Positions 1 through 64,000 of a stretch of DNA of 64,000 nucleotides are shown here, piece by piece. The position numbers and the translations under genes are program-made. This DNA comes from Candidatus Kapaibacterium sp. (GTDB taxonomy: Bacteria > Bacteroidota > Ignavibacteria > Kapaibacteriales > UBA2268), in NCBI GenBank assembly GCA_963665665.1, contig OY762428.1, positions 2,880,001 through 2,944,000 on the forward strand, written 5' to 3'. Every line of letters begins with the position of its first letter. The first letter of the stretch is position 1. The notes beneath the pieces are model-generated. The model had not been told where the DNA came from and made no database searches. It saw nothing but the letters and a program-made list of their open reading frames with translations.

Positions 1-118
1 GTTTAAACTTAAGGAACTGAAAGAATTATATATTGACGGAAACAATATCAGTAAAGAAGATTTAAAAGCAGCGGAAAAGAATTTTCCCAAGCTATACAAT
101 CCATTGAATTCAAATTGA
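1..118 (+). CDS. 3' end of a leucine-rich-repeat protein (partial)
   Basis: Frame 2 reads FKLKELKELYIDGNNISKEDLKAAEKNFPKLYNPLNSN* (LxxLxxLxIxxNxI LRR pattern); TGA at 116-118. Confidence 0.6.
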   Translation, partial: FKLKELKELYIDGNNISKEDLKAAEKNFPKLYNPLNSN

Positions 119-141
119 CAGGAGCCCTAAAATGCCAGCAC
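119..141 (+). repeat. 23-bp direct repeat, copy 1 (CAGGAGCCCTAAAATGCCAGCAC)
   Basis: Identical to 1880-1902; begins immediately after the LRR gene stop codon. Confidence 0.9.
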
Positions 142-374
142 CAGACCTTATAAAAATTGATCTTTATCTTTTGTCCTGGGGTAAAAAATTACTATTTCGG
201 ACGATATAAATTCAATTCTGCTGATCCGTATTTCTTGTTGAATAAGAATGATGGCTGTTTTTTTTATTTAGGTATCAGGTATGGACTTTTGAACTATATT
301 AAACAAAGGAAATAAAATTAAAATTCTTATATTACAGCAAATTAATAATTGGAGTATTATCAATTCTAAATCTT

Positions 375-1724
375 ATGCCTGAAAATCAAAACATAGAATG
401 GAAAAAATCCTGGAAAGATGAATATCTGAAATGGATTTGCGGCTTTGCAAATGCTGAAGGCGGGAAATTATACATTGGGAAAAATGATAACGGTGAAATT
501 TCCGGCCTGGAAAATTCCAAAAAGCTTTTGCAAGATATACCGAATAAGATCAGGGATATTTTAGGTATCGTGGTTGAAGTGAATCTTATTAAAGAAAACG
601 AAAAGGAATATTTGGAGATCATTGTTGATAAATACCCGTTCCCGGTTAGCTATAAAGGACAATATCATTTCAGGAGCGGTTCAACTAAGCAGGAGCTTAA
701 GGGTGCGGCTCTGGATAAATTCCTTTTGAAAAAAACAGGTAAACGCTGGGACAGCGTTCCGATGCACGATATTGAAATTTCGGATTTCAGTAATGATACG
801 ATTGAACGATATAAAAATATGGCTTTTGATAGTAGAAGGTCCCAAAAAGAGATATTAACCAACAGTAAAGAATTACTGCTGGAAAACCTAAATCTGCTTG
901 ATGGCCTGTATTACAAAAGGGCGGCTGTGCTTTTATTCCATAAAAATCCAGAAAAATATTTTACAGGAACCAGCATCAAGATCGGTTTTTTCCGGACTGT
1001 TGATGATCTGATTTACCAGGATATTGTTTCCGGAAATTTATTTGACCAGGCAGAGAATGCTTTGGATCTGCTATTGACAAAATATCTAAAAGCATATATA
1101 AGCTACAATGGTATTAACAGAGTTGAAAAATTCCCTTATCCTGTGGAGGCGCTAAGGGAAGCTTTGCTGAATGCGATTGTCCATAAAGATTATGCCACGG
1201 GAACACCAATTCAAATAAGGGTTTATGACAATAGAATCGTATTTTGGAATGATGGCACTTTACCTGAAGGATGGGATGTCGATCAGCTGTTAAATGAGCA
1301 CCCTTCAAAACCTTTCAATCCTGATATTGCAAATGCCTTCTTCCGTGCCGGGCTTGTGGAATCCTGGGGCAGGGGCATAAAGAAGATCAGAAAGGAATGC
1401 CTTGAATACGGTCTTCCTGAACCGCGTTTCAGATATGATGTCTCAGGGCTTTGGGTGGAATTGATACTAAACAGTGCCGGTTCGGATAAGGGTTCGGATA
1501 AGGGTTCGGATAAGGGTTCGGATAAGGGTTCGGATAAGACATCTGATAAAGTTCTTCAATTGATGATGGAAAATGACATTATTACTATATCTGAACTTGC
1601 TAATAGTTTAAAATTATCTACTAGAACGATTGAAAAACACATATCAAGATTGAAGGATCAAGGACTTCTAAAAAGGATTGGTTCAAAGAAATTCGGCAAG
1701 TGGAAAGTTGATATCGATAAGTGA
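375..1724 (+). CDS. AlbA/Schlafen-like N-terminal domain + RecG-C-like (HATPase_c_4) domain + C-terminal HTH; putative regulator
   Basis: ENQNIEWK...ICGFANAEGGKLYIG; ALREALLNAIVHKDY; NPDIANAF..GLVESWGRGI; C-terminal wHTH ending RIGSKKFGKW. Confidence 0.85.
   Translation: MPENQNIEWKKSWKDEYLKWICGFANAEGGKLYIGKNDNGEISGLENSKKLLQDIPNKIRDILGIVVEVNLIKENEKEYLEIIVDKYPFPVSYKGQYHFRSGSTKQELKGAALDKFLLKKTGKRWDSVPMHDIEISDFSNDTIERYKNMAFDSRRSQKEILTNSKELLLENLNLLDGLYYKRAAVLLFHKNPEKYFTGTSIKIGFFRTVDDLIYQDIVSGNLFDQAENALDLLLTKYLKAYISYNGINRVEKFPYPVEALREALLNAIVHKDYATGTPIQIRVYDNRIVFWNDGTLPEGWDVDQLLNEHPSKPFNPDIANAFFRAGLVESWGRGIKKIRKECLEYGLPEPRFRYDVSGLWVELILNSAGSDKGSDKGSDKGSDKGSDKTSDKVLQLMMENDIITISELANSLKLSTRTIEKHISRLKDQGLLKRIGSKKFGKWKVDIDK
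1479..1538 (+). repeat. In-frame 12-bp tandem repeat (GGTTCGGATAAG)x5 encoding GSDK
   Basis: Five exact copies plus a degenerate ACATCTGATAAA copy. Confidence 0.95.
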
Positions 1725-1728
1725 AAAC

Positions 1729-1823
1729 GTCTGTATAAATTTCGGATAAATTTCGGATATTTCGGATAAATGGCGGTAATGTTCGGTAAATGTCCGATAA
1801 ACATAATAAATGTCCGATAAAAT
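1729..1823 (+). repeat. Degenerate intergenic tandem repeat (TTCGGATAAAT / GTCCGATAAA-like)
   Basis: About 8 imperfect 9-12-bp units right after the stop codon, resembling the coding GSDK unit. Confidence 0.7.
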
Positions 1824-1879
1824 TTTAAAAAAAGTAATAGATGAATTAATTGTATAATTTTAATGTACGACAAAACAAG

Positions 1880-1902
1880 CAGGAGCCCTAAAATGCCAGC
1901 AC
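1880..1902 (+). repeat. 23-bp direct repeat, copy 2
   Basis: Identical to 119-141. Confidence 0.9.
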
Positions 1903-2004
1903 TGGAAAGAGCAATAGGAATAGCCGAGCAGGCGGATAATGCGATAGAATTGTGAAACAGCAGTAAGCCTTTTACATATTAATGATTAAAACAATAATCA
2001 TCTC

Positions 2005-5000
2005 CTAAAAAAGCCTTTCCTGTCCGGGCCGTTTATTCAGCTCATCCTTGAAAATCAGATTAGCTTTTCCCGGCCTGAGGTTTTTATCACAAAGCGATTT
2101 ATAAATACCGAGAAGGTGTCCGGCATAATACTCGTAATCATAAGGAATGATTATCTGTCGTGATATATCTTCAATACCACCCGGATTATTTGCAAGGCCG
2201 CGAATAATATTGGCCAGTTCCTGCTCTGAATTATGATCATAAAGGAAACCATTTCTGTCATGTTCGATAAAATCAGGAATACCGCCAATTTCGGCACCGA
2301 TTACCGGCAAACCGAGTGACAGCGCCTCGAGTATAACCAGCCCGGCGCCTTCCTCCCAGATACTTGGAACAATCACGGCATCAAGCTCGTTCCCAAGCGA
2401 GGCCATTTCCCGCCTGTGGTAAGGGCCGGTCCATTTAATATTCTCCGAATTATAAAGCTTAAGCAGTTCGTTTTTATATATTTGGGATGCAAAACCGTGG
2501 ATGATAAATTCTGTATTTTCAGGATCAACTCGTTTTGCGGCTCCTATAATCTTATGTATTCCTTTGTGTGGTATCACAGTTCCAAAGAAGCCGAACCTTG
2601 CCGGATGGTGTTGTGCTTTCAATTCATTCTTACTGCTTATTAATGCCGACATATTGTCGGGAATTTGGTGTACAACAGCCATTTTGTTCTTGTTTGCGCC
2701 GAATTCGCTAAGCAGTTCTTTCACTCTTGTAGAAATGGCCAAAGTAATATTCAATTTTTCATTTATAAGTTCGCGGGCTTTATCAAATCTCTGTCTGTAA
2801 AGTTCTTCTCTTTCCGGAAATACTTTTGCAAGAGGCGAGTTTGCAAAGAAATCAGTATTTTTCCATTTTCGCATATCATTATTGAACATATAAAGCAGAG
2901 GGTCAATGAAATGATAATTATGCGGAGTATAAACCGTAGGGATGCCCTTTGCTTCGGCAACATCAGCTATTGCAAACGACAATCCGAGAAAATTATGAAA
3001 ATGGACTATATCTGGTTCGAACCTTTCGAGTGTGGATTCAAATAAGCTTACAATTTTTTCATCCTTTATCTCGCGTGCCGGATTCAGCTCGTCAGTCATA
3101 TCCACGGGACGATTATAAACTCCGAAAAGATGTACACCGCTGTCGTTACTCTCCTCGAAAAAATATTGTTCTTTAACTTTCGGATGTTTAAGTCCGGCAA
3201 AAAATACGGCAACGTCATATCCCCTCGCAGCAAAATATCTTGCCAGAGAACGTGGGTGAAGAGTACCGCCCCCGGATTCATTCCATCCGAACATAGTGAA
3301 TAATATAGCCGGATGTTTCTCATTTCTCTTTTTTACTTTTCCCTTCCCTGCCGGGATTATAACAGCCGGATTCGACGGAATTTCATTTTCTTCCGGTTCT
3401 GCTATTGGTATCCCGCTCGGGCCGGTATAAACATCGCTGAATTCCTGTTCGGTTTCAATAGCAATCAGCTCATTGTTTTCAATTACAAATGCCCTGGCTT
3501 TTCTGGATTCCTTAACAACATCGTGAAGCAATAATGAAACAGCAAAATTTATGGGGGCATGGAATTGCCCGGAGGTATTTTGCTGCAAATATTTAATATT
3601 CTCTGTTGTTTCAGGCAGCGTCATAGAACGTTTCCAAAGTTCCTGAGCCTGTTTTATGTCACCGCTGCAAAAAGAAATTATACCAGCATTATTATAGAAC
3701 ATTTTTACCAGACGCGACCTGAAATCAGGTGTAAGCCCCTGTAGGTTTAACGCTTTCTTGAACATATCCAGAGCCATTGGAAAATCCCGGTAAGGCGATA
3801 GCATACACAGATTCCCAAGATCCCAAAGCGCTGCCGCCAGCGCTGTTTTATCTTCTTTGAACCTGTCCCTTCCGGGATAAATATCTGTCAGTGGTATTTC
3901 TTTTCTGAAACGGGACATAATGTAGCGTAATTCTTTTGCTGTTTTTAAAGCATTATCTTTTCCGCTCAGGCTGTCATCTCGTTTTAGAAACAGGCTTAGG
4001 TTCTCCTTCAGGTGTGCAGCCCCGAATCGATGTGCAATTCTAATAAACAGATCATAATCTCCTGCTACTTCAAGCTCCTCGTCAAAAAGCCCGACTGTCA
4101 GATGCGCCTCCCGCCTCCACATTGGATTTGAACCGAAAAGGCTTGTTGACAAAGCCGTACCGATATTGAAGTCCGGCCAGGCATATTTCAATTTGGCGCT
4201 ATTGTTCCCGAAAGTTTCATTCTCTATGTCAGTTATCAGTGAGTCTGCATAAACAAGTCCTAAATCGCTGTTCCTGTCCAATATGTTTGAAAGAACTTCG
4301 AATGCATCATTTCTCAGCCTGTCGTCAGTATTGGTATTTATAAGGTATTTCCCCCTGGCGTATTTTACAGCACGATTCCAGGCAGTGTAAAGCGATTCCC
4401 TTGATTCGGTTCGGATATATTTAATATTCGGGCATCGCGATCGAAATTCCATAACAATTTCTTTTTCATTTTCTTCGGATCCGCTGTCAATAACGATTAG
4501 TTCCGATGAATCAAAGATCGATTGTTCACACAGATTTTCAAGGCAGCCTTTAATAAATTTCTCGGAGTTGTAGGTAGAAATAATTGCGCTAACCTTAATC
4601 TCATTATCAGGCGGGTTGTCGATAATTTTATCCCTGCTGAATGAAATTTCCTCAACGTCAATATTTTCAAACAATGAATATTCTTTCAGGTCGATCAATT
4701 TTGGCGAGGAGTGCTTTTTATTCCATTCTTCCCGGTCAGCTGTTAAAATCAGAGGCCTTTCATTTTTGTTATCCAATGTTCTTTTGAACGCTGATTCTAT
4801 CAGGGATTTGGGAATATCTTTCACACAATAGGGTGTCTGATAGAAACATTCCCAGTTGCACGAAAAACACTCCACGGGCGCTGCCGCTATTGTTGTTAGT
4901 CCGGAATAGGGCATAAACCTTCCGAAATGTCCTCCGCCGAGTAATATTGCATTCGGAGTTCCAACAGCGCAGGCTACATGGGCAAGGCCGGTCTCGGCTC

Positions 5001-8000
5001 CGATTGCAGCGCGGCATTTTTTAATAATGGCCGCAGCCTGCAAAATCGTTGTTTTACCTGATAGATTTATAGCCCTTACACCTGCATCATCAATACATTG
5101 CTGATTTATCTTATAATCGCTTTCCGAGCCAAGCGTTATAATCGAAAGCCCGCGTTCTTTACAAATTTGCGATATTGCTTTTCCATATTCCTTGTACAGC
5201 CTTACATCAAACTGCGCTCCGGCAAAAAGAGCTATTGTTTTTTCGGGTGCAAGGCCGTTTTCGGCAAACAGGCTGTCTGTATAATTTATTTCTTCTTTGT
5301 TTAGCCATATTCTTGGCTTTAGTTCCGTTTTTTCTATTCCAAGTCCGGAGAGGAAATCCTGATGCCGTTGTATCTCATTCTTATATTCGCCGGGAGACGG
5401 AATTATTTTAGAATAGCGTCCGTTGTTTTTCAGCAAAACATCATAAGGCATGTTCGAAGTATCGCCTTCAATAGCAACAGTTTCCTTAGCATTGCTGCCC
5501 AGGACCATAGCGTCCCCGTGTTCAGTCCTGGAATACACCGGATGCAAGGCTATATCAGCTTCTAATTCTTTTAGTTTATTTATAAATTCAACCCGGTAGT
5601 TATCGTCGGCCTGGAGCAGCAGCCCGTCAAAGCTGATAACTTCATCAATATAGGGGCATGCTTTATAAAAATCCGTAAGCTTATTATCACACACTGCGAT
5701 TATATCATGATCGCCGAATTTTGCTCTGAATTCCGGGAGCATGGAAGCAGAAAGCACTGCGTCCCCTATCGAATCCGGCCTTATATAAAGTAATCTATTC
5801 TTTTTTTTTGATCCTTTGTCTCCGTACTCAGGATTGAATTTTGCAATACAAAAGCCAAATTTTTCCTTCGAATCAACAATAATCTCAAATCTCGGGTCGC
5901 TTTTCATTTCAAGGAAGCTCTTATGATGCTTGATATGATATATATCGTCAAGAGCTATATAGCATGGTCCTTCAAGCAACTGAATCAGATATTGGAATTC
6001 CACGTACCCGATGTGTCCGGCGCTGTCAAGCAGGACAAAATCAGGTTTGTTTTGGAATTGTGCCAGGCTTTTGCCGAGAATATCGTCCGGAACGTCGCTG
6101 AAATTTGTTTCACGATAATAATTCATCGCCCTTTCGTGTTCTTTGTGGTCAACGAAAATATCTTCGAATTCAATATTTTCAACTGTCCGGTCTTTGATTT
6201 CCTGCATTGTTGGCAGCATTCTTCGCGGTACTGATAAACCGTGAAGCAATTTTACATTCTCAATCAGCCCGTTGTTCTGAAGATTGAAATAAGCATGGCG
6301 AATATGCAGTGGGTTTACTTCAATTGAAAGAAACGCTGCATTTTCGATACCAATCCTTTTAATCGATCCGGCAATAATCGTTGTGGTTCCTGTTCCGAGA
6401 TAAGTGCCGGTTTCAATTATCTTCTTCGGCCTGATTTCCTTGAACAGCGAATGGATTGCCGAACCGAATTCCGATTCCTTTCCTACTGCCGTCAGGTCCT
6501 TTTCAACTTCATCCTGGCCTGCAATTTTTACTTTAGGTTTTTCCTGTTTCTGCAAAGTATCGTTTGCTTCATATTTATTCCCAAGAATTTCATCGGGCAG
6601 CATGTTTTTAAGGAAAATTGCCGTACCATTGTCCTGGCTTGAATTAATTATCAGTTTTAGTTCCGGAAATTCTTCAAGGAACTGATGGGCAGTGTCAAGA
6701 AGGTAGCCGTGCGAAGGATGTATAATATCATCGAAAATTATGGCGCCCTTTTCATTCAAAAGCTCATACGCGTCGCGAAGGTCTTCCAAAGCGCCCTCAG
6801 CGCTGTGGTCTCCGTCAACATTTATCAGGTCAAATTTCAGCCCTTCATCTTTAAATTTTTTCAGAACCAGGTGGCTGTTTCCCTGTATCATCTTCAGGTT
6901 TGTTTTCGAGTTTGTTTTCGAGAAAAATCCTTCAATCTGCTTTTTCGTGAATTCCATGGTATTTGGCATACCGGCGTACTGCCCCGACCACATATCAAGG
7001 GCGTAAGCGGTTTCAATATTTACGCCGTTCAGCGCCTGAACGAAAGATCCGCCGGTTCTTACTCCGATTTCAAGATAAGATTCCGGTTTCAAAATTCTTG
7101 TAAGGTATGCCAGGCCGACATGTACATTCCAGAATTTTACGCCGTCCCTGATATTTTCCCTGATAGTATCTCTTCTTCTAAGCAGCGGTTCATCAAGCTC
7201 GATATAGTCCCAGGCGTCCAGAGCTGCCTGCTGATACTTAGCCGAACCAATTACTTCAATAGCAAGCTTTTCATCAGTTTTTTTTGTTTCTATATTACTA
7301 TTCTGTGGCTCATCAACAGAATTGAAATTTTTAATAAAATCAAGCATTACTTCCGGATGGGAGCCGTCGAATATTCTTGTGTAGGAGTTTTTATCGCCCG
7401 TCCAGGGGCCGTATTCTTTTTCCAGTTCAGCCCTGTTTTCAGGAGTCCACTTCATGTAGAAATCATTCATCCACTTATCAAGGTCAGTTGCCCAAAGTTT
7501 ATCCCAGCCATATTGTTTATAAAGAGAAATTTTCTGCTGAACCTGGTTTTTGGTTACATAACTATAATGGCAGGGGATAATTCCCAACTCCCTTGTTTCG
7601 CTGCCGTCAATAATTTTCCCGTCTTCGGTGGTTCTTCCGTTCGGGAGAAGCATTTTTGGCGGCCGGTGATCGATGAATTTTGCGCCGGGTTCAAATTTGA
7701 ATATTCTCCTGTATTGTGCACCAGGATCTCTGAACCGGGGCGATTCGAATATATAATCAAATCCTTTCCAGAAATTATCAGGTATGAAATTAACCTGGCT
7801 GATATCCGGATTTTCATGCAGCAGTTCCAGAATCTTTTCAAGGTCAGATTTCCTGTAAACTTCATCTGAATCAACTAAGAAAATATAATTTCCGCTCGCT
7901 GATTCCAGAGCTTTGTTCTGCATTTGCATTTTCTCGGGCCAGCTTCCCCTTATTAGTTGAATTTTGGAATCCGGGTCATCAAAATTTTCGAGCAATTCAA

Positions 8001-10530
8001 CAGTTCCGTCAACCGAAGCCCCCTGGGGATCGGCAAAATCCATACAGTTTTCAACAGCGCCTTCAACAATGATTATTTCATGTGCAATGTTATAAACAGA
8101 TTTCAGGGCATATTCAACAAAAGGCATTCCGTTTAATACTATCATAACAACAGAAAGCCTGACATCCCTCAAAGTTTCCTCTTCAGTGATTTCACGGCTT
8201 TTAATAAATTCCATAACCCTGTCCAGGGCGGTATTTATTTCAACATCATCAGGATTATCAAGCAATGAATAAGTGAGTAATCTTTCTGCGTCCTTCGGAT
8301 AGCCTTCATTCATCAGCCTTTCACCTTCCCGTATCAGCATCTGCTTCTCTTCGCTGTCGGTATCGGCTGATTTTACCAGGTCAACAACAATAGACATAGG
8401 GCGGTAAGGATTTTTAACCCTGTCGTCATGGTCGGGTGTTCTTAGAATATATCCTTTTGAATAATCAATATTTTTTGTGATAAATGTTCCGTCAGGAAGG
8501 TATGAATGCAGAAATTCTATACTTCCTTCGCGGCCAAACATTGTTTTCTTCAGGATTGGTTCAAGGGTCTCATAAAGCGGGAACCACTTATAGCCCGGAT
8601 TTTCCTTTGTACCTCCGCCGGCAGGATCGAATATAATATTCCCATTCTCATCCTTTTCGCAACGATCAATGATAAGCTGGCATCTATAGTCCGGAACAGA
8701 AATTCTTAGCACTCCGCCGGGTTTAAGAACACGCCAGATTTCATTGATAACGGGATGCAAAGCCTGGTAGTCAAGCCGTCCGAAAATATCCTCAGCAAGA
8801 TACAGATCAACTGATCTGTCTTCAAGAGGCATTGAGTTTGTAATATCATGAAGTATATGTCTTGGGTCAGATTTATGTTCGGAAAGCCCGATCAGTCCCT
8901 GATAATTATCATCATCGGGAATATCTCCTGCATAAAGTTTGATTTCCGGTTCAAAAATAATATCGTCGAATGTAAGTTTTTTATCAACTTCTGTTTCATG
9001 ATCTTCTGTTGCGTTTATTTCGGGCAAGTTATCAATTTCTGTTTCAGCAGGTTGCGACAAATATTCAGAATAATTATTATACACATTGATAAGAATATTT
9101 TCCGGGAGTTCTGATTCCAACTCTGCGCTGATTCTCCTGAGTAAATCAATATCGTCTGACAGGAAAAAGAGTTGAATGTTTTTGCCTTCAAGCTGCATAT
9201 CCGGATTTTCAATAATCAATATGGCCATACCTGCCGGAATTCCTTTGTGATACTGAATCCTCTGGGCATCATGAAGAGCCAGCAGCCCGCCTTCTTTCAT
9301 CAGGATTGAACCAATTTTAAGGCATTCAGCCCTTGCCCTGCCGTCAACGATAACCATATCGAATCGTTTATTCAAACTTACCGGGTGAAAAATATAATCT
9401 CTGAACGATTCTGCATCGCCGTCTGTTCCGTATGGAAATTCCATATTATTAGGTACATGATTCAGTTGTACGTTTTGCAGCCCGAATTTTTTAAGCTTTT
9501 CAGCAACTTCTTCATACCATTTTTCGTCATGTTCAATGCAATGCCATACGCTGCCGGGCGGTATCAACCTGCTATAATAAATTGTACTTGTGCCCGAACC
9601 CCATTCTAGAACATCAACCGGTAATTTGAAACGATCCAGGACATGCTCGAAAGCCTTTATCTCGTGTTCTTTCATAAATGGGAGCGGTATTTCAGAATTG
9701 TCAACAATTTGTATATTATTTATATCGGGTATATCAGGAGTTTCAATTTTATCAGTTTTAATTTCCACTTTGCAATATTCATCAATATACTTTTCCAGGC
9801 TTTCCTGAGAATCGAAAAGTGCCTGAACAGCTATTGAACTTCCAAGAACAAGGTTTTGCCGGCCAGTTTCATCCGGCAAATCAGACATGAAGTATTGTAC
9901 TCTGTCAGGTTTTGAAGCGGGATCAACATTGAACTTGGAAAAGTCCTTTCCAAACCAGCAGAATATTGGTGGAAGCTGGTCTCCAAATGGCGGTTTAACA
10001 GGGGCAAAATTGTATTTTTCGCCATTACCGCTATTAATATCTGTAATAATTTGTGAATGAATTTCATCCCGGCTCTCATTACCGGTAAAAATTCCTTTAT
10101 TTTTTAGAATATCTAATGATTGCTCTGAATTAAGCGTATTAGCTGATACCAGTAATGGTTCAGGATTTTTTATCCTGTATTCAATAAGCGATTTAATGCT
10201 ATCTGCATCGAGATAACAAATATCTGCATTTATTTGAATATATATAGTCTTAGCGTCCCGGCAGTATGAATAAAATTCCGACAGGGTTTTCTCACCCTCT
10301 GGTTTCACGCTTAGCCTTACTAATTTAATAAATTCCTTTTTTTCCCTTGCCAAAGCAATCATTGAAGAAATATAGTTTTTATTCTCTGTATTAACCCAAA
10401 TATGCCACTGGTCAATAATACCGCATTTCTCTATCCCCTTATATATAATACTGAGCAATCCTCTGTCATCAGAAGGTGTTATTGCAATTATTCTGTATTT
10501 TTCTATCATTTCCCGACCTGCTATATTCAT
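2005..10530 (-). CDS. Giant multidomain glycosyltransferase/methyltransferase (GT-A-like, 4 class I MTase-like, 2 GT2, GT9, TPR-like, GT4)
   Basis: Motifs LEWGSGTST, VLKPGGVLRISVPD, FLVDSDE (GT2), YLEIGVRTGGS/VDGDH, IIETGTYLGTG, RPDSIGDAVL/ETGLAHVA (GT9), AIISTYNSE/NTDD (GT2), PSIWEEGAGLVILEA (GT4). Confidence 0.85.
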   Translation of the reverse strand: MNIAGREMIEKYRIIAITPSDDRGLLSIIYKGIEKCGIIDQWHIWVNTENKNYISSMIALAREKKEFIKLVRLSVKPEGEKTLSEFYSYCRDAKTIYIQINADICYLDADSIKSLIEYRIKNPEPLLVSANTLNSEQSLDILKNKGIFTGNESRDEIHSQIITDINSGNGEKYNFAPVKPPFGDQLPPIFCWFGKDFSKFNVDPASKPDRVQYFMSDLPDETGRQNLVLGSSIAVQALFDSQESLEKYIDEYCKVEIKTDKIETPDIPDINNIQIVDNSEIPLPFMKEHEIKAFEHVLDRFKLPVDVLEWGSGTSTIYYSRLIPPGSVWHCIEHDEKWYEEVAEKLKKFGLQNVQLNHVPNNMEFPYGTDGDAESFRDYIFHPVSLNKRFDMVIVDGRARAECLKIGSILMKEGGLLALHDAQRIQYHKGIPAGMAILIIENPDMQLEGKNIQLFFLSDDIDLLRRISAELESELPENILINVYNNYSEYLSQPAETEIDNLPEINATEDHETEVDKKLTFDDIIFEPEIKLYAGDIPDDDNYQGLIGLSEHKSDPRHILHDITNSMPLEDRSVDLYLAEDIFGRLDYQALHPVINEIWRVLKPGGVLRISVPDYRCQLIIDRCEKDENGNIIFDPAGGGTKENPGYKWFPLYETLEPILKKTMFGREGSIEFLHSYLPDGTFITKNIDYSKGYILRTPDHDDRVKNPYRPMSIVVDLVKSADTDSEEKQMLIREGERLMNEGYPKDAERLLTYSLLDNPDDVEINTALDRVMEFIKSREITEEETLRDVRLSVVMIVLNGMPFVEYALKSVYNIAHEIIIVEGAVENCMDFADPQGASVDGTVELLENFDDPDSKIQLIRGSWPEKMQMQNKALESASGNYIFLVDSDEVYRKSDLEKILELLHENPDISQVNFIPDNFWKGFDYIFESPRFRDPGAQYRRIFKFEPGAKFIDHRPPKMLLPNGRTTEDGKIIDGSETRELGIIPCHYSYVTKNQVQQKISLYKQYGWDKLWATDLDKWMNDFYMKWTPENRAELEKEYGPWTGDKNSYTRIFDGSHPEVMLDFIKNFNSVDEPQNSNIETKKTDEKLAIEVIGSAKYQQAALDAWDYIELDEPLLRRRDTIRENIRDGVKFWNVHVGLAYLTRILKPESYLEIGVRTGGSFVQALNGVNIETAYALDMWSGQYAGMPNTMEFTKKQIEGFFSKTNSKTNLKMIQGNSHLVLKKFKDEGLKFDLINVDGDHSAEGALEDLRDAYELLNEKGAIIFDDIIHPSHGYLLDTAHQFLEEFPELKLIINSSQDNGTAIFLKNMLPDEILGNKYEANDTLQKQEKPKVKIAGQDEVEKDLTAVGKESEFGSAIHSLFKEIRPKKIIETGTYLGTGTTTIIAGSIKRIGIENAAFLSIEVNPLHIRHAYFNLQNNGLIENVKLLHGLSVPRRMLPTMQEIKDRTVENIEFEDIFVDHKEHERAMNYYRETNFSDVPDDILGKSLAQFQNKPDFVLLDSAGHIGYVEFQYLIQLLEGPCYIALDDIYHIKHHKSFLEMKSDPRFEIIVDSKEKFGFCIAKFNPEYGDKGSKKKNRLLYIRPDSIGDAVLSASMLPEFRAKFGDHDIIAVCDNKLTDFYKACPYIDEVISFDGLLLQADDNYRVEFINKLKELEADIALHPVYSRTEHGDAMVLGSNAKETVAIEGDTSNMPYDVLLKNNGRYSKIIPSPGEYKNEIQRHQDFLSGLGIEKTELKPRIWLNKEEINYTDSLFAENGLAPEKTIALFAGAQFDVRLYKEYGKAISQICKERGLSIITLGSESDYKINQQCIDDAGVRAINLSGKTTILQAAAIIKKCRAAIGAETGLAHVACAVGTPNAILLGGGHFGRFMPYSGLTTIAAAPVECFSCNWECFYQTPYCVKDIPKSLIESAFKRTLDNKNERPLILTADREEWNKKHSSPKLIDLKEYSLFENIDVEEISFSRDKIIDNPPDNEIKVSAIISTYNSEKFIKGCLENLCEQSIFDSSELIVIDSGSEENEKEIVMEFRSRCPNIKYIRTESRESLYTAWNRAVKYARGKYLINTNTDDRLRNDAFEVLSNILDRNSDLGLVYADSLITDIENETFGNNSAKLKYAWPDFNIGTALSTSLFGSNPMWRREAHLTVGLFDEELEVAGDYDLFIRIAHRFGAAHLKENLSLFLKRDDSLSGKDNALKTAKELRYIMSRFRKEIPLTDIYPGRDRFKEDKTALAAALWDLGNLCMLSPYRDFPMALDMFKKALNLQGLTPDFRSRLVKMFYNNAGIISFCSGDIKQAQELWKRSMTLPETTENIKYLQQNTSGQFHAPINFAVSLLLHDVVKESRKARAFVIENNELIAIETEQEFSDVYTGPSGIPIAEPEENEIPSNPAVIIPAGKGKVKKRNEKHPAILFTMFGWNESGGGTLHPRSLARYFAARGYDVAVFFAGLKHPKVKEQYFFEESNDSGVHLFGVYNRPVDMTDELNPAREIKDEKIVSLFESTLERFEPDIVHFHNFLGLSFAIADVAEAKGIPTVYTPHNYHFIDPLLYMFNNDMRKWKNTDFFANSPLAKVFPEREELYRQRFDKARELINEKLNITLAISTRVKELLSEFGANKNKMAVVHQIPDNMSALISSKNELKAQHHPARFGFFGTVIPHKGIHKIIGAAKRVDPENTEFIIHGFASQIYKNELLKLYNSENIKWTGPYHRREMASLGNELDAVIVPSIWEEGAGLVILEALSLGLPVIGAEIGGIPDFIEHDRNGFLYDHNSEQELANIIRGLANNPGGIEDISRQIIIPYDYEYYAGHLLGIYKSLCDKNLRPGKANLIFKDELNKRPGQERLF

Positions 10531-10837
10531 TATGGTTTAAAATAGCAAAAGGGTAAATAACAGCAAAATCATTGCCAAACTAAATAAAGGATAGTTTTCA
10601 ACATTTAGAGGTTAGTGGAATATTATTTTGAAACGGATAATTCAAGTACCAAAACAATATTAAAAAAGCCCCTTCAATTTTGAATCAAAGGGGCCGGCTT
10701 ATAATTAATATCAAAAATCCTGATCCGCGAGGGAAAATTAATAAGTTATAGAAACAAGCCGCAAATTAGTATGTTGTTTATATTAATGAAATTTGCCATA
10801 TCAATTTATCTAAACTATGAAATATTATCATGCCTGA

Positions 10838-10923
10838 CCTCACCAAACCCTTCCGAAGGAGGGGCTTACTGCAAAGCCCTCCCCTTCGGGAAGGCGTGGC
10901 CCCTTACGAGGGTTAGGAGGGGT
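10838..10923. repeat. REP-like GC-rich palindromic element
   Basis: CCCTTCCGAAGGAGGGGCTT...AAGCCCTCCCCTTCGGGAAGG nested inverted repeats in AT-rich intergenic DNA. Confidence 0.6.
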
Positions 10924-11097
10924 CGTAAACTGAATTGAAACAATCAAAACTGTAACATTAAAAATTACGTGGATTCCGGATGTCTGATTTTAATAATGAG
11001 AATTTAAACAGTATATCTATAAAAAAAGTCAGGTATTTGTATACCTTATTTATTATCTTAGCTTAATAAAGTATTGCTAATATCGGAGGGAGTAAAC

Positions 11098-12399
11098 ATG
11101 TTTCGACTGATAATTATTACAGCGATATTAATTTTTGCACCTTTGCAGGGAAGCAATTTACTGATTTCGCGAACTTCAGGTGCTGACATATATATTATTG
11201 AAATAGATGGCGGGATAGGCCCCGCAACGGCTTCCTATATCGGGAATAATCTGGAGAAAGCCGCTGATGATAAAGTGGAAGCTCTGATTATCAGGCTGAA
11301 TACTCCGGGTGGCCTGCTGGAATCCACAAGAGATATTGTAAGTTCAATACTTGAATCTCCCGTTCCGGTTATTGTGTTTGTTGGTCCCGGTGGTGCCCGT
11401 GCCGGGTCGGCAGGAGTATTTATCACTCTGGCAGCAAATATTGCCGTAATGGCTCCGGGAACTAATATCGGAGCTGCTCATCCGGTGGGTATTGGCGGAG
11501 AATCCGATTCAAGCGCTATGTTCGATAAAGTTACTAATGATGCTTCGGCTTTTATCAGGTCCATTGCCCAGAAACGCGGCAGGAATGAAGAATGGGCCGA
11601 ACTCGCGGTAAGGGAATCAATATCTGCAACTGAAAATGAAGCCCTGGAATCTGAAGTTATTGATTATGTGACGGATGATATTGAATCAGTAATTTCAGTT
11701 ATTGATGGCGATACGGTGGATTGTGCAGGTAAGCAAATAGTTCTGAAAACGAAAAATGCAAATCTTGTTTTTATCGAAAAGAACTGGCGCGAGAAAATGC
11801 TGGATGTTCTCAGCAATCCGAATTTCGCATATATTTTTATGATGCTTGCTATTTATGGGATATTGTTCGAACTGTATAATCCCGGTGCAATTTTTCCGGG
11901 CGTTATAGGAGGAATTTCAGCAGTTCTGGCAGCTTACAGCCTGCAAATGCTTCCCGTTAATTATGCCGGGCTTGGGCTGATAATGCTCTCGGTGATACTT
12001 TTTATTATCGAGATTAAAGTGCAAAGCTATGGTATGCTGACTGTGGGTGGTGTTTTGTCCCTGCTTCTTGGTTCTATTATGCTAATCGATTCGCCATTTG
12101 AATTCATGGAAATATCATTAACTGTAATTATTACAGCGGTGGTGCTTACAACTGCTTTCTTTTCAGTTGTTATTGCGCTCGGGCTGAAAGCACAGCAGGC
12201 AAAGAAAACAGGGGGGAGCGATGGTATAGCAGGAGAAAAAGGTGTGGCAATACAGAATATCAGCCCGGGTATCAAGGGCAAAGTAAAAGTTCACGGAGAG
12301 ATTTGGCAGGCGGAATCCAAAGAATCAATTATAAGTGGCGACAGGATAGTTGTAAAAGATGCAATTGGATTTGTGCTTAAAGTGATTAAGGACAAGTAA
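11098..12399 (+). CDS. nfeD: NfeD family membrane-bound serine protease (ClpP-like N domain, TM domain, OB-fold C domain)
   Basis: LNTPGGL, ARAGSAG, PGTNIGAAHPV, GKVKVHGEIWQA; ATG at 11098 preceded by GGAGGGAG. Confidence 0.9.
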   Translation: MFRLIIITAILIFAPLQGSNLLISRTSGADIYIIEIDGGIGPATASYIGNNLEKAADDKVEALIIRLNTPGGLLESTRDIVSSILESPVPVIVFVGPGGARAGSAGVFITLAANIAVMAPGTNIGAAHPVGIGGESDSSAMFDKVTNDASAFIRSIAQKRGRNEEWAELAVRESISATENEALESEVIDYVTDDIESVISVIDGDTVDCAGKQIVLKTKNANLVFIEKNWREKMLDVLSNPNFAYIFMMLAIYGILFELYNPGAIFPGVIGGISAVLAAYSLQMLPVNYAGLGLIMLSVILFIIEIKVQSYGMLTVGGVLSLLLGSIMLIDSPFEFMEISLTVIITAVVLTTAFFSVVIALGLKAQQAKKTGGSDGIAGEKGVAIQNISPGIKGKVKVHGEIWQAESKESIISGDRIVVKDAIGFVLKVIKDK

Positions 12400-12515
12400 C
12401 AGCAGGAATTTCAGTTTGCTTTCATTTTGTGTTTAAAATATAATGCTATTTGCTTTTACGGAAATTGGTGGATATTTGATTTATATGTTTTCTGTCAATA
12501 TATTATTGTCTTTTT

Positions 12516-13925
12516 TCAATTCTGAGCCTTGCTGTATGCCTTTCCTGCAAGCAATGCAAATATCAGAGCTAAAGTACAAAAAATGGCACCGGCAATGAAT
12601 ATATCCTGAAAACCTGGTATCATGGATGATTTTGATATGCCTGATACTCCTGAGTTTGCTGAATCATTTGAATTCAAACCAAATGAATATATCATTTCGA
12701 AAAATGTGATCCCCGCTGCCATCGAGAATCTGTAAACTGTCTGTTCTGTACCGAATAATGATCCCTGGGCATCAGCCCTGCCAAGATTTTTAACAAAATT
12801 GTGGTTGGGGGAATTGAAGGATCCGAAAGCAACTCCAAGCAGAAACAAACATCCGATAACTACATAAATATTTTCTAAATGCAGAAACAATGCAAATAAA
12901 AGGGCCGCCGATGCTGCAAGCAACATAGCAGATGAACAAAATACCGTAGAGCCTTTTATTGATGACCATTTTCCTGCAATCGGCCCGACAAACATCAAAG
13001 GAAGGGCATAACTGAGAAGAACCATACCGGATTCTTCGGAATTAAGCCCGATAATATTTTCCAGGTAGAATGGCATGAAAAAATTACTTGAAGCAAGAAA
13101 AATATACCCGGCCATTCCGGAGAGAACTGCAAAAACCAGTGCTTTGTTTTTGAACAATGAAAAATCGATCAGGGGGTTGTGGACTCTTTTCTCAAATAAT
13201 ATAAATGCTGTAAGACCGATTACAAAAATTGCAATTAGTATTAATATCTGTTCCGAAAACCAGCCAATATCTCCACCCTTATTAAGAATATATAGAAAAC
13301 TGATAACGGTTATAATGTATAAAATTAATCCAACATAGTCAGGTTTAACTTTTTTAGTGATTGTGCTGACTTTTTCGTGCAGCTTTGTAGATACAATATA
13401 TATAGCCAGCAGTCCTATTGGAATATTTATCAGGAAAATCCATTGCCAGCTGAGATATCCGGTTAATAGGCCGCCGACAGGATTGCCCAGAGTGGTTCCA
13501 ACAGCTGCCGAAGTGGTTATTACCCCGAATACCTTGCCTGTTTGTTCCGGAGGAAAGAATTTGGGAACAAACACGAAAACACCGATATTCAGTGCAGCGC
13601 CCCCTACCCCCTGAAAGAACCTGCTGAAGATCAACATGTATATGTTCGTGCTTAAAGCACACAGTATCGAAAAAAGTACAAATATTGAATACCCGGCAAG
13701 TATAATTTTTTTTACGCCGTAAATATCACACAGCCTGCCGAAGAAGAGTAATGTGCAACTTACTGCTAACAAATAGACCATAACACACCACGATACAAGG
13801 CCCGTATCAACGGAAAAATAATCTGCTATGGTGGGCAATGAAACATTAACGATTGTCCCGTCCAGCTGAACCATTAAAACGGCTAATATCAGGCTGAAGG
13901 AAGCTGCTTTATTTTCTTTGAACAA
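12516..13925 (-). CDS. MFS transporter, DHA2/EmrB-like 14-TM exporter
   Basis: LDGTIVNVSLP, GRLCDIYG, WQWIFLINIPIG, PLIDFSLF motifs. Confidence 0.9.
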   Translation of the reverse strand: MFKENKAASFSLILAVLMVQLDGTIVNVSLPTIADYFSVDTGLVSWCVMVYLLAVSCTLLFFGRLCDIYGVKKIILAGYSIFVLFSILCALSTNIYMLIFSRFFQGVGGAALNIGVFVFVPKFFPPEQTGKVFGVITTSAAVGTTLGNPVGGLLTGYLSWQWIFLINIPIGLLAIYIVSTKLHEKVSTITKKVKPDYVGLILYIITVISFLYILNKGGDIGWFSEQILILIAIFVIGLTAFILFEKRVHNPLIDFSLFKNKALVFAVLSGMAGYIFLASSNFFMPFYLENIIGLNSEESGMVLLSYALPLMFVGPIAGKWSSIKGSTVFCSSAMLLAASAALLFALFLHLENIYVVIGCLFLLGVAFGSFNSPNHNFVKNLGRADAQGSLFGTEQTVYRFSMAAGITFFEMIYSFGLNSNDSANSGVSGISKSSMIPGFQDIFIAGAIFCTLALIFALLAGKAYSKAQN

Positions 13926-13928
13926 TAT

Positions 13929-15023
13929 TTACACCCAGTTGGTTACATATTTAATCAAATCATCCTTTGTCATTCCGCTTAGCCCGAGATTTTCCACATT
14001 CCTTCCATTATCGGTGTAACTCACCTGATTTGCTATGGAAGCTATCTGTATAATAGAATCAATGGCCGGAGTATCCACTCCGATTATATCTCCAAGGTTG
14101 GCAACGGTAACTAATCCGTAAGGAACATCTTCGGTAACATAGCGATGGAATAAATTGTTTGGAGCCATCTGTACTTTATGTGCACTAATCTGGATTTCAG
14201 TTTCATAGATAGTTGCGGATTTAACTTTATACATAATATCTGCAAATTCCAGGAAAGTAAAAGATTCATAGCAAATTGCCCTTGATACATCCACTCTTTC
14301 TTTGTCGACAGCTTCCATGATCCTGCCAACAGATGGTGTTGTATCATAGTTAGAAGTTCTGTAAGGCCCCATCTGTTCAATTCGGCTCATGTTCATTAAT
14401 GTTGTAATAGGGTGAATAACCATGCCCGGATCGTTAATACTGGTTTCAAGCACATTGAATGACGGGCTGAGCTGTGGAAATACATCCATTAATCTCCAGA
14501 TGATCTCTGCTGTTCTTTTGGCCGGAAAAGCCGCAAACGGAAGCTGGCTTTTGACAGCTTTAATATTTATATGCCCGATACCTTTTGTTTTTGCGGCATA
14601 TAGCAGGCAATTTGTTTCCCCAAAAAGAAAATCGTCTTTTCTTCCGGTATCAGTAAGTTTTTTTGCGAAAAGCAGCGAGGCAAATTTCCCGGGGTTGAAT
14701 ATTACTATTTGGCCTTTTGTACCATGCTCAATTATCAGGTCCATATATCTGTCCTGACCGAAGGCCGGAACAACTATCATTATTATTTCTGCATCTTTAA
14801 TAGCTGCCTGAACATCGGTTGTTATCATGTCAAGTTTTGCAAATCCGGGTTCCACACCGGAAGAAGTAACACCTTCAACAACTATACCGCCAAAAACCTT
14901 TAATAATTTAATATTTGTTGAGTGCTCGGGAACTGCGGCAAAGCGAACCGAGTGCCCGGCAAGAGCAAGGTCTGCTGCCATGGCCTGCCCGCCATGCCCG
15001 GCTCCTAATATTGCTATTATCAT
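13929..15023 (-). CDS. NAD/NADP-dependent octopine/nopaline (opine) dehydrogenase family protein
   Basis: N-terminal GAGHGG Rossmann motif; C-terminal HRYVTEDVPYGLV and GRNVENLGL. Confidence 0.85.
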   Translation of the reverse strand: MIIAILGAGHGGQAMAADLALAGHSVRFAAVPEHSTNIKLLKVFGGIVVEGVTSSGVEPGFAKLDMITTDVQAAIKDAEIIMIVVPAFGQDRYMDLIIEHGTKGQIVIFNPGKFASLLFAKKLTDTGRKDDFLFGETNCLLYAAKTKGIGHINIKAVKSQLPFAAFPAKRTAEIIWRLMDVFPQLSPSFNVLETSINDPGMVIHPITTLMNMSRIEQMGPYRTSNYDTTPSVGRIMEAVDKERVDVSRAICYESFTFLEFADIMYKVKSATIYETEIQISAHKVQMAPNNLFHRYVTEDVPYGLVTVANLGDIIGVDTPAIDSIIQIASIANQVSYTDNGRNVENLGLSGMTKDDLIKYVTNWV

Positions 15024-15034
15024 TTATCAATCCT

Positions 15035-16393
15035 TTAATTATACAAACACCATCCACCGTCGACAACAATCCTGCCATTTATTATAACAGTTTCTACTTT
15101 TGCCAGGTTTAATTTATCAACCAGAACAAGGTCTGCAATTTTTCCTTCTTCAATTAACCCGCGCCCGATAAAGCTATTTCCGAATATTTCAGGTATCCGG
15201 CCTGTCGCCATGTGAATACCTTCAGCAAGGCCTAATAAACCCCTTTTGAAAAAATACTGAATCAATTCGAGTATGCCGTCCCATACTCCTCCTCCGAAAT
15301 CGGTTGTAATTATATCCGGTAGTCCTTCAGTTAAAAGGGCTGTCATGTTTTCAATAGATTCTTTATTGTAGCCGCTGAAACTATTAATACTTGCAAGGTC
15401 GATGATAACGCCTTCATCTTTCAGTTTCTTCGCCCATGAAACACATTCTTCAAGTGTGAATGTAGTATGGTTGCAATGTGCAGCAATAATTGTTGTTGTT
15501 GATCTTTTCTTTAATGCAAGTTCATATATTTTCGCAGCTGATGTTGATGCATGGTGGAAAATTATCGGCAATTCATGATCTTCTGCAAATTCAAATGCTT
15601 CATCAAAACTTTTCAGTGAGTAGTTAACCGGTTTATTAGTATAAAAATCATAAATCTCAGCAATTTCCTCCAAACTTATCTTTGAATCAAGGCCAAATTT
15701 GATGATGAGTTCAGTCATTTTTTCTGTTTTTCGCTTCTTATCAAAATATCCGGATTCCAGGAATTCTTTTTTCAATTCCCTGACCTGTTCTACGGTAAGG
15801 CTTACACTAGTCCTCTTTTCAATCGATTCCGGTATATATTTATATTCGCTTACCCCACCGCCCAGGGTAGCTCCGCTTCCAATTTCTCCGATCAGGACAG
15901 CACCGCCGGCAAGCGCTTTTTCTGCATTCATTCTAAAATGTTTATCTTTCATGCCGGAAGCATCGATGATTTTGGCAGCTTTATAAGTTGAAGGGAACTG
16001 CGCTGTAGTATTATAAATATTTACCGGGTGGCTGTTGTTTACTATGTCATACTCTTCCTTTGTGCCCATTCCGCATACATTTATCAGTGATGTGGTTCCC
16101 TGCAGCATGTGTCTGTCTGTATTTCTCAGGGCTTTTTTTAATGATGCCGGTTTGGCGCCGCTGGTATATAAAGGGCCTGTCGAGCATCCGTGGGTGTGAC
16201 TGTTAATTATCCCCGGGATCAGGTAACAGCCTGAGCCATCGAGTACATTCCCGGCTTCCGATAAAACTGAATCAGGTATTCCGGATTGGGATACATGCCG
16301 GATATAGCCGTTATCAATTCCTGTCCATGCGTTCTTGAGAATAGAATGTCCGTCGCCGGTAATAATATCGCAGTTTTTAATTATTAAATCCAT
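15035..16393 (-). CDS. Amidohydrolase superfamily protein
   Basis: MDLIIKN start, PGIINSHTH metal motif, GTT, TTDFGGG, GLIEEGKIADLVLV; ATG at 16393 preferred over the upstream TTG. Confidence 0.8.
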   Translation of the reverse strand: MDLIIKNCDIITGDGHSILKNAWTGIDNGYIRHVSQSGIPDSVLSEAGNVLDGSGCYLIPGIINSHTHGCSTGPLYTSGAKPASLKKALRNTDRHMLQGTTSLINVCGMGTKEEYDIVNNSHPVNIYNTTAQFPSTYKAAKIIDASGMKDKHFRMNAEKALAGGAVLIGEIGSGATLGGGVSEYKYIPESIEKRTSVSLTVEQVRELKKEFLESGYFDKKRKTEKMTELIIKFGLDSKISLEEIAEIYDFYTNKPVNYSLKSFDEAFEFAEDHELPIIFHHASTSAAKIYELALKKRSTTTIIAAHCNHTTFTLEECVSWAKKLKDEGVIIDLASINSFSGYNKESIENMTALLTEGLPDIITTDFGGGVWDGILELIQYFFKRGLLGLAEGIHMATGRIPEIFGNSFIGRGLIEEGKIADLVLVDKLNLAKVETVIINGRIVVDGGWCLYN

Positions 16394-16429
16394 TATTTCC
16401 CAGGTATTAATTACATATTTGATCACAGT

Positions 16430-16565
16430 TGCAAACCCCAAGGTAAATTTTGGGATGAATTGTGCAGCAAGCTGCGTGGTGTTTACCCGTCGACTTGTGG
16501 CCCCGAATTGCCGGGGCTGTCAAATTTCATTTAGCTTTGGCAATGAAATTTGTGTCTCAGGAATA
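16430..16565 (-). promoter_or_regulatory. Candidate structured 5' leader (riboswitch/attenuator-like)
   Basis: Consecutive hairpins AAATTTCATT/AATGAAATTT, CCCCG/CGGGG, GCAGC/GCTGC, CCCAA/TTGGG upstream of the amidohydrolase start; no known family recognised. Confidence 0.35.
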
Positions 16566-16793
16566 AAATACGTAAAGTTGATCAATTTTTTAAAATAAAT
16601 CATCAATTATTACGGCCAATATGTAAATTTTTTTAATTATAAGGCATTCTTCAAGCTTTGGATCATTTTAAAAGAACTGTAATTAGAAATAATTTATAAT
16701 AAATGGCCTGTTATAATAATGCTGATTTATTTCTTGTGGGTATTATTCGGGTGTTTGGGTTAGGCAAAATGATTGAAAAATATTAATAAAAAG

Positions 16794-16822
16794 AAAAAAA
16801 ACTGCTCCCGGAAGAGAGCAGT
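16794..16822 (-). terminator. Rho-independent terminator of groES
   Basis: ACTGCTC/GAGCAGT stem followed by a T-run on the minus strand. Confidence 0.75.
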
Positions 16823-16851
16823 CAACAACATTTTATAATCTTTTTCAGTGA

Positions 16852-17124
16852 TCAGTCTTCGATTACAGCAAGTATATCAGCCCTTTGAATAATCTTGTAA
16901 TCGATATTTTCAACAGAAATATCTTCCCCGCCATATTTTGCATATAGTACTTTATCACCAATATTGATGATTTCCTGAAGTTCTTCGTCAGTACCAACGG
17001 CAATAACTTTACCCATTACCGGTTTTTCTTTTGCAGTATCCGGAATAATAATCCCGCCTGAAGTTCTGCTCTGCTCAACCATGGGTTCAATCAGCAGCCT
17101 GTCGTCAAGTGGTTTAATATTCAT
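16852..17124 (-). CDS. groES: Co-chaperonin GroES (stand-alone)
   Basis: IKPLDDRLLI..TSGGIIIPDTAKEKP..GDKVLYAKYGG..DILAVI. Confidence 0.95.
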   Translation of the reverse strand: MNIKPLDDRLLIEPMVEQSRTSGGIIIPDTAKEKPVMGKVIAVGTDEELQEIINIGDKVLYAKYGGEDISVENIDYKIIQRADILAVIED

Positions 17125-17139
17125 AATAGTTCTCCTTTT

Positions 17140-17388
17140 TTAATTTGTAATATTCAACAATCTGTTAATTTTTGGTTTATCGAATCCAACTATCGGCCTG
17201 TTATTTATCAATATTACCGGAACGCCTGTCTGCCCTGATTTTCTTTGCATATCCCTGGCAGCTGCGAGGTCCCTGGAAACGTCAACATCCTTGAACCTGA
17301 TCTTTTTTTCCCTGAAATACCCTTTGGCCTGAGTACAAAAACTACAGGTTGGTGTGGAAAAAACAATAACTTTGGGTTGTGATGTCAT
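17140..17388 (-). CDS. Glutaredoxin-like (NrdH/YruB family) protein
   Basis: TPTCSFC active site, GVPV, IVGFD. Confidence 0.9.
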   Translation of the reverse strand: MTSQPKVIVFSTPTCSFCTQAKGYFREKKIRFKDVDVSRDLAAARDMQRKSGQTGVPVILINNRPIVGFDKPKINRLLNITN

Positions 17389-17611
17389 TTTTCAATCTCC
17401 TTAATATTTTATGCATTTCATCAATTGCTGTAAATAATCAAAAAAAAATGCTATGCTTGTGAAAAAAGTGCTTTGTTATTTAAAAAAAAATCACAATTTT
17501 TATAATTCTGTTTATGTGCAATAAAATTTGTAATAAACATTCTGTATAACGAAAGTTGGCAAATTATATTGCCGTATGGTAATATTAAAAATATTAAAAA
17601 ATGGCTTTTAT

Positions 17612-17923
17612 ATGAAAGATAAAATTATATTTAACGACGAAGAACTTCAATCGCTTGCCAGAAGGTTCAAAATATTATCGGAACCATCCAGGCTTAAAAT
17701 TTTAAGGTGCCTTTTCAAAGGGGAAAAATGTGTTACCGATATTGTTGATACCACAGGGCTTCTTCAGGCAAATGTTTCCAAGCAACTGCGGGTATTGCTG
17801 ATTAACAAAGCTGTTGAATGCCGTCAGGAAGGTTTGCAGAGATTTTACAGTGTTTCGGACGAAAAAATTCAGAAGATTTGCAAATTATTATGCGATTCCA
17901 GGAAAAAGGATGATGATAAATGA
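17612..17923 (+). CDS. ArsR/SmtB family transcriptional regulator
   Basis: FKILSEPSRLKIL..QANVSKQL..L. Confidence 0.85.
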   Translation: MKDKIIFNDEELQSLARRFKILSEPSRLKILRCLFKGEKCVTDIVDTTGLLQANVSKQLRVLLINKAVECRQEGLQRFYSVSDEKIQKICKLLCDSRKKDDDK

Positions 17924-18657
17924 ATAACGCGGACAGTATTGGAGGGCTGATAACATTTTATTTAAAGCTTCTGGGTTTTGCTCTCGTAACAATTTATTAT
18001 TCCTTTTGCGTGATTTTCACAATGCTTTTGCCGGGGGGCAGGCAAAAATTTCATAAATTTACAAAGGCCTGGGCAATTTCAGCCCTTAAGATATTTGGTA
18101 TAAAAGTAAAAAAATTGGGTATTTACAACAATACTGACAACAACACATATATTTATGTTGCCAATCATTCCACATGGTGGGACATACCCGTACTGATAGC
18201 TTCGATTGATCAGAACGTAAGGATAATTTACAAGAAGGAACTCGAGAAAATTCCGATTTTCGGGTGGGGCCTGGCAGCATGCCCTTATATATCTATTGAC
18301 AGGAGCGATGCAAGAAAATCCATGCAAAGCCTGAAGGAAGCAATAAAATCAATTGACGAAGGTGATTCGGTTATTATTTATCCCGAGGGAACCCGATCAA
18401 AAACCGGTAAGCTCGGAGAATTCAAGCGCGGGGCATTTATGCTTGCATCCAAAGCAAGTAAAAAAATTATCCCTCTAACACTTGCCGGGATGCAGAAAAT
18501 TCAGCCTGAGGGTTCAAAAGTTATCAGGCCGGTGGAAATAGAATTACGTTTCCATCCGGCTATGGATAATATTTCCGGTAACAGAAAAGAAGAAGACGAA
18601 TTCAGGGATAAAGTACGCACGATAGTTGCATCCGGCCTTCCGGCGGAACTTAGATAA
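17920..18657 (+). CDS. plsC: 1-acyl-sn-glycerol-3-phosphate acyltransferase
   Basis: NHSTWWD, IDR, YPEGTRS, FKRGAF motifs. Confidence 0.9.
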   Translation: MNNADSIGGLITFYLKLLGFALVTIYYSFCVIFTMLLPGGRQKFHKFTKAWAISALKIFGIKVKKLGIYNNTDNNTYIYVANHSTWWDIPVLIASIDQNVRIIYKKELEKIPIFGWGLAACPYISIDRSDARKSMQSLKEAIKSIDEGDSVIIYPEGTRSKTGKLGEFKRGAFMLASKASKKIIPLTLAGMQKIQPEGSKVIRPVEIELRFHPAMDNISGNRKEEDEFRDKVRTIVASGLPAELR

Positions 18658-18744
18658 TTTTTTTGAATCTTAAATTTTTCTTTTGGAAAATAGAAGTATA
18701 GTCCGTAACTTTGTACTCTCGTTTGACGAGTGATTGAAAATGGA

Positions 18745-18817
<73 letters not shown>

Positions 18818-18873
18818 CAAAGAAACCGCAAAAACTTAGTGTTGATGCGGTTTTTTATTTTTTAAAAGCTCTT

Positions 18874-18895
18874 CAGTCCGATTCCAGTCCGATTC
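18874..18895 (+). repeat. Tandem 11-bp repeat CAGTCCGATTC x2; putative integrase arm-type sites
   Basis: Two exact adjacent copies ~57 bp downstream of the tRNA 3' end. Confidence 0.5.
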
Positions 18896-18988
18896 AACTC
18901 AAAAAAGGTTAAAATTAACCATACATTTTTCTGTCAAAATGATCTGCTATATTTTGGCAATATTTACTCTTTATTGCCAGTAATTTGA

Positions 18989-21900
18989 TTACCTCCCTCT
19001 CTTATTTCTCATATTTAAGCTTCTTTTAAGGGCGATATCAATATCACTGCCTTTGAGAGTTGTTTTAAGTTCCTGACCGGCAAGTATAGCCTTCAAACTT
19101 CTGATCTCAGAAAGTAGCTGAGAATTTGCTCCGGCTGATGCCATTTGGACAGTAGCTATCAACTGATCATCCCGAAATATCCATTCCCTGTTTCTACCAC
19201 CAAGTGTTGTTGCATCACCGATCAGTGCAAAAGTTGGCTCATCGATACGGCCTCCGGAAGAGAAGCTGAGAATGGAGCTGATTACAGGATCAGTAACTGC
19301 TTTTACAGCTGCATTGACTACCGCTGTGATTACAGGGATTGAAACAACATTAGCCGGGAAAGGCAGGGCTGACAGATATTCCATCGTTCCGGGAGAAAGA
19401 ATCAGGTCAAGAACAAAGGCTGATGCTTTTGCCTGTAGCATACCTGCAAGTTGTCCGAAGAATTTACGCCAGTTCTCGGCTGCCGCTTCCGGATCAGCTG
19501 CAAATAGGTTTGTAAGGCTGTCTGTAACAGTAGTTTGCAGACCGCCTACTAATAAACCTATCGAATCAGCCTTTTGTGATAGAAGCGATTCTGTATTCTG
19601 TAACTGTGAGCTAAGTGATTCATAGGCTTCCCGGTCTGCTTTGCTGTCGAATATTGGTTTACCGGCTTCATCAAAGGCCTTGGCTTTTTCAGCTAACAAT
19701 GCCAATTGATCCTGTAAGGACTGTCTTTGTAAATTGAGGTTCTCTTCGTCTTTCCTTCGTTGCAGTTCCAGTTCTAATCCATTTCTTTGAGATTCAATAA
19801 TGGTTTGTTGTTTTGCATACTTTTCTTCTTTCTCAGCTCTTTTCTTTCTTCCGGATGCTTCAATCTCAGCTTTTCGCTTTTCAAACTCCTCGGCAGATAT
19901 AGCTTCCATGTCCCGCCATTTTTCCAGTTCTGCAATCTTTGCCTTTTCATCAGATTCAATTTTCTTCAGGGCATCATCTTTATCGGAACTGATTTTCTTC
20001 TCTCCGGCTGATGAATAAATCTCATTAAACCTGTTTAGCAGTTCTTCTTCCTTTTTGTACTTGTCCTCAATTTCCTTGATCCTGCCTTCTTCAAATTTCT
20101 TAAGCTCATCAAGCTTGGACTGATATATCCTGTCCTCAAGGTCTTTGATTGCCTGCATAGTCTCAAACTCTTCATTTTGAAGGTTCAGGTTCTGGTTTCT
20201 TAGCTCTCGCACCTTCAAACCATACTGAATCCTTATCCTTTCCTTTTCCTGTTCAGCATTTTCACCGGATACCTGTGCAAGCTCTTCATTCATCTGCCTG
20301 TTTAGTTCGATTATTTCATTATTACTGGATTTAATAGCATCTCTTAATCCGGATAGCTTGCTTTGATATTCCTCAACAACTCCCTCGTAAATATCTTCAT
20401 CCTTGATACCTATTGAAATTTCCCAATCAATTTTCTTCTGCTCAAGTTCTTTGAGTTTATCCTGCATATCAAGGTCATCAGCTTTGAGTTTCAGCTTTAG
20501 CTCCTGAATCTTTGCCTGCTCCTTAAGAATCTTCTCATTGAAATCCTGAATTACTGATCTAATTTCTGTTTTATCAGCTTCCTTTACTTTTGCATGGAAG
20601 ATTATTTCACCATCCGATGTAACATCGCCTATCAGTTTCTTTGCTTTGAGGGCTTCAATCCATGCTAATCTTTGGTTCTTTATTGTCTCAAGTTGTTTTT
20701 GGTTTATAAGAAGTTCATCGTAGTCATCAGCTTTTCTTTCTTCTGCCAGTAATTTTTCTTTCTGAACATACTCATAATTCTGCATTTCCAGATCGAGGGA
20801 TTTTGTCTTAATATCAGCCTGTTCCTTTGCCAGTTCTAAAGCTGATTTGCCCTGCCTGACAATCAAACCTGCCCTGATCTGATTAAGTTCATCAATTTTG
20901 TCCAGATTTTTCTTTTCTTTAGCCTGATCTTTTAGGTTTCTGATAGCTTCATTATATTGTTCCTTCAGCTCTTTTCTTTCCTCATCTGACAAAGCTTTAT
21001 TCTGCAACTGTTTGTATATTTCATTAGCGGCAGAGAGTTGGGATTTCAGGTTCTTCTCAACATTCGACGTCGCATTATCCCATGCTTCGGCAAGCTTGTC
21101 AACAGCTGCAGCCTGAGCTTCGGCTTCTTTCTTGCTCTTTTCCTGAACATCGACAATATCCTCTGCTTTGTTTCTTAACTGATATAACTGTTTTGAGAAC
21201 TGCTGTTCTACTTTGTCAGGCAGTTTAATTTTATCAAATTCGATATCTATCTTTGCCCCATCCTCAAGGGATTTTGACATCTCCAAAGTCTGTGATTTTA
21301 GTTCCTGAGTTAGCTTGGAATATTTCAGCTTAATATCGCTAACATCTTCGCCTTTCTTCAATCCTTCAACGATCTGATTGGCAAGGTTCTCAGCTTCCTG
21401 AGATACTTTCTGATACAGCTCTACCTTTTCCTGTAAAGCTTCTGCAAAAGCATCCTGCTCGGATTTCAGCTTATTGGAGTATGATTCTTCATTGGCTTTG
21501 GTATATTCCTTAACTTTGTCAATATTCAGATCAATAGCCTGAACTACCTTGCCGTTTTCATCAATTATTTCTTTATATCCATTGACTGCATTCGGAACTT
21601 CTTTTGCCAGTTCCTTTGCAATATTATACTTTTGTATCTCAGTTTTTGCAGACTGGAACTTAGCCACAAGCTCGTCAAGTTTCTTATTCTTGTCCAGGTC
21701 ATCTTTAAGTTCCATAGCGTTCTGTAGGGCAAAATCCATCTTTGATTCAGCTATAGTGGCATTGGCTTTGACCATAGCCCCGCTGATCGCTTTATTCAGC
21801 CGGTTTGAAAGTTCATTTTCAAATTCCTCGTCTCCGGAAATCCAATTAACAGGATTAAGATAATACTGAGCATAGTCCATCAGAACCGAGAATAGTTCCG

Positions 21901-24157
21901 GGATAGCCTCTACAAAACCAATAACATAATCCTTCGCTGTCCTGACTGCATATATCATTATCTGTACGCCTTTGGCAGCAGTCTCGAAGTAATTGCCAAT
22001 CAGCTTCAATACATCTCCAAGATTCTGAAATGTTCCGGCAGATTCATTTGAAACACCGGTCAGGCTCAGGAAAGTCTCAATGATAGTCGTTACATATGAA
22101 ATGGCAATTTCAACCGGAGCAATAAGCATCTCAAATATCAGTTCACCGTATTTTATCAGATAGCCGACTACTTCTTCGCCCATATCAAGAAATCCCTGTA
22201 TTGCAGGCTGAGCCCTGTCCCAAAGTTCCTCTGCTGCATCGCCCCATCTTTCAAGTATCTGCTGTCCTTTTTCTGTCTTGGTCAGGAAGAGTGTTATACC
22301 TGCCACTGCTGCAGCTGTTCCAAGCACCCAGGGATTTGTCATCATCGGTCCCAGCTTTGCAAGAATACCACCGCTCGACTGCATCTGTGCCGATAATCCT
22401 TTTAGTATCCCTCCGGTTTTATTGGCATTTTTGAATAGCGAAGTGAACTGTCCGGAAATTCCGGATAGTTGAGCTTTGATTTTATCTGCAGGAATGATAT
22501 TTCCTATCTGTCCGAATGTCATTACCATCGGGGCTATCTGATTTGATAAGGCTAACACTTGAGTAAAACCATCGCCGACAGCTCCGAAAAATTTAAAGAA
22601 TCCTGCTTCTATCTTATTTAAAACTCCCTGTACTTTGACACCAATCCCTTCATTTGCAATATCAAAAGCCCTCTGGGTAGAACCGATAGCATCAGTGGTA
22701 TAAGTGCTGAGAACATCTGCAAATTTCTCAGCATTTTCTCCTGACAAGGCAAGAGCGGCACCAGCAGCTTCAACAGAAGAGAAGACCTGGTTAGCTCTTA
22801 ATCCTGTCTCAGACATTGCCAAACCGAGTTTTTCAAGAGATACCTGTAAACCGTCTTTCTGCAATGAATCAAGTGAAACGCCAGCCTTTTCCATAATTGG
22901 CGCTAATGTAGCTCCCGGTTTGGCAAGTTCGACAAGGGCAGCACGAATCTGTGTTGTCGCCTGGGCAGTTGGAACGCCCTGCTGTGTCATAGTGGCAATG
23001 GCAGCCGTTACCTGCTCGAAAGATACCCCGAAAGATGCGGCTGTTGGAATCACATTGGATAATGAAGCATTGAGTTCGGGAATTGTGGTAACACCATTGT
23101 TCACAGTGTTGAAGAGGATATCAGAATATCTTTCTGCCTGATCCATAGATTCGCCATAGGCATTCAGGTTGGCAGCCAGTGATTTTATTGCAGCGTTAGT
23201 ATCGGTAAGGCCTGCAACGGCAAGCTTCGAAGCCTGCTCAACAAAACCCATACCTCCGGCAACATCAGCAATACCGTTGGTAACTTTAATAGCTCCTGCT
23301 GAGATAGCATTATAAATACCTTCGGTAACACCGGCAACGGTATCAGGAACTCCGGAAGCAAGTTCTATAGCTTTATCCCGGAACTCTTCAAAGTTCTTTA
23401 CACCGAGTGTTCCGATATTGCGGAGTTGTTTATCAAATTCCTTGTAGGGTCCGATGAATCTTTCAAAGGCATCTGTGATCTGCTGGACTCCCTGAACAGC
23501 AAGCCCGAATGTAGCCATCTTCTCGCCAAAGCTTTTCCCTGTGTTCTGGGCAGTCATTCCCATGGATTTGAGTTTTTTCTCTGCCTGGGCTATTTCCTGT
23601 TCCAGTTTATTATAGGCATCAGAGCCTTGCTTGCCTGAGTTTTTGAGAGCCTGTAAAGCTAATTTCTGCTTGCCGATAAGCTGTTCTGTTTCCTGCTTTG
23701 CCTGAAAGAATGAATCTGCAAGCTTCTCAATTTCCTGATTGAATTTATCGGCATCAAGATTTTCGAGAGCTATGTCAATTTCAGCAATATTCTTATCAAT
23801 TCCGGATTGTTCAAGCTCCTGAAAAGCTTTTTCAATATCCGACAGATCAATTTTGTCAATCTCTTTCATGGCGGATTCAATGTCTTCAAGAGCTTTTTGT
23901 GCTTCATCGGTATTCAGGTCAACATCAAGGGCAGAGAGGACTTTTTCGAGGTCTTCAGCTCCGTTTTCTGCTTCCTGAAGGAATTGAACAAGTTGTTTGA
24001 TTCCCTGCTTTGCTTCGGAACTGTTAAAATCTATATCTGGATTGATATTGCTGAGGATATTTTCTACATCCTTTGCCAGCTTTTCTACTTTGGATTTGTC
24101 TGATTTCAGGTCAACCAGAAAATCCAGCACAACTTGAAAATTCTTCTGCATTGCCAA
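18989..24157 (-). CDS. Phage tail tape measure protein (TP901 family)
   Basis: 1722 aa; core GIYNAISAG..ASKLAVAG..TVNNGVTTIPEL..AAIATMTQQG; long coiled coils. Confidence 0.92.
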   Translation of the reverse strand: MAMQKNFQVVLDFLVDLKSDKSKVEKLAKDVENILSNINPDIDFNSSEAKQGIKQLVQFLQEAENGAEDLEKVLSALDVDLNTDEAQKALEDIESAMKEIDKIDLSDIEKAFQELEQSGIDKNIAEIDIALENLDADKFNQEIEKLADSFFQAKQETEQLIGKQKLALQALKNSGKQGSDAYNKLEQEIAQAEKKLKSMGMTAQNTGKSFGEKMATFGLAVQGVQQITDAFERFIGPYKEFDKQLRNIGTLGVKNFEEFRDKAIELASGVPDTVAGVTEGIYNAISAGAIKVTNGIADVAGGMGFVEQASKLAVAGLTDTNAAIKSLAANLNAYGESMDQAERYSDILFNTVNNGVTTIPELNASLSNVIPTAASFGVSFEQVTAAIATMTQQGVPTAQATTQIRAALVELAKPGATLAPIMEKAGVSLDSLQKDGLQVSLEKLGLAMSETGLRANQVFSSVEAAGAALALSGENAEKFADVLSTYTTDAIGSTQRAFDIANEGIGVKVQGVLNKIEAGFFKFFGAVGDGFTQVLALSNQIAPMVMTFGQIGNIIPADKIKAQLSGISGQFTSLFKNANKTGGILKGLSAQMQSSGGILAKLGPMMTNPWVLGTAAAVAGITLFLTKTEKGQQILERWGDAAEELWDRAQPAIQGFLDMGEEVVGYLIKYGELIFEMLIAPVEIAISYVTTIIETFLSLTGVSNESAGTFQNLGDVLKLIGNYFETAAKGVQIMIYAVRTAKDYVIGFVEAIPELFSVLMDYAQYYLNPVNWISGDEEFENELSNRLNKAISGAMVKANATIAESKMDFALQNAMELKDDLDKNKKLDELVAKFQSAKTEIQKYNIAKELAKEVPNAVNGYKEIIDENGKVVQAIDLNIDKVKEYTKANEESYSNKLKSEQDAFAEALQEKVELYQKVSQEAENLANQIVEGLKKGEDVSDIKLKYSKLTQELKSQTLEMSKSLEDGAKIDIEFDKIKLPDKVEQQFSKQLYQLRNKAEDIVDVQEKSKKEAEAQAAAVDKLAEAWDNATSNVEKNLKSQLSAANEIYKQLQNKALSDEERKELKEQYNEAIRNLKDQAKEKKNLDKIDELNQIRAGLIVRQGKSALELAKEQADIKTKSLDLEMQNYEYVQKEKLLAEERKADDYDELLINQKQLETIKNQRLAWIEALKAKKLIGDVTSDGEIIFHAKVKEADKTEIRSVIQDFNEKILKEQAKIQELKLKLKADDLDMQDKLKELEQKKIDWEISIGIKDEDIYEGVVEEYQSKLSGLRDAIKSSNNEIIELNRQMNEELAQVSGENAEQEKERIRIQYGLKVRELRNQNLNLQNEEFETMQAIKDLEDRIYQSKLDELKKFEEGRIKEIEDKYKKEEELLNRFNEIYSSAGEKKISSDKDDALKKIESDEKAKIAELEKWRDMEAISAEEFEKRKAEIEASGRKKRAEKEEKYAKQQTIIESQRNGLELELQRRKDEENLNLQRQSLQDQLALLAEKAKAFDEAGKPIFDSKADREAYESLSSQLQNTESLLSQKADSIGLLVGGLQTTVTDSLTNLFAADPEAAAENWRKFFGQLAGMLQAKASAFVLDLILSPGTMEYLSALPFPANVVSIPVITAVVNAAVKAVTDPVISSILSFSSGGRIDEPTFALIGDATTLGGRNREWIFRDDQLIATVQMASAGANSQLLSEIRSLKAILAGQELKTTLKGSDIDIALKRSLNMRNKRGR

Positions 24158-24173
24158 CTCTTTCGTAAATATG

Positions 24174-24218
24174 GCAATGTATTTGATAGATGTGTATGAT
24201 TACAGGTATTTAATGCTT
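24174..24218 (-). promoter_or_regulatory. Putative phage late promoter, copy 1 (tape measure gene)
   Basis: Minus strand CATTAAATACCTGTAATCATAC-N12-TACATTGC; matches the five other copies. Confidence 0.6.
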
Positions 24219-24238
24219 GAATTAAATACAATTTATTC

Positions 24239-25531
24239 ATGATTATAATAAGAAAGATGAATAAACCTATACAGCTGTGGGAATATGATGAAATAACTGA
24301 TCCAAATTTACTTGAGATTCTTAAAAAAGAAATAAAAAAGAAAGAGTCTCATTATAAGGATTATTTTACTTTATCTTGGGGAAGCACTTTTAAACCCAAT
24401 GGATACTGTGGATCTTTTGCATTCAATGGAGAAACTTATAGCATCTTACCAAAAATTGAAGGAAAAGGAGATGATGACTGGGATGATGTAAGGAACCTCT
24501 CCTATCTTACTTATATGTTTCTAAAAGCCGAGAATATTGATTTAAAAAATGAAGACATTAGCAATGCTATGAATAGGGAAAGGCTTTCACTCTATGATGT
24601 CTTAATAAAAATATTTACGAACAAATTGCTACCAGAACTGCAAAAAGGTATTCATCGTGAATACGTAAGCAAACGTGATAATGTTAATAAGATCAAAGGC
24701 CGTTGGCTAGTTAGAAAGCATATTACAAAGAATTACTTCAATGAGAAAATATATTGTGAATTTGATGAGTTTTCCGAAAATAACCGGTTGAACAAGTTGT
24801 TTCTTTATGCCGCAAAAGTACTTAAACCACAAAGCCAAGAAACCAGGAAAGACTTGAGAAGAATTGAGTTGGTTCTTGACGAAGTTGAATATGAAGTAAT
24901 AGATGTAAAAAAATTCAATTATTCATTTCATCGAATGAATAAACGCTTTGAGAAATCAGCAAACCTTGCGTTATTATTACTTCGTTATTTACTCCCAAAC
25001 TTTTCTGGTGGGAGTAAGAATAGTTTTATATTCCTATTTAAAATGCACGATGTATTCGAAAGATTCATTGCTAATATTCTTAAGGATTTGGAGCCTGAGT
25101 TGGACGACAGAGAAGTATTAATTCAGCCCCCAAAATATGATAAAGATAACGATTTAAATATTAAACCTGATATGGTAATAAAGAAAGATGATCGGGTAGA
25201 ATTAATTATTGATACGAAATATAAGCTTTTTACAGGTAATCCTACACCAGGAGATAAATATCAGATGTATGCTTATGGTATGAGTTATGATTTTCAAAAT
25301 AATAGAAATCGCTCTATTCTTCTTTTGTACCCTGAGAAAGAAGGGAATGAACAAAAAGAAAGAGATTTTCATTTACAAGGAAATGTTGATGAAAGCCATG
25401 TTGATCTTTATGTCGAGAAGATAAATGTTAAGACTGATAGTAAGATTGTAGGTTTTGATCAATATATTAGTGATATAAAAGATAGATTGAAAGAAATTAT
25501 TGAATCACAAATAAATAGGTATAAAAAATGA
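24239..25531 (+). CDS. mcrC: McrC family nuclease subunit (cargo)
   Basis: ILPKI, CEFDEFSENN.LN, FKMHDVFERFI, IKPDMVI..IIDTKYK, D.YQMYAY, LLYP. Confidence 0.88.
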   Translation: MIIIRKMNKPIQLWEYDEITDPNLLEILKKEIKKKESHYKDYFTLSWGSTFKPNGYCGSFAFNGETYSILPKIEGKGDDDWDDVRNLSYLTYMFLKAENIDLKNEDISNAMNRERLSLYDVLIKIFTNKLLPELQKGIHREYVSKRDNVNKIKGRWLVRKHITKNYFNEKIYCEFDEFSENNRLNKLFLYAAKVLKPQSQETRKDLRRIELVLDEVEYEVIDVKKFNYSFHRMNKRFEKSANLALLLLRYLLPNFSGGSKNSFIFLFKMHDVFERFIANILKDLEPELDDREVLIQPPKYDKDNDLNIKPDMVIKKDDRVELIIDTKYKLFTGNPTPGDKYQMYAYGMSYDFQNNRNRSILLLYPEKEGNEQKERDFHLQGNVDESHVDLYVEKINVKTDSKIVGFDQYISDIKDRLKEIIESQINRYKK

Positions 25532-27246
25532 AATTTGAAGAAAAAGTTTTACTGCTTATAAATAGTGGTAATTATAATTATTTGGCTAATAGTGATGAAT
25601 TCTATTTCGAAAAAGCAGTGGAGCAGTTTCGAACATTTATGAAATTTGAAATAGATGATAATGAAATCAATGAATTAATTAATGAATTTAATGAAATAAA
25701 AGGATTCAAAGAATATTTAGATCAACTCGACAATGATTCAATTAAGTATAAACTTTTTAACCTTTTAGGTAAAGTAATTGCTCATATTGATTATCATGCT
25801 GCAAATAAATATGAATTAAACAGTTACAATGACAAGAGGGTTATTGCAAAATCAATGGTGAGACAAACCGACTGGATTAACCATTTACTAAAATATAAAT
25901 TATCAAACAACTTAAATGTTTTTTCAGAATCCACTAAAAATGCAGTTCTTTATTTAATGAACCCAGCTGAGAGAATAACCATTCTATCTGATAATCAAAG
26001 AAAAGCTATTTCAAAATCAATTCTTAAAACAACATATAACTCTGAATCATTTGACCAGGAGATTATCGAGAAAATCGGATTCCCCAAATCAAAAATTATC
26101 AATAATGATAACATTGGCTATATAACTTCAATAATGCTCTATTCTGATTTGAAAAATTATTGGCAACCTGATGAACACAGTAATAATTTACAACTTAATA
26201 ACGACATAAAAAAAGAAAATCTCTATCCAAAAAATATCATTCTATACGGCCCTCCTGGCACTGGTAAAACTTATCTTCATAAATATTTGATAAATCAACT
26301 TGAAAATTCTAAATCTGATTCTGATGTTTTCAAAGTAATTGATTCTCTTAAGAGTGTCCCAAAGGGTGAAAACTCTTTTATTGATGAGCTTGAAGATCGT
26401 TACGATTTTGTAAGTTTTCATCAGTCATATTCATATGAGGACTTTGTTGAAGGTTTTAGACCTGTCGCCCCAAAAAAGGTAAATATTAAAGAAAATGACA
26501 GTGATGAAGGTAATACTTCAAGTTTAAATATAGAATTAAGAAATGGTATTTTCAAAAAAATGGTTGATAAGGCTAAAAATAAAAAAGAGAATTATTATCT
26601 GGTAATTGATGAGATTAACCGCGGTAATATTTCTAAAATCTTTGGCGAATTAATTACCTTAATTGAAGAAGATAAAAGGTTGGGAGCTAAAAATGAATTA
26701 AAAGTGTCATTACCATATTCTTCTGACAAGAACGAAATATTTAAAGATTTTGGAGTACCTAAAAATCTATTTATAATCGGAACTATGAATACAGCCGATA
26801 AATCTATTGCTCAAATAGATGTTGCTTTAAGACGTAGATTTACTTTTGTCAGGATTGATCCCAGGCCGGATTTAATTGAGCCAAATCCTATTTCTAAAGA
26901 GGGATGGAAAAATTTAGATATTCGAGAAGAATATAAGTCAAATAATGATGATAGGAGCTATAAATGGACTACTGATCCAAAAGACCTACAAGAATGGTTT
27001 ATCAACCTCAATATATTTATTGAAAGTAAATTAGGAAAAGACTATCTAATCGGCCATAGTTATTTCATGAAAGTTGACTCTGATCAAGAGTTACAGTTTG
27101 TTCTTAAATACAAAATCATACCTCTCATGGAAGAATATTTCTTTAATGAGGATAAAAATACTATTGAAGATATTGCGAAGTATTGTAGCATAAGATTGAT
27201 AGAGAAAGAATTAACAAATCAAAATGATGATAAGAGTCCTGACTGA
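25528..27246 (+). CDS. mcrB: McrB family AAA+ GTPase with unrecognised N-terminal domain (cargo)
   Basis: YGPPGTGKT, FHQSYSYEDFVEG, IDEINRGN, GTMNTADKS, ALRRRF, GHSYF; ATGA overlap with mcrC. Confidence 0.92.
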   Translation: MKFEEKVLLLINSGNYNYLANSDEFYFEKAVEQFRTFMKFEIDDNEINELINEFNEIKGFKEYLDQLDNDSIKYKLFNLLGKVIAHIDYHAANKYELNSYNDKRVIAKSMVRQTDWINHLLKYKLSNNLNVFSESTKNAVLYLMNPAERITILSDNQRKAISKSILKTTYNSESFDQEIIEKIGFPKSKIINNDNIGYITSIMLYSDLKNYWQPDEHSNNLQLNNDIKKENLYPKNIILYGPPGTGKTYLHKYLINQLENSKSDSDVFKVIDSLKSVPKGENSFIDELEDRYDFVSFHQSYSYEDFVEGFRPVAPKKVNIKENDSDEGNTSSLNIELRNGIFKKMVDKAKNKKENYYLVIDEINRGNISKIFGELITLIEEDKRLGAKNELKVSLPYSSDKNEIFKDFGVPKNLFIIGTMNTADKSIAQIDVALRRRFTFVRIDPRPDLIEPNPISKEGWKNLDIREEYKSNNDDRSYKWTTDPKDLQEWFINLNIFIESKLGKDYLIGHSYFMKVDSDQELQFVLKYKIIPLMEEYFFNEDKNTIEDIAKYCSIRLIEKELTNQNDDKSPD

Positions 27247-27330
27247 AGAGATGTTTTATCAAAAATTGAGCAACATCATAATCCAAATGAATCAAGAAAA
27301 AAACTTACTATACTAAATAATCAATTTAAA

Positions 27331-27606
27331 TTGGAATATGGATCCCCAAAAAGGGAATTTCGAAGTAAAAAGTTTGACAATGAAAACGAATTAATAATAT
27401 ATTTAGCATACTTTCTCGAAAATGCTTATTGGGAAGAGATTAAAAGTGATAAACAAAATAAGACAAAATTTGAAATAAAACTCTCAAAAAATGAAGTTTT
27501 TGGAACAGGTTATTATGGATCTAAAGTTGATATTAATAAAACGAAAAAAGGTTTCAAAGCTGTATTAAATAGTCTAAAAATAATTGGATTAGACATGAAA
27601 AGGTAA
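27331..27606 (+). CDS. Hypothetical protein, in frame with mcrB after a single TGA
   Basis: TTG start only; the same frame is open from the mcrB stop (27247) to 27606. Confidence 0.45.
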   Translation: MEYGSPKREFRSKKFDNENELIIYLAYFLENAYWEEIKSDKQNKTKFEIKLSKNEVFGTGYYGSKVDINKTKKGFKAVLNSLKIIGLDMKR

Positions 27607-27622
27607 ATTAAAATAAACAGTT

Positions 27623-27647
27623 AGCAGAGCTTCGGCTCTGCTTTTTT
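27623..27647 (+). terminator. Rho-independent terminator of the mcr cassette
   Basis: AGCAGAGC-TTCG-GCTCTGCT followed by T-run. Confidence 0.85.
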
Positions 27648-27978
27648 ATTTACTAATCATCTGCTCAATACTATTCATCCCCTCCAAAAACAAACTCTGC
27701 CTAACTTCATTGTGTTTAGTAACATCCCCCTTAGCCAGAGCAGTAAGATACCAAATACCGATTCTCGCCCGGCTGAGACGGTGATAAAGTTCTCCGGGAT
27801 TGAAGCAGTTCTCTATTTTTTCCTGCTCCTCGATCAGCCTTCTTTGTCTAAGCTCCCTTGTACTGTCTTCTGAAAAATCGGCAACAACATTTCTATCCCG
27901 TTCTTCTTTCTTTCGCCTTGCAAGATCGCTGATACGAGAGGTTTCTTCCCGATACCGGTAAAAAAATCCGATACGCAC
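27646..27978 (-). CDS. Tail assembly chaperone T-part (likely -1 frameshift extension)
   Basis: Overlaps 27834-28307 in the -1 frame; this frame opens only a few codons before GAT TTT TTT. Confidence 0.6.
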   Translation of the reverse strand: MRIGFFYRYREETSRISDLARRKKEERDRNVVADFSEDSTRELRQRRLIEEQEKIENCFNPGELYHRLSRARIGIWYLTALAKGDVTKHNEVRQSLFLEGMNSIEQMISK

Positions 27979-28307
27979 TCCTTCAGGTTATTCAGGTGCT
28001 TAATAGGAAGTGATTTTATGAATTGTTCGGTTTCTATTTCTGCTTTGTCCTTGTTGAAAGGCTGTTTGGCATTATCTTTCATTTCTCTAAGCAGGTAACG
28101 GGCAACAATAGTCAGCCATTCCGCCCCTCCGGATTTTACAATCTGCCTGAAAGATTCCGCTCCGGCCTGCAACTGATTATACTTGAATTCCCCGGCTTCC
28201 CGGGCAAGTTCCGCCTGCTCAATAGTCAATTGGTAGAAGTCATATTTATATTTCTTTCCTTCATACTCAAATGTTTTTGCCTCGATCGGCTTGTGTTCTT
28301 CATTCAT
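27834..28307 (-). CDS. Tail assembly chaperone G-part (putative)
   Basis: Last-but-one late ORF before the tape measure gene; DFF slippery motif. Confidence 0.6.
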   Translation of the reverse strand: MNEEHKPIEAKTFEYEGKKYKYDFYQLTIEQAELAREAGEFKYNQLQAGAESFRQIVKSGGAEWLTIVARYLLREMKDNAKQPFNKDKAEIETEQFIKSLPIKHLNNLKECVSDFFTGIGKKPLVSAILQGERKKNGIEMLLPIFQKTVQGSLDKEG

Positions 28308-28810
28308 TAAAACAGTACTCCTAACAGTGCTTTAGTAAAATAGTTAGTTCTGATTATCAGCCTCGGGCGGTATTCAATGCTCTCGATCTCAAGATTCAGA
28401 ACCGGGTTCCTCAGTTCTATCCACATTCCCTTGTTCTTACTTGTATTGATGTATCCAGATGACGGTGGATTAATGCTCGAATCGCCAAGCATGAGAATGA
28501 AATGATAATATTTAACTCCCGGCGACCAGATGTTGTTCAATTCCTGTATTATGTCAGGCTCTCCATCCGGAACATTAATAAGAAGATTATGGGCAATATA
28601 TACAGTTACTGTGATTATGTATCCCAGAGTCCTGTTGTTCCTGTAATGATCCTGTCTCGTGACCGGAACAATGCTATATGAACTTTCGGCCTCAATATTA
28701 TGTATATATATTATATCCTCGATTCCGTCGCCATGCTTACAAATCCGGACACCGTTTATCGGTATCAGATTGATTTTTCCGGCAATATCTCTGAAATTTA
28801 TCGTCGCCAT
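28307..28810 (-). CDS. Phage tail-module hypothetical protein
   Basis: 167-aa ORF tightly packed in the tail operon. Confidence 0.6.
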   Translation of the reverse strand: MATINFRDIAGKINLIPINGVRICKHGDGIEDIIYIHNIEAESSYSIVPVTRQDHYRNNRTLGYIITVTVYIAHNLLINVPDGEPDIIQELNNIWSPGVKYYHFILMLGDSSINPPSSGYINTSKNKGMWIELRNPVLNLEIESIEYRPRLIIRTNYFTKALLGVLF

Positions 28811-28812
28811 AA

Positions 28813-29223
28813 TTATACCGGCTCCGCATAGCTGAATAAAAATGATATTTCCCTTAGTTCCTTGATCTCTTCGATATAGCTGAGAGGAAACCGCCCGGAT
28901 TCAGTCATAACCTGCACATAATCGCCCCAAGTGTCACTTTTATTTAATGCTATATACTTGAAGCCGGCTGACCAGAAATCCTGCAAGAATGCCAGTATAT
29001 CGGTATCTATTTCATCTGCAGATATGATCACTTCAACCTCTTTATGCTGATACAGTAGATGATTGAACTTTCTGCCATTAAGAAGGATTCCCTGTTCTTC
29101 GGAAGTATTGACAATTGGATCAGCACATTTCACTGTCTCGAATACATTCTGATTTGCTCCCTCTTCATCAAAAGTAAGACTGCTTAATTTGGTATCGCTA
29201 TATTTTAAAGCTATCTCTATCAT
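28813..29223 (-). CDS. Phage tail-module hypothetical protein (distal-tail-like size and position)
   Basis: 136-aa ORF, ATGA overlap with the upstream gene. Confidence 0.55.
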   Translation of the reverse strand: MIEIALKYSDTKLSSLTFDEEGANQNVFETVKCADPIVNTSEEQGILLNGRKFNHLLYQHKEVEVIISADEIDTDILAFLQDFWSAGFKYIALNKSDTWGDYVQVMTESGRFPLSYIEEIKELREISFLFSYAEPV

Positions 29224-31655
29224 GCCTGTACCAGTCCGCTTTCAAATGGGAATTCAGTGATATCAAGGATAAAGCTCTTCTCGGAATCTATTTTGCCAAG
29301 ACAGAGTATCATGTCTTCGTTTGCTGTTGGCGTTTCAAGTATTTCCTCAGTAATATTAGTTTCGATTAGGTTAGTCCTTGCAAATATCTGTCCACTGATA
29401 TTAGTAAAACTGTATCCATCGTAATATACCCGGCCGCTTATCTGGACAATTATTTTATCTCCGGTAGTTCCATTCTCTTTAGCAATGCCGATTGTCTTAT
29501 TCTGATATCCGCTATAGCTCAGGGATTTTGCCAGTTTGCCATTATCCAACAGCATTACAGCATCTCCGGCAAGGATTTCCTCGTTATCCTCCACATCATA
29601 ACTTTCGATAACAACCGAATCATCTGACAGAAAACCGAACTGATTGCTTGTGAACATGAAGAGTGGCAATTGCCCTTCATCGCCGTCCCACCAGCCAAAA
29701 GCAAAACGCTCGAGAGAATGCAGTTTGAGCTTGGTTTCAGGTTTCTGCAGGTTGATTTCAATTCCAACGACCACATAATCCCGCACCACCTGTTCCTCAA
29801 TCCATGTCCCGTCATACCTTTTTACTGTTTCAGCAAGTTTGATTTTCGAGCCAAGAGATATATTCTTCCATGAAGGATTCGAGCCGTCAGCATTCTTTGA
29901 AAAGCCGTTCCAGAAAGGCACTGTCAGACTGTACTCAGTTTCATAATACTGCTTGTCCCTTGACAGAATGTAATTCACATACTTTGTCAGGGAATCGAAA
30001 TCCATATCGCTGTCATTTATCTTAGCGAAAACCTTTGATGCAGGCCTCCAGACCGGAGTTGTACCGAGCCTGCCTATCTGGTTTGCTTTGATCGGGGCAG
30101 TCTTCAGATAGATTCCTGAATGAAGCCTTTCAGTTGCAGCGCTGTTGCCATTTCCGGGAGCATTCGCAAGGCTATATAGCCCGTATGTATCCCAGGAAAC
30201 ATTATTCTGTGTTATATTCATGGGAGCAGTTTTAAAGGCATGACCACCATAGCTGTTAACCGCATCAAGAGTGTGGGTAATTACTGAAGTAGTGAGCAGA
30301 AGCCTTTCTGACTCAATGCCTTTTTTCTCTTTTGCATACTTCCTTTCCTGATCGGCATCCTGAAATTTCTTTGATGGAAGCGGTTCGTTGGTATTGGCTT
30401 TATTGATAATCTCATCAAATTCATCAACGGCCAAGTTGTTTCCCAGCCCATAAAATTCATTCGACTCCTTAGTAATCACCGAGCTTGTATCAAAACCTGC
30501 TTCCTCAGCTCCAATAAGATAAGTATATTCATCCTCTACAAGCCCTTTTCGGGACTTAAATTCTATGTTGATGCTTGTTCCTGATGTGTATGATATAAAC
30601 AGATAACAGGCAAATGACCGGGCAATCTCAAAGAGCAGGTCTGAAACATTGTCGATATTCTTGAAGGAATAGGATTTCTCGCTCGAAACCTGATTCTTCT
30701 GCCATTCCTCTTGCTGAGTGTTACCCAATGAAGGATCTATCATCTTCCGGTGAATAAAAGGTGCGCTCCAATCTACCCCGGAATCTGAATTTGAGAGCTT
30801 CAATTCAATTCGTACCGTCTGTTCTGTCTTTACTTCCGTTACATCAATATTAAATTCTTCCTCTAATTCAAAAGATACAGGTGAAGACTGGATACCAAGT
30901 GATTTTTCAACAAGGTTCAATGCCATATTCGTATTTGTTAACTGGGCAATTATCTCGGAAGCTTTATCCAGGTAAAGGTCAATTACCTTATAAAGATTAC
31001 CAAGATGGCAGAAGTAAGCATAAGGAGTAACGACGCTGGAAGTTGAATAGGCAAGCCTGTAATTGAAAATATTCTTTATCGATGACCAGTTCTCAGCTTC
31101 AAATCTTTCATAAATATTTGAAACCGGAGTTCCGGACATATCTTCAATATTTCCGGTCAGCTTAACCTGATCGAGAATGGAAATATCGAAGCTGTATGCA
31201 GAAAGCTTGTACTCCCTTTTTGGATTGACAATATACTCGTATTCCTGACCTTCCCAATATTTATCATCCCCACTTATTTTATTACCTATTTTTCCAATAA
31301 AAAGCATATTGGTAAGGCTTGCAGTCTCACCGAAGAACAAAGCACAGTAGCGGTTTACCTTGATATTCGCTGAATCAAGAACAAAATACATAGCTTTGAA
31401 ATCATCTTCACTCTGGCAGGTCAGATGAGAAACGGAAAAAGGCAGTTCGTCAATAGCATAACTGCCTTCCTCAGTATTCAGATCTTTTTTTACAGATTCA
31501 AGCATGAAAATATCAGTCTCTGAACCAATATCCTGAAATAATTCAGTATAGGTATCTGAAACCGCAAACAGTACCGATTGAACGCCGAAAAGGTATTCTC
31601 TATATTGATATTTCTGGAAGAATCTCATAGAAAGCCAACTAATTTCTTTAATCAT
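29220..31655 (-). CDS. Large phage structural (tail tip/hub-like) protein
   Basis: 811 aa; hub-like LGSKIKL..YVVVGIEINL segment; C-terminal ILAGDAV..IGIA..G..IIVQISG beta domain. Confidence 0.55.
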   Translation of the reverse strand: MIKEISWLSMRFFQKYQYREYLFGVQSVLFAVSDTYTELFQDIGSETDIFMLESVKKDLNTEEGSYAIDELPFSVSHLTCQSEDDFKAMYFVLDSANIKVNRYCALFFGETASLTNMLFIGKIGNKISGDDKYWEGQEYEYIVNPKREYKLSAYSFDISILDQVKLTGNIEDMSGTPVSNIYERFEAENWSSIKNIFNYRLAYSTSSVVTPYAYFCHLGNLYKVIDLYLDKASEIIAQLTNTNMALNLVEKSLGIQSSPVSFELEEEFNIDVTEVKTEQTVRIELKLSNSDSGVDWSAPFIHRKMIDPSLGNTQQEEWQKNQVSSEKSYSFKNIDNVSDLLFEIARSFACYLFISYTSGTSINIEFKSRKGLVEDEYTYLIGAEEAGFDTSSVITKESNEFYGLGNNLAVDEFDEIINKANTNEPLPSKKFQDADQERKYAKEKKGIESERLLLTTSVITHTLDAVNSYGGHAFKTAPMNITQNNVSWDTYGLYSLANAPGNGNSAATERLHSGIYLKTAPIKANQIGRLGTTPVWRPASKVFAKINDSDMDFDSLTKYVNYILSRDKQYYETEYSLTVPFWNGFSKNADGSNPSWKNISLGSKIKLAETVKRYDGTWIEEQVVRDYVVVGIEINLQKPETKLKLHSLERFAFGWWDGDEGQLPLFMFTSNQFGFLSDDSVVIESYDVEDNEEILAGDAVMLLDNGKLAKSLSYSGYQNKTIGIAKENGTTGDKIIVQISGRVYYDGYSFTNISGQIFARTNLIETNITEEILETPTANEDMILCLGKIDSEKSFILDITEFPFESGLVQA

Positions 31656-31661
31656 TAACTG

Positions 31662-31717
31662 GCAATCTAAATGTTCAGTATGTATTTTTACAGGTATTGA
31701 GTGTCAATAGGAAATGA
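31662..31717 (-). promoter_or_regulatory. Putative phage late promoter, copy 2
   Basis: Minus strand TCATTTCCTATTGACACTCAATACCTGTAAAAATAC-N12-TAGATTGC. Confidence 0.7.
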
Positions 31718-31840
31718 AAGAATCAATGAAATGGGGATACAAAATGATGGCATTTCTATCCTTTTACCAGATAATAGTATCATAAAGTTAGTAATCTCGA
31801 TGATATATAGTGCAAAATACTACTATTATGGTTTAACCAT

Positions 31841-32740
31841 TTATTGACGTTCTGGAGGTAAAATTATATCTCCTTCATCATAAGATGCTATTGACAAAAC
31901 ATCTTGAATATAAGATTGAAATGGAGGTGGATATAGCTGTGTGGAAGTTAAATGTTCATATAAAGATAGCATTAATAAAATTAATGCATGGGCATCACAA
32001 TCTTCTTTATTGAACTTGAAAGAGACTAAACCAGACTTAGGGTCTTTTTTTTCGTAAGATTTAATGGCTATCGGACCTAAATTTATGCCGTTTTTGATAA
32101 ATTCCAATTTTGATCTAACAATAATTTTTCCATCTAAACAGCAAATAATATTAGGAATTAATTCTTTGTTTACATTTGTAAATTCGCTTTTTAAAGAACC
32201 TTTATCCATATCATTCGAATCGCCAATAATCACAAAATGAAATAAATCATTCTGTCTTTCACCTTTTCTATTTATTGATAAATTATCTCCAAGACTAACT
32301 CCATTTCCAACATATGATAAGGGAACTGATTCTCTTGCCATACCGTTCATAACTTGATTAATTGCATTAACAAAGTTTTCTAAATACTTTTTGGATTTAT
32401 AATAAGTTGATTTGATCTCACCAATAGCATATACAGATTCATATGGAAAATATTCAGTCCCATTTTCACTATCATAAAGAATCTGAGTTGTCGTAGAATC
32501 GGCAATAATTATATCAAATTGAGGGCTAACGGATAAATTCTTATCCACTATGTGGCCATGCCCAATGTAGAATTTTTGGGGCAATCTTTTTTTCAAAAAC
32601 TTTCTAATAGGTATTTCAAGTTCATCTCCACTAGCATCGATGTCACCAGTATTATGAATGATTTTTGATGAATTTCTTGCTGATTTTATTCTCTCCACTT
32701 CTTGTTTGTAGATATTTTCTATTGGAAATTTTTTCATCAT
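31841..32740 (-). CDS. DUF6602-like PD-(D/E)XK nuclease-fold protein (cargo, candidate defence gene)
   Basis: GDELE..IRKFL..LP..GHIVD..SPQFDIII..PYESVYAIGEIKS pattern; AT-rich. Confidence 0.7.
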   Translation of the reverse strand: MMKKFPIENIYKQEVERIKSARNSSKIIHNTGDIDASGDELEIPIRKFLKKRLPQKFYIGHGHIVDKNLSVSPQFDIIIADSTTTQILYDSENGTEYFPYESVYAIGEIKSTYYKSKKYLENFVNAINQVMNGMARESVPLSYVGNGVSLGDNLSINRKGERQNDLFHFVIIGDSNDMDKGSLKSEFTNVNKELIPNIICCLDGKIIVRSKLEFIKNGINLGPIAIKSYEKKDPKSGLVSFKFNKEDCDAHALILLMLSLYEHLTSTQLYPPPFQSYIQDVLSIASYDEGDIILPPERQ

Positions 32741-32875
32741 TAAACTTTCAATTCATTATAATTATAAATTTATCAATATAAAATATAGAAATGTTTGGAA
32801 TTTTTCAATTTATATAACAAGAATCTTTATCTCATATTCCTTATTTACTAGTAAATGTATAAAAATTTAATATTT

Positions 32876-33598
32876 CTATACATAAGTAATATTCGACACA
32901 ACCGCCACATCTCCGTCAAGCAACTGCAAAGCCTCTGCAGAGACAATATCAGGCGGAAGAATACCTTCTACATCAAGCCCTGTACCGCCAAGTTTCCATG
33001 TGATTGCAGTAAATAAACCTACAGCGGTCAGATCAGCTTCAACAAGCCCTGAATTCTTATAGGAAACAAATGTCATTGTCAGGCTTGCCGGGTTGTTGTT
33101 CAGCTGCTGCTCAATGTCATTGTTGATCTTGCCTATCATGTGGATATAGCCGTCCGGCTTTCTGAGTGTTGCATCAGTCCTTGCTTTGTGAGAATAACCT
33201 GTACCAATAGTTATCATAAATAAAGCTCCCAGTTTTCCCTGTAATTCTTTCAAAAATGCAGTCCATGAATTGGATTCCATCGGAGCCTCATTAGCCACGA
33301 GAGTTATCTCGCCTTTGCTTGTAGCATCACTTGAAGAATCAGCCGGTGTAATATCAGTTTCATCAATACCGGACAGAATGAGATTCGTTTTCGGGAAACG
33401 AATAATAGCCCCATCAGAGCGGTTGATATCAATATTATCCGAACCGGCGGAATCAGAACCCGGTTTCATCAGCTTATATGTTGAAGACTGCAGGTTGTTG
33501 AATTTCCACAGCTCAGTTATTGTATTGCTCTCAATCAGATGTACCCAGCCAAAGGGCGAGCCAGTCAGGATTATCTTTTTATCAGTTGTAGTCGGCAT
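32876..33598 (-). CDS. Putative major tail (tube) protein
   Basis: 240-aa acidic, T/S/G-rich beta-type protein with AGGAG RBS, within the tail module. Confidence 0.45.
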   Translation of the reverse strand: MPTTTDKKIILTGSPFGWVHLIESNTITELWKFNNLQSSTYKLMKPGSDSAGSDNIDINRSDGAIIRFPKTNLILSGIDETDITPADSSSDATSKGEITLVANEAPMESNSWTAFLKELQGKLGALFMITIGTGYSHKARTDATLRKPDGYIHMIGKINNDIEQQLNNNPASLTMTFVSYKNSGLVEADLTAVGLFTAITWKLGGTGLDVEGILPPDIVSAEALQLLDGDVAVVSNITYV

Positions 33599-33611
33599 TT
33601 CAAACTCCTAT

Positions 33612-33782
33612 CTATTTATTAATATTATCTTCTTCAATCGGAACAGCTTCGAGATTTTCCTCTTTGGTTATTGGTGAAGCCTTGATTTCGTTCAGCAAGT
33701 CAATTACCAGCTTAAATGGTTTGTCTTCCAATAGCTGTACAATCCTGTTAAGCGTTTTCTCATTAATGATGTATTCCTGCAT
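33612..33782 (-). CDS. Small phage protein, 56 aa (not in ORF track)
   Basis: AGAGGT RBS then MQEYIINEKTLNRIVQLLEDKPFKLVIDLLNEIKASPITKEENLEAVPIEEDNINK*; fills the gap between two genes. Confidence 0.7.
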   Translation of the reverse strand: MQEYIINEKTLNRIVQLLEDKPFKLVIDLLNEIKASPITKEENLEAVPIEEDNINK

Positions 33783-33792
33783 TCTTACCTCT

Positions 33793-35328
33793 TTAAATTA
33801 TTTCATTACAAACAATTCCTTCAGTGCCACCTAAATACCGGGCATGAAGATAGCCACCAAGTATCTGCCTGAATGAACCGTTCGGCAGAGTAGCTTTCCA
33901 TTTAACATCTCTTTGTCCGCATAGTTCGAGCTGGACAAACATCATCACGCTTCCCTGAAGAGAATTATTATACCATTCCGGCAATTGTTGTTGGGGGAGA
34001 GGTATGAAATTTCCACTTTCGTCAATCAATCTCCAACTGTCTCCGGGAGTATCTAGTTCAAGGGTCTGCGGATTTTCTGTTCTGTAATTCGTTACCTGGT
34101 CAGAATCATATTCAATAACCCGTAAAAACATATCAAAATGATAGAAACCGTCAAATGGGAGACCTTCATTATCATCTGCCGGAACATTGCCAGTGATGAT
34201 GGTTACAGGGGTAATACTACTCTCAGGAATATCGAATCTTTTAAACCATGACGTTTTTGCACATTTTATCACCGTCATTTTAATATGGAATAGTTCGAAA
34301 TTCTGAATTGGTATAACCGGGTTGCCATGATCATCCGGCTGGTCGGAGAGCGAGCATCCTATAAAAATATCTTCATCGGATGTGAAGATAAATTCTTCGT
34401 TGAAGCTTATAGTATCACCAGATGACCAGACGTATTCTGTTGACCGGATAAAGGTCCAGGCAGAGCTTTCATCAGACCTTGTTAGGTATTGGCAATAAAT
34501 TGGCTGTGATGTAAAATCTGTATTACAGTCATTATCTGAAGGATTTGCTCCCCATTCACCTTCGATTTTTATTTTGAAATAATAACAGGGATCACCAGTG
34601 ATTTTCAATCCTTTTGGAACATCTCCAAGCATCAGTTTATCACCTGATGAACTTGATATTAATTCATAAATCAGATGGTTCTTGCAGCATATAATTTGTT
34701 TCAGTTCCTGTGTTAAATCATTCCGGGTTAGGTAAGAATCATCCTCTTTGCGTTCAAAACTAATCAGTACCCATTTTTCAATATTGTTGTTATATGAAAA
34801 TTCAGCTTTTGTTACTTTGTCAATATTTGTATTTGTTCCTGTATCGATCTTTTTATGATTTGCCGGTATTGTCTGTGTGGAATTGTCCTTAATGTTGAAC
34901 CAGGATCCGTCTTTTGCCGTATAAACAAAACGCCTTCCCTTTAAATCATCCCAGTCTGTTACAGTTCCGGAACTGCCGATGAAATGCAGAGTGCCGAGAG
35001 TATTTGAAGAATTATCGTTGTATCCTTCCGATAAATTTATATTTGAATCTGACTGGTGTAGAAAATTGCTGGTTGCGCTTGTGACAGTATCATCATCCCT
35101 TGGATTTGCCGGATCCAGTGAATTTGTAGATTCATCGGTCCAGGATTTATTATCCCAGGTATTCCAGTTGGTGCCATCCCATACCCAAATCTTATCGTTA
35201 TAATAAACAGAATAACCCTTTTCATCAGTTCCCAATCCTGTTGGCAGAGAGCTTACATTTTCCAGTCTTCCTTTCATAATCTCAGTGAAGTTGAAGTCTG
35301 TATCATCAAGTATTGGCCTGCCTGACAT
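33793..35328 (-). CDS. Putative tail fibre/receptor-binding protein
   Basis: Start MSGRPILDD after AAGGAGG; N-terminus resembles that of the preceding fibre gene; IWVWDGTNW motif. Confidence 0.55.
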   Translation of the reverse strand: MSGRPILDDTDFNFTEIMKGRLENVSSLPTGLGTDEKGYSVYYNDKIWVWDGTNWNTWDNKSWTDESTNSLDPANPRDDDTVTSATSNFLHQSDSNINLSEGYNDNSSNTLGTLHFIGSSGTVTDWDDLKGRRFVYTAKDGSWFNIKDNSTQTIPANHKKIDTGTNTNIDKVTKAEFSYNNNIEKWVLISFERKEDDSYLTRNDLTQELKQIICCKNHLIYELISSSSGDKLMLGDVPKGLKITGDPCYYFKIKIEGEWGANPSDNDCNTDFTSQPIYCQYLTRSDESSAWTFIRSTEYVWSSGDTISFNEEFIFTSDEDIFIGCSLSDQPDDHGNPVIPIQNFELFHIKMTVIKCAKTSWFKRFDIPESSITPVTIITGNVPADDNEGLPFDGFYHFDMFLRVIEYDSDQVTNYRTENPQTLELDTPGDSWRLIDESGNFIPLPQQQLPEWYNNSLQGSVMMFVQLELCGQRDVKWKATLPNGSFRQILGGYLHARYLGGTEGIVCNEII

Positions 35329-35338
35329 ATCTTCCTCC

Positions 35339-36922
35339 TTATCCGATAATAACCACTTTATAAACCTTACCGGATGCCGGAGCAGTTTTAAAAGAAAACT
35401 TAGCATTGTTGGTATCGTACCTCTCAATTAGTGGATAAGCAGAATAGCCGCTTGTGCTGTCATAAACATCTATCAGGATATCCTTTGAAGCAAGGTTGTG
35501 AGCTATCGTGAATGTTGTAGTTGCAGCATTGCCGGTGATTGTTCCAAGAACCTTCTTGTTCTTATAAGCCCCTTTGATCTGAAGCTGATTCCCGACAATT
35601 TCAAGTGTTGAATCATCTACATTTATCTTCAATCCACTGGCAGTTTTAGTAATACCGCCGGTAGCGTCAAGTTTTGCCTGTAATGTATCGCCGCTGATCT
35701 CAATTGATTGGTTATCAACATTGATATCCAATTGATTGCCTGTTTTTGATAAGCCCAAGCCAGCAACTATCTGTGATGCCCCGGTAAACTGTGTCCACGA
35801 TACGGCAGTTGTTCCAAGTGTCCCACCGTTATCAACAGTACATATCCATGCGGTATCAGCATTGACAGAGCCTTCCTCAACGAATACAGAAGCGGAAACC
35901 AATTCAGCCCAGGTATCATTATCATTTGCTCTTGACCATGAAGTGGAAGCCACAATATAAATACCATTTTGTGCGGCTGTTGTCTGATTTTTAACCAGAA
36001 TTCTGTCGCCGGCAACGAGACTTTTACCATCAATTGTCTGTGTTCCGGATAAAGTTAAATTGCCTGTTGAGGCTACACGAACGCTGTTCTTCCAGTCCAG
36101 ACCTGAAACGGCATTATCAACATAATTCTTTGTTGCGGCATCCTGCGGACTGGTTGGATCGGAAAGATTAGTAATTTTCTGACTATTCAGGTTAAGAGAT
36201 GTAGTGGGTAAAGCCATCTGGTCAAGCCTGTTCTGTCTTACTCCTGTATCGAAGTCAGTAATCTGCGTATGAACATGTGTATGAGATGGAAGATCTCCTG
36301 AACTGAGATTGGTTGCAGAAGTTACCCGGCCTTTAGCATCAACGGTTACTTTGGTATATGTTCCGGCAGCCACTCCGGTATTTGTAAGCTGAATACCATT
36401 GGATACTATCTCAATTCCACCACCGGAAACAATCCTGACATCTGCTTTGATTGAATTGCTGGCATCCGTATAGGTAAGATCAACGGAGTCAGTATCAGTA
36501 AGAGTTGATCCAACAGCATCCTGAGCGGCTTCATTGAAATTGGAGATTGTAGAAGCCGACTGTGTTCCGGTATGATTGGAACGGCTAAGGTAATATGAGC
36601 CATGCTGACTATCAAGGGTATCGGCATTATCAGCCTCTTCTACGATTCCGTCATTATCTGTATCATATACAGATTTCTGCATATCCGGATATATCCAGCT
36701 TGTAGCAGTCCTGTAGCCAAATTTACCATCGCCATTAACATTGTCAGTTTTTCCAGTATTATGCAATATCTGTCCGGCTAATGGCGATGCAGGCTCAGAA
36801 GCCAGATTCTGCACAACGGCATTCCTTATCTCGTTTTTATCCAAATCCAGATAACCTGTGCTGTTCAGGATTTTCAGGATTCCCGATAAATCTATATCAT
36901 TCAAAAATGGAATTGACGGCAC
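35339..36922 (-). CDS. Phage fibre/structural protein
   Basis: AGTYTKVTVDAKGRVT, DAATKNYVD..LDWKNSVRVA..IDG..GDRILVKNQ..NGIY motifs; GTG start after GAGGT. Confidence 0.8.
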   Translation of the reverse strand: MPSIPFLNDIDLSGILKILNSTGYLDLDKNEIRNAVVQNLASEPASPLAGQILHNTGKTDNVNGDGKFGYRTATSWIYPDMQKSVYDTDNDGIVEEADNADTLDSQHGSYYLSRSNHTGTQSASTISNFNEAAQDAVGSTLTDTDSVDLTYTDASNSIKADVRIVSGGGIEIVSNGIQLTNTGVAAGTYTKVTVDAKGRVTSATNLSSGDLPSHTHVHTQITDFDTGVRQNRLDQMALPTTSLNLNSQKITNLSDPTSPQDAATKNYVDNAVSGLDWKNSVRVASTGNLTLSGTQTIDGKSLVAGDRILVKNQTTAAQNGIYIVASTSWSRANDNDTWAELVSASVFVEEGSVNADTAWICTVDNGGTLGTTAVSWTQFTGASQIVAGLGLSKTGNQLDINVDNQSIEISGDTLQAKLDATGGITKTASGLKINVDDSTLEIVGNQLQIKGAYKNKKVLGTITGNAATTTFTIAHNLASKDILIDVYDSTSGYSAYPLIERYDTNNAKFSFKTAPASGKVYKVVIIG

Positions 36923-36931
36923 ACACACCTC

Positions 36932-37002
36932 AGTTTACAGTTGACAATTGATAGTGGACAGTTTTTCTTTAACTATCAACTATCCACTGTAAACTATCAA
37001 CT
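36932..37002. repeat. Inverted heptamer arrays (AGTTGAY.. / ..ACTATCA)
   Basis: AGTTTAC AGTTGAC AATTGAT AGTGGAC AGT ... ACTATCA ACTATCC ACTGTAA ACTATCA ACT. Confidence 0.85.
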
Positions 37003-37044
37003 ACTCTTGTATTATTACAGGTATTGAGTGTGGGTAGGGAGTGA
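36989..37044 (-). promoter_or_regulatory. Putative phage late promoter, copy 3
   Basis: Minus strand TCACTCCCTACCCACACTCAATACCTGTAATAATAC-N12-TAGTTTAC. Confidence 0.75.
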
Positions 37045-37184
37045 GGTTTATATTTCTACAAATCCAGTTAATTCTCATGGAAAGCTATGGCTCTTATAAA
37101 AAGAAAAAGCTGAACCTTTTATTGAGATTCCAGTTTTTCTGTGAATACCTTGGCAGATGAGGATTTGAAGAAAAATTAGCATTG

Positions 37185-38546
37185 CTACTTTAAAAATTTA
37201 AATTCTACCCTTCTGTTTTTTGCTTTGCCTTCATCAGTTTTATTATCTGCAATAGGTTTAGATTCTCCATATCCAATAGCAATAAGATTATTTTTGTTAA
37301 TACCTTTTTTGATTAAATAGTTTACAACTGATTGGGCCCTTGATTGTGACAAACGTTTGTTGTAGGAGTCGCTGCCATCACTATCAGTATGACCGGAAAT
37401 TTCTACCTTAACATTTGGATATTCCTTAAGCAATTCAACTAATCTATCGAGTTCGGAATATGATTCGGGCCTCAAATCCGATTTATTATATTCAAAAAAG
37501 ATATTGTTTACAGTAATACTCCCATCCCAGGGTTTCTTCATTATAATGTCTTTAGTTATGGTAGTTTCTTTCTTTTGACCTTTCAACATTGCATTATCAG
37601 ATATGCTTGAGTATCCCTTCTTTTGAAAATAAAATGCATAATTCGAGCCTATAGGAACTTTGAATTCATAGCTCCCATCAGACGGCGAACTATTTGTAGT
37701 TCCTATTTCAACATTTTTATAATTCTCGCTCATCAGCTCCCACCCTACTTTAACTTCCAAAGGCGATCCGTTCGTCGTTTTTACAGTTCCTTTTACGGTT
37801 GCAAAGACAGGCGTTCCTTCGCCAAAAAGCTTTAGTATTGCAGGCTGCGTCTGGTTTTCATAACTTACGATTATTCTGCCGTCCGTCCTTCCGTCCTTCA
37901 CGGGAGCAAAACCGATATTCAATTCTTTGGTTTCATTCGGAGCCAAAGAAAAAGGAGTAAATTTATCGGTTAAAGAAAACTGCGAACCGGACTCGTTATC
38001 GATCGAAATTGAAGTAATTTTTATCGGACTTGTACCTATATTTTTTATCGCTTTCGATATAGCCCTGTCCGATTGAGAAAATATCGGGACTTTGCCAAAA
38101 TCGACAATTCCGGAATAAACTTCGATTTTCGCCTCGACGCTCTCGCCCGAGATTTTATAGATCAGCGTATCGGCCTGCGTTACTATAACGACGTCGGCCG
38201 TTTTCATTCCTGAGCTTTGCGGATTAAAGCGAAACTCGATATCCCTGCCAGAATTCGACGGAATAGAAAAGGGGAACACATACGTCAAAAGCCGGAAATC
38301 ATTAGCATGATCTCCGGCAATAGTAATATTATCAATCCTAACAGCAAACTTTCCCGTATTTTGTAAATAACCGGCAAAAACGGAATCCTTTTTTGTATTA
38401 TTCAATACTTGCCCGAAATCAATATCCATTGCCGACGCTTTGGGAACGATAATTGAAAGTCGATTGTCTGATTTGTCCTGGATTTGAGCTAAAGTCTCAA
38501 TATGTAGAGACAACAGCAAAACAATATATAAAATTAAATATTTCAT
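37185..38546 (-). CDS. Secreted OmpA-C-domain protein with two ASH/choice-of-anchor-D Ig domains (cargo)
   Basis: Signal peptide; DIDFGQV/VDFGKV Ig repeats; NIFFEYNKS..EISGHTD..LSQSRA..GYGESKP..NRRVEF. Confidence 0.88.
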   Translation of the reverse strand: MKYLILYIVLLLSLHIETLAQIQDKSDNRLSIIVPKASAMDIDFGQVLNNTKKDSVFAGYLQNTGKFAVRIDNITIAGDHANDFRLLTYVFPFSIPSNSGRDIEFRFNPQSSGMKTADVVIVTQADTLIYKISGESVEAKIEVYSGIVDFGKVPIFSQSDRAISKAIKNIGTSPIKITSISIDNESGSQFSLTDKFTPFSLAPNETKELNIGFAPVKDGRTDGRIIVSYENQTQPAILKLFGEGTPVFATVKGTVKTTNGSPLEVKVGWELMSENYKNVEIGTTNSSPSDGSYEFKVPIGSNYAFYFQKKGYSSISDNAMLKGQKKETTITKDIIMKKPWDGSITVNNIFFEYNKSDLRPESYSELDRLVELLKEYPNVKVEISGHTDSDGSDSYNKRLSQSRAQSVVNYLIKKGINKNNLIAIGYGESKPIADNKTDEGKAKNRRVEFKFLK

Positions 38547-38570
38547 TCTTATATCCTTAATAATTTCAAA

Positions 38571-40664
38571 TTAATCCCGGACGCAGCGAACCGAATTCCC
38601 GCACGCCTTACCACTTTCTCGTCTCCCTATTTTAGATGAGGAAATTCCCCTTTCCCAAGCAAGAGTATCGTCTGATTCTGTGGCTGTCCACCAATAACCG
38701 ATACCTCCTTGCCAACCAAAGATATTAAATCTATAACCTCCCGGAACAGCAGAAAAACCGGTTTTATCAAAATTTTTATTTCTCATCAATATTTCTTCAT
38801 CTTCATAACGAAAAGTCCATAAATCCGGTTCCCCCGCCAACTGCGCGCCTTGGTCTGATCCTCGCTCATATTCTTTATCAGCTTCAGACCGGCTCATCCC
38901 AAGACACATTTCAAGTTCTTTCCATTCTTCGTCGGTGGGCACGTGCCAGCCCTCGGGCGCTAAACCGCGAGGGTCGTTCACAGCATACCAATTGTAAAGC
39001 TTACCGTAGATTTCTCCATTAGCAGGATCATTGTTGTAATAGCACCATGCTCCGGTTTTCAGGTTTTCCCATTCTTCGGTGTCCTTCACTTCAGGAATTG
39101 GATCCCCATTGCGGTACCGGTCAACATTCAGATTGCAGCCCATCCATATCTTGCCGCATATCTCCACATCGTTTTCACAACCTGTGTATTCTTCATACAT
39201 CGCCTTTGCTGTTGCTCTTACCCATACTTTATTACTCGGATAATTTGGCACCCGCCACCTGTATGCCAGACCACTTGCGGTGTCAGTAATCTGATTCCAG
39301 TTCTTCCCGTCATCAATAGTGTATTCTAATTTCACATAATCGGCAGGCGATACGCCCTCCCATGTTATTGTTGTATCGCTGCCTGCAACTAATTCTTCGC
39401 CGCCATTAGGAAAGACTATTTTGATATTTTGAGTTATCAGTGATTTCTTTTTTATATCGCCACCGGAAACATAGAAATATTTGCCATAGCATGAGTTGCT
39501 TTCAATTTCAAATCTGGAAAAAGCATATGATGAATCGTCTGGGCTGAATTCTATTCTCAATTCTCTTGTTTCGCCTGGTAACAGTGAAAATGGAGGATTT
39601 GTCCCCCCGTAATCAATTATTGTCATCTTTGGGTTACTGCTAATTATTGATTTAACATTTACAGGCTCAACCTGTGCAGTGATTGAGATTTTTTCAGTAT
39701 ATGTCTTTCCCGATTCCTTTATTCCAAATTTAATTGAAGCAGATGGAGAAAACTTCAGCTTAGGCAGTTTGTCGTAAGAGACGGAATAACTGAAATCTGT
39801 CATAAGTCCAATATCCGATATTGATAATTCTGCTTTCCTTTTTGTCGGACATCCTCCGCTTATCCATTCGATTTCGCATGGGTCGCCGCCCTGGGCAAAC
39901 ATAAGAATGCTTTTATAAATATCTTCTGCCTGTTTTTCAGTTGTAACGTTATCGAAATACATTCCGCCGGTCTTTTTCGATATCTCCTTAAGCAAGTCAG
40001 GTGTTGGGTTATCGACTGTAACACAATAGACTGTAGCGCTGATATCATTTGCTTTTTCAATTATTTCTTCTTGATTACCACTTGCAAAGCCGTCAGTAAA
40101 CAAAACAACAACCTTTTTATATTTTCCTTGTTCTGCAACCCGCAAAGCCCCGGCGCTCCTATCTATAAAAGCCGCGTCAAAATCTGTCCCGTCGTTGCAA
40201 TTCAGGCTTTGTATGCTGTTTATCAATTCTGCTCTATTATGCGAAAAATCAGAAATGAAAAAATTATCCGATTCGAACCCTGTAATAGCACATTCTGATG
40301 TTCCAAGTGGTAAAAGTTTTAGCCAGGTAGTTGCAGCTGCTTTCAGAATATCCATCGAACGACCACACATCGAGCCGGATAAATCAACTGTTAAAACTGC
40401 AGATATGGGTTGAGAAGGCTGTGGCGCAGGACAATTAATATTTGTAATTTGTCTTTCAATTCTATCCTCTTTAAGAATCAGCGTATAATTCGACAAATTG
40501 CTCATTACCGTTCCATCATCATCAACTACAAAACATTTGGCTTTCATTTCCGGAAATGTTGAGGCATCGATATCGAATACAGTAATATCTTGTGCCATAA
40601 TTGAGGATGATAGAATAAAAAGCAAGAAAAATTTGACTAATATTTTTCTCATGATAATTTCCAA
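38571..40664 (-). CDS. Secreted vWA + ASH + FISUMP (Fibrobacter major paralogous) domain protein (cargo)
   Basis: DLSGSM MIDAS, LFTDG, PNGGE, WMGCNL..YGKLYNWYAV..PEGWHVPT..SVRCVRD. Confidence 0.85.
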   Translation of the reverse strand: MEIIMRKILVKFFLLFILSSSIMAQDITVFDIDASTFPEMKAKCFVVDDDGTVMSNLSNYTLILKEDRIERQITNINCPAPQPSQPISAVLTVDLSGSMCGRSMDILKAAATTWLKLLPLGTSECAITGFESDNFFISDFSHNRAELINSIQSLNCNDGTDFDAAFIDRSAGALRVAEQGKYKKVVVLFTDGFASGNQEEIIEKANDISATVYCVTVDNPTPDLLKEISKKTGGMYFDNVTTEKQAEDIYKSILMFAQGGDPCEIEWISGGCPTKRKAELSISDIGLMTDFSYSVSYDKLPKLKFSPSASIKFGIKESGKTYTEKISITAQVEPVNVKSIISSNPKMTIIDYGGTNPPFSLLPGETRELRIEFSPDDSSYAFSRFEIESNSCYGKYFYVSGGDIKKKSLITQNIKIVFPNGGEELVAGSDTTITWEGVSPADYVKLEYTIDDGKNWNQITDTASGLAYRWRVPNYPSNKVWVRATAKAMYEEYTGCENDVEICGKIWMGCNLNVDRYRNGDPIPEVKDTEEWENLKTGAWCYYNNDPANGEIYGKLYNWYAVNDPRGLAPEGWHVPTDEEWKELEMCLGMSRSEADKEYERGSDQGAQLAGEPDLWTFRYEDEEILMRNKNFDKTGFSAVPGGYRFNIFGWQGGIGYWWTATESDDTLAWERGISSSKIGRRESGKACGNSVRCVRD

Positions 40665-40732
40665 TCTTATTTCCCAAAATAATTCAAATTAACATATTTT
40701 TGGGAAAAAAAAAAACGAGATTGTTTTTCAAC

Positions 40733-41020
40733 TTAATTACAAACCGCCACTCCGGCAAAAGCAAACTTGAACTCGATTTGAAGCTCATTCTCAGAGATAT
40801 GCTCTATATGCCCGTAAACGACATTGCCGGAGCTGTCGAGGGAAGAAACGGAAGGCCTTTTATTGAGATTGTGGGTAACTGTCCAGATTTGGCTTGCTGT
40901 TAGCTGTTCGTGGATATAGTGGACATCGGCAATACCCGGTTCAAGATCATCAGGTTTGATCTTACCGAGCTTGTTGAATTTGATCTCGCCATTCTCTATA
41001 TCTGCTTTTTGGACAAACAT
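40733..41020 (-). CDS. Small phage structural protein
   Basis: YIHEQ..WTVTHNLNKRPSV motif, similar to the C-terminus of the fibre gene. Confidence 0.65.
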   Translation of the reverse strand: MFVQKADIENGEIKFNKLGKIKPDDLEPGIADVHYIHEQLTASQIWTVTHNLNKRPSVSSLDSSGNVVYGHIEHISENELQIEFKFAFAGVAVCN

Positions 41021-41466
41021 TACTTAGTCAGGCTCCCGACAGTGAACCCAACAGCGACACCGCCGATAATATAAACCGGAGTTTCCCACCACGAGCGTTC
41101 TCTCATGATTTCTTTGGTGATATAAATAGTCTGAATCATTGTGCTGTCCGGTTTCTTCCTAATCATCAGATCAAAGCTATTTTCCGGGAACTCGTATTTT
41201 GCATAAACCGTATCCCTTTTGATAACCGTGTCAACCACAGCTACAAATGGCTTTGTCTCAATCATAGTATCCCGTTTGTAGATGATTTTCGGCTTAATCT
41301 TCTCAATAACTATCGGTTCGGATTCCTTAATAATCAGAACTGTATCCTTCCGGATAATGGTATTGGTAATCGGCTCGCAATGCTTAGTTGACCTTCCGAG
41401 AAAGAATGACAATGCAATCATTACGAGAATCAGGATTGTTCCGGCTATGTATTTGTATTTTTCCAT
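41020..41466 (-). CDS. Lysis accessory membrane protein (spanin-like)
   Basis: N- and C-terminal hydrophobic segments, KDTV repeats, directly after the endolysin. Confidence 0.5.
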   Translation of the reverse strand: MEKYKYIAGTILILVMIALSFFLGRSTKHCEPITNTIIRKDTVLIIKESEPIVIEKIKPKIIYKRDTMIETKPFVAVVDTVIKRDTVYAKYEFPENSFDLMIRKKPDSTMIQTIYITKEIMRERSWWETPVYIIGGVAVGFTVGSLTK

Positions 41467-42071
41467 TAGCTATTTACCGAAGTAAATCCAACAAAACCTC
41501 TTACAGCCATCCTTCCTATGAAATGCTTGTAATTTCTCTTCCTGATATATACTCCTTCGCCATCATCCTGAGAGCCTTTCCTGCCGGAACTTGTATTGAA
41601 ACCTACAGTCCTAATCCATCCGGCTTTCATAACTTCGATTATCCTCTCAACATGACCACGCCAAACTCTCGGCTTTTTCCAGAAAATCAGGTCATTGACT
41701 TTCGGAAAAGGAAATGTTTTCCTGCCATTCTTCATAGCATGGTTGAACATGGATACGGTTGAGCCTGTTCTTTTAATCGGTATTTCAGATAATGCAAAAC
41801 TCAAATCCTGACAGGCAGAATAAAAACACCAGTACTGGCCTGCCGCACAATAAGGATTACCTTTTCTCAGACCTACAGATTTGAGGTACTGCTCAACCAT
41901 ATATCCGTCATTCCTGCCAGTCCTTTCCTTTACTCCAACCTGGGCAATGGCAGAATCTGCCGACGCCTGAATCAATTCACTCCTGCACGTCATTACATAT
42001 CTTGCAAGCGGAAAAAGCTCGGCAGAGGCCGCTATATGAAGTAATATCAGCAATATTATCTTGTATTTCAT
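41466..42071 (-). CDS. CHAP-domain endolysin with N-terminal signal sequence
   Basis: QVGVKE..G.NDG..V..YL..GNPYCAA, DLIFW, GHV, GFNT. Confidence 0.8.
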   Translation of the reverse strand: MKYKIILLILLHIAASAELFPLARYVMTCRSELIQASADSAIAQVGVKERTGRNDGYMVEQYLKSVGLRKGNPYCAAGQYWCFYSACQDLSFALSEIPIKRTGSTVSMFNHAMKNGRKTFPFPKVNDLIFWKKPRVWRGHVERIIEVMKAGWIRTVGFNTSSGRKGSQDDGEGVYIRKRNYKHFIGRMAVRGFVGFTSVNS

Positions 42072-42079
42072 AGTAGCAC

Positions 42080-42424
42080 CTAATTAGCAAACTGAGCGAT
42101 ATATACACCAAGAACAATCAGACCGACAAGAATATGCACTCCAAGGAAAATGTATCCGAGAACGTTTAGGACAGCTCCCTTTTCGGAGGAATTGATCTTG
42201 CCGTCATCTCCTTCCAGCAGGAATTTTGTAAAAGGTATCCGGGTGTAAACATAAAGTGCTATTCCAGACAATGCCAAAGCAGATGCTTCGAGAAATGCTA
42301 TCAGTAGGAATGTCTGAATCTCAGCGCTTCCCGGTTTCAAGAAGAAGTATGCTATGGCTCCGAGTATTATCCAAACAGTGTTTCTGGAAATAAAGTCGAT
42401 TACTGCTTTCAGTTTGTCATTCAT
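42080..42424 (-). CDS. Putative holin (3 TM)
   Basis: 114 aa, three hydrophobic segments, upstream of the endolysin. Confidence 0.55.
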   Translation of the reverse strand: MNDKLKAVIDFISRNTVWIILGAIAYFFLKPGSAEIQTFLLIAFLEASALALSGIALYVYTRIPFTKFLLEGDDGKINSSEKGAVLNVLGYIFLGVHILVGLIVLGVYIAQFAN

Positions 42425-42435
42425 ATTTTACCTTT

Positions 42436-42726
42436 CTAATATGTACTTACTAAATGTTCGTTGAATCTTTTCTGAAGTTCTGTAAGGATGAGCTTAATGG
42501 CTTCAAGTTCCTTTTTTACCTGGTCATCATAGATGTCAACCCTTTGTTCAAGAAGCTTTACCCGGCGTTCCAGGTCATTGAATTTTTCGACATCTGCCAG
42601 CTTCTTTGAGAATATTTCCTCATTGGCTTTCCTGTTGTCCCTTTTCAGCATAAAATAGAAGGTCAGAAGCCCGATAATCAGGATTCCGAACTGTATGATG
42701 TTATATATCAGATTGCTTGTAGTCAC
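42436..42726 (-). CDS. Single-TM coiled-coil protein (holin/antiholin-like)
   Basis: N-terminal TM plus coiled coil, in the lysis cassette. Confidence 0.5.
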   Translation of the reverse strand: MTTSNLIYNIIQFGILIIGLLTFYFMLKRDNRKANEEIFSKKLADVEKFNDLERRVKLLEQRVDIYDDQVKKELEAIKLILTELQKRFNEHLVSTY

Positions 42727-42729
42727 GCC

Positions 42730-43131
42730 CTAATCCCCAATGAAATAAACTGTCGGAAGCATAAATCTCATCTCATAATGCCATTTGTCATCTTCGACAA
42801 AGAGAAACTTCTCAGTCAGAGGATAAAGCTTCATATTCTCAATGTATAGGTCATTCGTCAGGGAATACCGGACCCTGTCCAGAGTTTCATAAGCCCCGAG
42901 ATGAGAACGAAGGTTTCTGACAATGACAATCACATCAATTTCAATCATCCTTGCCTGCTGTTCCAGCCTCGGATTTGTATAGTTTGAGCCTTCATAACTG
43001 ACCAACACTGCTCCGTTGGGATGCAGTAGTTCGTAATCCTTCACATTCTCCGGAAAAGGCTCAACAGCCAGATCGGTAATATCCGCCTGGAGCTTGGCTA
43101 CAATAGCATTTTCTATGTCTTTAATAGTCAC
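42730..43131 (-). CDS. Mu gp37-like tail terminator protein
   Basis: IENAIVAKL..VEPFP..YELLHPNGAVLVSYEGS..RNLR..GAYE.LD pattern. Confidence 0.8.
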   Translation of the reverse strand: MTIKDIENAIVAKLQADITDLAVEPFPENVKDYELLHPNGAVLVSYEGSNYTNPRLEQQARMIEIDVIVIVRNLRSHLGAYETLDRVRYSLTNDLYIENMKLYPLTEKFLFVEDDKWHYEMRFMLPTVYFIGD

Positions 43132-43153
43132 TATTCACTTTTCATTTCTTCAA

Positions 43154-43184
43154 ACTTTCAACTGTCAACTATCAACTGTCAACT
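43154..43184. repeat. Heptamer tandem array (ACTDTCA)
   Basis: ACTTTCA ACTGTCA ACTATCA ACTGTCA ACT. Confidence 0.85.
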
Positions 43185-43601
43185 AATAAAGTTATCCATC
43201 GCTTTCTTTGGTACAACAGGCTCCCTTTCAGAAAAAAGAAAGAATCCCGGCCTTGTTTCAGGAGTCCCTTCATTAAGAGTGATTGTCCCTTTCTGCAGCT
43301 TCTCCAAAGTCGATATGCTGTCCTTGTAAAGATTCTGAATACTGTCGAAGACCTTACCTCTCCGCTTATACAGCTCGTATTTAACTATATCAATACAGGC
43401 TTTTCTCAGGATAGAATGTTCATTCTCAAGAGGTAGATTATACCTTGCCCTCAGAAAGCCATCAATGAAATCTCCTGCATCAGATATATACTTATCAACC
43501 AAAGCTTCATCCACAACATTAGGATCAGCATCATTACTGAGCTGGGCAGTCACCTTCTCGGTTAAATCATCTTTTATATCCTGAATTGTACAGTACATCA
43601 T
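43179..43601 (-). CDS. Mu gp36-like (DUF1320) head-tail connector
   Basis: MYCT..D..IDGFL.ARY.LPL..CIDI..Y.LY..Y.D....LE.L..G...L. Confidence 0.85.
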   Translation of the reverse strand: MMYCTIQDIKDDLTEKVTAQLSNDADPNVVDEALVDKYISDAGDFIDGFLRARYNLPLENEHSILRKACIDIVKYELYKRRGKVFDSIQNLYKDSISTLEKLQKGTITLNEGTPETRPGFFLFSEREPVVPKKAMDNFIS

Positions 43602-43631
43602 CCTTCACTAAAAGTATTTTCAAATCTCTTT

Positions 43632-43688
43632 GCTAAGATATTGGGATTTGATGTAGTGTCCTATGCATTGAGTGTGGGTAGAGAGTGA
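43632..43688 (-). promoter_or_regulatory. Putative phage late promoter, copy 4
   Basis: Minus strand TCACTCTCTACCCACACTCAATGCATAGGACACTAC-N12-TATCTTAGC. Confidence 0.72.
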
Positions 43689-43721
43689 AATTATCAAAAA
43701 ATACGTATTTATACGGATAAA

Positions 43722-43741
43722 AATACCAAGTTCTTGGTATT
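43722..43741. promoter_or_regulatory. Perfect inverted repeat, operator-like
   Basis: AATACCAAG-TT-CTTGGTATT upstream of the cargo gene. Confidence 0.45.
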
Positions 43742-43806
43742 GATTTTTTGATTAACATTTGTCACTTTGTAGTTATCAGTTTTTTTAATTCTTGAAGGAA
43801 TATAAC

Positions 43807-44610
43807 ATGAGACGATTTTTAGCCTTTATAGTATTTGTTTATTTGTTTTCCCCAATAGACAATATTGCTCAAATAATTGACATCAATTATTCTAATTTAA
43901 AAGGGGTAAATGCCATAACTGATACAGTAAAGAAAGAATCAAAAGATATTGAACTTTTGAGTCGTGGTTTTATGGACATTTTTTCTAATGGCAAAATGCA
44001 AAGTACAGCTCAAATATTAAAAATTAATATTGGAGAAAAAGATGGCTTCTATTTTCCTTTCTTTCTATTATTGGGGGCTTCAGGTGATGGTCTTGGTGAA
44101 CAAGAATTGAATGAAAATACAATAGCAAATTTGTTAAACCCATTAGGTGGTATTATTAATGGATCATTTAATGGCAAGAATAATTTATTGTCCTCAGAAT
44201 CTGGGATAACTTCATTAAATTTAGCATATCAAATTTCAGGAAAGTTAATAAATGCTCAAGATTCACTATCAGGAAACTCCAAATTTTTGGGAGTTGGTTA
44301 TGGTAATATAGGTCTCTTTTTTCAAACAGGAGCTTGGGATCCTGATGATGCTGGAAATATGGGAGTCTTTTGGGTTCAAGTAAAAGCCGCAGGTTCATTA
44401 GCTTTTGATAATGCAGTGATTAAAGAAGTCTTTGGAAACTCAGTAATTGATAGTTATTTTATTGGTTATTCCATAGATTTAGGTATTGAAATTGATAAAA
44501 AAATTAATTTGAAAGCTGGAATTTATCAATATTTAAACAGCCAAGATATAATTCTTATGAAAGATCCTGTTTTTAAATTTTCTTTGGATTACAATCTTGA
44601 AAATGATTGA
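43807..44610 (+). CDS. Secreted/outer-membrane hypothetical protein (cargo)
   Basis: Signal peptide MRRFLAFIVF..IAQ; amphipathic beta strands; opposite strand to flanking phage genes; AT-rich. Confidence 0.7.
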   Translation: MRRFLAFIVFVYLFSPIDNIAQIIDINYSNLKGVNAITDTVKKESKDIELLSRGFMDIFSNGKMQSTAQILKINIGEKDGFYFPFFLLLGASGDGLGEQELNENTIANLLNPLGGIINGSFNGKNNLLSSESGITSLNLAYQISGKLINAQDSLSGNSKFLGVGYGNIGLFFQTGAWDPDDAGNMGVFWVQVKAAGSLAFDNAVIKEVFGNSVIDSYFIGYSIDLGIEIDKKINLKAGIYQYLNSQDIILMKDPVFKFSLDYNLEND

Positions 44611-44775
44611 TTAATTCAGGATTTATTATTCATAAGTTCATCAAATATTTAAGCGTTTTCCGAAAGTAATTATTTAATAATATTTTTTATTAAGCTTTCT
44701 TTGCAAACTGCTACTCCAGCAAATGCAAATTGAACTCAATATGAAGTACATTATTAGGATTTCCAATAATATTTT

Positions 44776-44801
44776 ACGCCCCCTAAAACATTAGAGGGCG
44801 T
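44776..44801. terminator. Hairpin between the convergent capsid and cargo genes
   Basis: ACGCCCCCTAA-AACA-TTAGAGGGCGT. Confidence 0.65.
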
Positions 44802-44807
44802 TTCCAT

Positions 44808-45854
44808 TTATATCACCATAGCCGAAATAACCGCATTAGGTTCATGGATAGTCGGCAATGATTTCTGTTCAACTTTCCAGTCCAAAGCTGTTTTGTCATC
44901 GTTAGTATTAGTTTCCACCAATAGTTCATTCTGATAGATTTTCAGATTGCCGTTCTCGATCCTGTAAATTGGCCCGAAATGAACTTTGAAGCCCAAGGAT
45001 TTACTTGCCACCATGATAGCCTTCTTAGGGTCAATCATATCGGTAGTGACATCATCGGTATCTGTGTATTGCTGGTTATACTCGAAAATATCAATACCCA
45101 TTATCCTGCCGATATAAATACCAGAACGGGTATTCGATTGGGTCATGTCAAGCACGCCGATACGGTTGTTGTTGGTATCCAGTTCCTTCTTGATTGAATC
45201 ATGAGATACAAAGGCATCTGCAGCTTCACTGCCAAGAATCATGATATCAGCGTTGACACCACTTCGTTTCATGATGTCCCTTTTCCATGCCCTGAGTTTC
45301 TTCAAAGGTTTGGCAGTGGCATCGCTCCATTTATCTGCTGCAGCAAGCGTAACAAGATGAACGCCGTCTTCAAACTCGAAATCAACTGAGAATTCAATAT
45401 TATCCTGGCTGACAATAACTTCACCGGTTGAAAGAGCTTCACAAGCCATCTGCTCACGTCTTCGGATAATCCTGTTTTTCAGTTCTTCCAGTTCCTGGAG
45501 GATCATCTGATTTGCAAGCCTTGTCCTTTCTTCAGGGCTCGTCACGTAGATATTGCCGATTGACTTGTAGTTTGCAAGCTCAAGGGCAGTGAAGAGTTTC
45601 TTCTCGAAAGTCCTTGGCAGGGAGATGGTTTTGATTTCCTTGCTCAATTTCTTGATCGGCAAAGCACCTTCATGCTGATTTACGAACTGAGCCAGCTTAT
45701 TTGAGCCTGTGATGATCTCAATGTCGATTTTATCCGCTGCATGGAACTGCCTGTTTTTGAAGAAAGTATTCAAAACGAACGGTTCAATTACCTTCGACCT
45801 GTTAATCGCATTCGTCAGGCTCCGGGATTCAAACATATCAATTAATGCGCTCAT
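44808..45854 (-). CDS. Major capsid protein (Phage_cap_E family)
   Basis: LT.AIN..FF..LAQFV..RREQMACEAL.TG..VDF..W..P..Q.SLP pattern. Confidence 0.88.
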   Translation of the reverse strand: MSALIDMFESRSLTNAINRSKVIEPFVLNTFFKNRQFHAADKIDIEIITGSNKLAQFVNQHEGALPIKKLSKEIKTISLPRTFEKKLFTALELANYKSIGNIYVTSPEERTRLANQMILQELEELKNRIIRRREQMACEALSTGEVIVSQDNIEFSVDFEFEDGVHLVTLAAADKWSDATAKPLKKLRAWKRDIMKRSGVNADIMILGSEAADAFVSHDSIKKELDTNNNRIGVLDMTQSNTRSGIYIGRIMGIDIFEYNQQYTDTDDVTTDMIDPKKAIMVASKSLGFKVHFGPIYRIENGNLKIYQNELLVETNTNDDKTALDWKVEQKSLPTIHEPNAVISAMVI

Positions 45855-46219
45855 GCCTGTTCCTCCTTAATCACTATTGAACCATTGTTGTATACTCCTG
45901 TGGATATTTCCTGTGCCGCTGTCAGGGCTGATTTCAGGAACTCCCCGTGAACGTACATGAAGCCTTTGCCGTCGCTGTCTGTAGCATCCACATTGCAGCC
46001 GAGTATTCCGACTAAGTTTTCTGTTCCATCAACAACTGTATTGTCCCAGATGTAATATTTGCCTGTGGCTGTTTCCTTGCCGAGGCAGGTTCCCCTTGTC
46101 AGGTTCTGACCGGAAGCGATGACAATATTGGTGATCTCCATATTTGGATGGAGACTTGCAGGTATGTCAACCGAAGGATCCATGTCAGCAAGTTTTGTAA
46201 AACCAAGATCGATTCCCAT
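45851..46219 (-). CDS. Head decoration protein
   Basis: IASGQNLTRGTCLG..DGTE..GIL..YVHGEF. Confidence 0.82.
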   Translation of the reverse strand: MGIDLGFTKLADMDPSVDIPASLHPNMEITNIVIASGQNLTRGTCLGKETATGKYYIWDNTVVDGTENLVGILGCNVDATDSDGKGFMYVHGEFLKSALTAAQEISTGVYNNGSIVIKEEQA

Positions 46220-47364
46220 TATTTATCTCCTTCGTTTTTGTAGTATTCGTCGATAAATTTATTCTGCTCTTCGAAGCTGTTGACGTTACCGGCTAAGGCT
46301 TTGTCAGCTATCTCTGAAAACTCCACCTGTGTCGGGAATGATTCGATCAGCTTTTTGATTATATCTTCGCCCCTGAGGGTTTTGGTAACTCCGTTCTCTG
46401 AGAATTCAAAGCCCTTGTCATGCCCTCTGGCAGTCTCAAAAGCCAGGCGGACAAGGTTCTTCTGTGCCGGGACTAATCGCCCTGTCTGTGAGCTGAAATA
46501 CTCATTGAATTTCATCTCCCTGTTGTCGTTTTCAAGAGATTCAAGTTTTATCTGCATCTCCTGATACTCCCTTGACTGGGTTAGGTCAATTTTGTTTTTT
46601 CCATCATTTGCTTCAACAAGCTTAGGTGGATTTTCCTCTTTCCTGATGTGCCTGTCTTTGATTTTTTCAAGCTCCTCAGCTGTCTGGTTGGCAATCTCTT
46701 CGTTGAAAGTCTGACCAAGCCATGTAAGGAGGTCTTCGAATAGTTTAGCATAGTTCTCCGGCATACTGCCTCCCTGGAAATTTATTTTTTGTGAATTGTC
46801 TTCTGAAAAATCTTCGGATTTTGAGGGAGAGAAATATATATTTCTTTTCTTTTCCTTTCTTTCCTGATTGTTTTTGTTGCCCTTCTGTTCATCATCCGTT
46901 GAACAGGTGTTCGATTCTGTTCGAGCATTCGTTAAATTCTCTTCAAACATCAGTTCAACAAATGCTTCATCACTGTTGAAATTTGTGTCTTTCAAACCCT
47001 TAACTGCCGGAGGAACTGCTCCCAAATATCCAACGTGGCGGAGCATCATATCCGGGTACAGGGCTATGGAAACTTTCTTGTACTTTCCGTCCTTAATAAG
47101 TTGTTCGAACTCTGGATCAAGCTGATTGAATTTAGCAAGCAACCTTTCGCCATCACGTTTCAATTGCTCAACCCAGGCATAAGCAGGAGAGTTATTCACA
47201 GGATGTCCAATTACTACAGGAGCTTCATGTTTTTCATCAGGAAGCTGATTATTGTATTTTGCTGCAATAGTGTCGAGGTCTTCAATAGTCCAGTCTTTCT
47301 CTTGCCCGCCTGCATCTGTGTGCAGACCGGCTTTAAAGACCTCCTTCCATATATCCTTTGGCAT
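46219..47364 (-). CDS. Mu gpI-like prohead protease/scaffold
   Basis: EVFKAG.H, APVVIGHP..PAYAWV, G.YKKVSI, LRHVGYLGA.PPAVKGL; internal GGGAGG-ATG at 46764. Confidence 0.88.
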   Translation of the reverse strand: MPKDIWKEVFKAGLHTDAGGQEKDWTIEDLDTIAAKYNNQLPDEKHEAPVVIGHPVNNSPAYAWVEQLKRDGERLLAKFNQLDPEFEQLIKDGKYKKVSIALYPDMMLRHVGYLGAVPPAVKGLKDTNFNSDEAFVELMFEENLTNARTESNTCSTDDEQKGNKNNQERKEKKRNIYFSPSKSEDFSEDNSQKINFQGGSMPENYAKLFEDLLTWLGQTFNEEIANQTAEELEKIKDRHIRKEENPPKLVEANDGKNKIDLTQSREYQEMQIKLESLENDNREMKFNEYFSSQTGRLVPAQKNLVRLAFETARGHDKGFEFSENGVTKTLRGEDIIKKLIESFPTQVEFSEIADKALAGNVNSFEEQNKFIDEYYKNEGDK

Positions 47365-47389
47365 TTTCCACCTTTATAGTTTTACCTCT

Positions 47390-47446
47390 GCAAAGCTATT
47401 TATGGCGGTTGTATTGGGCAATGCACTTAATGTGGGTATGGAGTGA
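47390..47446 (-). promoter_or_regulatory. Putative phage late promoter, copy 5 (head operon)
   Basis: Minus strand TCACTCCATACCCACATTAAGTGCATTGCCCAATAC-N12-TAGCTTTGC (canonical TAnnTTTG). Confidence 0.78.
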
Positions 47447-47457
47447 AGGGAAAATAT

Positions 47458-47488
47458 AAAAAACCGGAATCTATTTTTGAGATTCCGG
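47458..47488 (-). terminator. Terminator of the WG-repeat gene
   Basis: CCGGAATCT/AGATTCCGG stem with T-run on the minus strand. Confidence 0.75.
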
Positions 47489-47645
47489 CCTGTCCTTTTA
47501 TTACTTATTATTAAAATGGATTTGGAGATGGCGGTTTATATATTAATTTTTAAACTATTCTTTATTTAATACCACATTTTTATAAATGTTTTTGACGTTT
47601 TTTATGCTCACCTTTGTTCTAATCATTACAAATTTAGAAGAATTT

Positions 47646-50600
47646 TTACATACAGTTAGGATCTGGCATTTCATCCACATATCCATGAATATCATTTTTA
47701 GAATGAATTTGTATGTAAACGATTGGAATAATAATCCTTCCAGTTTTATCAATAAAGCCGTATTTCCCATCTTTTGCTACTTTTGCCAGTCCTTTATAAA
47801 AATAATCTGCATAGTCATATTCAACAGGTACTAATACTTTGCCGCTTTTATCTATAAAGCCGTATTTCCCATCTTTTGCTACTTTTGCTAGGCCTTCGCT
47901 GAAAGAAGAGACATGATCATATTCAACAGGTACTATTACTTTACCGCTTTTATCTATAAAACCCCACTTATCACCTTTTCTTACTCTTGCAAAACCTTCA
48001 TGGAAAAAAATGCATCCATCATATTCAACAGGTACTATTACTTTTCCGCTTTTATCAATAAAACCGTATTTCCCATCTTTTTCTACTATTGCTAGGCCTT
48101 CGCTGAAAGAAGAGACATAATTATATTCAGGTACTATTACTTTGCCGCTTTTATCTATAAAACCGTATTTCCCATCTTTTTCTACTATTGCTAGGCCTTC
48201 GCTGAAATAAGAGACATAATTATATTCGAAAGGTACTATTACTTTGCCGCTTTTATCTAAAAAGCCGTATTTGCCATCTTTTTCTACTCGTGCAAGACCT
48301 TCGTTAAAAGAATCGACATAATCATATACAAGGGGTATTACTAGTTTACCCCTTTTGTCTATAAACCCATATTTCCCATCTTTAGAAACTTTCGAAAGCC
48401 CATCGCTGAAACCATAGAAAAACTCATTATCATAATCAAGCGACATAATTTCCTTACCGCCTTTATTTATAATAAATCTTTTCCCATCTTTCATAACTTT
48501 AGCGTAGTCATCTTCATAGAAATGAAATTTTTTATCATATATTAATGGAATTACTACTTTACCGTTTTTATCAACCGATCCCCATTTTCCTTTTTTTTGA
48601 ATTTGAATTAAATCACCATCTCTGAAACAAGAGACTTTATTATATTTCAATGGAATGACAAATTTTCCTTTCTTATTAATAAAGCCTAAACTACTTCCGA
48701 CTTCCACTTCTGCAAGACCGTCGCGGAAAAAATCAATCCAATCATATTCGAAAGGTATTACGACTTTACCACTTTTATCAATAAAGCCATATTTCCCATC
48801 TTTTTTTACTCCTGCAAGACCTTCTCTGAACCAATTTGCATCTTCATATTCGAAAGGTATTACGACTTTACCACTTTTATCAATAAAGCCATATTTCCCA
48901 TCTTTTTTTACTCCTGCAAGACCTTCTCTGAACCAATTTGCATCTTCATATTCGAAAGGTATTACGACTTTACCACTTTTATCAATAAAGCCAAATTTTC
49001 CATCTATTCTTACACTTGCAAGACCTTCTCTGAACCAATATGCTTCTTCATATTCAAATGGAATAATTTCCTGACCATTATTTTTAATATCAATATAACC
49101 CCATTTCTCTGATTTTTTTGCTAGAACAATTCCTTCTGAAAGTGAATTGTATTCTATTCTTTCGTATTCAGGTGGAACTATTGTTTTCCCAGTTCTATCA
49201 ATAAGTCCTCTACCTCCATTTGTTTTTCCTACTTCAAAATATTCATTATATGATCCAGTAATTGAACGATATTTAAAATCAACAACTACTTCACCTAAGC
49301 TGTCAATTATTCCATCATACCCTTTTGTATCTGTTACATGTGCCAAACCATTATGATAATTAAAGGCATTAATATATATAAATGGAATTACGACTTCTCC
49401 TTTTTTATTAATATATCCATACTTTCCATCCTTTTTGACATATGCTAATCCTTCAGAGAAATTTCCCACTGAAGATTTATCATATATAGGTTTATATTTA
49501 GATTCATAAATATCATATTTAATAGGAATGACGACTTTTCCAGTAGAATCTATATATCCGGTTTTACCGTATTTTTCAACCCTAACCAGCCCTTCGTTGT
49601 AGTTACCAATAAAATCATAGTCTAATGGAAAAACTACAGCTCCCGAGGTATCTATATATTTCCATACTCCTTCTTCTTTAACTCTTGCAATGCCTTCTTG
49701 AAAATCACTCACTTCTTCATACTTAGTGGCAATTACACCTTTCCCTGTTGTGTCTATAAACCCCCACCCATTCAAATAACCGCCTTTTGCATGTTTTACT
49801 TTAGCAAAACCATTTTTAAAATTATTAATAATTTCATATTCGACAGGTAATACTTCTTCACCTTTGTTATTTATTATCCCATATCGATAACAACGACCTT
49901 GACAACATATACCTTGAACCCTTGCTAATTTTTGATTTAAAAATTCAATGTTAGAGTAATCAAAACTAAATAACTCATCACCGCTTTTATCAATGAAAGT
50001 CTTTTTTCCACCTATTATTACCTGGGCGATCCCATCACTGAAATCTCCAGCTTCGTCATAATCAAAAGGTATTACAACATTGCCACTCTTGTCAATAAAT
50101 CCACACTTTCCATTTTTTCTCACCTTGGCAAGTTCTTCTGAAAAGTTAAAAGGATAGTCATAAGGGATATAAACCCCGAGAGATTCCAAATTAATAACAA
50201 TATTCCCACTTTTATCTATAAAGCCGTATTTCTCATCCTTATTTACTGCTGCAAGACCTTCATGAAAATTCTCAGCCCTGTCATACTCAAACGGAATGAC
50301 TATTTTACCGGTTTTATCTATAAAGCCATATTTATTTCCTTTACGTACTCGTACAAGATTATCTGAAAATTCCCAAACTGCAGCATATTCAGAATAGAAA
50401 ATGATTTTTCCGTTTTTGTCAATAAAGCCCCACTTATCATCTTTTTTTACTTTTGCCATTCCATTTTTGAAATCATGAGCTCTTTCAAATTCATAAGGAA
50501 TTACTTCATTGCCGCTCTTGTCAATAAAGCCATACTTCCCATCTTTTTCTATAGCAGCTAAATCTTCTGAAAAATCATTGCTTTTATAAAATTTGAAAGA

Positions 50601-51050
50601 TATTAACAACTTTCCTTTTTTATCTATGTATCCTGACTCTTTATTATTATAAACTCTTGCGAGTCCACAACTAAAATCTCTTGCCTCAGTGTATTTTATT
50701 GGAATTACTACTTTGCCGCTTCTATCTATAAAGCCGTAATCACGATCTTTTTTCACTAATGCAAGTTCATCGCTGAAAGATCCGGCCTTATCATATTCTA
50801 AGGGAACAACAATTTCTCCATCATTATTAATAAAGCCCCATTTCCCATTACTACTTACTCTCGCAAGCCCTGAATGAAAATCACCCACAAATTCGAATTC
50901 TTCTCTAAAAGTAAGAAAGACATCTCCATCTTTATCAAGAAAATGGAATTGCCCTTTTCCATCATTTGCAATAAAAGCAATATCTTTATTATTATCACAT
51001 GCAGAGATTAGTATTATCATAAAACTTAAAATAATTGAAATTCTGGTCAT
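47646..51050 (-). CDS. WG (KWG Leptospira) repeat lipoprotein (cargo)
   Basis: Lipobox ISAC; about 30 repeats of F.EGLA.V.KDGKYGFIDKSG.VVIP.EY. Confidence 0.9.
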   Translation of the reverse strand: MTRISIILSFMIILISACDNNKDIAFIANDGKGQFHFLDKDGDVFLTFREEFEFVGDFHSGLARVSSNGKWGFINNDGEIVVPLEYDKAGSFSDELALVKKDRDYGFIDRSGKVVIPIKYTEARDFSCGLARVYNNKESGYIDKKGKLLISFKFYKSNDFSEDLAAIEKDGKYGFIDKSGNEVIPYEFERAHDFKNGMAKVKKDDKWGFIDKNGKIIFYSEYAAVWEFSDNLVRVRKGNKYGFIDKTGKIVIPFEYDRAENFHEGLAAVNKDEKYGFIDKSGNIVINLESLGVYIPYDYPFNFSEELAKVRKNGKCGFIDKSGNVVIPFDYDEAGDFSDGIAQVIIGGKKTFIDKSGDELFSFDYSNIEFLNQKLARVQGICCQGRCYRYGIINNKGEEVLPVEYEIINNFKNGFAKVKHAKGGYLNGWGFIDTTGKGVIATKYEEVSDFQEGIARVKEEGVWKYIDTSGAVVFPLDYDFIGNYNEGLVRVEKYGKTGYIDSTGKVVIPIKYDIYESKYKPIYDKSSVGNFSEGLAYVKKDGKYGYINKKGEVVIPFIYINAFNYHNGLAHVTDTKGYDGIIDSLGEVVVDFKYRSITGSYNEYFEVGKTNGGRGLIDRTGKTIVPPEYERIEYNSLSEGIVLAKKSEKWGYIDIKNNGQEIIPFEYEEAYWFREGLASVRIDGKFGFIDKSGKVVIPFEYEDANWFREGLAGVKKDGKYGFIDKSGKVVIPFEYEDANWFREGLAGVKKDGKYGFIDKSGKVVIPFEYDWIDFFRDGLAEVEVGSSLGFINKKGKFVIPLKYNKVSCFRDGDLIQIQKKGKWGSVDKNGKVVIPLIYDKKFHFYEDDYAKVMKDGKRFIINKGGKEIMSLDYDNEFFYGFSDGLSKVSKDGKYGFIDKRGKLVIPLVYDYVDSFNEGLARVEKDGKYGFLDKSGKVIVPFEYNYVSYFSEGLAIVEKDGKYGFIDKSGKVIVPEYNYVSSFSEGLAIVEKDGKYGFIDKSGKVIVPVEYDGCIFFHEGFARVRKGDKWGFIDKSGKVIVPVEYDHVSSFSEGLAKVAKDGKYGFIDKSGKVLVPVEYDYADYFYKGLAKVAKDGKYGFIDKTGRIIIPIVYIQIHSKNDIHGYVDEMPDPNCM
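48742..48993. repeat. Identical 102-bp tandem duplication inside the WG gene (~2.5 copies)
   Basis: TCATATTCGAAAGG recurs at 48742, 48844 and 48946 with identical intervening sequence. Confidence 0.9.
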
Positions 51051-51120
51051 GATTACCTCAAGGATATTTTCAAAAGTTTTTATTTTCCCTTAATTTACTA
51101 AATATTTGTTAACTCTCAAA

Positions 51121-51176
51121 CACCCAATCCCCACACTGAGTGCATTTCATAATACCCGGTCTTTGATTTGTTTTGC
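51121..51176 (+). promoter_or_regulatory. Putative phage late promoter, copy 6 (modification/packaging operon)
   Basis: CCCACACTGAGTGCATTTCATAATAC-N12-TTGTTTTGC; divergent from copy 5. Confidence 0.72.
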
Positions 51177-51245
51177 AAAGGATTCAGCTAATTCTGGAAA
51201 ATTGATACAGGTTTATAGCTGATTCAGAATAAAAGCAATACAACA

Positions 51246-51959
51246 ATGGACGGTTTTATGAACAGGTTAACACCAAAACAAATCTATAATGAGCTTAGCG
51301 AAGTCTATGACCGGAGCTATGGCAGCAGGATACATGAGCTTGAGGATGATTATATTTACAGCTTCCTTGCTGAACACGGTTTTACAAAAGGCTGTCTTCT
51401 TGATTTAGGTTCCGGTACAGGTTCGATATTAAATCATGTCGGAATCAGGAAAGAAGATTATACCGGAATTGATGTTTCCGACAAGATGATCGAGATCAGC
51501 AAAAAGAAGTTTCCGGGATACAATTTTGCAATCGCTACTATGACCAACCTTCCTTTCGAAGATGAATCATTTGATAATGTCATTTCACTATTCGGCAGTT
51601 TTACATATGCCTATAAGCCCGGCAAAGCAGTTAAGGAACTGGATAGGGTTTTAAAGCCGAACGGTAAGTTCCTGATCATGGCTTGCGGAAAGAAGTACAA
51701 GTACAGGGAATCCTATATCCTGAATAAATTCGATATTGAAAGCCCGGCAAGGTTCTTTTCCAGAGATGAGCTAAAGGATTTATTCTTTGGATTCAGCAAT
51801 GTAAAGATATTCAGCATGACATGGTTAAGTGAAAAGCTTGCTGAAATACTTCCATACCGTTTAGACAGATTATACCACAACTTTGAAACAAAGTATCTAA
51901 GCCGGTTCATTCCCGAACAGTTTTACTTCCACATAATAATAGGACAGAAAGATGCCTAA
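51246..51959 (+). CDS. Class I SAM-dependent methyltransferase
   Basis: LLDLGSGTG, GIDVS..M, LPFEDESFD, RVLKPNG. Confidence 0.88.
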   Translation: MDGFMNRLTPKQIYNELSEVYDRSYGSRIHELEDDYIYSFLAEHGFTKGCLLDLGSGTGSILNHVGIRKEDYTGIDVSDKMIEISKKKFPGYNFAIATMTNLPFEDESFDNVISLFGSFTYAYKPGKAVKELDRVLKPNGKFLIMACGKKYKYRESYILNKFDIESPARFFSRDELKDLFFGFSNVKIFSMTWLSEKLAEILPYRLDRLYHNFETKYLSRFIPEQFYFHIIIGQKDA

Positions 51960-53097
51960 GCATTATAGAATTGAAAATGTATTTGATGCAGCTCTGGACA
52001 GGATGATTAAGCTGTATGAAGATGGTCACAGGGTAGTAGTATCATTCTCTGGTGGCAAGGATTCCGGTATTTGCGTTGAGCTTGCCATTATTGCCGCTAC
52101 TCTAACAAATAAACTACCTGTTGAAGTGGTTATGAGGGATGAGGAAATAATGTATCCCGGAACATTTGAATATGCAGTAAGGATAGCTAATAGACCGGAA
52201 GTTAAGTTCTACTGGTATTATGCAAATCAGCCTATTGTGAATATCTTCAACAGACAGAATCCTTATTTCTGGGTTTTCGATCCGAAGCTGCCACCTGAAA
52301 AATGGGTACGACAACCTCCTGATTTTGCAGTTAAGATACCCGAGCAAAGCATACAGGGATTAATCGGACAGAATAAATTCCCTCCTGCTGAAGGTAAAAA
52401 ACTTATAGCTGTAATTGGACTCAGAACAGATGAATCCATGCTAAGGAAAATGGGTTTGATGTCCAGTAAAGGATATGTCACCAAAGGTAAAAGCTCTTAT
52501 GGAACATATAACGCAAGACCGATTTATGACTGGTCGGACGGGGATGTGTGGAAGGCTATCAGGGATAATAACTGGGATTACAACAAAGCTTATGATGTTA
52601 TGCACAGGCTGGGTATCAGCAGGAATAAGCTTAGAATAGCGCCTCCTACATTAGCAGCTGCAGCTATAGACGGTATGTCTATGGCAGCCAAAGCATGGCC
52701 TCAATGGTTTGATAAAGTATGTCAGAGATTACCCGGGGTAAGGACAGCAAGTATGTTCGGCAGAAGATCAGTTGAACCGATCAGGAAACTCGGGGAATCA
52801 TGGAAAGACTGTTTCCACAGGACTTGTATAGATGAAGCTCCGGATTGGATAGCAGAAAGATCAAGGAAGTTAGCTACCTATGTTTTGATGAACCATAAAA
52901 GGCATTCCACCGAAGCATTTCCGGAAGTTACAAAATGTCCTAAGTGTCAGATGACATCATCATGGAAGAATCTGGCAAAGATCATGTATATGGGGGAACC
53001 TTTCTCCATGAAAGTGAAAGTTGATGTACTGCCTTATGTGGAACCGGAATATTTCAGGGAAGGGGCCGGAACCTGGGGCGGAAAACCCACCTGGTAG
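51952..53097 (+). CDS. PAPS-reductase-family PP-loop protein (IbrA/YbdN-like)
   Basis: VFDAALDR..VVSFSGGKDS, GLRTDES..R, PIYDW..DVW, YN.AYD.M...G. Confidence 0.85.
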   Translation: MPKHYRIENVFDAALDRMIKLYEDGHRVVVSFSGGKDSGICVELAIIAATLTNKLPVEVVMRDEEIMYPGTFEYAVRIANRPEVKFYWYYANQPIVNIFNRQNPYFWVFDPKLPPEKWVRQPPDFAVKIPEQSIQGLIGQNKFPPAEGKKLIAVIGLRTDESMLRKMGLMSSKGYVTKGKSSYGTYNARPIYDWSDGDVWKAIRDNNWDYNKAYDVMHRLGISRNKLRIAPPTLAAAAIDGMSMAAKAWPQWFDKVCQRLPGVRTASMFGRRSVEPIRKLGESWKDCFHRTCIDEAPDWIAERSRKLATYVLMNHKRHSTEAFPEVTKCPKCQMTSSWKNLAKIMYMGEPFSMKVKVDVLPYVEPEYFREGAGTWGGKPTW

Positions 53098-53182
53098 TTG
53101 ATAGTGGACAGTTGAAAGTGGACAGTGAGAAGAGAATAAAAGAAAAAATTAACTATCAACTATCAATTATCAACTTTCAACT
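53096..53182. repeat. Inverted heptamer arrays
   Basis: AGTTGAT AGTGGAC AGTTGAA AGTGGAC AGT ... ACTATCA ACTATCA ATTATCA ACTTTCA ACT. Confidence 0.85.
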
Positions 53183-53254
53183 GAAATTCGGCGTAAATAC
53201 TTGATAAATATAGGTTTACATACAATAATAAAATAGAGTAACCGTCTTAAATAT

Positions 53255-53542
53255 ATGGAACTTACATCATTTATAGAATTCATTGACAGCCAGAAATGGA
53301 TATTTGCAAAGACTTATGCAAATAAAGCTCCTCATTCTTACTGCTTGAAGAAAAACTGTGAGGATATTGAGCGCTTCAATCAGGCTGTACAGTTTATCCG
53401 GGACAACGGAGTCAAAGAATTCTTCTATCGCAAAGCATTCATATACTTTTATCATGACGGTTACAAGTACTGGACTATGGGAGCGCCCATAGCTCAGACA
53501 ATACTAATTAACCGGACAAATGATTTTAGTAAATATGAGTGA
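53255..53542 (+). CDS. Conserved-looking small phage protein
   Basis: WIFAKTY..APHSY and Y..DGYKYWTMG..ILINR aromatic-rich motifs. Confidence 0.7.
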   Translation: MELTSFIEFIDSQKWIFAKTYANKAPHSYCLKKNCEDIERFNQAVQFIRDNGVKEFFYRKAFIYFYHDGYKYWTMGAPIAQTILINRTNDFSKYE

Positions 53543-53547
53543 TTTGA

Positions 53548-54228
53548 ATGAAGACATTTGATGACGGAAAATGGCTCTACGGTGATTCCTGGGAACGTTT
53601 CCCGATAGAGACTGGTCAAGTATGGCGTGCAGGAAATAACGTCGTCTCGGCAAGGGATTTAACTCATTTGGGCAGTCTGAACTTTCTCGGCAGGGCAAAG
53701 TTCGATATGTCCTATATCGATCCTCCCTGGAATACCGGCAATATCAATTCCTTTTACACAAAAGCAGGTTTATCCGAAAGAAAGCAGTTTAACTCATTTA
53801 TTGAGAAACTGATCATTCTTATCAGGAAGCATTCCCCTTATGTGAACTATCTTGAGATGGGAAAACAGAACCTTGAATATGTAAAGGATCTGATCTACAA
53901 GCATAATGGAATAGTCACTAATGTATGGAAGATAAAATACTATCGTAAGCATGATTGCTACCTGATACGGTATTCCTTTACCTATCCGGATATGCTTGAT
54001 TATAACTTTACCGGAATGGATGACGAATTGACTCCCAAGATGGCAATCTTCATGGAAAAGAATGTTGAGAATGTTCTCGATCTCTGTACAGGACGAGGAC
54101 TAACGGGAAGAACAGCCTTTGCACTGGGTAAAGAGTTTTTCGGAATCGAACTGAATAAGAGAAGATTAGCCAATCTGCTTGATTTCTACAGTAAACAAGG
54201 TTTAACCATTAATAAATTGAGAGGATAA
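53548..54228 (+). CDS. Amino-(N6A/N4C)-DNA-methyltransferase-like protein, permuted motif order
   Basis: YIDPPW (motif IV) precedes VLDLCTGRG..FFGIELN..R (motif I). Confidence 0.75.
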   Translation: MKTFDDGKWLYGDSWERFPIETGQVWRAGNNVVSARDLTHLGSLNFLGRAKFDMSYIDPPWNTGNINSFYTKAGLSERKQFNSFIEKLIILIRKHSPYVNYLEMGKQNLEYVKDLIYKHNGIVTNVWKIKYYRKHDCYLIRYSFTYPDMLDYNFTGMDDELTPKMAIFMEKNVENVLDLCTGRGLTGRTAFALGKEFFGIELNKRRLANLLDFYSKQGLTINKLRG

Positions 54229-54229
54229 T

Positions 54230-55099
54230 ATGAGCACTTACAACACAACACCCGAAGCTACACAGAAAGCGGTTTCCGAAAAGATTATCAAAAAAGGTAA
54301 AAAGGAAATTGACAAAAAGAATGTATCACTAGGGGAACTGAAGATTGAATATGTCGGTGTAGATAGCATCAAACCTAATAACTACAATCCTAACAGACAG
54401 AGCGAGCATGATTTTGAACTGCTTCTAAAATCTATGGAAGAGGATGGATTCACACAGCCTATCATTGTTCAGCAAGACACAAAGATGATAGTGGACGGCG
54501 AGCATAGATGGAGGGCAGCATCTACTTTAGGCTATAAGGAAATCCCTGTGGTTTTCGTTGAAATGACACCGGAACAGATGAGGATTGCCACTCTCAGGCA
54601 TAACAGGGCAAGGGGAAGTGAAGACCTGGAACTGTCCGTTCAGGTTTTACGTGACCTTCAGGAACTTGGCGCAATGGACTGGGCACAGGATTCCCTTATG
54701 CTCTCCGATGATGAGATAAACAGGCTTCTTGAAGATATTCCCGTACCGGAAGCATTAGCCAATGAAGATTATAATCAGTCTTGGGAACCTACAGAACTTT
54801 CTGATGAAGATAGCAATGTAAACTCTACAGAAGCAAGGCCTGTTGACGGTTATACTTACGGTGGTGAAATGGTAACTGCTGCATCTTCCAAAGCTGTAGA
54901 TACCATCAAGGAAAGACAGGCTCTGATTGAACAAGCTAAAAATGAAGAAGAAAAGGAAATGGCAAAACAGCAGACAAAACTTTACAGGGTTTCCCTGATA
55001 TTTGCCAATGAGGAAGCAGAGATCATTGAAGGAGTTCTGGGTAAGGAACCTGCCGTTAAACTGCTTGAACTGTGTAAGAAAGAACTGGGTACTGAATAA
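54230..55099 (+). CDS. ParB/Srx-like N-terminal domain protein (IbrB/YbdM-like)
   Basis: PNNYNPN, S..EDGFTQPI, IVDGEHRW, ATLRHNRARG. Confidence 0.88.
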   Translation: MSTYNTTPEATQKAVSEKIIKKGKKEIDKKNVSLGELKIEYVGVDSIKPNNYNPNRQSEHDFELLLKSMEEDGFTQPIIVQQDTKMIVDGEHRWRAASTLGYKEIPVVFVEMTPEQMRIATLRHNRARGSEDLELSVQVLRDLQELGAMDWAQDSLMLSDDEINRLLEDIPVPEALANEDYNQSWEPTELSDEDSNVNSTEARPVDGYTYGGEMVTAASSKAVDTIKERQALIEQAKNEEEKEMAKQQTKLYRVSLIFANEEAEIIEGVLGKEPAVKLLELCKKELGTE

Positions 55100-55785
55100 T
55101 GACCGAAGCTTGGGAAAGGCTACCGGGCGAAACCAACAAAGCTTTTAATGCTTTCTGCATATATCGTGATCTTCGTCAGAACAGAAGTTTTACCAAAGTC
55201 CAGATTCAGCTTGGCAAAAAGAGCAAGTCATACATTGCTTACTGGTCCAAGAAGTATAACTGGATCGAACGGGTCAAGGCTTTTGATGATGACGAAGACC
55301 GCAAGAACAGGATTAAACAGCAGGAGAGCATTCAGAAGATGAACGAGAGGCAAGCCCAGCAGGCAGAGACATTCCAGAGGATATTGTTTCTGCCTGTTAC
55401 TGCTATTTCCGCAAGGCTCAAAAAAGACAGGGATAATAAAACACCAGCAATCGAGGATTTAAATCAGCTTGATACAATTCAGCTTATTGAGATGATTGGT
55501 CAGATGAGCAGGAATTACGGCAATCTTGTAAATATCGAAAGGATTGCACGTGGAGCGCCAACCGAGATCGGTAAAAGCGAGAATACTATAATAGTTCCAA
55601 ACAACATTGCAAAATACGGGGAGATGGTAGCTAATGACGAAAAAGCTACAGAGAAGCTTACTGAATACCTCTTTTGCCTGGGAGACCCTGAAAACGGCAA
55701 GCCCGGCAACGATGGCGATGCACCTGTCGGACGGGAAGTATCTGATAGCTCCTCACATAAACATACTGAACAAGAAACTTCTTGA
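55099..55785 (+). CDS. Terminase small subunit (putative)
   Basis: WERLPGET.KAF.AF..YRD..RS..WS....W.ER..AFD pattern; directly upstream of and overlapping TerL. Confidence 0.75.
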   Translation: MTEAWERLPGETNKAFNAFCIYRDLRQNRSFTKVQIQLGKKSKSYIAYWSKKYNWIERVKAFDDDEDRKNRIKQQESIQKMNERQAQQAETFQRILFLPVTAISARLKKDRDNKTPAIEDLNQLDTIQLIEMIGQMSRNYGNLVNIERIARGAPTEIGKSENTIIVPNNIAKYGEMVANDEKATEKLTEYLFCLGDPENGKPGNDGDAPVGREVSDSSSHKHTEQETS

Positions 55786-57064
55786 TGTAGCCGGAGGAAG
55801 GACTAAGAGGCTTATTGTTAATATGCCTCCAAGACATGGCAAATCCGAGCTTATTTCAAGATATTTTCCGGCATGGTATCTCGGTACTTATCCGGACAGA
55901 AGGATTATTCTTGTTTCGTATGAAGCAGGCTTTGCAGCATCATGGGGAAGAAAAACAAAGGAACTATTGGAAGAGTATGGAGAGGATCTATTCGGTATTA
56001 AGCTTAACAGGCTGTCAAATTCAGCATACCGATGGGATGTGGCAGACCATGAAGGCGGACTGAATGCTACTGGTGTCGGTGGAGCGATTACTGGAAAGGG
56101 AGCAAATGTTCTAATCATTGATGATCCAGTCAAAAACGATGAACAGGCAAACAGTAAAACATATAGGGATAAAACATATGACTGGTTCAGGGCTACGGCA
56201 TATACAAGGCTGGAACCGGGTGGAGCTATAATTGTTATCATGACAAGATGGAACTTCGACGACCTTGCCGGAAGGTTATTGAATGATCCGGATTCTGATG
56301 ATAAATGGGAAGTGATAGATTTTCCGGCAATTGCTAAGGAAGATGATATCCTCGGCAGAAAAGAGGGTGAAGCCTTGTGGCCGTACAGGTATTCACTAAA
56401 GAAACTGCAATCAATAAAGAAGCAGATAGGTTCTTACTGGTTCAATGCTTTGTATCAGCAACAGCCTATAGCTTCGGAATACCAGATATTCAAAAGCCAG
56501 TGGTGGCAGGAATATTTGGATTTGCCGGATTATTCTATTCTAATCCAGTCCTGGGATACAGCTTTTAAAGAAAAGGAACAGAATGACTTCTCGGTTTGTA
56601 CTACTTGGGCTTTAACTAAGAACGGATATTATCTGGTTGATTACTGGAGAGGAAAAGTACTGTTTCCGGACCTGCAAAGGCAGGTTGTAATGCAATATAA
56701 CAAGTACAAACCTAATGTAGTTCTTATTGAGGATGCTGCAAGTGGACAGAGCCTTATTCAGGTTCTGCAGAGGGAAACAAAGATCCCGATCAAGGCAGTG
56801 AAGGCTATGAAAGATAAAGTTACAAGGGCACATCTGGTAACGCCACTATTTGAAGCAGGAAAGATATTCGTTCCAAAGGATGCTGTCTTTCTTGCAGATA
56901 TTATCAATGAATGCTCTGAATTCCCGTATGGCAATCATGATGATATAGTGGATTCAATCACTCAGGCTCTTGATTTCCTGAGAAAGAGGGTAGGTAGTTC
57001 AAAACCAGTAAATCTTATGAAAAATGTTCAGCAAAAAAGAGAGAATTTCTTCACCACTTACTAA
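55634..57064 (+). CDS. Terminase large subunit
   Basis: MPPRHGKS Walker A, ITGKGA..LIIDDP.K, YQQ.P, SWDTA, HDDIVDS; the start may be 55712. Confidence 0.95.
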   Translation: MTKKLQRSLLNTSFAWETLKTASPATMAMHLSDGKYLIAPHINILNKKLLDVAGGRTKRLIVNMPPRHGKSELISRYFPAWYLGTYPDRRIILVSYEAGFAASWGRKTKELLEEYGEDLFGIKLNRLSNSAYRWDVADHEGGLNATGVGGAITGKGANVLIIDDPVKNDEQANSKTYRDKTYDWFRATAYTRLEPGGAIIVIMTRWNFDDLAGRLLNDPDSDDKWEVIDFPAIAKEDDILGRKEGEALWPYRYSLKKLQSIKKQIGSYWFNALYQQQPIASEYQIFKSQWWQEYLDLPDYSILIQSWDTAFKEKEQNDFSVCTTWALTKNGYYLVDYWRGKVLFPDLQRQVVMQYNKYKPNVVLIEDAASGQSLIQVLQRETKIPIKAVKAMKDKVTRAHLVTPLFEAGKIFVPKDAVFLADIINECSEFPYGNHDDIVDSITQALDFLRKRVGSSKPVNLMKNVQQKRENFFTTY

Positions 57065-57070
57065 ATAGCT

Positions 57071-58516
57071 ATGGGAATAATCAGTAAACTAAAAAATGTA
57101 TTTGCAGAGAAAAATGATGTAAAAGAATCACGGCCGTATCCTCTCGGTGTCATTGCCAGCAGGCAGGCCTTTTCTTATTCGCTTCTGAATGAGATCCTTC
57201 CGAATCCGGATTTGATCCTGAAAAAGAATGATGAGACTTTAGAGACTTACAGGAATTTTCTTTATGATGCCCATGTAGCAAGCTGTGTGCAGTCCAGAAA
57301 GTCAGGCATTCTCAGTATGGAATGGGAAATAAACCGGGGAGCAAAGAAAAGCCAGGAAGCTGAGTTTATTGAGAATATTTTCAATGATCTGAATATCCGA
57401 CAGATAATCAATGAGATACTTGATGCCCCTTTGTACGGTTTCAAGCCACTTGAAATATACTGGGGTGAAACAAATGGAATGATTATTCCCAAAGAGGTGA
57501 AAGGTAAACCTCCCTGGTGGTTCTTCTATGATACTAATAATATGCTCAGGTTTAAGGATAAGAACAAACAGTTCGGAGTGCTGATACCAAATAAAAAGTT
57601 TCTGGTTGTTCAGAGTAATGCAAGTTATGATAATCCTTACGGGGATGCCGTCCTTGCCAAATGTTATTATCCGGTCATCTTTAAGAAAGGCGGTATGAAG
57701 CTCTGGTCAATCTTTACCCAGAAGTATGGAATGCCTTTTCTTCATGGTAAAATTGGATTAGGTAAAGGACAGGAAGAAGCTTACGAACTGTTTAATGTTC
57801 TTGAAAAGCTACAGCAGGACGGCATCGCCATTACCGAGGAAGAGGTTGATATTGAAATTCTTGAATCTTCAAAAACAAGTTCTTCTGATATTTACAGGAA
57901 CCTGCTTCACTTCTGCAATGCAGAGATTTCCAAAGCTATATTATCTCAAACACTGACAACGGAACAGGGCGATACTGGCTCTTATGCAATGTCGCAGACT
58001 CATCTCCAGGTCAGGAAAGATGTAGTGGACTCAGACAAACAGCTTGTAGAAATTTGGATGAATAATCTCATCGAGTGGATCATAGAATACAACTTCAATT
58101 CAATATCAGAGATGCCTAAGTTTGTTTTGTTTGAGGAAGAAGATGTAGATATGACGCTTGCCCAGCGTGACCAGACCCTAGCATCCACAAATCAGATCAC
58201 ATTTACCAAGGAATATTTCAAAAGGAATTATGGCTTTAAAGATGATGAAATTGAAGTTGGTAAGAAAGAAATAAAAACTGAATTTTCGGAAAATCCGGAT
58301 TATGGAATTACAGATTTAAACCAATTCGACGAACTTACTCAGGAAATTATCAAACCAGTCCTGAAAATGATTGAAGAGAAGAAGTCCTTTGAAGAAATTC
58401 AGCATGGTATTGTTGAGCTGTTCCCTGATCTCGACACCAAACAGCTTGAAGATTATCTGGCAAAAGCTATCCTGGTTGCTTCCGGCAGCGGAATAATCGA
58501 AGCAGGATGCATCTGA
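57071..58516 (+). CDS. Portal protein (Mu gp29/DUF935-like)
   Basis: DAHV.S..Q.RK, NPYG..L..CY, KYGMP, EISKAIL.QTLTT, GSYA...H. Confidence 0.9.
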   Translation: MGIISKLKNVFAEKNDVKESRPYPLGVIASRQAFSYSLLNEILPNPDLILKKNDETLETYRNFLYDAHVASCVQSRKSGILSMEWEINRGAKKSQEAEFIENIFNDLNIRQIINEILDAPLYGFKPLEIYWGETNGMIIPKEVKGKPPWWFFYDTNNMLRFKDKNKQFGVLIPNKKFLVVQSNASYDNPYGDAVLAKCYYPVIFKKGGMKLWSIFTQKYGMPFLHGKIGLGKGQEEAYELFNVLEKLQQDGIAITEEEVDIEILESSKTSSSDIYRNLLHFCNAEISKAILSQTLTTEQGDTGSYAMSQTHLQVRKDVVDSDKQLVEIWMNNLIEWIIEYNFNSISEMPKFVLFEEEDVDMTLAQRDQTLASTNQITFTKEYFKRNYGFKDDEIEVGKKEIKTEFSENPDYGITDLNQFDELTQEIIKPVLKMIEEKKSFEEIQHGIVELFPDLDTKQLEDYLAKAILVASGSGIIEAGCI

Positions 58517-59247
58517 TGAACTATTTCGGGGAATATTATAAATCCTATGGAAAAGTACCTTCATACACATTTGAAAGCCCTTTTGATGTATCTTTTAAGC
58601 TCCCTCCGGAAAAAGCCCTGGCGTGGCTTAAAGAAAGAGGCAAAAATCTAAAGCTAAGTATTGACTGGGACGAACTTGACGCCGAAGCACATGATAAAGC
58701 CTTTACAGTAGCAAAAGTGTTATCAGCAGATATTCTACAGCTTATATATGATCATGTTGAAAAAGCTAAGAAAGAAGGACAGACTTTAAAGCAGTTTCGG
58801 GATGAACTTTTACCAAAGCTCCAGGAGTCCGGATGGTCTGGTGCAACACCATCACGTCTGAAAGTTATTTATGATACTAATTTACAGATGTCGTATTCAA
58901 AAGGTAAATTCCGTCAGCATAAGCTAATTGCAAATATGTATCCCTACTGGAAATACAAACAGATCCAGAGAGCTACAAAACGGCACGATCACAGCCTTCT
59001 CGACGGTAAAGTATTCAAACATGATGACCCGATTTGGGATTTGATATATCCACCTTCCGGATTCGGCTGTAAATGTTCTGTTGTTCCTATTAAAGATGGC
59101 AGTAAAGCAGAGAAAGGTTCGGATTATTTGCAGAAGGTCAAGGCCAGCGGAGAATTTCAGTTAACTCCACTCAAAGCATGGAAGCCAGATACAGAAGTGT
59201 ATGTTACCGGGATTAGAGAGAAGTTAATAGGAATGCTGAAAATATGA
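58516..59247 (+). CDS. Head morphogenesis protein (Mu gpF/gp30-like)
   Basis: AFTVAK, RLKVIYDTN, PYW.Y, HDDP.W..YPP.GFGCKCSV. Confidence 0.9.
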   Translation: MNYFGEYYKSYGKVPSYTFESPFDVSFKLPPEKALAWLKERGKNLKLSIDWDELDAEAHDKAFTVAKVLSADILQLIYDHVEKAKKEGQTLKQFRDELLPKLQESGWSGATPSRLKVIYDTNLQMSYSKGKFRQHKLIANMYPYWKYKQIQRATKRHDHSLLDGKVFKHDDPIWDLIYPPSGFGCKCSVVPIKDGSKAEKGSDYLQKVKASGEFQLTPLKAWKPDTEVYVTGIREKLIGMLKI

Positions 59248-59825
59248 TCAAACAGGAAATAATAGACAACCTGAATCATACCTTCCGGGAAATCAGAAAG
59301 CAGTACGATGATCTTTCGCCTGTATTGGAAATGGTTTCAGCTTTAATAGATCGGGCAATTACAGCGAACTTCGATTCTCGCGGCCGCTGGGATGGAGATG
59401 AATCCAATATCGGATTATTCTCCGGAGGCTCACAGAAATGGAAAGCCCTTGCCGGCTCAACTAAATCTGACTATGAAAAATACGGCTACGAATTGCAGCC
59501 AACCTTGAACAGGACAAAAGGGCTTATGTCCTCAATAGAAGTGCGCCCACAAGGTAAATCCTCAGTAATAATCTCAGCAAATGCTCCTTACGCTGCTATC
59601 CACAACTATGGTGGAATTGTAAAACCTTCGATAACAATCACTCCCCGAATGCGGAACTTTTTCTGGTACAAATTCTATGAAACAGGCTTGGTTTCCTGGA
59701 AGGCTATGGCTCTGACCAAAAAGAAAAAGCTGAAACCTGTTATCGAGATTCCAGCCAGACCTTTTATTACTCTTACTGAAGAGGATTTGGAAGAGATAAT
59801 TTCAATTCTAAAAATTAATCTCTGA
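59244..59825 (+). CDS. Virion morphogenesis protein (Mu gpG-like)
   Basis: NF...G..W..L, YAAIHNYGG, IPARPF. Confidence 0.88.
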   Translation: MIKQEIIDNLNHTFREIRKQYDDLSPVLEMVSALIDRAITANFDSRGRWDGDESNIGLFSGGSQKWKALAGSTKSDYEKYGYELQPTLNRTKGLMSSIEVRPQGKSSVIISANAPYAAIHNYGGIVKPSITITPRMRNFFWYKFYETGLVSWKAMALTKKKKLKPVIEIPARPFITLTEEDLEEIISILKINL

Positions 59826-59853
59826 AGTTATTAAATTTCAATTAAATTGATTA

Positions 59854-61884
59854 TCAAGACGATAATCCTAATTTATCAAAGAAAGCTTGGTTTCTTTCTT
59901 TTGCTGCTTTTACCAATTTATCAAAGGAAATAACTTCAATATAGGCATTATAATTATCGTTATAGCCGAAATACCCCATCTTATCATAAGAAATCTTCAA
60001 TCCAAATAGTTTACACCTTTCTTTCACAGATGAAGTTAAGTCACTCAAAACATAACAAAATCCTGGAACATTTTGAGATTCAGGAATCGGCCTTCCCGAA
60101 TGAGTATTTACTTTACCTTCACGTACTCGTTCTAAATATTTTAATGCTTGCTCGATTGGGTCTTTTTCCTCTCCAGATTTTGCATCATTTCTCATTGGTC
60201 TTTTTATTTCAATAACTATTATTGATGCTAATGGTAGTTCTTCACCATCATTAACAAGTAAGGGATTGTCAAATACATTTAATCCCATAATATCAGGTTC
60301 TTTTGTTTTTGTAGAATCTGTAATTGGCATAGACTTTAATGTTTTATCTGAAGCTAAATAATTGTGAAATGCAAATCTTTCATCAACTAACCATAGATTA
60401 CTGTCATCGGATTTAATTTCTTGACTTTCTTTACCCATTGGCATAATTAATTGGTGTATAAAGTCCTCACGGATATACTTGCCATCTGATTGTTTCTGAA
60501 TTGCCTTATTCAGAAGTTCGATAATTACTTTTCTATGTGAAACATAGCTGGCTAAATCAGATTTTTTTATATCTGATGCTTTTAAAAGATAATCATTTAA
60601 TTTTGCTTCATACTCATCTATCTCAAGAATTGTTTCTTGACTTAAGAGAGTGTGACCATCATCAAGAAGTTTACTTTCAATATCAAACAAATATTTATGC
60701 AATGTAAGTTCAAGATCTTTGTCATTAATATTAGGGTCGACTGCAAGATCATCTTCTGAAATTGAGTTTAAAATTGATTTGTACTTTGGTGCCCGGTTTG
60801 CAACAAAATTATCTACTCTTTCTCTTCCTTTCTTTTTGTTTTCTATCAAATATCCACTCAAATACTCTGAAATATGCTCAATCATTTTAGTTCTAATATC
60901 TTTAAAAGATAAGTCACTATCTTCAAAAAGCCCATCTGACTCGTCTTGGATGTTAAATCCAATTCGTTCGGGTCTTACTGATTCGTCAAGATATTCAGAA
61001 GTTATGAATCCAAGATAAGTAAATGTCTTCTCGTCTTCTCCTATTAATGCACCATATAAACCCGGTATTTTTCCATTGATATTCTCGTCTTTAACAACTC
61101 TATTTCCTGCACAATATGCAATTGAATGTTGTCTTGATGAAGTAGTAAGCAGTTTAACATGAATTAGGTTAAATTCTTTTTCTTTGTGTTCGATTTTTTC
61201 AACGAAAGATGATTCAATCATATACTCCTCAAAAATTGTATCAAGATTTTGAAGATCCTCTCCATCATTGACAGTTATTTTGGGAATACCTCCACCTCTG
61301 ATGAAATACCAGAGGCAATGCTCTAATAGTTCTTTTGCAATGGTTTCCGCAGTTTTTTTTGAATATTTTAAATATGGTTTCTTGAATCCAATTAAAGAAA
61401 GTTCAGTTTTTAAGTCTAGTGGTTCAGATATACTTAACAGATTTTCATTGCAAACATCATTTTCAACTTCAAAATCAAATGTTCTTTTTTGGTGATTCCC
61501 TTCAGAATCTTTAAAAATACTTATAACTGATACTTTTTCAAATGCTTTTAACCATAAAAGTCTGCCAATACCACGGCATCCTTTTTCGGCTTTATAATCA
61601 GAATCAAATGTTTGAAATGAAATATAGTTATTATTATCAAATCCAATTCCATTATCGGTGATTTTAAACCCAGTAATTTCAGGCTTTTGACCAGTTTCTA
61701 AATCTAAAGCAATTTGATTTGACCTAATAATGTCGACTCTAATATAAGACTCCTCAAAATCAATACCTCTTTCTTCAATTGAATGAATTGAATTGACGAC
61801 AGCTTCAAAAAGTGGCAAAAGTGCATGTGTTTTAGGCAATGTCGTATTTTTTAATCTGCCTTTCAAAAAAGTATTCATACTCAT
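59854..61884 (-). CDS. GHKL (MORC-like) ATPase fused to a C-terminal PD-(D/E)XK nuclease (cargo, candidate defence gene)
   Basis: EAVVNSIH, ITDNGIGF, GCRGIGR (GHKL boxes); EPDI..VIEIKRP..EQ...Y..EVISFDKL. Confidence 0.8.
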   Translation of the reverse strand: MSMNTFLKGRLKNTTLPKTHALLPLFEAVVNSIHSIEERGIDFEESYIRVDIIRSNQIALDLETGQKPEITGFKITDNGIGFDNNNYISFQTFDSDYKAEKGCRGIGRLLWLKAFEKVSVISIFKDSEGNHQKRTFDFEVENDVCNENLLSISEPLDLKTELSLIGFKKPYLKYSKKTAETIAKELLEHCLWYFIRGGGIPKITVNDGEDLQNLDTIFEEYMIESSFVEKIEHKEKEFNLIHVKLLTTSSRQHSIAYCAGNRVVKDENINGKIPGLYGALIGEDEKTFTYLGFITSEYLDESVRPERIGFNIQDESDGLFEDSDLSFKDIRTKMIEHISEYLSGYLIENKKKGRERVDNFVANRAPKYKSILNSISEDDLAVDPNINDKDLELTLHKYLFDIESKLLDDGHTLLSQETILEIDEYEAKLNDYLLKASDIKKSDLASYVSHRKVIIELLNKAIQKQSDGKYIREDFIHQLIMPMGKESQEIKSDDSNLWLVDERFAFHNYLASDKTLKSMPITDSTKTKEPDIMGLNVFDNPLLVNDGEELPLASIIVIEIKRPMRNDAKSGEEKDPIEQALKYLERVREGKVNTHSGRPIPESQNVPGFCYVLSDLTSSVKERCKLFGLKISYDKMGYFGYNDNYNAYIEVISFDKLVKAAKERNQAFFDKLGLSS

Positions 61885-61974
61885 ATTTTATCCAAAAGGA
61901 AAAAAAACTAACAATACAATTAATAAAACTCAATATAAATAAAAGTCATTAATTACTAATAAAATGTTTATTAT

Positions 61975-62247
61975 TTACCCCATTTCCCTCATAATCTTAC
62001 CGACAACCCTTTCATTCATACCAAGCTCCCGGGCAATTTTCTTTATCGGAATTTCTTTAGCATTGGCTTTGATATAGCGTTCAACGAGAGAACGGAGAGA
62101 TGTAAACATCGGGATGGATACAGTTATTCCGCCCAATTCTCTGATAAGGGTTCTGGCAGTTTCAATACCGCAGGTTTCGGATACGATCTGGAAATGCTCC
62201 GGTAAGTCCTGCTCTTCAAGCAAGTTGATTATTTTGTCGTTTCTCAT
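61975..62247 (-). CDS. Mor/C-family transcription activator
   Basis: DLPE....E..G.E.A..L...LGG..V.IP dimerisation motif plus C-terminal HTH (KKIARELGMNERVV). Confidence 0.8.
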   Translation of the reverse strand: MRNDKIINLLEEQDLPEHFQIVSETCGIETARTLIRELGGITVSIPMFTSLRSLVERYIKANAKEIPIKKIARELGMNERVVGKIMREMG

Positions 62248-62335
62248 TTATCTTCCTCTTTATTAATGATTCTTTGATACTAAGACTGATTCCGATACAT
62301 CGGAACCAGCCGGTGAAATTAATATGTATATGCTG

Positions 62336-64000
62336 CTAAAAGCCTACGTCATCGTCGTTTTTGTCCTCCCATTCTGTGAGCCAATCTGAAGGATAGCCAT
62401 CGTCACAGAGTTTTACGTACTTATCCAGCTCATTGGATTTATTTCTACTGTCTTTTTCGATATACCGTTGACAGGATACATCGAAATCGAACTTGGAGAA
62501 TCCGGTTTTGCCGATGAACTTATGCTTGACTTTCTGGACATAAACTATCGGATAACTCGTTGTAAAATCCTCTGAGAACTGCCTGTAAACAACCATTCCG
62601 TTGTCAGCGATGTTGAACCAATTTGCAGAACCCGATATATCATACAGAGTCGGGACTTCAAATAGTTTACTATCCTTTTTTCTTTGCATTTTCCGGGGGT
62701 GTGCAACCAGTACCAGGTGGATATCATGAATCCTCGCAAAATACTTGAGCTGATTAAGCACTTTTCCGGTATAAATGGTTTCAGAATCGCTCCCATACTG
62801 ATGCTCGAGAGTGTTCCATGGATCAAGGATGAGCCCTTTTATGCCATGTTTGAGTACCAATCCGCTTGCTGCTTCAAGAATCCTCTCAAGCCTGTATTCT
62901 TCATTATTTGGCAGGATAAAGAAAATCTGGTCATTGATAAAATCCCGAGCTTTTTCCATTTCTTCCATTGTCATGCGATTGTTGTACTCCTTCAGAAATG
63001 GTTTGCCAACCAGGATTTCACATAACCTTAGTAGATGAATCTCGATAGTGGCATTCTCCGGAGAGAAGATACCCCATCGCCAGCTGTGATTAATTGCTAG
63101 CTTGATCATCAGTTGATCCATGAAGTTACTCTTTCCATGCGAAGGAATTCCGGTAACGATTGTAAGCTGTGAACCATAGAATGTCATAAGCTCGTCAAAT
63201 TCAGGATAACCTGACTTTGCACCTTGTGGAAAACCATTCTCGTACAAATCCTTAAGCTCTGCCATACGATCATTGGCATAATGCACCCCTTCAACAGGAT
63301 ACATTTCAGCTTTCTCAAGGCATTCCCTGAGCTTTTCCTTTCCATGCTTCATCAGGACTTCATTTGCATCTTTGCAGTCCTTTGGATAACGAACAATCCA
63401 GGTTCGGTTCTTACCAAGCCTTCTTGCAAGTTCTTCTTTTAATCTTATTCCAGGACCATCAGAATCGGTAGCAATATAAATCTTCCTGATATTCCTGAAA
63501 TATCCCGAGCAGTTATCGAGGTAAGTAAGCTTTGTATGTATCTGCTTTACATCCGGATTTATACCGCCATCAGGAACGGAAATAGCATTCGTGAAACCGG
63601 CCACTTCGAAAGATAGTGCATCCATTTCCCCCTCGGTAATTATGCAATCTTTCTGATCTTTGATGTCATTCAGTTTATAGAATATCTTACTGCCGCCTTT
63701 TACCTGCTGAAATATCTTATAAACATTACGATATTTGATATTTACCAGCTTGTCATCAAGATAGTAGTTGAAGCATATACAAGTATCTTCTTTGTTAAGC
63801 TGGGAGAGAAAAACTTTCTCAACAGTAATCCTGTTTCTGTCAACAACAGCTTTGGGAATTTTTCTCATCTCAAAGAACTGATATACCTTATCCGATGGAG
63901 ACACTGCATTTGATTTAATGGATTTCGGTATAAATACTTTAAGGTTTTCCTGCTCATATAATCCCCCTGCATACCCGCAATGATGACAGAACCAGGTCCC
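62336..64000 (-). CDS. Twinkle/T7 gp4-like primase-helicase (5' partial)
   Basis: Frame is open to the window end (GTWFCHHCGY zinc-binding motif); ITEGEMD, DSD TOPRIM, KDANE; TGIPSHGKS, LDPW, VAHP, DISGS. Confidence 0.92.
   Translation of the reverse strand, partial: GTWFCHHCGYAGGLYEQENLKVFIPKSIKSNAVSPSDKVYQFFEMRKIPKAVVDRNRITVEKVFLSQLNKEDTCICFNYYLDDKLVNIKYRNVYKIFQQVKGGSKIFYKLNDIKDQKDCIITEGEMDALSFEVAGFTNAISVPDGGINPDVKQIHTKLTYLDNCSGYFRNIRKIYIATDSDGPGIRLKEELARRLGKNRTWIVRYPKDCKDANEVLMKHGKEKLRECLEKAEMYPVEGVHYANDRMAELKDLYENGFPQGAKSGYPEFDELMTFYGSQLTIVTGIPSHGKSNFMDQLMIKLAINHSWRWGIFSPENATIEIHLLRLCEILVGKPFLKEYNNRMTMEEMEKARDFINDQIFFILPNNEEYRLERILEAASGLVLKHGIKGLILDPWNTLEHQYGSDSETIYTGKVLNQLKYFARIHDIHLVLVAHPRKMQRKKDSKLFEVPTLYDISGSANWFNIADNGMVVYRQFSEDFTTSYPIVYVQKVKHKFIGKTGFSKFDFDVSCQRYIEKDSRNKSNELDKYVKLCDDGYPSDWLTEWEDKNDDDVGF

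Follow-up and report, generated by a model that had tools for sequence, protein, structure and literature searches.

One activator serving several late promoters that lack an upstream element is textbook logic, familiar from phages Mu and P2, and because of this a further case will interest the specialist rather than astonish. In P2, 186 and P4, about four late operons have a common upstream dyad that is read by one small zinc-finger activator (Ogr, B or Delta) together with the host holoenzyme, and the P2-type dyad is centred further upstream than that of Mu, near −55. The primary sigma factor of Bacteroidota/Chlorobiota hosts reads promoters unlike those of the E. coli model. For temperate phages of this group, we know of almost nothing on the timing of late-gene expression.

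At Mu promoters with a −10 element and no −35, C recognizes a dyad whose centre is at −43.5 (PMC2582627, in its accessible part), and Mor and C fill an A and a B site immediately upstream of a −35 that is not optimal (bioRxiv 10.1101/2025.05.02.651988, likewise in part). In temperate phages of Gram-positive bacteria, small late activators of the RinA/ArpU type turn on the genes for packaging and for the virion (PMC3152322, in the portion available). Here, we analyzed a 64-kb stretch of DNA (hereafter the window) in which a prophage adjoins tRNA-Phe. The phage, which encodes a primase/helicase and a small terminase, is of a non-transposing kind; the best match of its portal protein in a collection of isolated phages is BcepMu (40% identity). 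The reading that we favor, with a probability of roughly 0.6, is that its late promoters are activated by a Mor-like protein and served by a host polymerase of the −33/−7 type.

A six-copy element ahead of the virion-gene blocks

The first-pass annotation had quoted six copies of an element, each oriented like the gene that it precedes. All six strings were found in the window at the places and in the orientation given for them (P1 to P6, below). The pattern CA[CT]TNA[AG]T[AG]C-N9-TAC-N12-TNNNTT has six matches on the two strands of the 64 kb, and these are exactly the six late copies. When a 59-nt weight matrix was built leaving out one copy at a time, the held-out copy was always the sixth-best match in the window, with scores of 15.3 (P6, the lowest) to 46.9, against −0.1 to 11.6 for the top non-site. 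A wider matrix, trained on 15 unique promoter sequences, was used to scan 1,114,072 bases (the window plus 65 related loci). It gave 19 matches of at least 12 bits, 18 of which are training sites, while the last is an extra copy of the element in the same intergenic region of one relative, L005. The same matrix found nothing in three block-shuffles (maximum 9.0 bits), and the element was absent from the 59 more distant related loci of this 1.11-Mb scan. The motif's specificity is thus upheld both in the 64 kb and in the 1.11 Mb, where the added sites are orthologous ones and the single L005 copy. Fragments of the element are not significant by themselves: AATAC-N12-TA has 18 matches vs. 10.2 expected, and CCCACAYT has five vs. 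2.8 expected.

All six copies are intergenic and share the orientation of the gene that follows, and the downstream box stands 9–71 nt ahead of the start codon. The genes behind them encode terminase and portal, protease and capsid, adaptor and endolysin, fibre-like proteins and the tape measure, and there is one block of unknown ORFs. These positions support the earlier proposal that one oriented, evenly built promoter-like unit stands ahead of each virion-gene block.

From upstream to downstream, the element consists of two 10-nt imperfect palindromes (starting at about −59 and −46), the triplet TAC, a 12-nt spacer and a degenerate TAnnTTTG-like −7 box. Positions are numbered with the first T of the box as −12, following the T−12...G−5 scheme in the available part of PMC6847099, so that the start site is a predicted one. 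The two units (consensus YAYTNARTRC) occupy approximately −59 to −50 (distal) and −46 to −37 (proximal), and they lie 13 bp apart. The palindrome CAYTNARTG, with half-sites of 4 bp that are 1 bp apart, is present at −46 to −38 in 6/6 copies, centred at about −42, and a second copy of the 10-mer 13 nt upstream agrees at a mean of 6.8 of 9 positions, against a background of 3.5 ± 1.1. The dyad core described at first therefore stands as the unit near −42, although there are two tandem units and the element is longer than one dyad. The proximal unit is 24 nt from the box, and TAC is 12 nt from it.

Mean pairwise identity among the six copies is 0.57 in the distal unit, 0.76 in the proximal unit, 0.52 at −36 to −28 and 1.00 at −27 to −25; the proximal-unit and TAC values are partly circular because both blocks are in the selection pattern. 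Identity is 0.61 in the −7 box, 0.28 in the 12-nt spacer and 0.29–0.33 in the flanks. The constant 12-nt spacing noted earlier is borne out in all six copies, and a spacer that is fixed in length and free in sequence between conserved blocks is a mark of functional constraint, not of recent duplication.

Compared with canonical Bacteroidota promoters (TTTG at −33 and TAnnTTTG at −7; PMC6847099, in its accessible part), the downstream block and the predicted start-codon distance of the late copies fit a −7 box. However, none of the six has a TTTG ending near −33, and the two occurrences in the window of TTTG followed after 19–21 nt by TAnnTTTG are not late copies. The box itself had been given as TAnnTTTG; it proves to be −7-like, with TAnnTT in five copies and TTGTTTTG in the sixth, but the full TAnnTTTG is found in one copy alone, and four have a G at −10. 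In housekeeping promoters of Flavobacterium johnsoniae, G at −10 is almost absent, according to the part of PMC6847099 that is available.

That the host uses the −33/−7 promoter type is indicated, on the thin basis of one clean tRNA promoter, by TTTG-N20-TAACTTTG at 18682..18713 (+), about 30 nt ahead of tRNA-Phe (18745–18818). An Rfam scan found only this tRNA, and the loci of relatives contain only three tRNAs in 26 loci. TAnnTTTG shows a weak excess in the sense orientation upstream of genes (33 sense vs. 20 antisense in 21.3 kb). Scanning the window for σ-70-type promoters gave no more sites than in shuffles, as expected for this host group.

These features suggest that the six elements very probably have promoter activity. 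The host primary RNA polymerase holoenzyme would read them via the degenerate −7 box (TAGnTTtGC-like), and since they have no −33 TTTG, we propose that a phage activator is needed; dependence on an activator is likely. The activator would bind both tandem palindromes, just upstream of where a −33 element would be expected, a placement that would correspond to the geometry of Mor/C-dependent promoters in Mu.

Palindromic units at every late promoter would also suit a repressor, and the units could then be operators that silence otherwise constitutive late promoters in the lysogen. The −7 box alone might suffice for such promoters because the −33 element counts less than the −7 box in Flavobacterium (PMC6847099, as far as its available text goes). 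We consider this improbable: the units lie at −59 to −37, upstream of the region where polymerase contacts the core promoter and cover neither the −7 box nor the start site, five of the six boxes are off consensus, as expected of weak promoters that need help, and no repressor-like gene is visible in the window. It is more doubtful still that a dedicated sigma factor of phage or host, in place of primary sigma plus activator, recognizes the element. Such a factor would likewise give one multi-block motif per late operon, but the 24 nt between proximal unit and box and the 12 nt between TAC and box misfit a two-element promoter of the σ-70 family, the downstream block looks like the −7 box of the host, and no sigma-like gene occurs in the visible phage DNA. 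Nor does the element fit σ-54, as there is no conserved GG 10 nt upstream of TTGC in the alignment, judged by eye.

Probable late promoters, cargo islands and relatives

P1 (51121..51176, +, spanning −59 to −4) has the distal unit CACCCAATCC and the proximal unit CACTGAGTGC, followed by TAC, the 12-nt spacer and the box TTGTTTTGC, with a predicted start at about 51180. It heads a block at 51246–59825 that encodes a methyltransferase, a PAPS-reductase-like protein, a methylase, a ParB-like protein, the small and large terminase, a Mu-type portal, a Mu F-like protein and a virion morphogenesis protein. A conserved box in the P1 leader gave no supported RNA structure. P2, on the opposite strand (47390..47445, −), has the same order of parts (CACTCCATAC, CATTAAGTGC, TAC, N12) and ends in the only full TAnnTTTG box, TAGCTTTGC; its start is predicted at about 47386, ahead of the genes for a protease (46219–47364), a decoration protein (45851–46219) and the major capsid protein (44808–45854). 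A strong intrinsic terminator with a 12-pair stem and a T run (47461..47491, −) lies 14 nt ahead of P2, at the end of a WG-repeat cargo gene. It belongs to a three-copy terminator family (37098–37133; 47453–47488, the one ahead of P2; and 59719–59754), of which a tightly drawn pattern matched one window copy only.

The other four copies are also on the minus strand, and each adjoins the downstream edge of a cargo island. P3 (43632..43687, −; CACTCTCTAC, CACTCAATGC, TAC, N12, TATCTTAGC) lies beside a low-GC gene on the opposite strand (43792–44610) and heads a block at 43601–40733 with a Mu gp36-like adaptor, a Gp37-like protein, small proteins and a CHAP endolysin. P4 (36988..37043, −; CACTCCCTAC, CACTCAATAC, TAC, N12, TAGTTTACA) comes after OmpA and VWA genes and the family terminator at 37098–37133, and its box falls within an unrelated heptamer array. 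Behind it, at 36928–32876, are a fibre-like protein of 529 aa and proteins of 544 and 240 aa. P5 (31661..31716, −; CATTTCCTAT, again CACTCAATAC, TAC, N12, TAGATTGCC) follows a low-GC gene for a DUF6602/NucC-like nuclease (31841–32740), and its start, predicted at about 31657, is only 2 nt ahead of the ATG. Its block (31655–27646) comprises an 811-aa protein and four small ORFs, to which no function is assigned; the 811-aa protein has a sub-threshold Atlas look-up (0.88 to DUF5048) and no match in the isolated-phage collection. The most degenerate copy, P6 (24173..24228, −; TATTTAATTC, CATTAAATAC, TAC, N12, TACATTGCC), is divergent from a low-GC McrBC island (24239–27606) and precedes the tape measure gene (18989–24157). 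GC content is low in four of the five islands (0.26–0.32, vs. 0.414 ± 0.02 in core genes), whereas that of the OmpA and VWA genes before P4 (0.374 and 0.409) does not clearly mark their island as foreign.

We compared the window with six closely related prophage loci, defined by 73–74% portal identity. Related loci come from Kapaibacterium and Ignavibacteria assemblies, not from classical Bacteroides. Orthologues of P1 and P2 are present with equal spacing in all six close relatives, as a divergent pair flanking the head and packaging genes. Both promoters keep the proximal unit, the distance from unit to box and the box in 6/6 relatives, while the rest of the intergenic DNA differs; the distal unit recurs at a mean of 6.6 of 9 matches. 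Recovery depended on the search, because a matrix from the six window copies alone was over-fitted and, with 15 bits as the threshold, picked up three of the 12 orthologues, whereas intergenic alignment with a looser anchor recovered 12/12. In contrast to this pair, P3 and its adjoining gene (43792–44610) are missing from the junction in all four relatives that show gp36 beside the capsid gene.

Four copies that abut cargo islands, and a terminator family likewise repeated at cargo ends, could be read as signs that the copies are scars of recombination or mark cassette edges, carried along with the cargo rather than acting as promoters. This is hardly credible, given that P1 and P2 occur in 6/6 relatives with no cargo between them, that the orientation of the copies follows the virion genes and not the cargo, and that the spacer varies in sequence and not in length. 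Under the activated-promoter reading, P1 and P2 would be the ancestral back-to-back pair, and P3 to P6 would each restart late transcription just past an inserted island. If so, a promoter copy at the downstream edge of each island would explain why defence and surface-protein cargo is tolerated among virion genes. We put forward tentatively, and with less than even confidence, the combined idea that a Mor/C-type activator has been adapted to the divergent primary sigma factor, of the −33/−7 type, of Bacteroidota/Ignavibacteriota hosts and that the late promoter is a portable restart module at cargo edges, so that islands, many of them ending in a terminator of one family, could insert at any point among the virion genes and cause no polarity. 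Across the phage clade, the more cargo a phage carries, the more copies of the promoter it would then be expected to have.

A Mor-family protein as candidate activator

Immediately behind the primase/helicase gene (62336–63904), as the final conserved member of the replication (early) block, lies a gene for a 90-aa protein (61975–62247, −) that had been called Mor/C-like from its sequence. The protein matches Pfam Mor (PF08765) at 22.1 bits (E 1.5e-4), under the cut-off of 24.9, and phrog_836, "late transcriptional activator," at E 1.5e-9. All 22 aligned homologues match Pfam Mor at E ≤0.01 (best E 7.1e-8), and several have a precomputed PF08765 assignment. Alignment to Mu Mor with hhalign (E 7.5e-4) covers 61 columns, including the LGGITVSIP linker (LGGxxVxIP) and the C-terminal helices, while that to Mu C falls short of significance (E 0.48). 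The Mor-family layout is present, with an N-terminal helical part, a GGxxxxIP linker and a C-terminal helix-turn-helix. By these sequence comparisons, 61975–62247 is a distant Mor-family protein.

Structure prediction is in line with this layout. The monomer model (mean pLDDT 77.6, pTM 0.41) has predicted helices at 4–12, 17–26 and 28–38, a low-confidence linker at 43–48, and helices at 52–62, 68–75 and 79–89. The top Foldseek match is 1rr7 (Mor), although it is not significant (E 0.28, TM 0.37), and the Mor/C complexes 9l0y and 9l0x rank eighth and ninth. A profile search of PDB sequences (solved structures) found no Mor or C, and the protein has no match in the isolated-phage collection.

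Across the 22 homologues, which are 61–87% identical, the helix-turn-helix region is nearly invariant, which fits the conserved proximal unit. L004 is the one locus of the six close ones with the Mor-like gene inside the 10-kb flank; this locus has the element, and its orthologue (79% identity) again follows the primase gene. Five more distant prophages (L010, L018, L036, L041 and L046) have a Mor-like gene that is 25–43% identical, and no recognizable element was found in a matrix scan of these loci. The gene layout of L010, L011 and L018, where the Mor-like gene is also in this range of identity, is compact and different.

From 18.9 to 64 kb, no gene other than the Mor-like one looks like that of a transcription factor, and it is the most likely candidate for the activator. 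Its product would be made from the early operon, and we propose that the virion genes would therefore come on after the replication genes. On circumstantial grounds, we place the identification of the activator with 61975–62247 slightly above even. The promoters may instead depend on another phage protein, encoded in the early region beyond the 64 kb or by a small unannotated ORF, with the Mor-like protein controlling a different step such as middle expression, the step that Mor governs in Mu. The early operon runs past the end of the window, so that the visible set of regulators is incomplete, the Mor-like gene is tied to the element by position and family alone, and Mu runs two family members in a cascade (Mu annotation; PMC2582627, in its accessible part). 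However, no further DNA-binding domain was detected in the 17 unannotated phage ORFs (E ≤0.1) or in the remaining phage ORFs of the window. Moreover, the element precedes no regulator-like gene in the window and the 65 related loci, so that no cascade intermediate is visible there. We therefore regard a different activator as unlikely and keep the Mor-like protein as the preferred candidate.

Comparison with described late-promoter systems

We found no description of a late-promoter system of this kind in the literature for this host group. The locus offers a clean regulon, in which six copies have a defined geometry and one 90-aa protein is the candidate activator, and it could serve as a test case for how the Mor/C family recruits an unusual polymerase. 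It would also give an inducible pair of promoter and activator for genetic tools in these bacteria, and the promoter copies behind cargo islands suggest how phages keep virion operons working while gathering defence genes.

P2, 186 and P4 resemble this phage in their one-activator logic, although the activator families are unrelated. The RinA/ArpU systems also differ: a single promoter ahead of terS serves one long late operon, compared with six copies here, and the protein family is another.

The closest likeness is to Mu. As at Mu Pm, Plys, PI, PP and Pmom with Mor/C, one activator site, a putative one here, is common to several late promoters, and in both phages the downstream element is present and the upstream one (−35 in Mu, −33 here) is absent. 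The dyad centre, at about −42 by the predicted start, is close to the −43.5 of Mu (PMC2582627, in its accessible part), and the two units here parallel the two adjacent sites that are filled in the Mu cryo-EM structures (bioRxiv 10.1101/2025.05.02.651988, likewise in part). The gene for the candidate activator closes the early region, as the activator gene does in the Mu annotation, and the 90-aa protein shares a Pfam family with the Mu activators, distantly, at the E-value given above for Mor and with no significant match to C. The differences are equally clear. The host polymerase here is of the −33/−7 type of the Bacteroidota group, whereas that of Mu uses −35/−10; the units are a 9-bp palindrome repeated at 13 bp, compared with one 16-bp dyad; and the candidate activator has 90 aa, compared with Mu gene products of 129 and 140 aa. 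Finally, Mu transposes and runs a cascade from Mor to C, whereas this phage, with its primase/helicase, small terminase and tRNA-adjacent position, is non-transposing and shows one visible family member and no cascade.

The prophage and the host promoter type

Ordinary cellular genes occupy 1-18.7 kb of the window, including those for NfeD, an MFS transporter, GroES and glutaredoxin; one host ORF (2005-10530) encodes a single 2841-aa protein with two methyltransferase regions plus GT2, GT9 and GT4/GT1 glycosyltransferase domains. The prophage spans from ~18.9 kb to past the right end of the window. The tRNA-Phe gene (18745-18818) lies so close to where the tape-measure gene ends (~170 nt; 18745-18990) that it is probably the site of integration and the left boundary of the prophage. 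On the minus strand are genes for the tape measure (18989-24157), ORFs without known function (27646-31655), fibre-like genes (32876-36928), Mu gp36/Gp37-like adaptor genes with a CHAP endolysin (40733-43601), and genes for the protease, decoration protein and major capsid (44808-47364). The plus-strand block at 51246-59825 encodes methyltransferases, PAPS-reductase-like and ParB-like proteins, the small and large terminase subunits, a Mu-type portal, a Mu F-like protein and a virion morphogenesis protein. Minus-strand genes for a 90-aa Mor-like protein (61975-62247) and a primase/helicase (62336-63904) lie to the right.

One clean example of the host promoter type, TTTG-N20-TAACTTTG, is found ~30 nt upstream of the tRNA-Phe gene and corresponds to the -33/-7 consensus given for Bacteroidota in PMC6847099. 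The TAnnTTTG octamer shows a weak excess upstream of genes (33 sense versus 20 antisense occurrences in 21.3 kb) and is rarer than expected in the whole window (48 versus 71.7 +/- 8.6). Assemblies of the closest relatives of the prophage are labelled Kapaibacterium, Kapabacteria or Ignavibacteria, all placed within the Bacteroidota/Chlorobiota group (NCBI taxonomy).

Anatomy and specificity of the six-copy element

All six promoter strings quoted in the first-pass annotation are present in the window and run in the direction of the gene that follows: P1 (51121..51176) on the plus strand, and P2 (47390..47445), P3 (43632..43687), P4 (36988..37043), P5 (31661..31716) and P6 (24173..24228) on the minus strand. 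We numbered the copies by setting the first T of the box to -12, after the promoter analysis of Flavobacterium johnsoniae, which reports T-12, A-11, T-8, T-7, T-6 and G-5 and places the element 4-5 nt from the start (PMC6847099). Each copy comprises a distal unit (-59..-50), a proximal unit (-46..-37), TAC (-27..-25), a spacer of 12 nt and the box (-12..-4). The constant spacing described initially was borne out, as a search of both window strands with CAYTNARTRC-N9-TAC-N12-TNNNTT gives precisely these six places.

All six proximal units fit YAYTNARTRC and contain an imperfect 9-bp palindrome, CAYTNARTG, centred at -42 from the predicted start. A single core dyad, CAYT-N-ARTR, had been proposed; the palindrome stands in 6/6 copies but is not single, since the 10-mer recurs 13 nt upstream with a mean of 6.8 of 9 matches against a background of 3.5 +/- 1.1 (16 sequences; means of 7.2 in the window copies and 6.6 in relatives). 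At a possible third unit near -34, the match level was below that of the upstream repeat. Two sub-types are apparent: the palindrome is followed by ARTGCAT in P1-P3, which serve packaging and head genes, and by AATACCTGTAA in P4-P6, which serve tail genes.

The six boxes read TTGTTTTGC, TAGCTTTGC, TATCTTAGC, TAGTTTACA, TAGATTGCC and TACATTGCC. Their initial assignment to the Bacteroidota-type -7 box holds for TAnnTT in five of the six, while full TAnnTTTG occurs in one only, and TTTG at the expected -33 position is absent from every copy. Predicted starts fall at ~51180 on the plus strand and at ~47386, 43628, 36984, 31657 and 24169 on the minus strand. That of P5 lies, within 31653-31669, 2 nt ahead of the annotated ATG of an 811-aa ORF, and the P5 mRNA would be nearly leaderless unless the true start is a downstream ATG.

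The boxes resemble a weakened form of the host -7 element, with the -33 element missing and a conserved pair of palindromic units adjoining the gap. Given this arrangement, which is that of Mu late promoters, the six copies are most likely activator-dependent late promoters. A role of the units as repressor operators seems improbable, since they are wrongly placed for repression and the boxes are weak. An alternative sigma factor reading the whole element is less probable still: the spacings between blocks (24 and 12 nt) are unsuited to it, the sigma-54-type GG is not present, and no sigma gene was found in the visible phage DNA.

Compared in pairs, the six copies share identities of 0.52-1.00 across the blocks, 0.28 across the spacer and 0.29-0.33 across the flanks. 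A length that is constrained where the sequence is free points to function and away from recent copying. In leave-one-out matrix tests, the held-out copy ranked directly behind the five training copies each time, scoring 15.3-46.9 compared with -0.1 to 11.6 for the best other position in the window. A wider matrix, built from 15 unique promoter sequences and run on 1,114,072 bases (the window plus 65 related loci), recovered at >=12 bits all 18 known copies plus a further one, located in the same intergenic region of a related locus (L005), and nothing else. Shuffled sequence yielded zero matches at this threshold, with a maximum of 9.0 bits.

Related prophages and cargo islands

The 65 related loci were returned by a portal-alignment scan and include 10-kb flanks, beyond which their tail regions lie. 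Gene order is as in the window in the six loci with portals 73-74% identical. In all six, the protease and first methyltransferase genes diverge across ~250-350 nt, the WG-repeat gene that separates them in the window is absent, and both divergent promoters, counterparts of P1 and P2, are kept amid variable neighbouring sequence. Their proximal units read TAYTSRGTGC or CAYCRAGTGC and their boxes TTGTTTTG, and TAGTTTTGC or TAAGTTTGC, with GTGC and the box 28 nt apart throughout. From this comparison of sequences we take P1 and P2 to be ancestral. Extra unit copies (CTCAATAC / GTATTGAG) occur between the divergent promoters of L004, L005 and L006 (~4040-4180), up to five of them in L005, and suggest an array of activator sites common to both promoters. 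Separately, a leader box, TTGATACAG-N7-GCTG, lies downstream of P1 (51202-51221) and in the same place in L001, L003-L006 and L008; it is kept in the window and the five relatives aligned, and RNAalifold gave no support for RNA structure there (-1.26 kcal/mol, zero compensatory pairs).

At the capsid/gp36 junction of L001, L003, L004 and L005, gp36 follows the capsid gene directly, with neither an opposite-strand gene nor a promoter copy between them; P3 and its cargo gene are therefore read as additions in the phage of the window. This junction, which may be a recurrent insertion point, is occupied in L006 (1-1404) by a different plus-strand ORF (9-1217).

Cargo genes are scattered among the virion blocks, and their GC content can be set against 0.414 +/- 0.02 for core phage genes. 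They comprise McrBC-type restriction genes with a small ORF (24239-27606, plus strand, GC 0.26-0.30), a DUF6602/NucC-like PD-DExK nuclease (31841-32740, minus, 0.298), an OmpA-domain protein (37185-38546, minus, 0.374), a VWA/Fib_succ protein (38571-40664, minus, 0.409), an uncharacterised 272-aa protein (43792-44610, plus, 0.295), an 1134-aa protein with 26 WG repeats (47646-51050, minus, 0.324) and a 676-aa protein with a weak HATPase_c_3 hint (59854-61884, minus, 0.310). Judged by GC, a foreign origin is less clear for the OmpA and VWA genes. Two small overlapping ORFs (157 and 110 aa, 27646-28307) resemble a pair usually found directly before the tape-measure gene, and the McrBC island and P6 now part them from that gene (18989-24157).

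Each of P3-P6 stands at the downstream edge of one cargo island: P3 after the 43792-44610 gene, P4 after the OmpA/VWA genes, P5 after the DUF6602 nuclease and P6 after the McrBC island. A family of three terminator-like hairpins with T runs closes the OmpA gene ahead of P4 (37098-37133), the WG-repeat gene (47453-47488) and the 676-aa gene (59719-59754, where the hairpin overlaps the opposite-strand virion-morphogenesis gene at its 3' end). P2 is preceded, at a distance of 14 nt, by a strong terminator, and 47452-47528 and 59718-59794 share 70% identity over 77 nt. The position of P3-P6 after cargo, together with these terminators, suggests that the late promoter was re-used as a restart signal wherever cargo breaks the virion operon, on the evidence of one genome and of the absence of P3 in four relatives. 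That the copies are cassette scars without function is hardly credible, as P1 and P2 exist without cargo and the copies are oriented with the virion genes.

The heptamer AGTKGAN also forms arrays, at three places only, all in the late region (36932-37004, 43151-43184 and 53082-53184), with 14 overlapping matches against 0.02 expected and none in the 65 related loci. Two form long inverted pairs with arms of 24-41 nt; one overlaps the P4 box and leader, and the largest precedes the methylase, ParB-like and terminase genes. Possible roles are an RNA hairpin or a protein site of the packaging or partition type.

The candidate activator and comparison with Mu

The Mor-like gene is the only regulator-like gene in the prophage DNA within the window, at the end of the replication operon, and L004 has an orthologue in the same place. 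For two more clusters of homologues, the longest contig equals in length a contig with a related portal. The product of the window's gene scores 22.1 bits against Pfam Mor (cut-off 24.9) and matches phrog_836, "late transcriptional activator", with E 1.5e-9. We found 58 homologues, several with PF08765 and the full-length ones 61-87% identical; all 22 aligned homologues match Pfam Mor. Of the proposed Mor/C-like identity, the Mor part gains support from the homologue profile, which matches Mu Mor over 61 columns (E 7.5e-4) covering the LGGxxVxIP linker and helix-turn-helix, whereas the match to Mu C was not significant. Searching PDB sequences with a profile did not bring up Mor, and the best PDB match of the AlphaFold model (pLDDT 77.6) is Mor (1rr7), not significantly (E 0.28, TM 0.37). 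The case for this protein as the candidate activator of P1-P6 is circumstantial, and a different, unseen activator is a less likely alternative.

Systems of this kind are well known from Mu and P2. In the literature searched, we found neither such a regulon nor promoters dependent on Mor described for this host group, in agreement with the first-pass annotation. New features are the type of host promoter, the site built of two units and the way in which copies associate with cargo islands.

In Mu, mor likewise closes the replication operon. At Mu late promoters, where a -10 is present and a -35 absent, the imperfect dyad bound by C has its centre at -43.5 (PMC2582627), which for C agrees with the earlier statement that Mu activators bind such dyads at promoters lacking a -35. 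According to a recent preprint, Mor and C bind A and B sites just upstream of a non-optimal -35, as a tetramer that touches alpha-CTD and sigma region 4 (bioRxiv 10.1101/2025.05.02.651988). The element described here resembles the Mu late promoters in that the downstream core element is kept, the upstream one is missing and a dyad adjoins the gap.

Follow-up and report, generated by a model that had tools for sequence, protein, structure and literature searches.

We propose that the five genes A to E at the head of the terminase (DNA-packaging) operon of a prophage, located in the 64-kb stretch of DNA that was analyzed (the window), form a phage nucleic-acid modification cassette of the IbrA/IbrB type, which is co-transcribed with the packaging genes and most likely marks replicated phage DNA. 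We give this reading a probability of roughly 0.55. ORF calls and family searches agreed with the initial annotation in the content and positions of the seven genes from A to TerL, and the features to which we refer are the following:

51121..51245, plus strand: late-promoter region, with an exact core at 51130-51145 and then a TTTG-rich stretch TTGTTTTGCAAAGG ahead of gene A
51246..51959, plus strand: A, class-I SAM methyltransferase of the Methyltransf_11/25 type, 237 aa
51952..53097, plus strand: B, IbrA-like PP-loop protein, 381 aa
53098..53190, plus strand: long imperfect hairpin in the B-C gap, repeat element of family D9 specific to the prophage
53255..53542, plus strand: C, 95-aa alpha/beta domain of an unnamed family
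53548..54228, plus strand: D, short beta-class N6/N4 DNA methyltransferase-like protein, accessory, 226 aa
54230..55099, plus strand: E, IbrB-like ParB/Srx protein, 289 aa
55099..55785, plus strand: TerS, terminase small subunit (phrog_6299, 1e-22)
55634..57064, plus strand: TerL, terminase large subunit (Terminase_6N/6C; phrog_38, 1e-122)
57071..59825, plus strand: remainder of the operon, with Mu-type portal, MuF-like head protein and virion morphogenesis protein (Pfam/PHROGs)
61975..62247, minus strand: weak match to the Mor/C family of late activators (phrog_836, 1.5e-9), candidate reader of the promoter motif
37019, 43663 and 47421, minus strand, and 51130, plus strand: exact matches of the promoter core CCCACAYTNARTRCMT

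The genes of the operon are closely packed: A and B overlap by 8 nt, C and D are separated by 5 nt and D and E by 1 nt, E and TerS have 1 nt in common, and TerS and TerL overlap by 152 nt. The gap between B and C is 157 nt and contains the long hairpin (-22.8 kcal/mol, z -2.69), which may uncouple A-B from C-D-E. A second, related prophage copy is found in the same genome at 4.41 Mb, and comparison of the two copies indicated purifying selection on all five cassette genes, with dN/dS from 0.010 for B (5 nonsynonymous versus 95 synonymous changes) to 0.070 for A. No gene for a sulfur or amine donor is present in the cassette.

The composition of the module was surveyed in 81 loci with all ORFs counted; some of these loci are close relatives, and the counts given here are therefore counts of non-independent events. 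A was located immediately 5' of B in 63 of 70 loci, E was located 3' of B, within 3.5 kb, in 73 of 74, and TerL was downstream of the module in 54 of 60, while C was found in 36 of 74 and D in 27 of 74. The core of the module is therefore A, B and E, and C and D are accessory. Thus, the proposal that five genes co-occur with terminases as one fixed unit stands for the core genes and for TerL, but has to be given up for C and D, and the hairpin divides the operon after B. The enzyme set is widespread. B retains 55-60% identity between MAGs that carry the labels of several phyla. Elsewhere among phages, the module is accompanied by genes for GNAT and 2OG-Fe(II) oxygenase proteins and by more methyltransferases, an assembly reminiscent of modification pathways. 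An E. coli phage IbrA/IbrB pair and a mycobacteriophage set lack A and C, and thus the methyl step is not universal in the wider family. Cultured phages with the pair include those of Flavobacterium columnare and cluster B mycobacteriophages.

B is related to IbrA and E to IbrB, the pair known from E. coli prophage islands (phrog_2302 and phrog_2159), whose K-12 paralogues YbdN and YbdM are described, in the published extracts available, as a PAPS reductase/DUF3440 protein and a ParB-like nuclease domain protein. With BLASTP, B is 25% identical to phage IbrA over residues 13-345 (E 3e-25) and matches phrog_2302 at 8e-60; the Pfam DUF3440 search gave no match in B, and a 31%-identical relative scored 23.3 bits against a cut-off of 25. 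E is 34% identical to IbrB over residues 39-188 (E 2e-23), C-terminal linker included, and its best family is the IbrB-like phrog_2159 (2.4e-34). The gene order, a PP-loop enzyme followed by a ParB-like protein, is also the same, and the IbrA/IbrB likeness pointed out in the initial annotation is thus borne out. What distinguishes the present subfamily from IbrA/IbrB is a near-obligate class-I methyltransferase, the C domain, an HxxH...CxxC site in B that is absent from IbrA, an extra C-terminal domain of 100 residues in E, and the position of the cassette at the head of a terminase operon. No biochemical study of IbrA/IbrB-type pairs was found in the literature searched.

B consists of an N-terminal domain with the PAPS-reductase fold, whose fold matches include CysH, FMN adenylyltransferase and TtuA, and a helical C-terminal domain in which H315, H318, C329 and C332 are invariant; a PDB sequence search with B returned nothing significant. 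It contains both SGGKDS and CPKC, and the PP-loop residues S31, S33, G35, K36, D37 and S38 do not vary among the 35 sequences compared. In one rival reading, B would be the phage's version of CysH and, as an auxiliary metabolic gene, would raise sulfate assimilation. This reading draws on the Pfam PAPS_reduct match of B and on published phage annotations, which in the portions accessible mostly read such genes as sulfur AMGs, but it is very improbable. The match (8.6e-10) covers only profile positions 101-161 of 175, the ECG[LIV]H catalytic motif and the CC...CxxC cluster are both absent by regular-expression search, and the NCBIfam CysH models, with cut-offs of 154-165 bits, give 16-17 bits. 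In addition, B is obligately paired with a ParB protein. A search of the host genome (5.46 Mb, 99.5% complete) for PF01507 matched the two prophage copies only, which leaves no CysD/CysH pathway of the PF01507 family for B to feed.

A PAPS-reductase-fold PP-loop enzyme with a ParB-superfamily partner is also known from DNA modification, in DndB-DndC, SspD and BrxP, and ParB-like partners of DNA modifiers, DndB with DndC and DpdB with DpdA, are on record, as far as the published extracts go. B matches the BrxP (1.2e-10) and DndC (7e-07) models weakly. Identification of B as DndC was considered and rejected, because the DndC model TIGR03183 gives only 21.2 bits, far under its cut-off of 290.4, and the partner genes were not found: Pfam, PHROGs and model searches detected none of the Dnd/Ssp partner-gene families in the operon. 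Thus, unlike Dnd/Ssp systems, the cassette has no cysteine desulfurase, DndD/SspC ATPase or DndE/SspB, and has a methyltransferase instead. Phosphorothioation is not favored because B fails the DndC cut-off and no sulfur-donor gene is present.

E matches Pfam ParB_N with 4.4e-14 (52.7 bits against a cut-off of 26.3), carries the motifs YNPNRQ, DGFTQP, VDGEHRWRA and RHNRARG, and has an intact GxxR box, with D89, G90, E91, H92 and R93 invariant in 33 of 33 sequences. Binding of E to B is supported by a model of the complex, which scored 0.68, with 0.00 for the best of 3 controls. Among solved complexes, 116 of 157 scored this high, as did 2 of 215 mismatched pairs; this calibration is only roughly applicable to B-E, for which self-made alignments were used. 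Contact agreement between the model runs was at least 63% and partner pLDDT at least 63, and the predicted interface brings together the linker of E (residues 162-188) and residues 2-14 and 192-205 of B, which are conserved on both sides.

D contains DPPW (motif IV, residues 58-61) ahead of VLDLCTGRG (motif I, DxxxGxG, near residue 176), both of which are conserved in 22 homologues, and this order is that of the beta-class N6/N4 DNA methyltransferases; the Pfam N6_N4_Mtase match reaches 26.6 bits against a cut-off of 26.7, and a PDB sequence search returned nothing significant. A 206-aa gene between C and B in one of the surveyed loci (L022) proved to be unrelated to D. D and E, in that order, look like a split version of the phrog_498 ParB-methyltransferase fusions of phages; there, as in DpdA-DpdB, a DNA base modifier cooperates with a ParB-like domain, and E matches the ParB part of phrog_498 at 9.5e-28. 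However, E falls best into phrog_2159 and is predicted to pair with B rather than D.

A is a small-molecule-type methyltransferase (Methyltransf_11, 2.6e-20) without an amino-methyltransferase motif. C, listed in the initial annotation as a 95-aa protein, is no orphan: it corresponds to the N-terminal part of C~A methyltransferase fusions in free-standing form and is a detached helper domain of A-type methyltransferases. Such fusions accounted for 46 of the best 150 representatives of the C-domain family, which comprises 3444 representative clusters and has no name, and B and E lie beside the fusion in 55 of 59 fusion loci. None of the 71 loci found by B contained a C~A fusion, and the longer A proteins in them lack the C domain. 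C was assigned to no family, and Pfam searches with 30 members gave nothing below E 0.07. Foldseek against the PDB (best E 0.23), VIA-align against 48,161 chains (best Z 4.1) and a PDB sequence profile (nothing below E 0.3) revealed no relative; the protein atlas gave no usable match, and the single match in BFVD was an unnamed member of the family. By the Foldseek (E at least 0.23) and Z (at most 4.1) values, C has no recognizable DNA-binding fold. In Prevotella-type genomes, the C domain is fused to a PD-(D/E)XK nuclease (L180, P0209, P0300) or forms the C-terminus of a GmrSD_N protein (L199), and the neighbors of these nuclease-type fusions are GmrSD type IV restriction genes, WYL regulators and an integrase; a PDB sequence search with a Prevotella C-protein found nothing significant.

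We infer that DNA is the likely target of the cassette, as the C domain is fused to a PD-(D/E)XK nuclease and a GmrSD_N protein near type IV restriction genes. Together with the C~A fusions beside B and E, this gives comparative support to the target named in the initial annotation. The mechanism that we propose, in which the order of the steps and the chemistry of the mark are what we infer, would begin with E, as a ParB/Srx-fold NTP-binding DNA protein that grips B through its conserved linker and delivers it to DNA. B, acting as a PP-loop ATP pyrophosphatase, would adenylate a group on the DNA and thereby make a substitution possible, and A would methylate the same site or the product of the B reaction. 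C would be a small domain that guides A and recognizes the DNA site or an intermediate, and D would add ordinary N6-adenine or N4-cytosine methylation.

Alternatively, the proteins could be anti-defense or nucleotide-pool enzymes that act on a small molecule (nucleotide, sulfonucleotide or signalling molecule), RNA or protein and not on phage DNA. PP-loop enzymes paired with methyltransferases are typical of tRNA modification, A belongs to the small-molecule-type methyltransferases, and ParB/Srx proteins include the kinases SerK and SbnI. In addition, a phage PAPS reductase is stated, in a paper that cites the finding, to promote evasion of a host Dnd system; the present host genome, however, contains no match to the DndC model. 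This alternative is unlikely in view of the nuclease-type proteins (PD-(D/E)XK and GmrSD_N) to which the C domain is tied, of the DNA-type methyltransferase D and of the motifs of ParB DNA proteins that E retains.

It is somewhat less likely still that B and E are a DNA-handling accessory of packaging or late transcription, serving in recognition of a pac-like site or in co-activation with no covalent modification of DNA. For this explanation, the cassette is just 5' of TerS/TerL, as in the 54 of 60 loci mentioned above, B and E are conserved like TerL (82-88% versus 78-83% identity), a database record annotates IbrA/IbrB as "co-activator of prophage gene expression", and in mycobacteriophage Gadjet, with no annotated TerS, a ParB-like gene immediately precedes TerL. 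However, this phage, like most relatives, has a TerS of its own; the PP-loop of B is invariant, and the constant linkage to methyltransferases, GNAT and oxygenase genes speaks for catalysis. Furthermore, the terminases downstream of the module fall into six sequence clusters, with best PHROGs 38, 979, 9 and 2; since the module moves among unrelated terminase families, it is not adapted to one terminase. The coupling to packaging that had been suggested is a possible reading of the adjacency to the terminase genes; in other phages the module is placed after primase/helicase genes.

Within the preferred reading, a DNA modification cassette, we tentatively consider that the mark might be of an undescribed kind, formed by adenylation and then methylation and distinct from m6A, m4C, m5C and phosphorothioate. 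C could then be a dedicated recognition module, used by phages to aim the methyltransferase and by bacteria, in the PD-(D/E)XK and GmrSD_N fusions, to detect and cut marked DNA. If this is true, it would mean an unrecognized arms race between modification and type IV restriction across thousands of phage lineages. Regardless of the kind of mark, our results argue that phage "PAPS reductase" genes, widely annotated as sulfur metabolism in the published work as excerpted, are part of a conserved cassette of several enzymes that is directed at DNA. This cassette now has a defined core of A, B and E together with the C domain, and the unnamed C family newly links phage modification genes to bacterial type IV restriction islands. 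Detection of the mark would add a new pathway of DNA modification, account for a gene set that is very common in phages and set the annotation of this gene set right.

The repeated promoter motif and the weak match to the Mor/C family suggest that the cassette is expressed late. The likeness to Mu mom proposed earlier holds for this regulation only, and the enzymes are apparently unrelated. Mom has an acyltransferase-type fold; the Pfam and PHROGs matches of the operon proteins, from these general collections only, include no Mom family, and the present phage carries a primase/helicase. The Mor-family candidate, the Mu-type activator match near the operon, scored 22.1 bits with Pfam Mor, under the cut-off of 24.9. 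The motif itself was confirmed ahead of the operon. Its 16-nt core CCCACAYTNARTRCMT has 4 exact matches in the 64-kb window, where 1.25 matches with up to 2 mismatches would be expected by chance; of the six copies originally claimed, those at 24193 and 31681 are weaker relatives of the core. Each of these 4 copies is located at the head of an operon and oriented with it, and the 5 exact matches in the whole genome all lie within the two related prophages.

The finding is real, and the cassette represents a phage gene set that is very common and unstudied; DNA modification is its best reading, with a probability of roughly 0.55. ORF calls and family searches bore out all seven genes, in both coordinates and family signals, that the initial annotation had read from the sequence alone as a mom-like, packaging-coupled DNA modification operon:

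51246-51959, class-I SAM methyltransferase (A)
51952-53097, PAPS-reductase-fold PP-loop protein, IbrA-like, with SGGKDS and CPKC (B)
53255-53542, 95-aa protein with no family match (C)
53548-54228, methyltransferase-like protein (D), DPPW then DLCTGRG, arranged as in beta-class N6/N4 DNA methyltransferases; its Pfam score is 26.6 bits, with the cut-off at 26.7
54230-55099, ParB-like protein, IbrB-like (E)
55099-55785, terminase subunit TerS
55634-57064, terminase subunit TerL, followed by a Mu-type portal, a MuF-like protein and a morphogenesis protein

The proposed likeness of B and E to IbrA and IbrB was confirmed by both alignments: because B aligns with phage IbrA (25% identity, residues 13-345, E 3e-25) and E with IbrB (34% identity, residues 39-188, E 2e-23), B and E form an IbrA/IbrB-type pair. 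The B family is highly conserved, with 820 of 2275 candidate proteins matching at E <= 1e-5, and the best 120 of these 820, from MAGs labelled with several phyla, are at least 55% identical. The PP-loop, H315, H318, C329 and C332 are invariant in 35 aligned members, and C292 is kept in 97%. The structure model of B is confident (pLDDT 90), and its N-domain matches CysH, FMN adenylyltransferase and TtuA; that B is itself CysH was ruled out, as it has neither the ECGLH motif nor the CC...CxxC cluster. Binding between B and E is supported by a complex model that scored 0.68, against 0.00 for the best of three controls; among solved complexes 116 of 157 attain this mark, and among mismatched pairs 2 of 215, counts that are rough here, as our own alignments were used. 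Runs agreed in at least 63% of contacts with a partner pLDDT of at least 63, and a sequence search found no similar complex among solved structures. The predicted interface would join E 162-188, a linker that IbrB retains as well, to B 2-14 and B 192-205, the latter being the invariant YDWxDGDVW stretch.

The proposed co-occurrence check covered 80 viral loci, fetched with an alignment of B, plus the window itself; all ORFs in these were scored with profiles. A lies directly 5' of B in 63 of 70 loci with at least 900 nt upstream present. In 73 of 74 loci with at least 2.5 kb downstream present, E follows within 3.5 kb, and of the 60 loci that extend 5.5 kb or more downstream, 54 have TerL on that side. 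C is found in 36 of 74 loci and D in 27. As many of the loci are related to one another, the counts are not independent events. The accompanying terminases fall into six sequence clusters (best PHROGs 38, 979, 9 and 2). In 16 close loci (B identity 77-84%) the order A-B-C-D-E-TerS-TerL is kept, barring the loss of D in L016 and L017 and of C in L021; conservation is highest for B, E and TerL (about 82-88%) and lowest for A (50-60%). The module comes after primase/helicase and replication-initiator genes in one large marine-looking group, and therefore its position is a replication/packaging junction and not always a late operon. The pair is carried by cultured phages too, and tblastn returned 225 phage records. 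For instance, mycobacteriophage Gadjet has the order ParB, PAPS reductase, ParB, then TerL, without A, and an E. coli phage with IbrA/IbrB also has no A. GNAT, 2OG-Fe(II) oxygenase and additional methyltransferase genes occur within the module in other phages. In a large group of relatives (L044-L074, e.g. L074 8411-9948), gamma-glutamyl cyclotransferase and amidoligase genes lie on the opposite strand between cassette and TerL, and one large viral-contig group (L143-L179, e.g. L159 5166-11325) carries a fusion of C to an A-type methyltransferase (C~A), a second A, D, five ParB-like genes and B.

The C family comprises 3444 representative clusters; no Pfam model was found for it, and structure and PDB sequence searches found no annotated structural neighbour, for a confident model (pLDDT 93.5). 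Among the best 150 representatives, 46 are fusions to a methyltransferase that matches the A-family profile (about 1e-38 to 1e-43); other partners, among the 28 of 150 representatives scanned, are GNAT, PDDEXK_4, HTH_17 and DUF433. When 80 loci were fetched with an alignment of the C~A fusion, with B not used in retrieval, both B and E were present in 75. The fused gene itself was found in 59, of which 55 have B and E adjoining, the remaining four being cut contigs. Because the C~A fusion loci hold B and E, the separate A and C of the window represent one IbrA/IbrB-module protein in split form.

C also occurs outside phage modules. A genome collection was queried with a C~nuclease fusion, which yields only relatives of that protein; the 22 loci obtained, whose genomes carry the labels Prevotella or Bacteroidales, all contain C, and none of A, B, D or E was found within the DNA retrieved for them. 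Domain scans covered 26 proteins from four of them. In one locus (L180) C is joined to PDDEXK_4, and in another (L199) an 851-aa GmrSD_N protein has C as its C-terminus; nearby are type IV restriction genes (GmrSD) and WYL-WCX regulators, together with an integrase, a YhcG nuclease and a D12 adenine methyltransferase. This restriction-type context provides the strongest argument in our analysis for C as a reader of DNA, perhaps in modified form, and hence for DNA as the cassette's target.

Phosphorothioation by the cassette is disfavoured: the DndC model scores 21.2 bits on B, below its 290.4 cut-off, and DndC has no match in the host genome. Sulfate assimilation is likewise disfavoured; in that genome PF01507 matches only the two prophage copies of B. 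In the literature covered, phage PAPS reductases are mostly labelled sulfur AMGs. YbdN appears there simply as a PAPS reductase/DUF3440 protein and YbdM as a ParB-like one, DndB and DpdB are ParB-superfamily partners of DNA modifiers, and a 2026 paper, which cites Piel et al. 2022 for Dnd evasion, suggests that phage PAPS reductases may modify DNA.

The analogy to mom of phage Mu held for regulation but not beyond it, the likeness consisting of a repeated late-promoter motif and a weak Mor-family activator match (a 90-aa protein at 61975-62247). The promoter motif that had been proposed is real: the window has four exact copies of its 16-nt core, every one heading an operon and oriented with transcription, and all five exact matches genome-wide lie within the two prophages. 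The operon genes abut or overlap, with the sole exception of a 157-nt gap 3' of B that contains a long hairpin; the B-C spacing in relatives from other genomes is only about 54 nt. The hairpin element (53098-53190, 36969-37002, 43151-43184), rich in GTTGATAGT/ACTATCAAC, has 12 genome matches, mostly in the two prophages, with one copy directly 3' of a late promoter, and may serve in attenuation, termination or processing.

The window occupies bases 2880001-2944000 of one 5.46-Mb contig, and its prophage runs from about 18950 to past 64000. A second prophage at 4.38-4.43 Mb is about 89% identical, with operon 51150-59797 aligning to 4407370-4416040; the closest relatives of the cassette are in MAGs labelled Ignavibacteria, Kapabacteria and Bacteroidetes. 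Between the two copies, dN/dS is 0.070 for A, 0.010 for B, 0.070 for C, 0.050 for D, 0.030 for E and 0.038 for the portal, in a set that leaves out TerS and TerL (gapped alignments). Within the prophage, a low-GC (0.30) insert at 24239-27246 consists of a McrC-like gene (PF10117, 1.7e-52) and a McrB-like one (AAA_5); a phage that probably modifies its own DNA thus carries a modification-dependent restriction system. At this site the second prophage carries other, shorter DNA. The second prophage also lacks the gene at 47646-51050 for a 1134-aa protein with 28 WG-containing repeats, which lies between the two divergent late promoters; in the second prophage these are about 26 nt apart. In place of a 676-aa minus-strand gene (59854-61884, faint HATPase_c_3 match only), flanked by the head genes on one side and the Mor-like activator on the other, the second prophage has about 14.8 kb. 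Elsewhere in the window, a stretch of about 290 nt at 10703-11005 has 11 more genome copies at 69-81% identity, and a 12-nt unit (GGTTCGGATAAG) is repeated five times in tandem at 1467-1549, inside ORF 375-1724.
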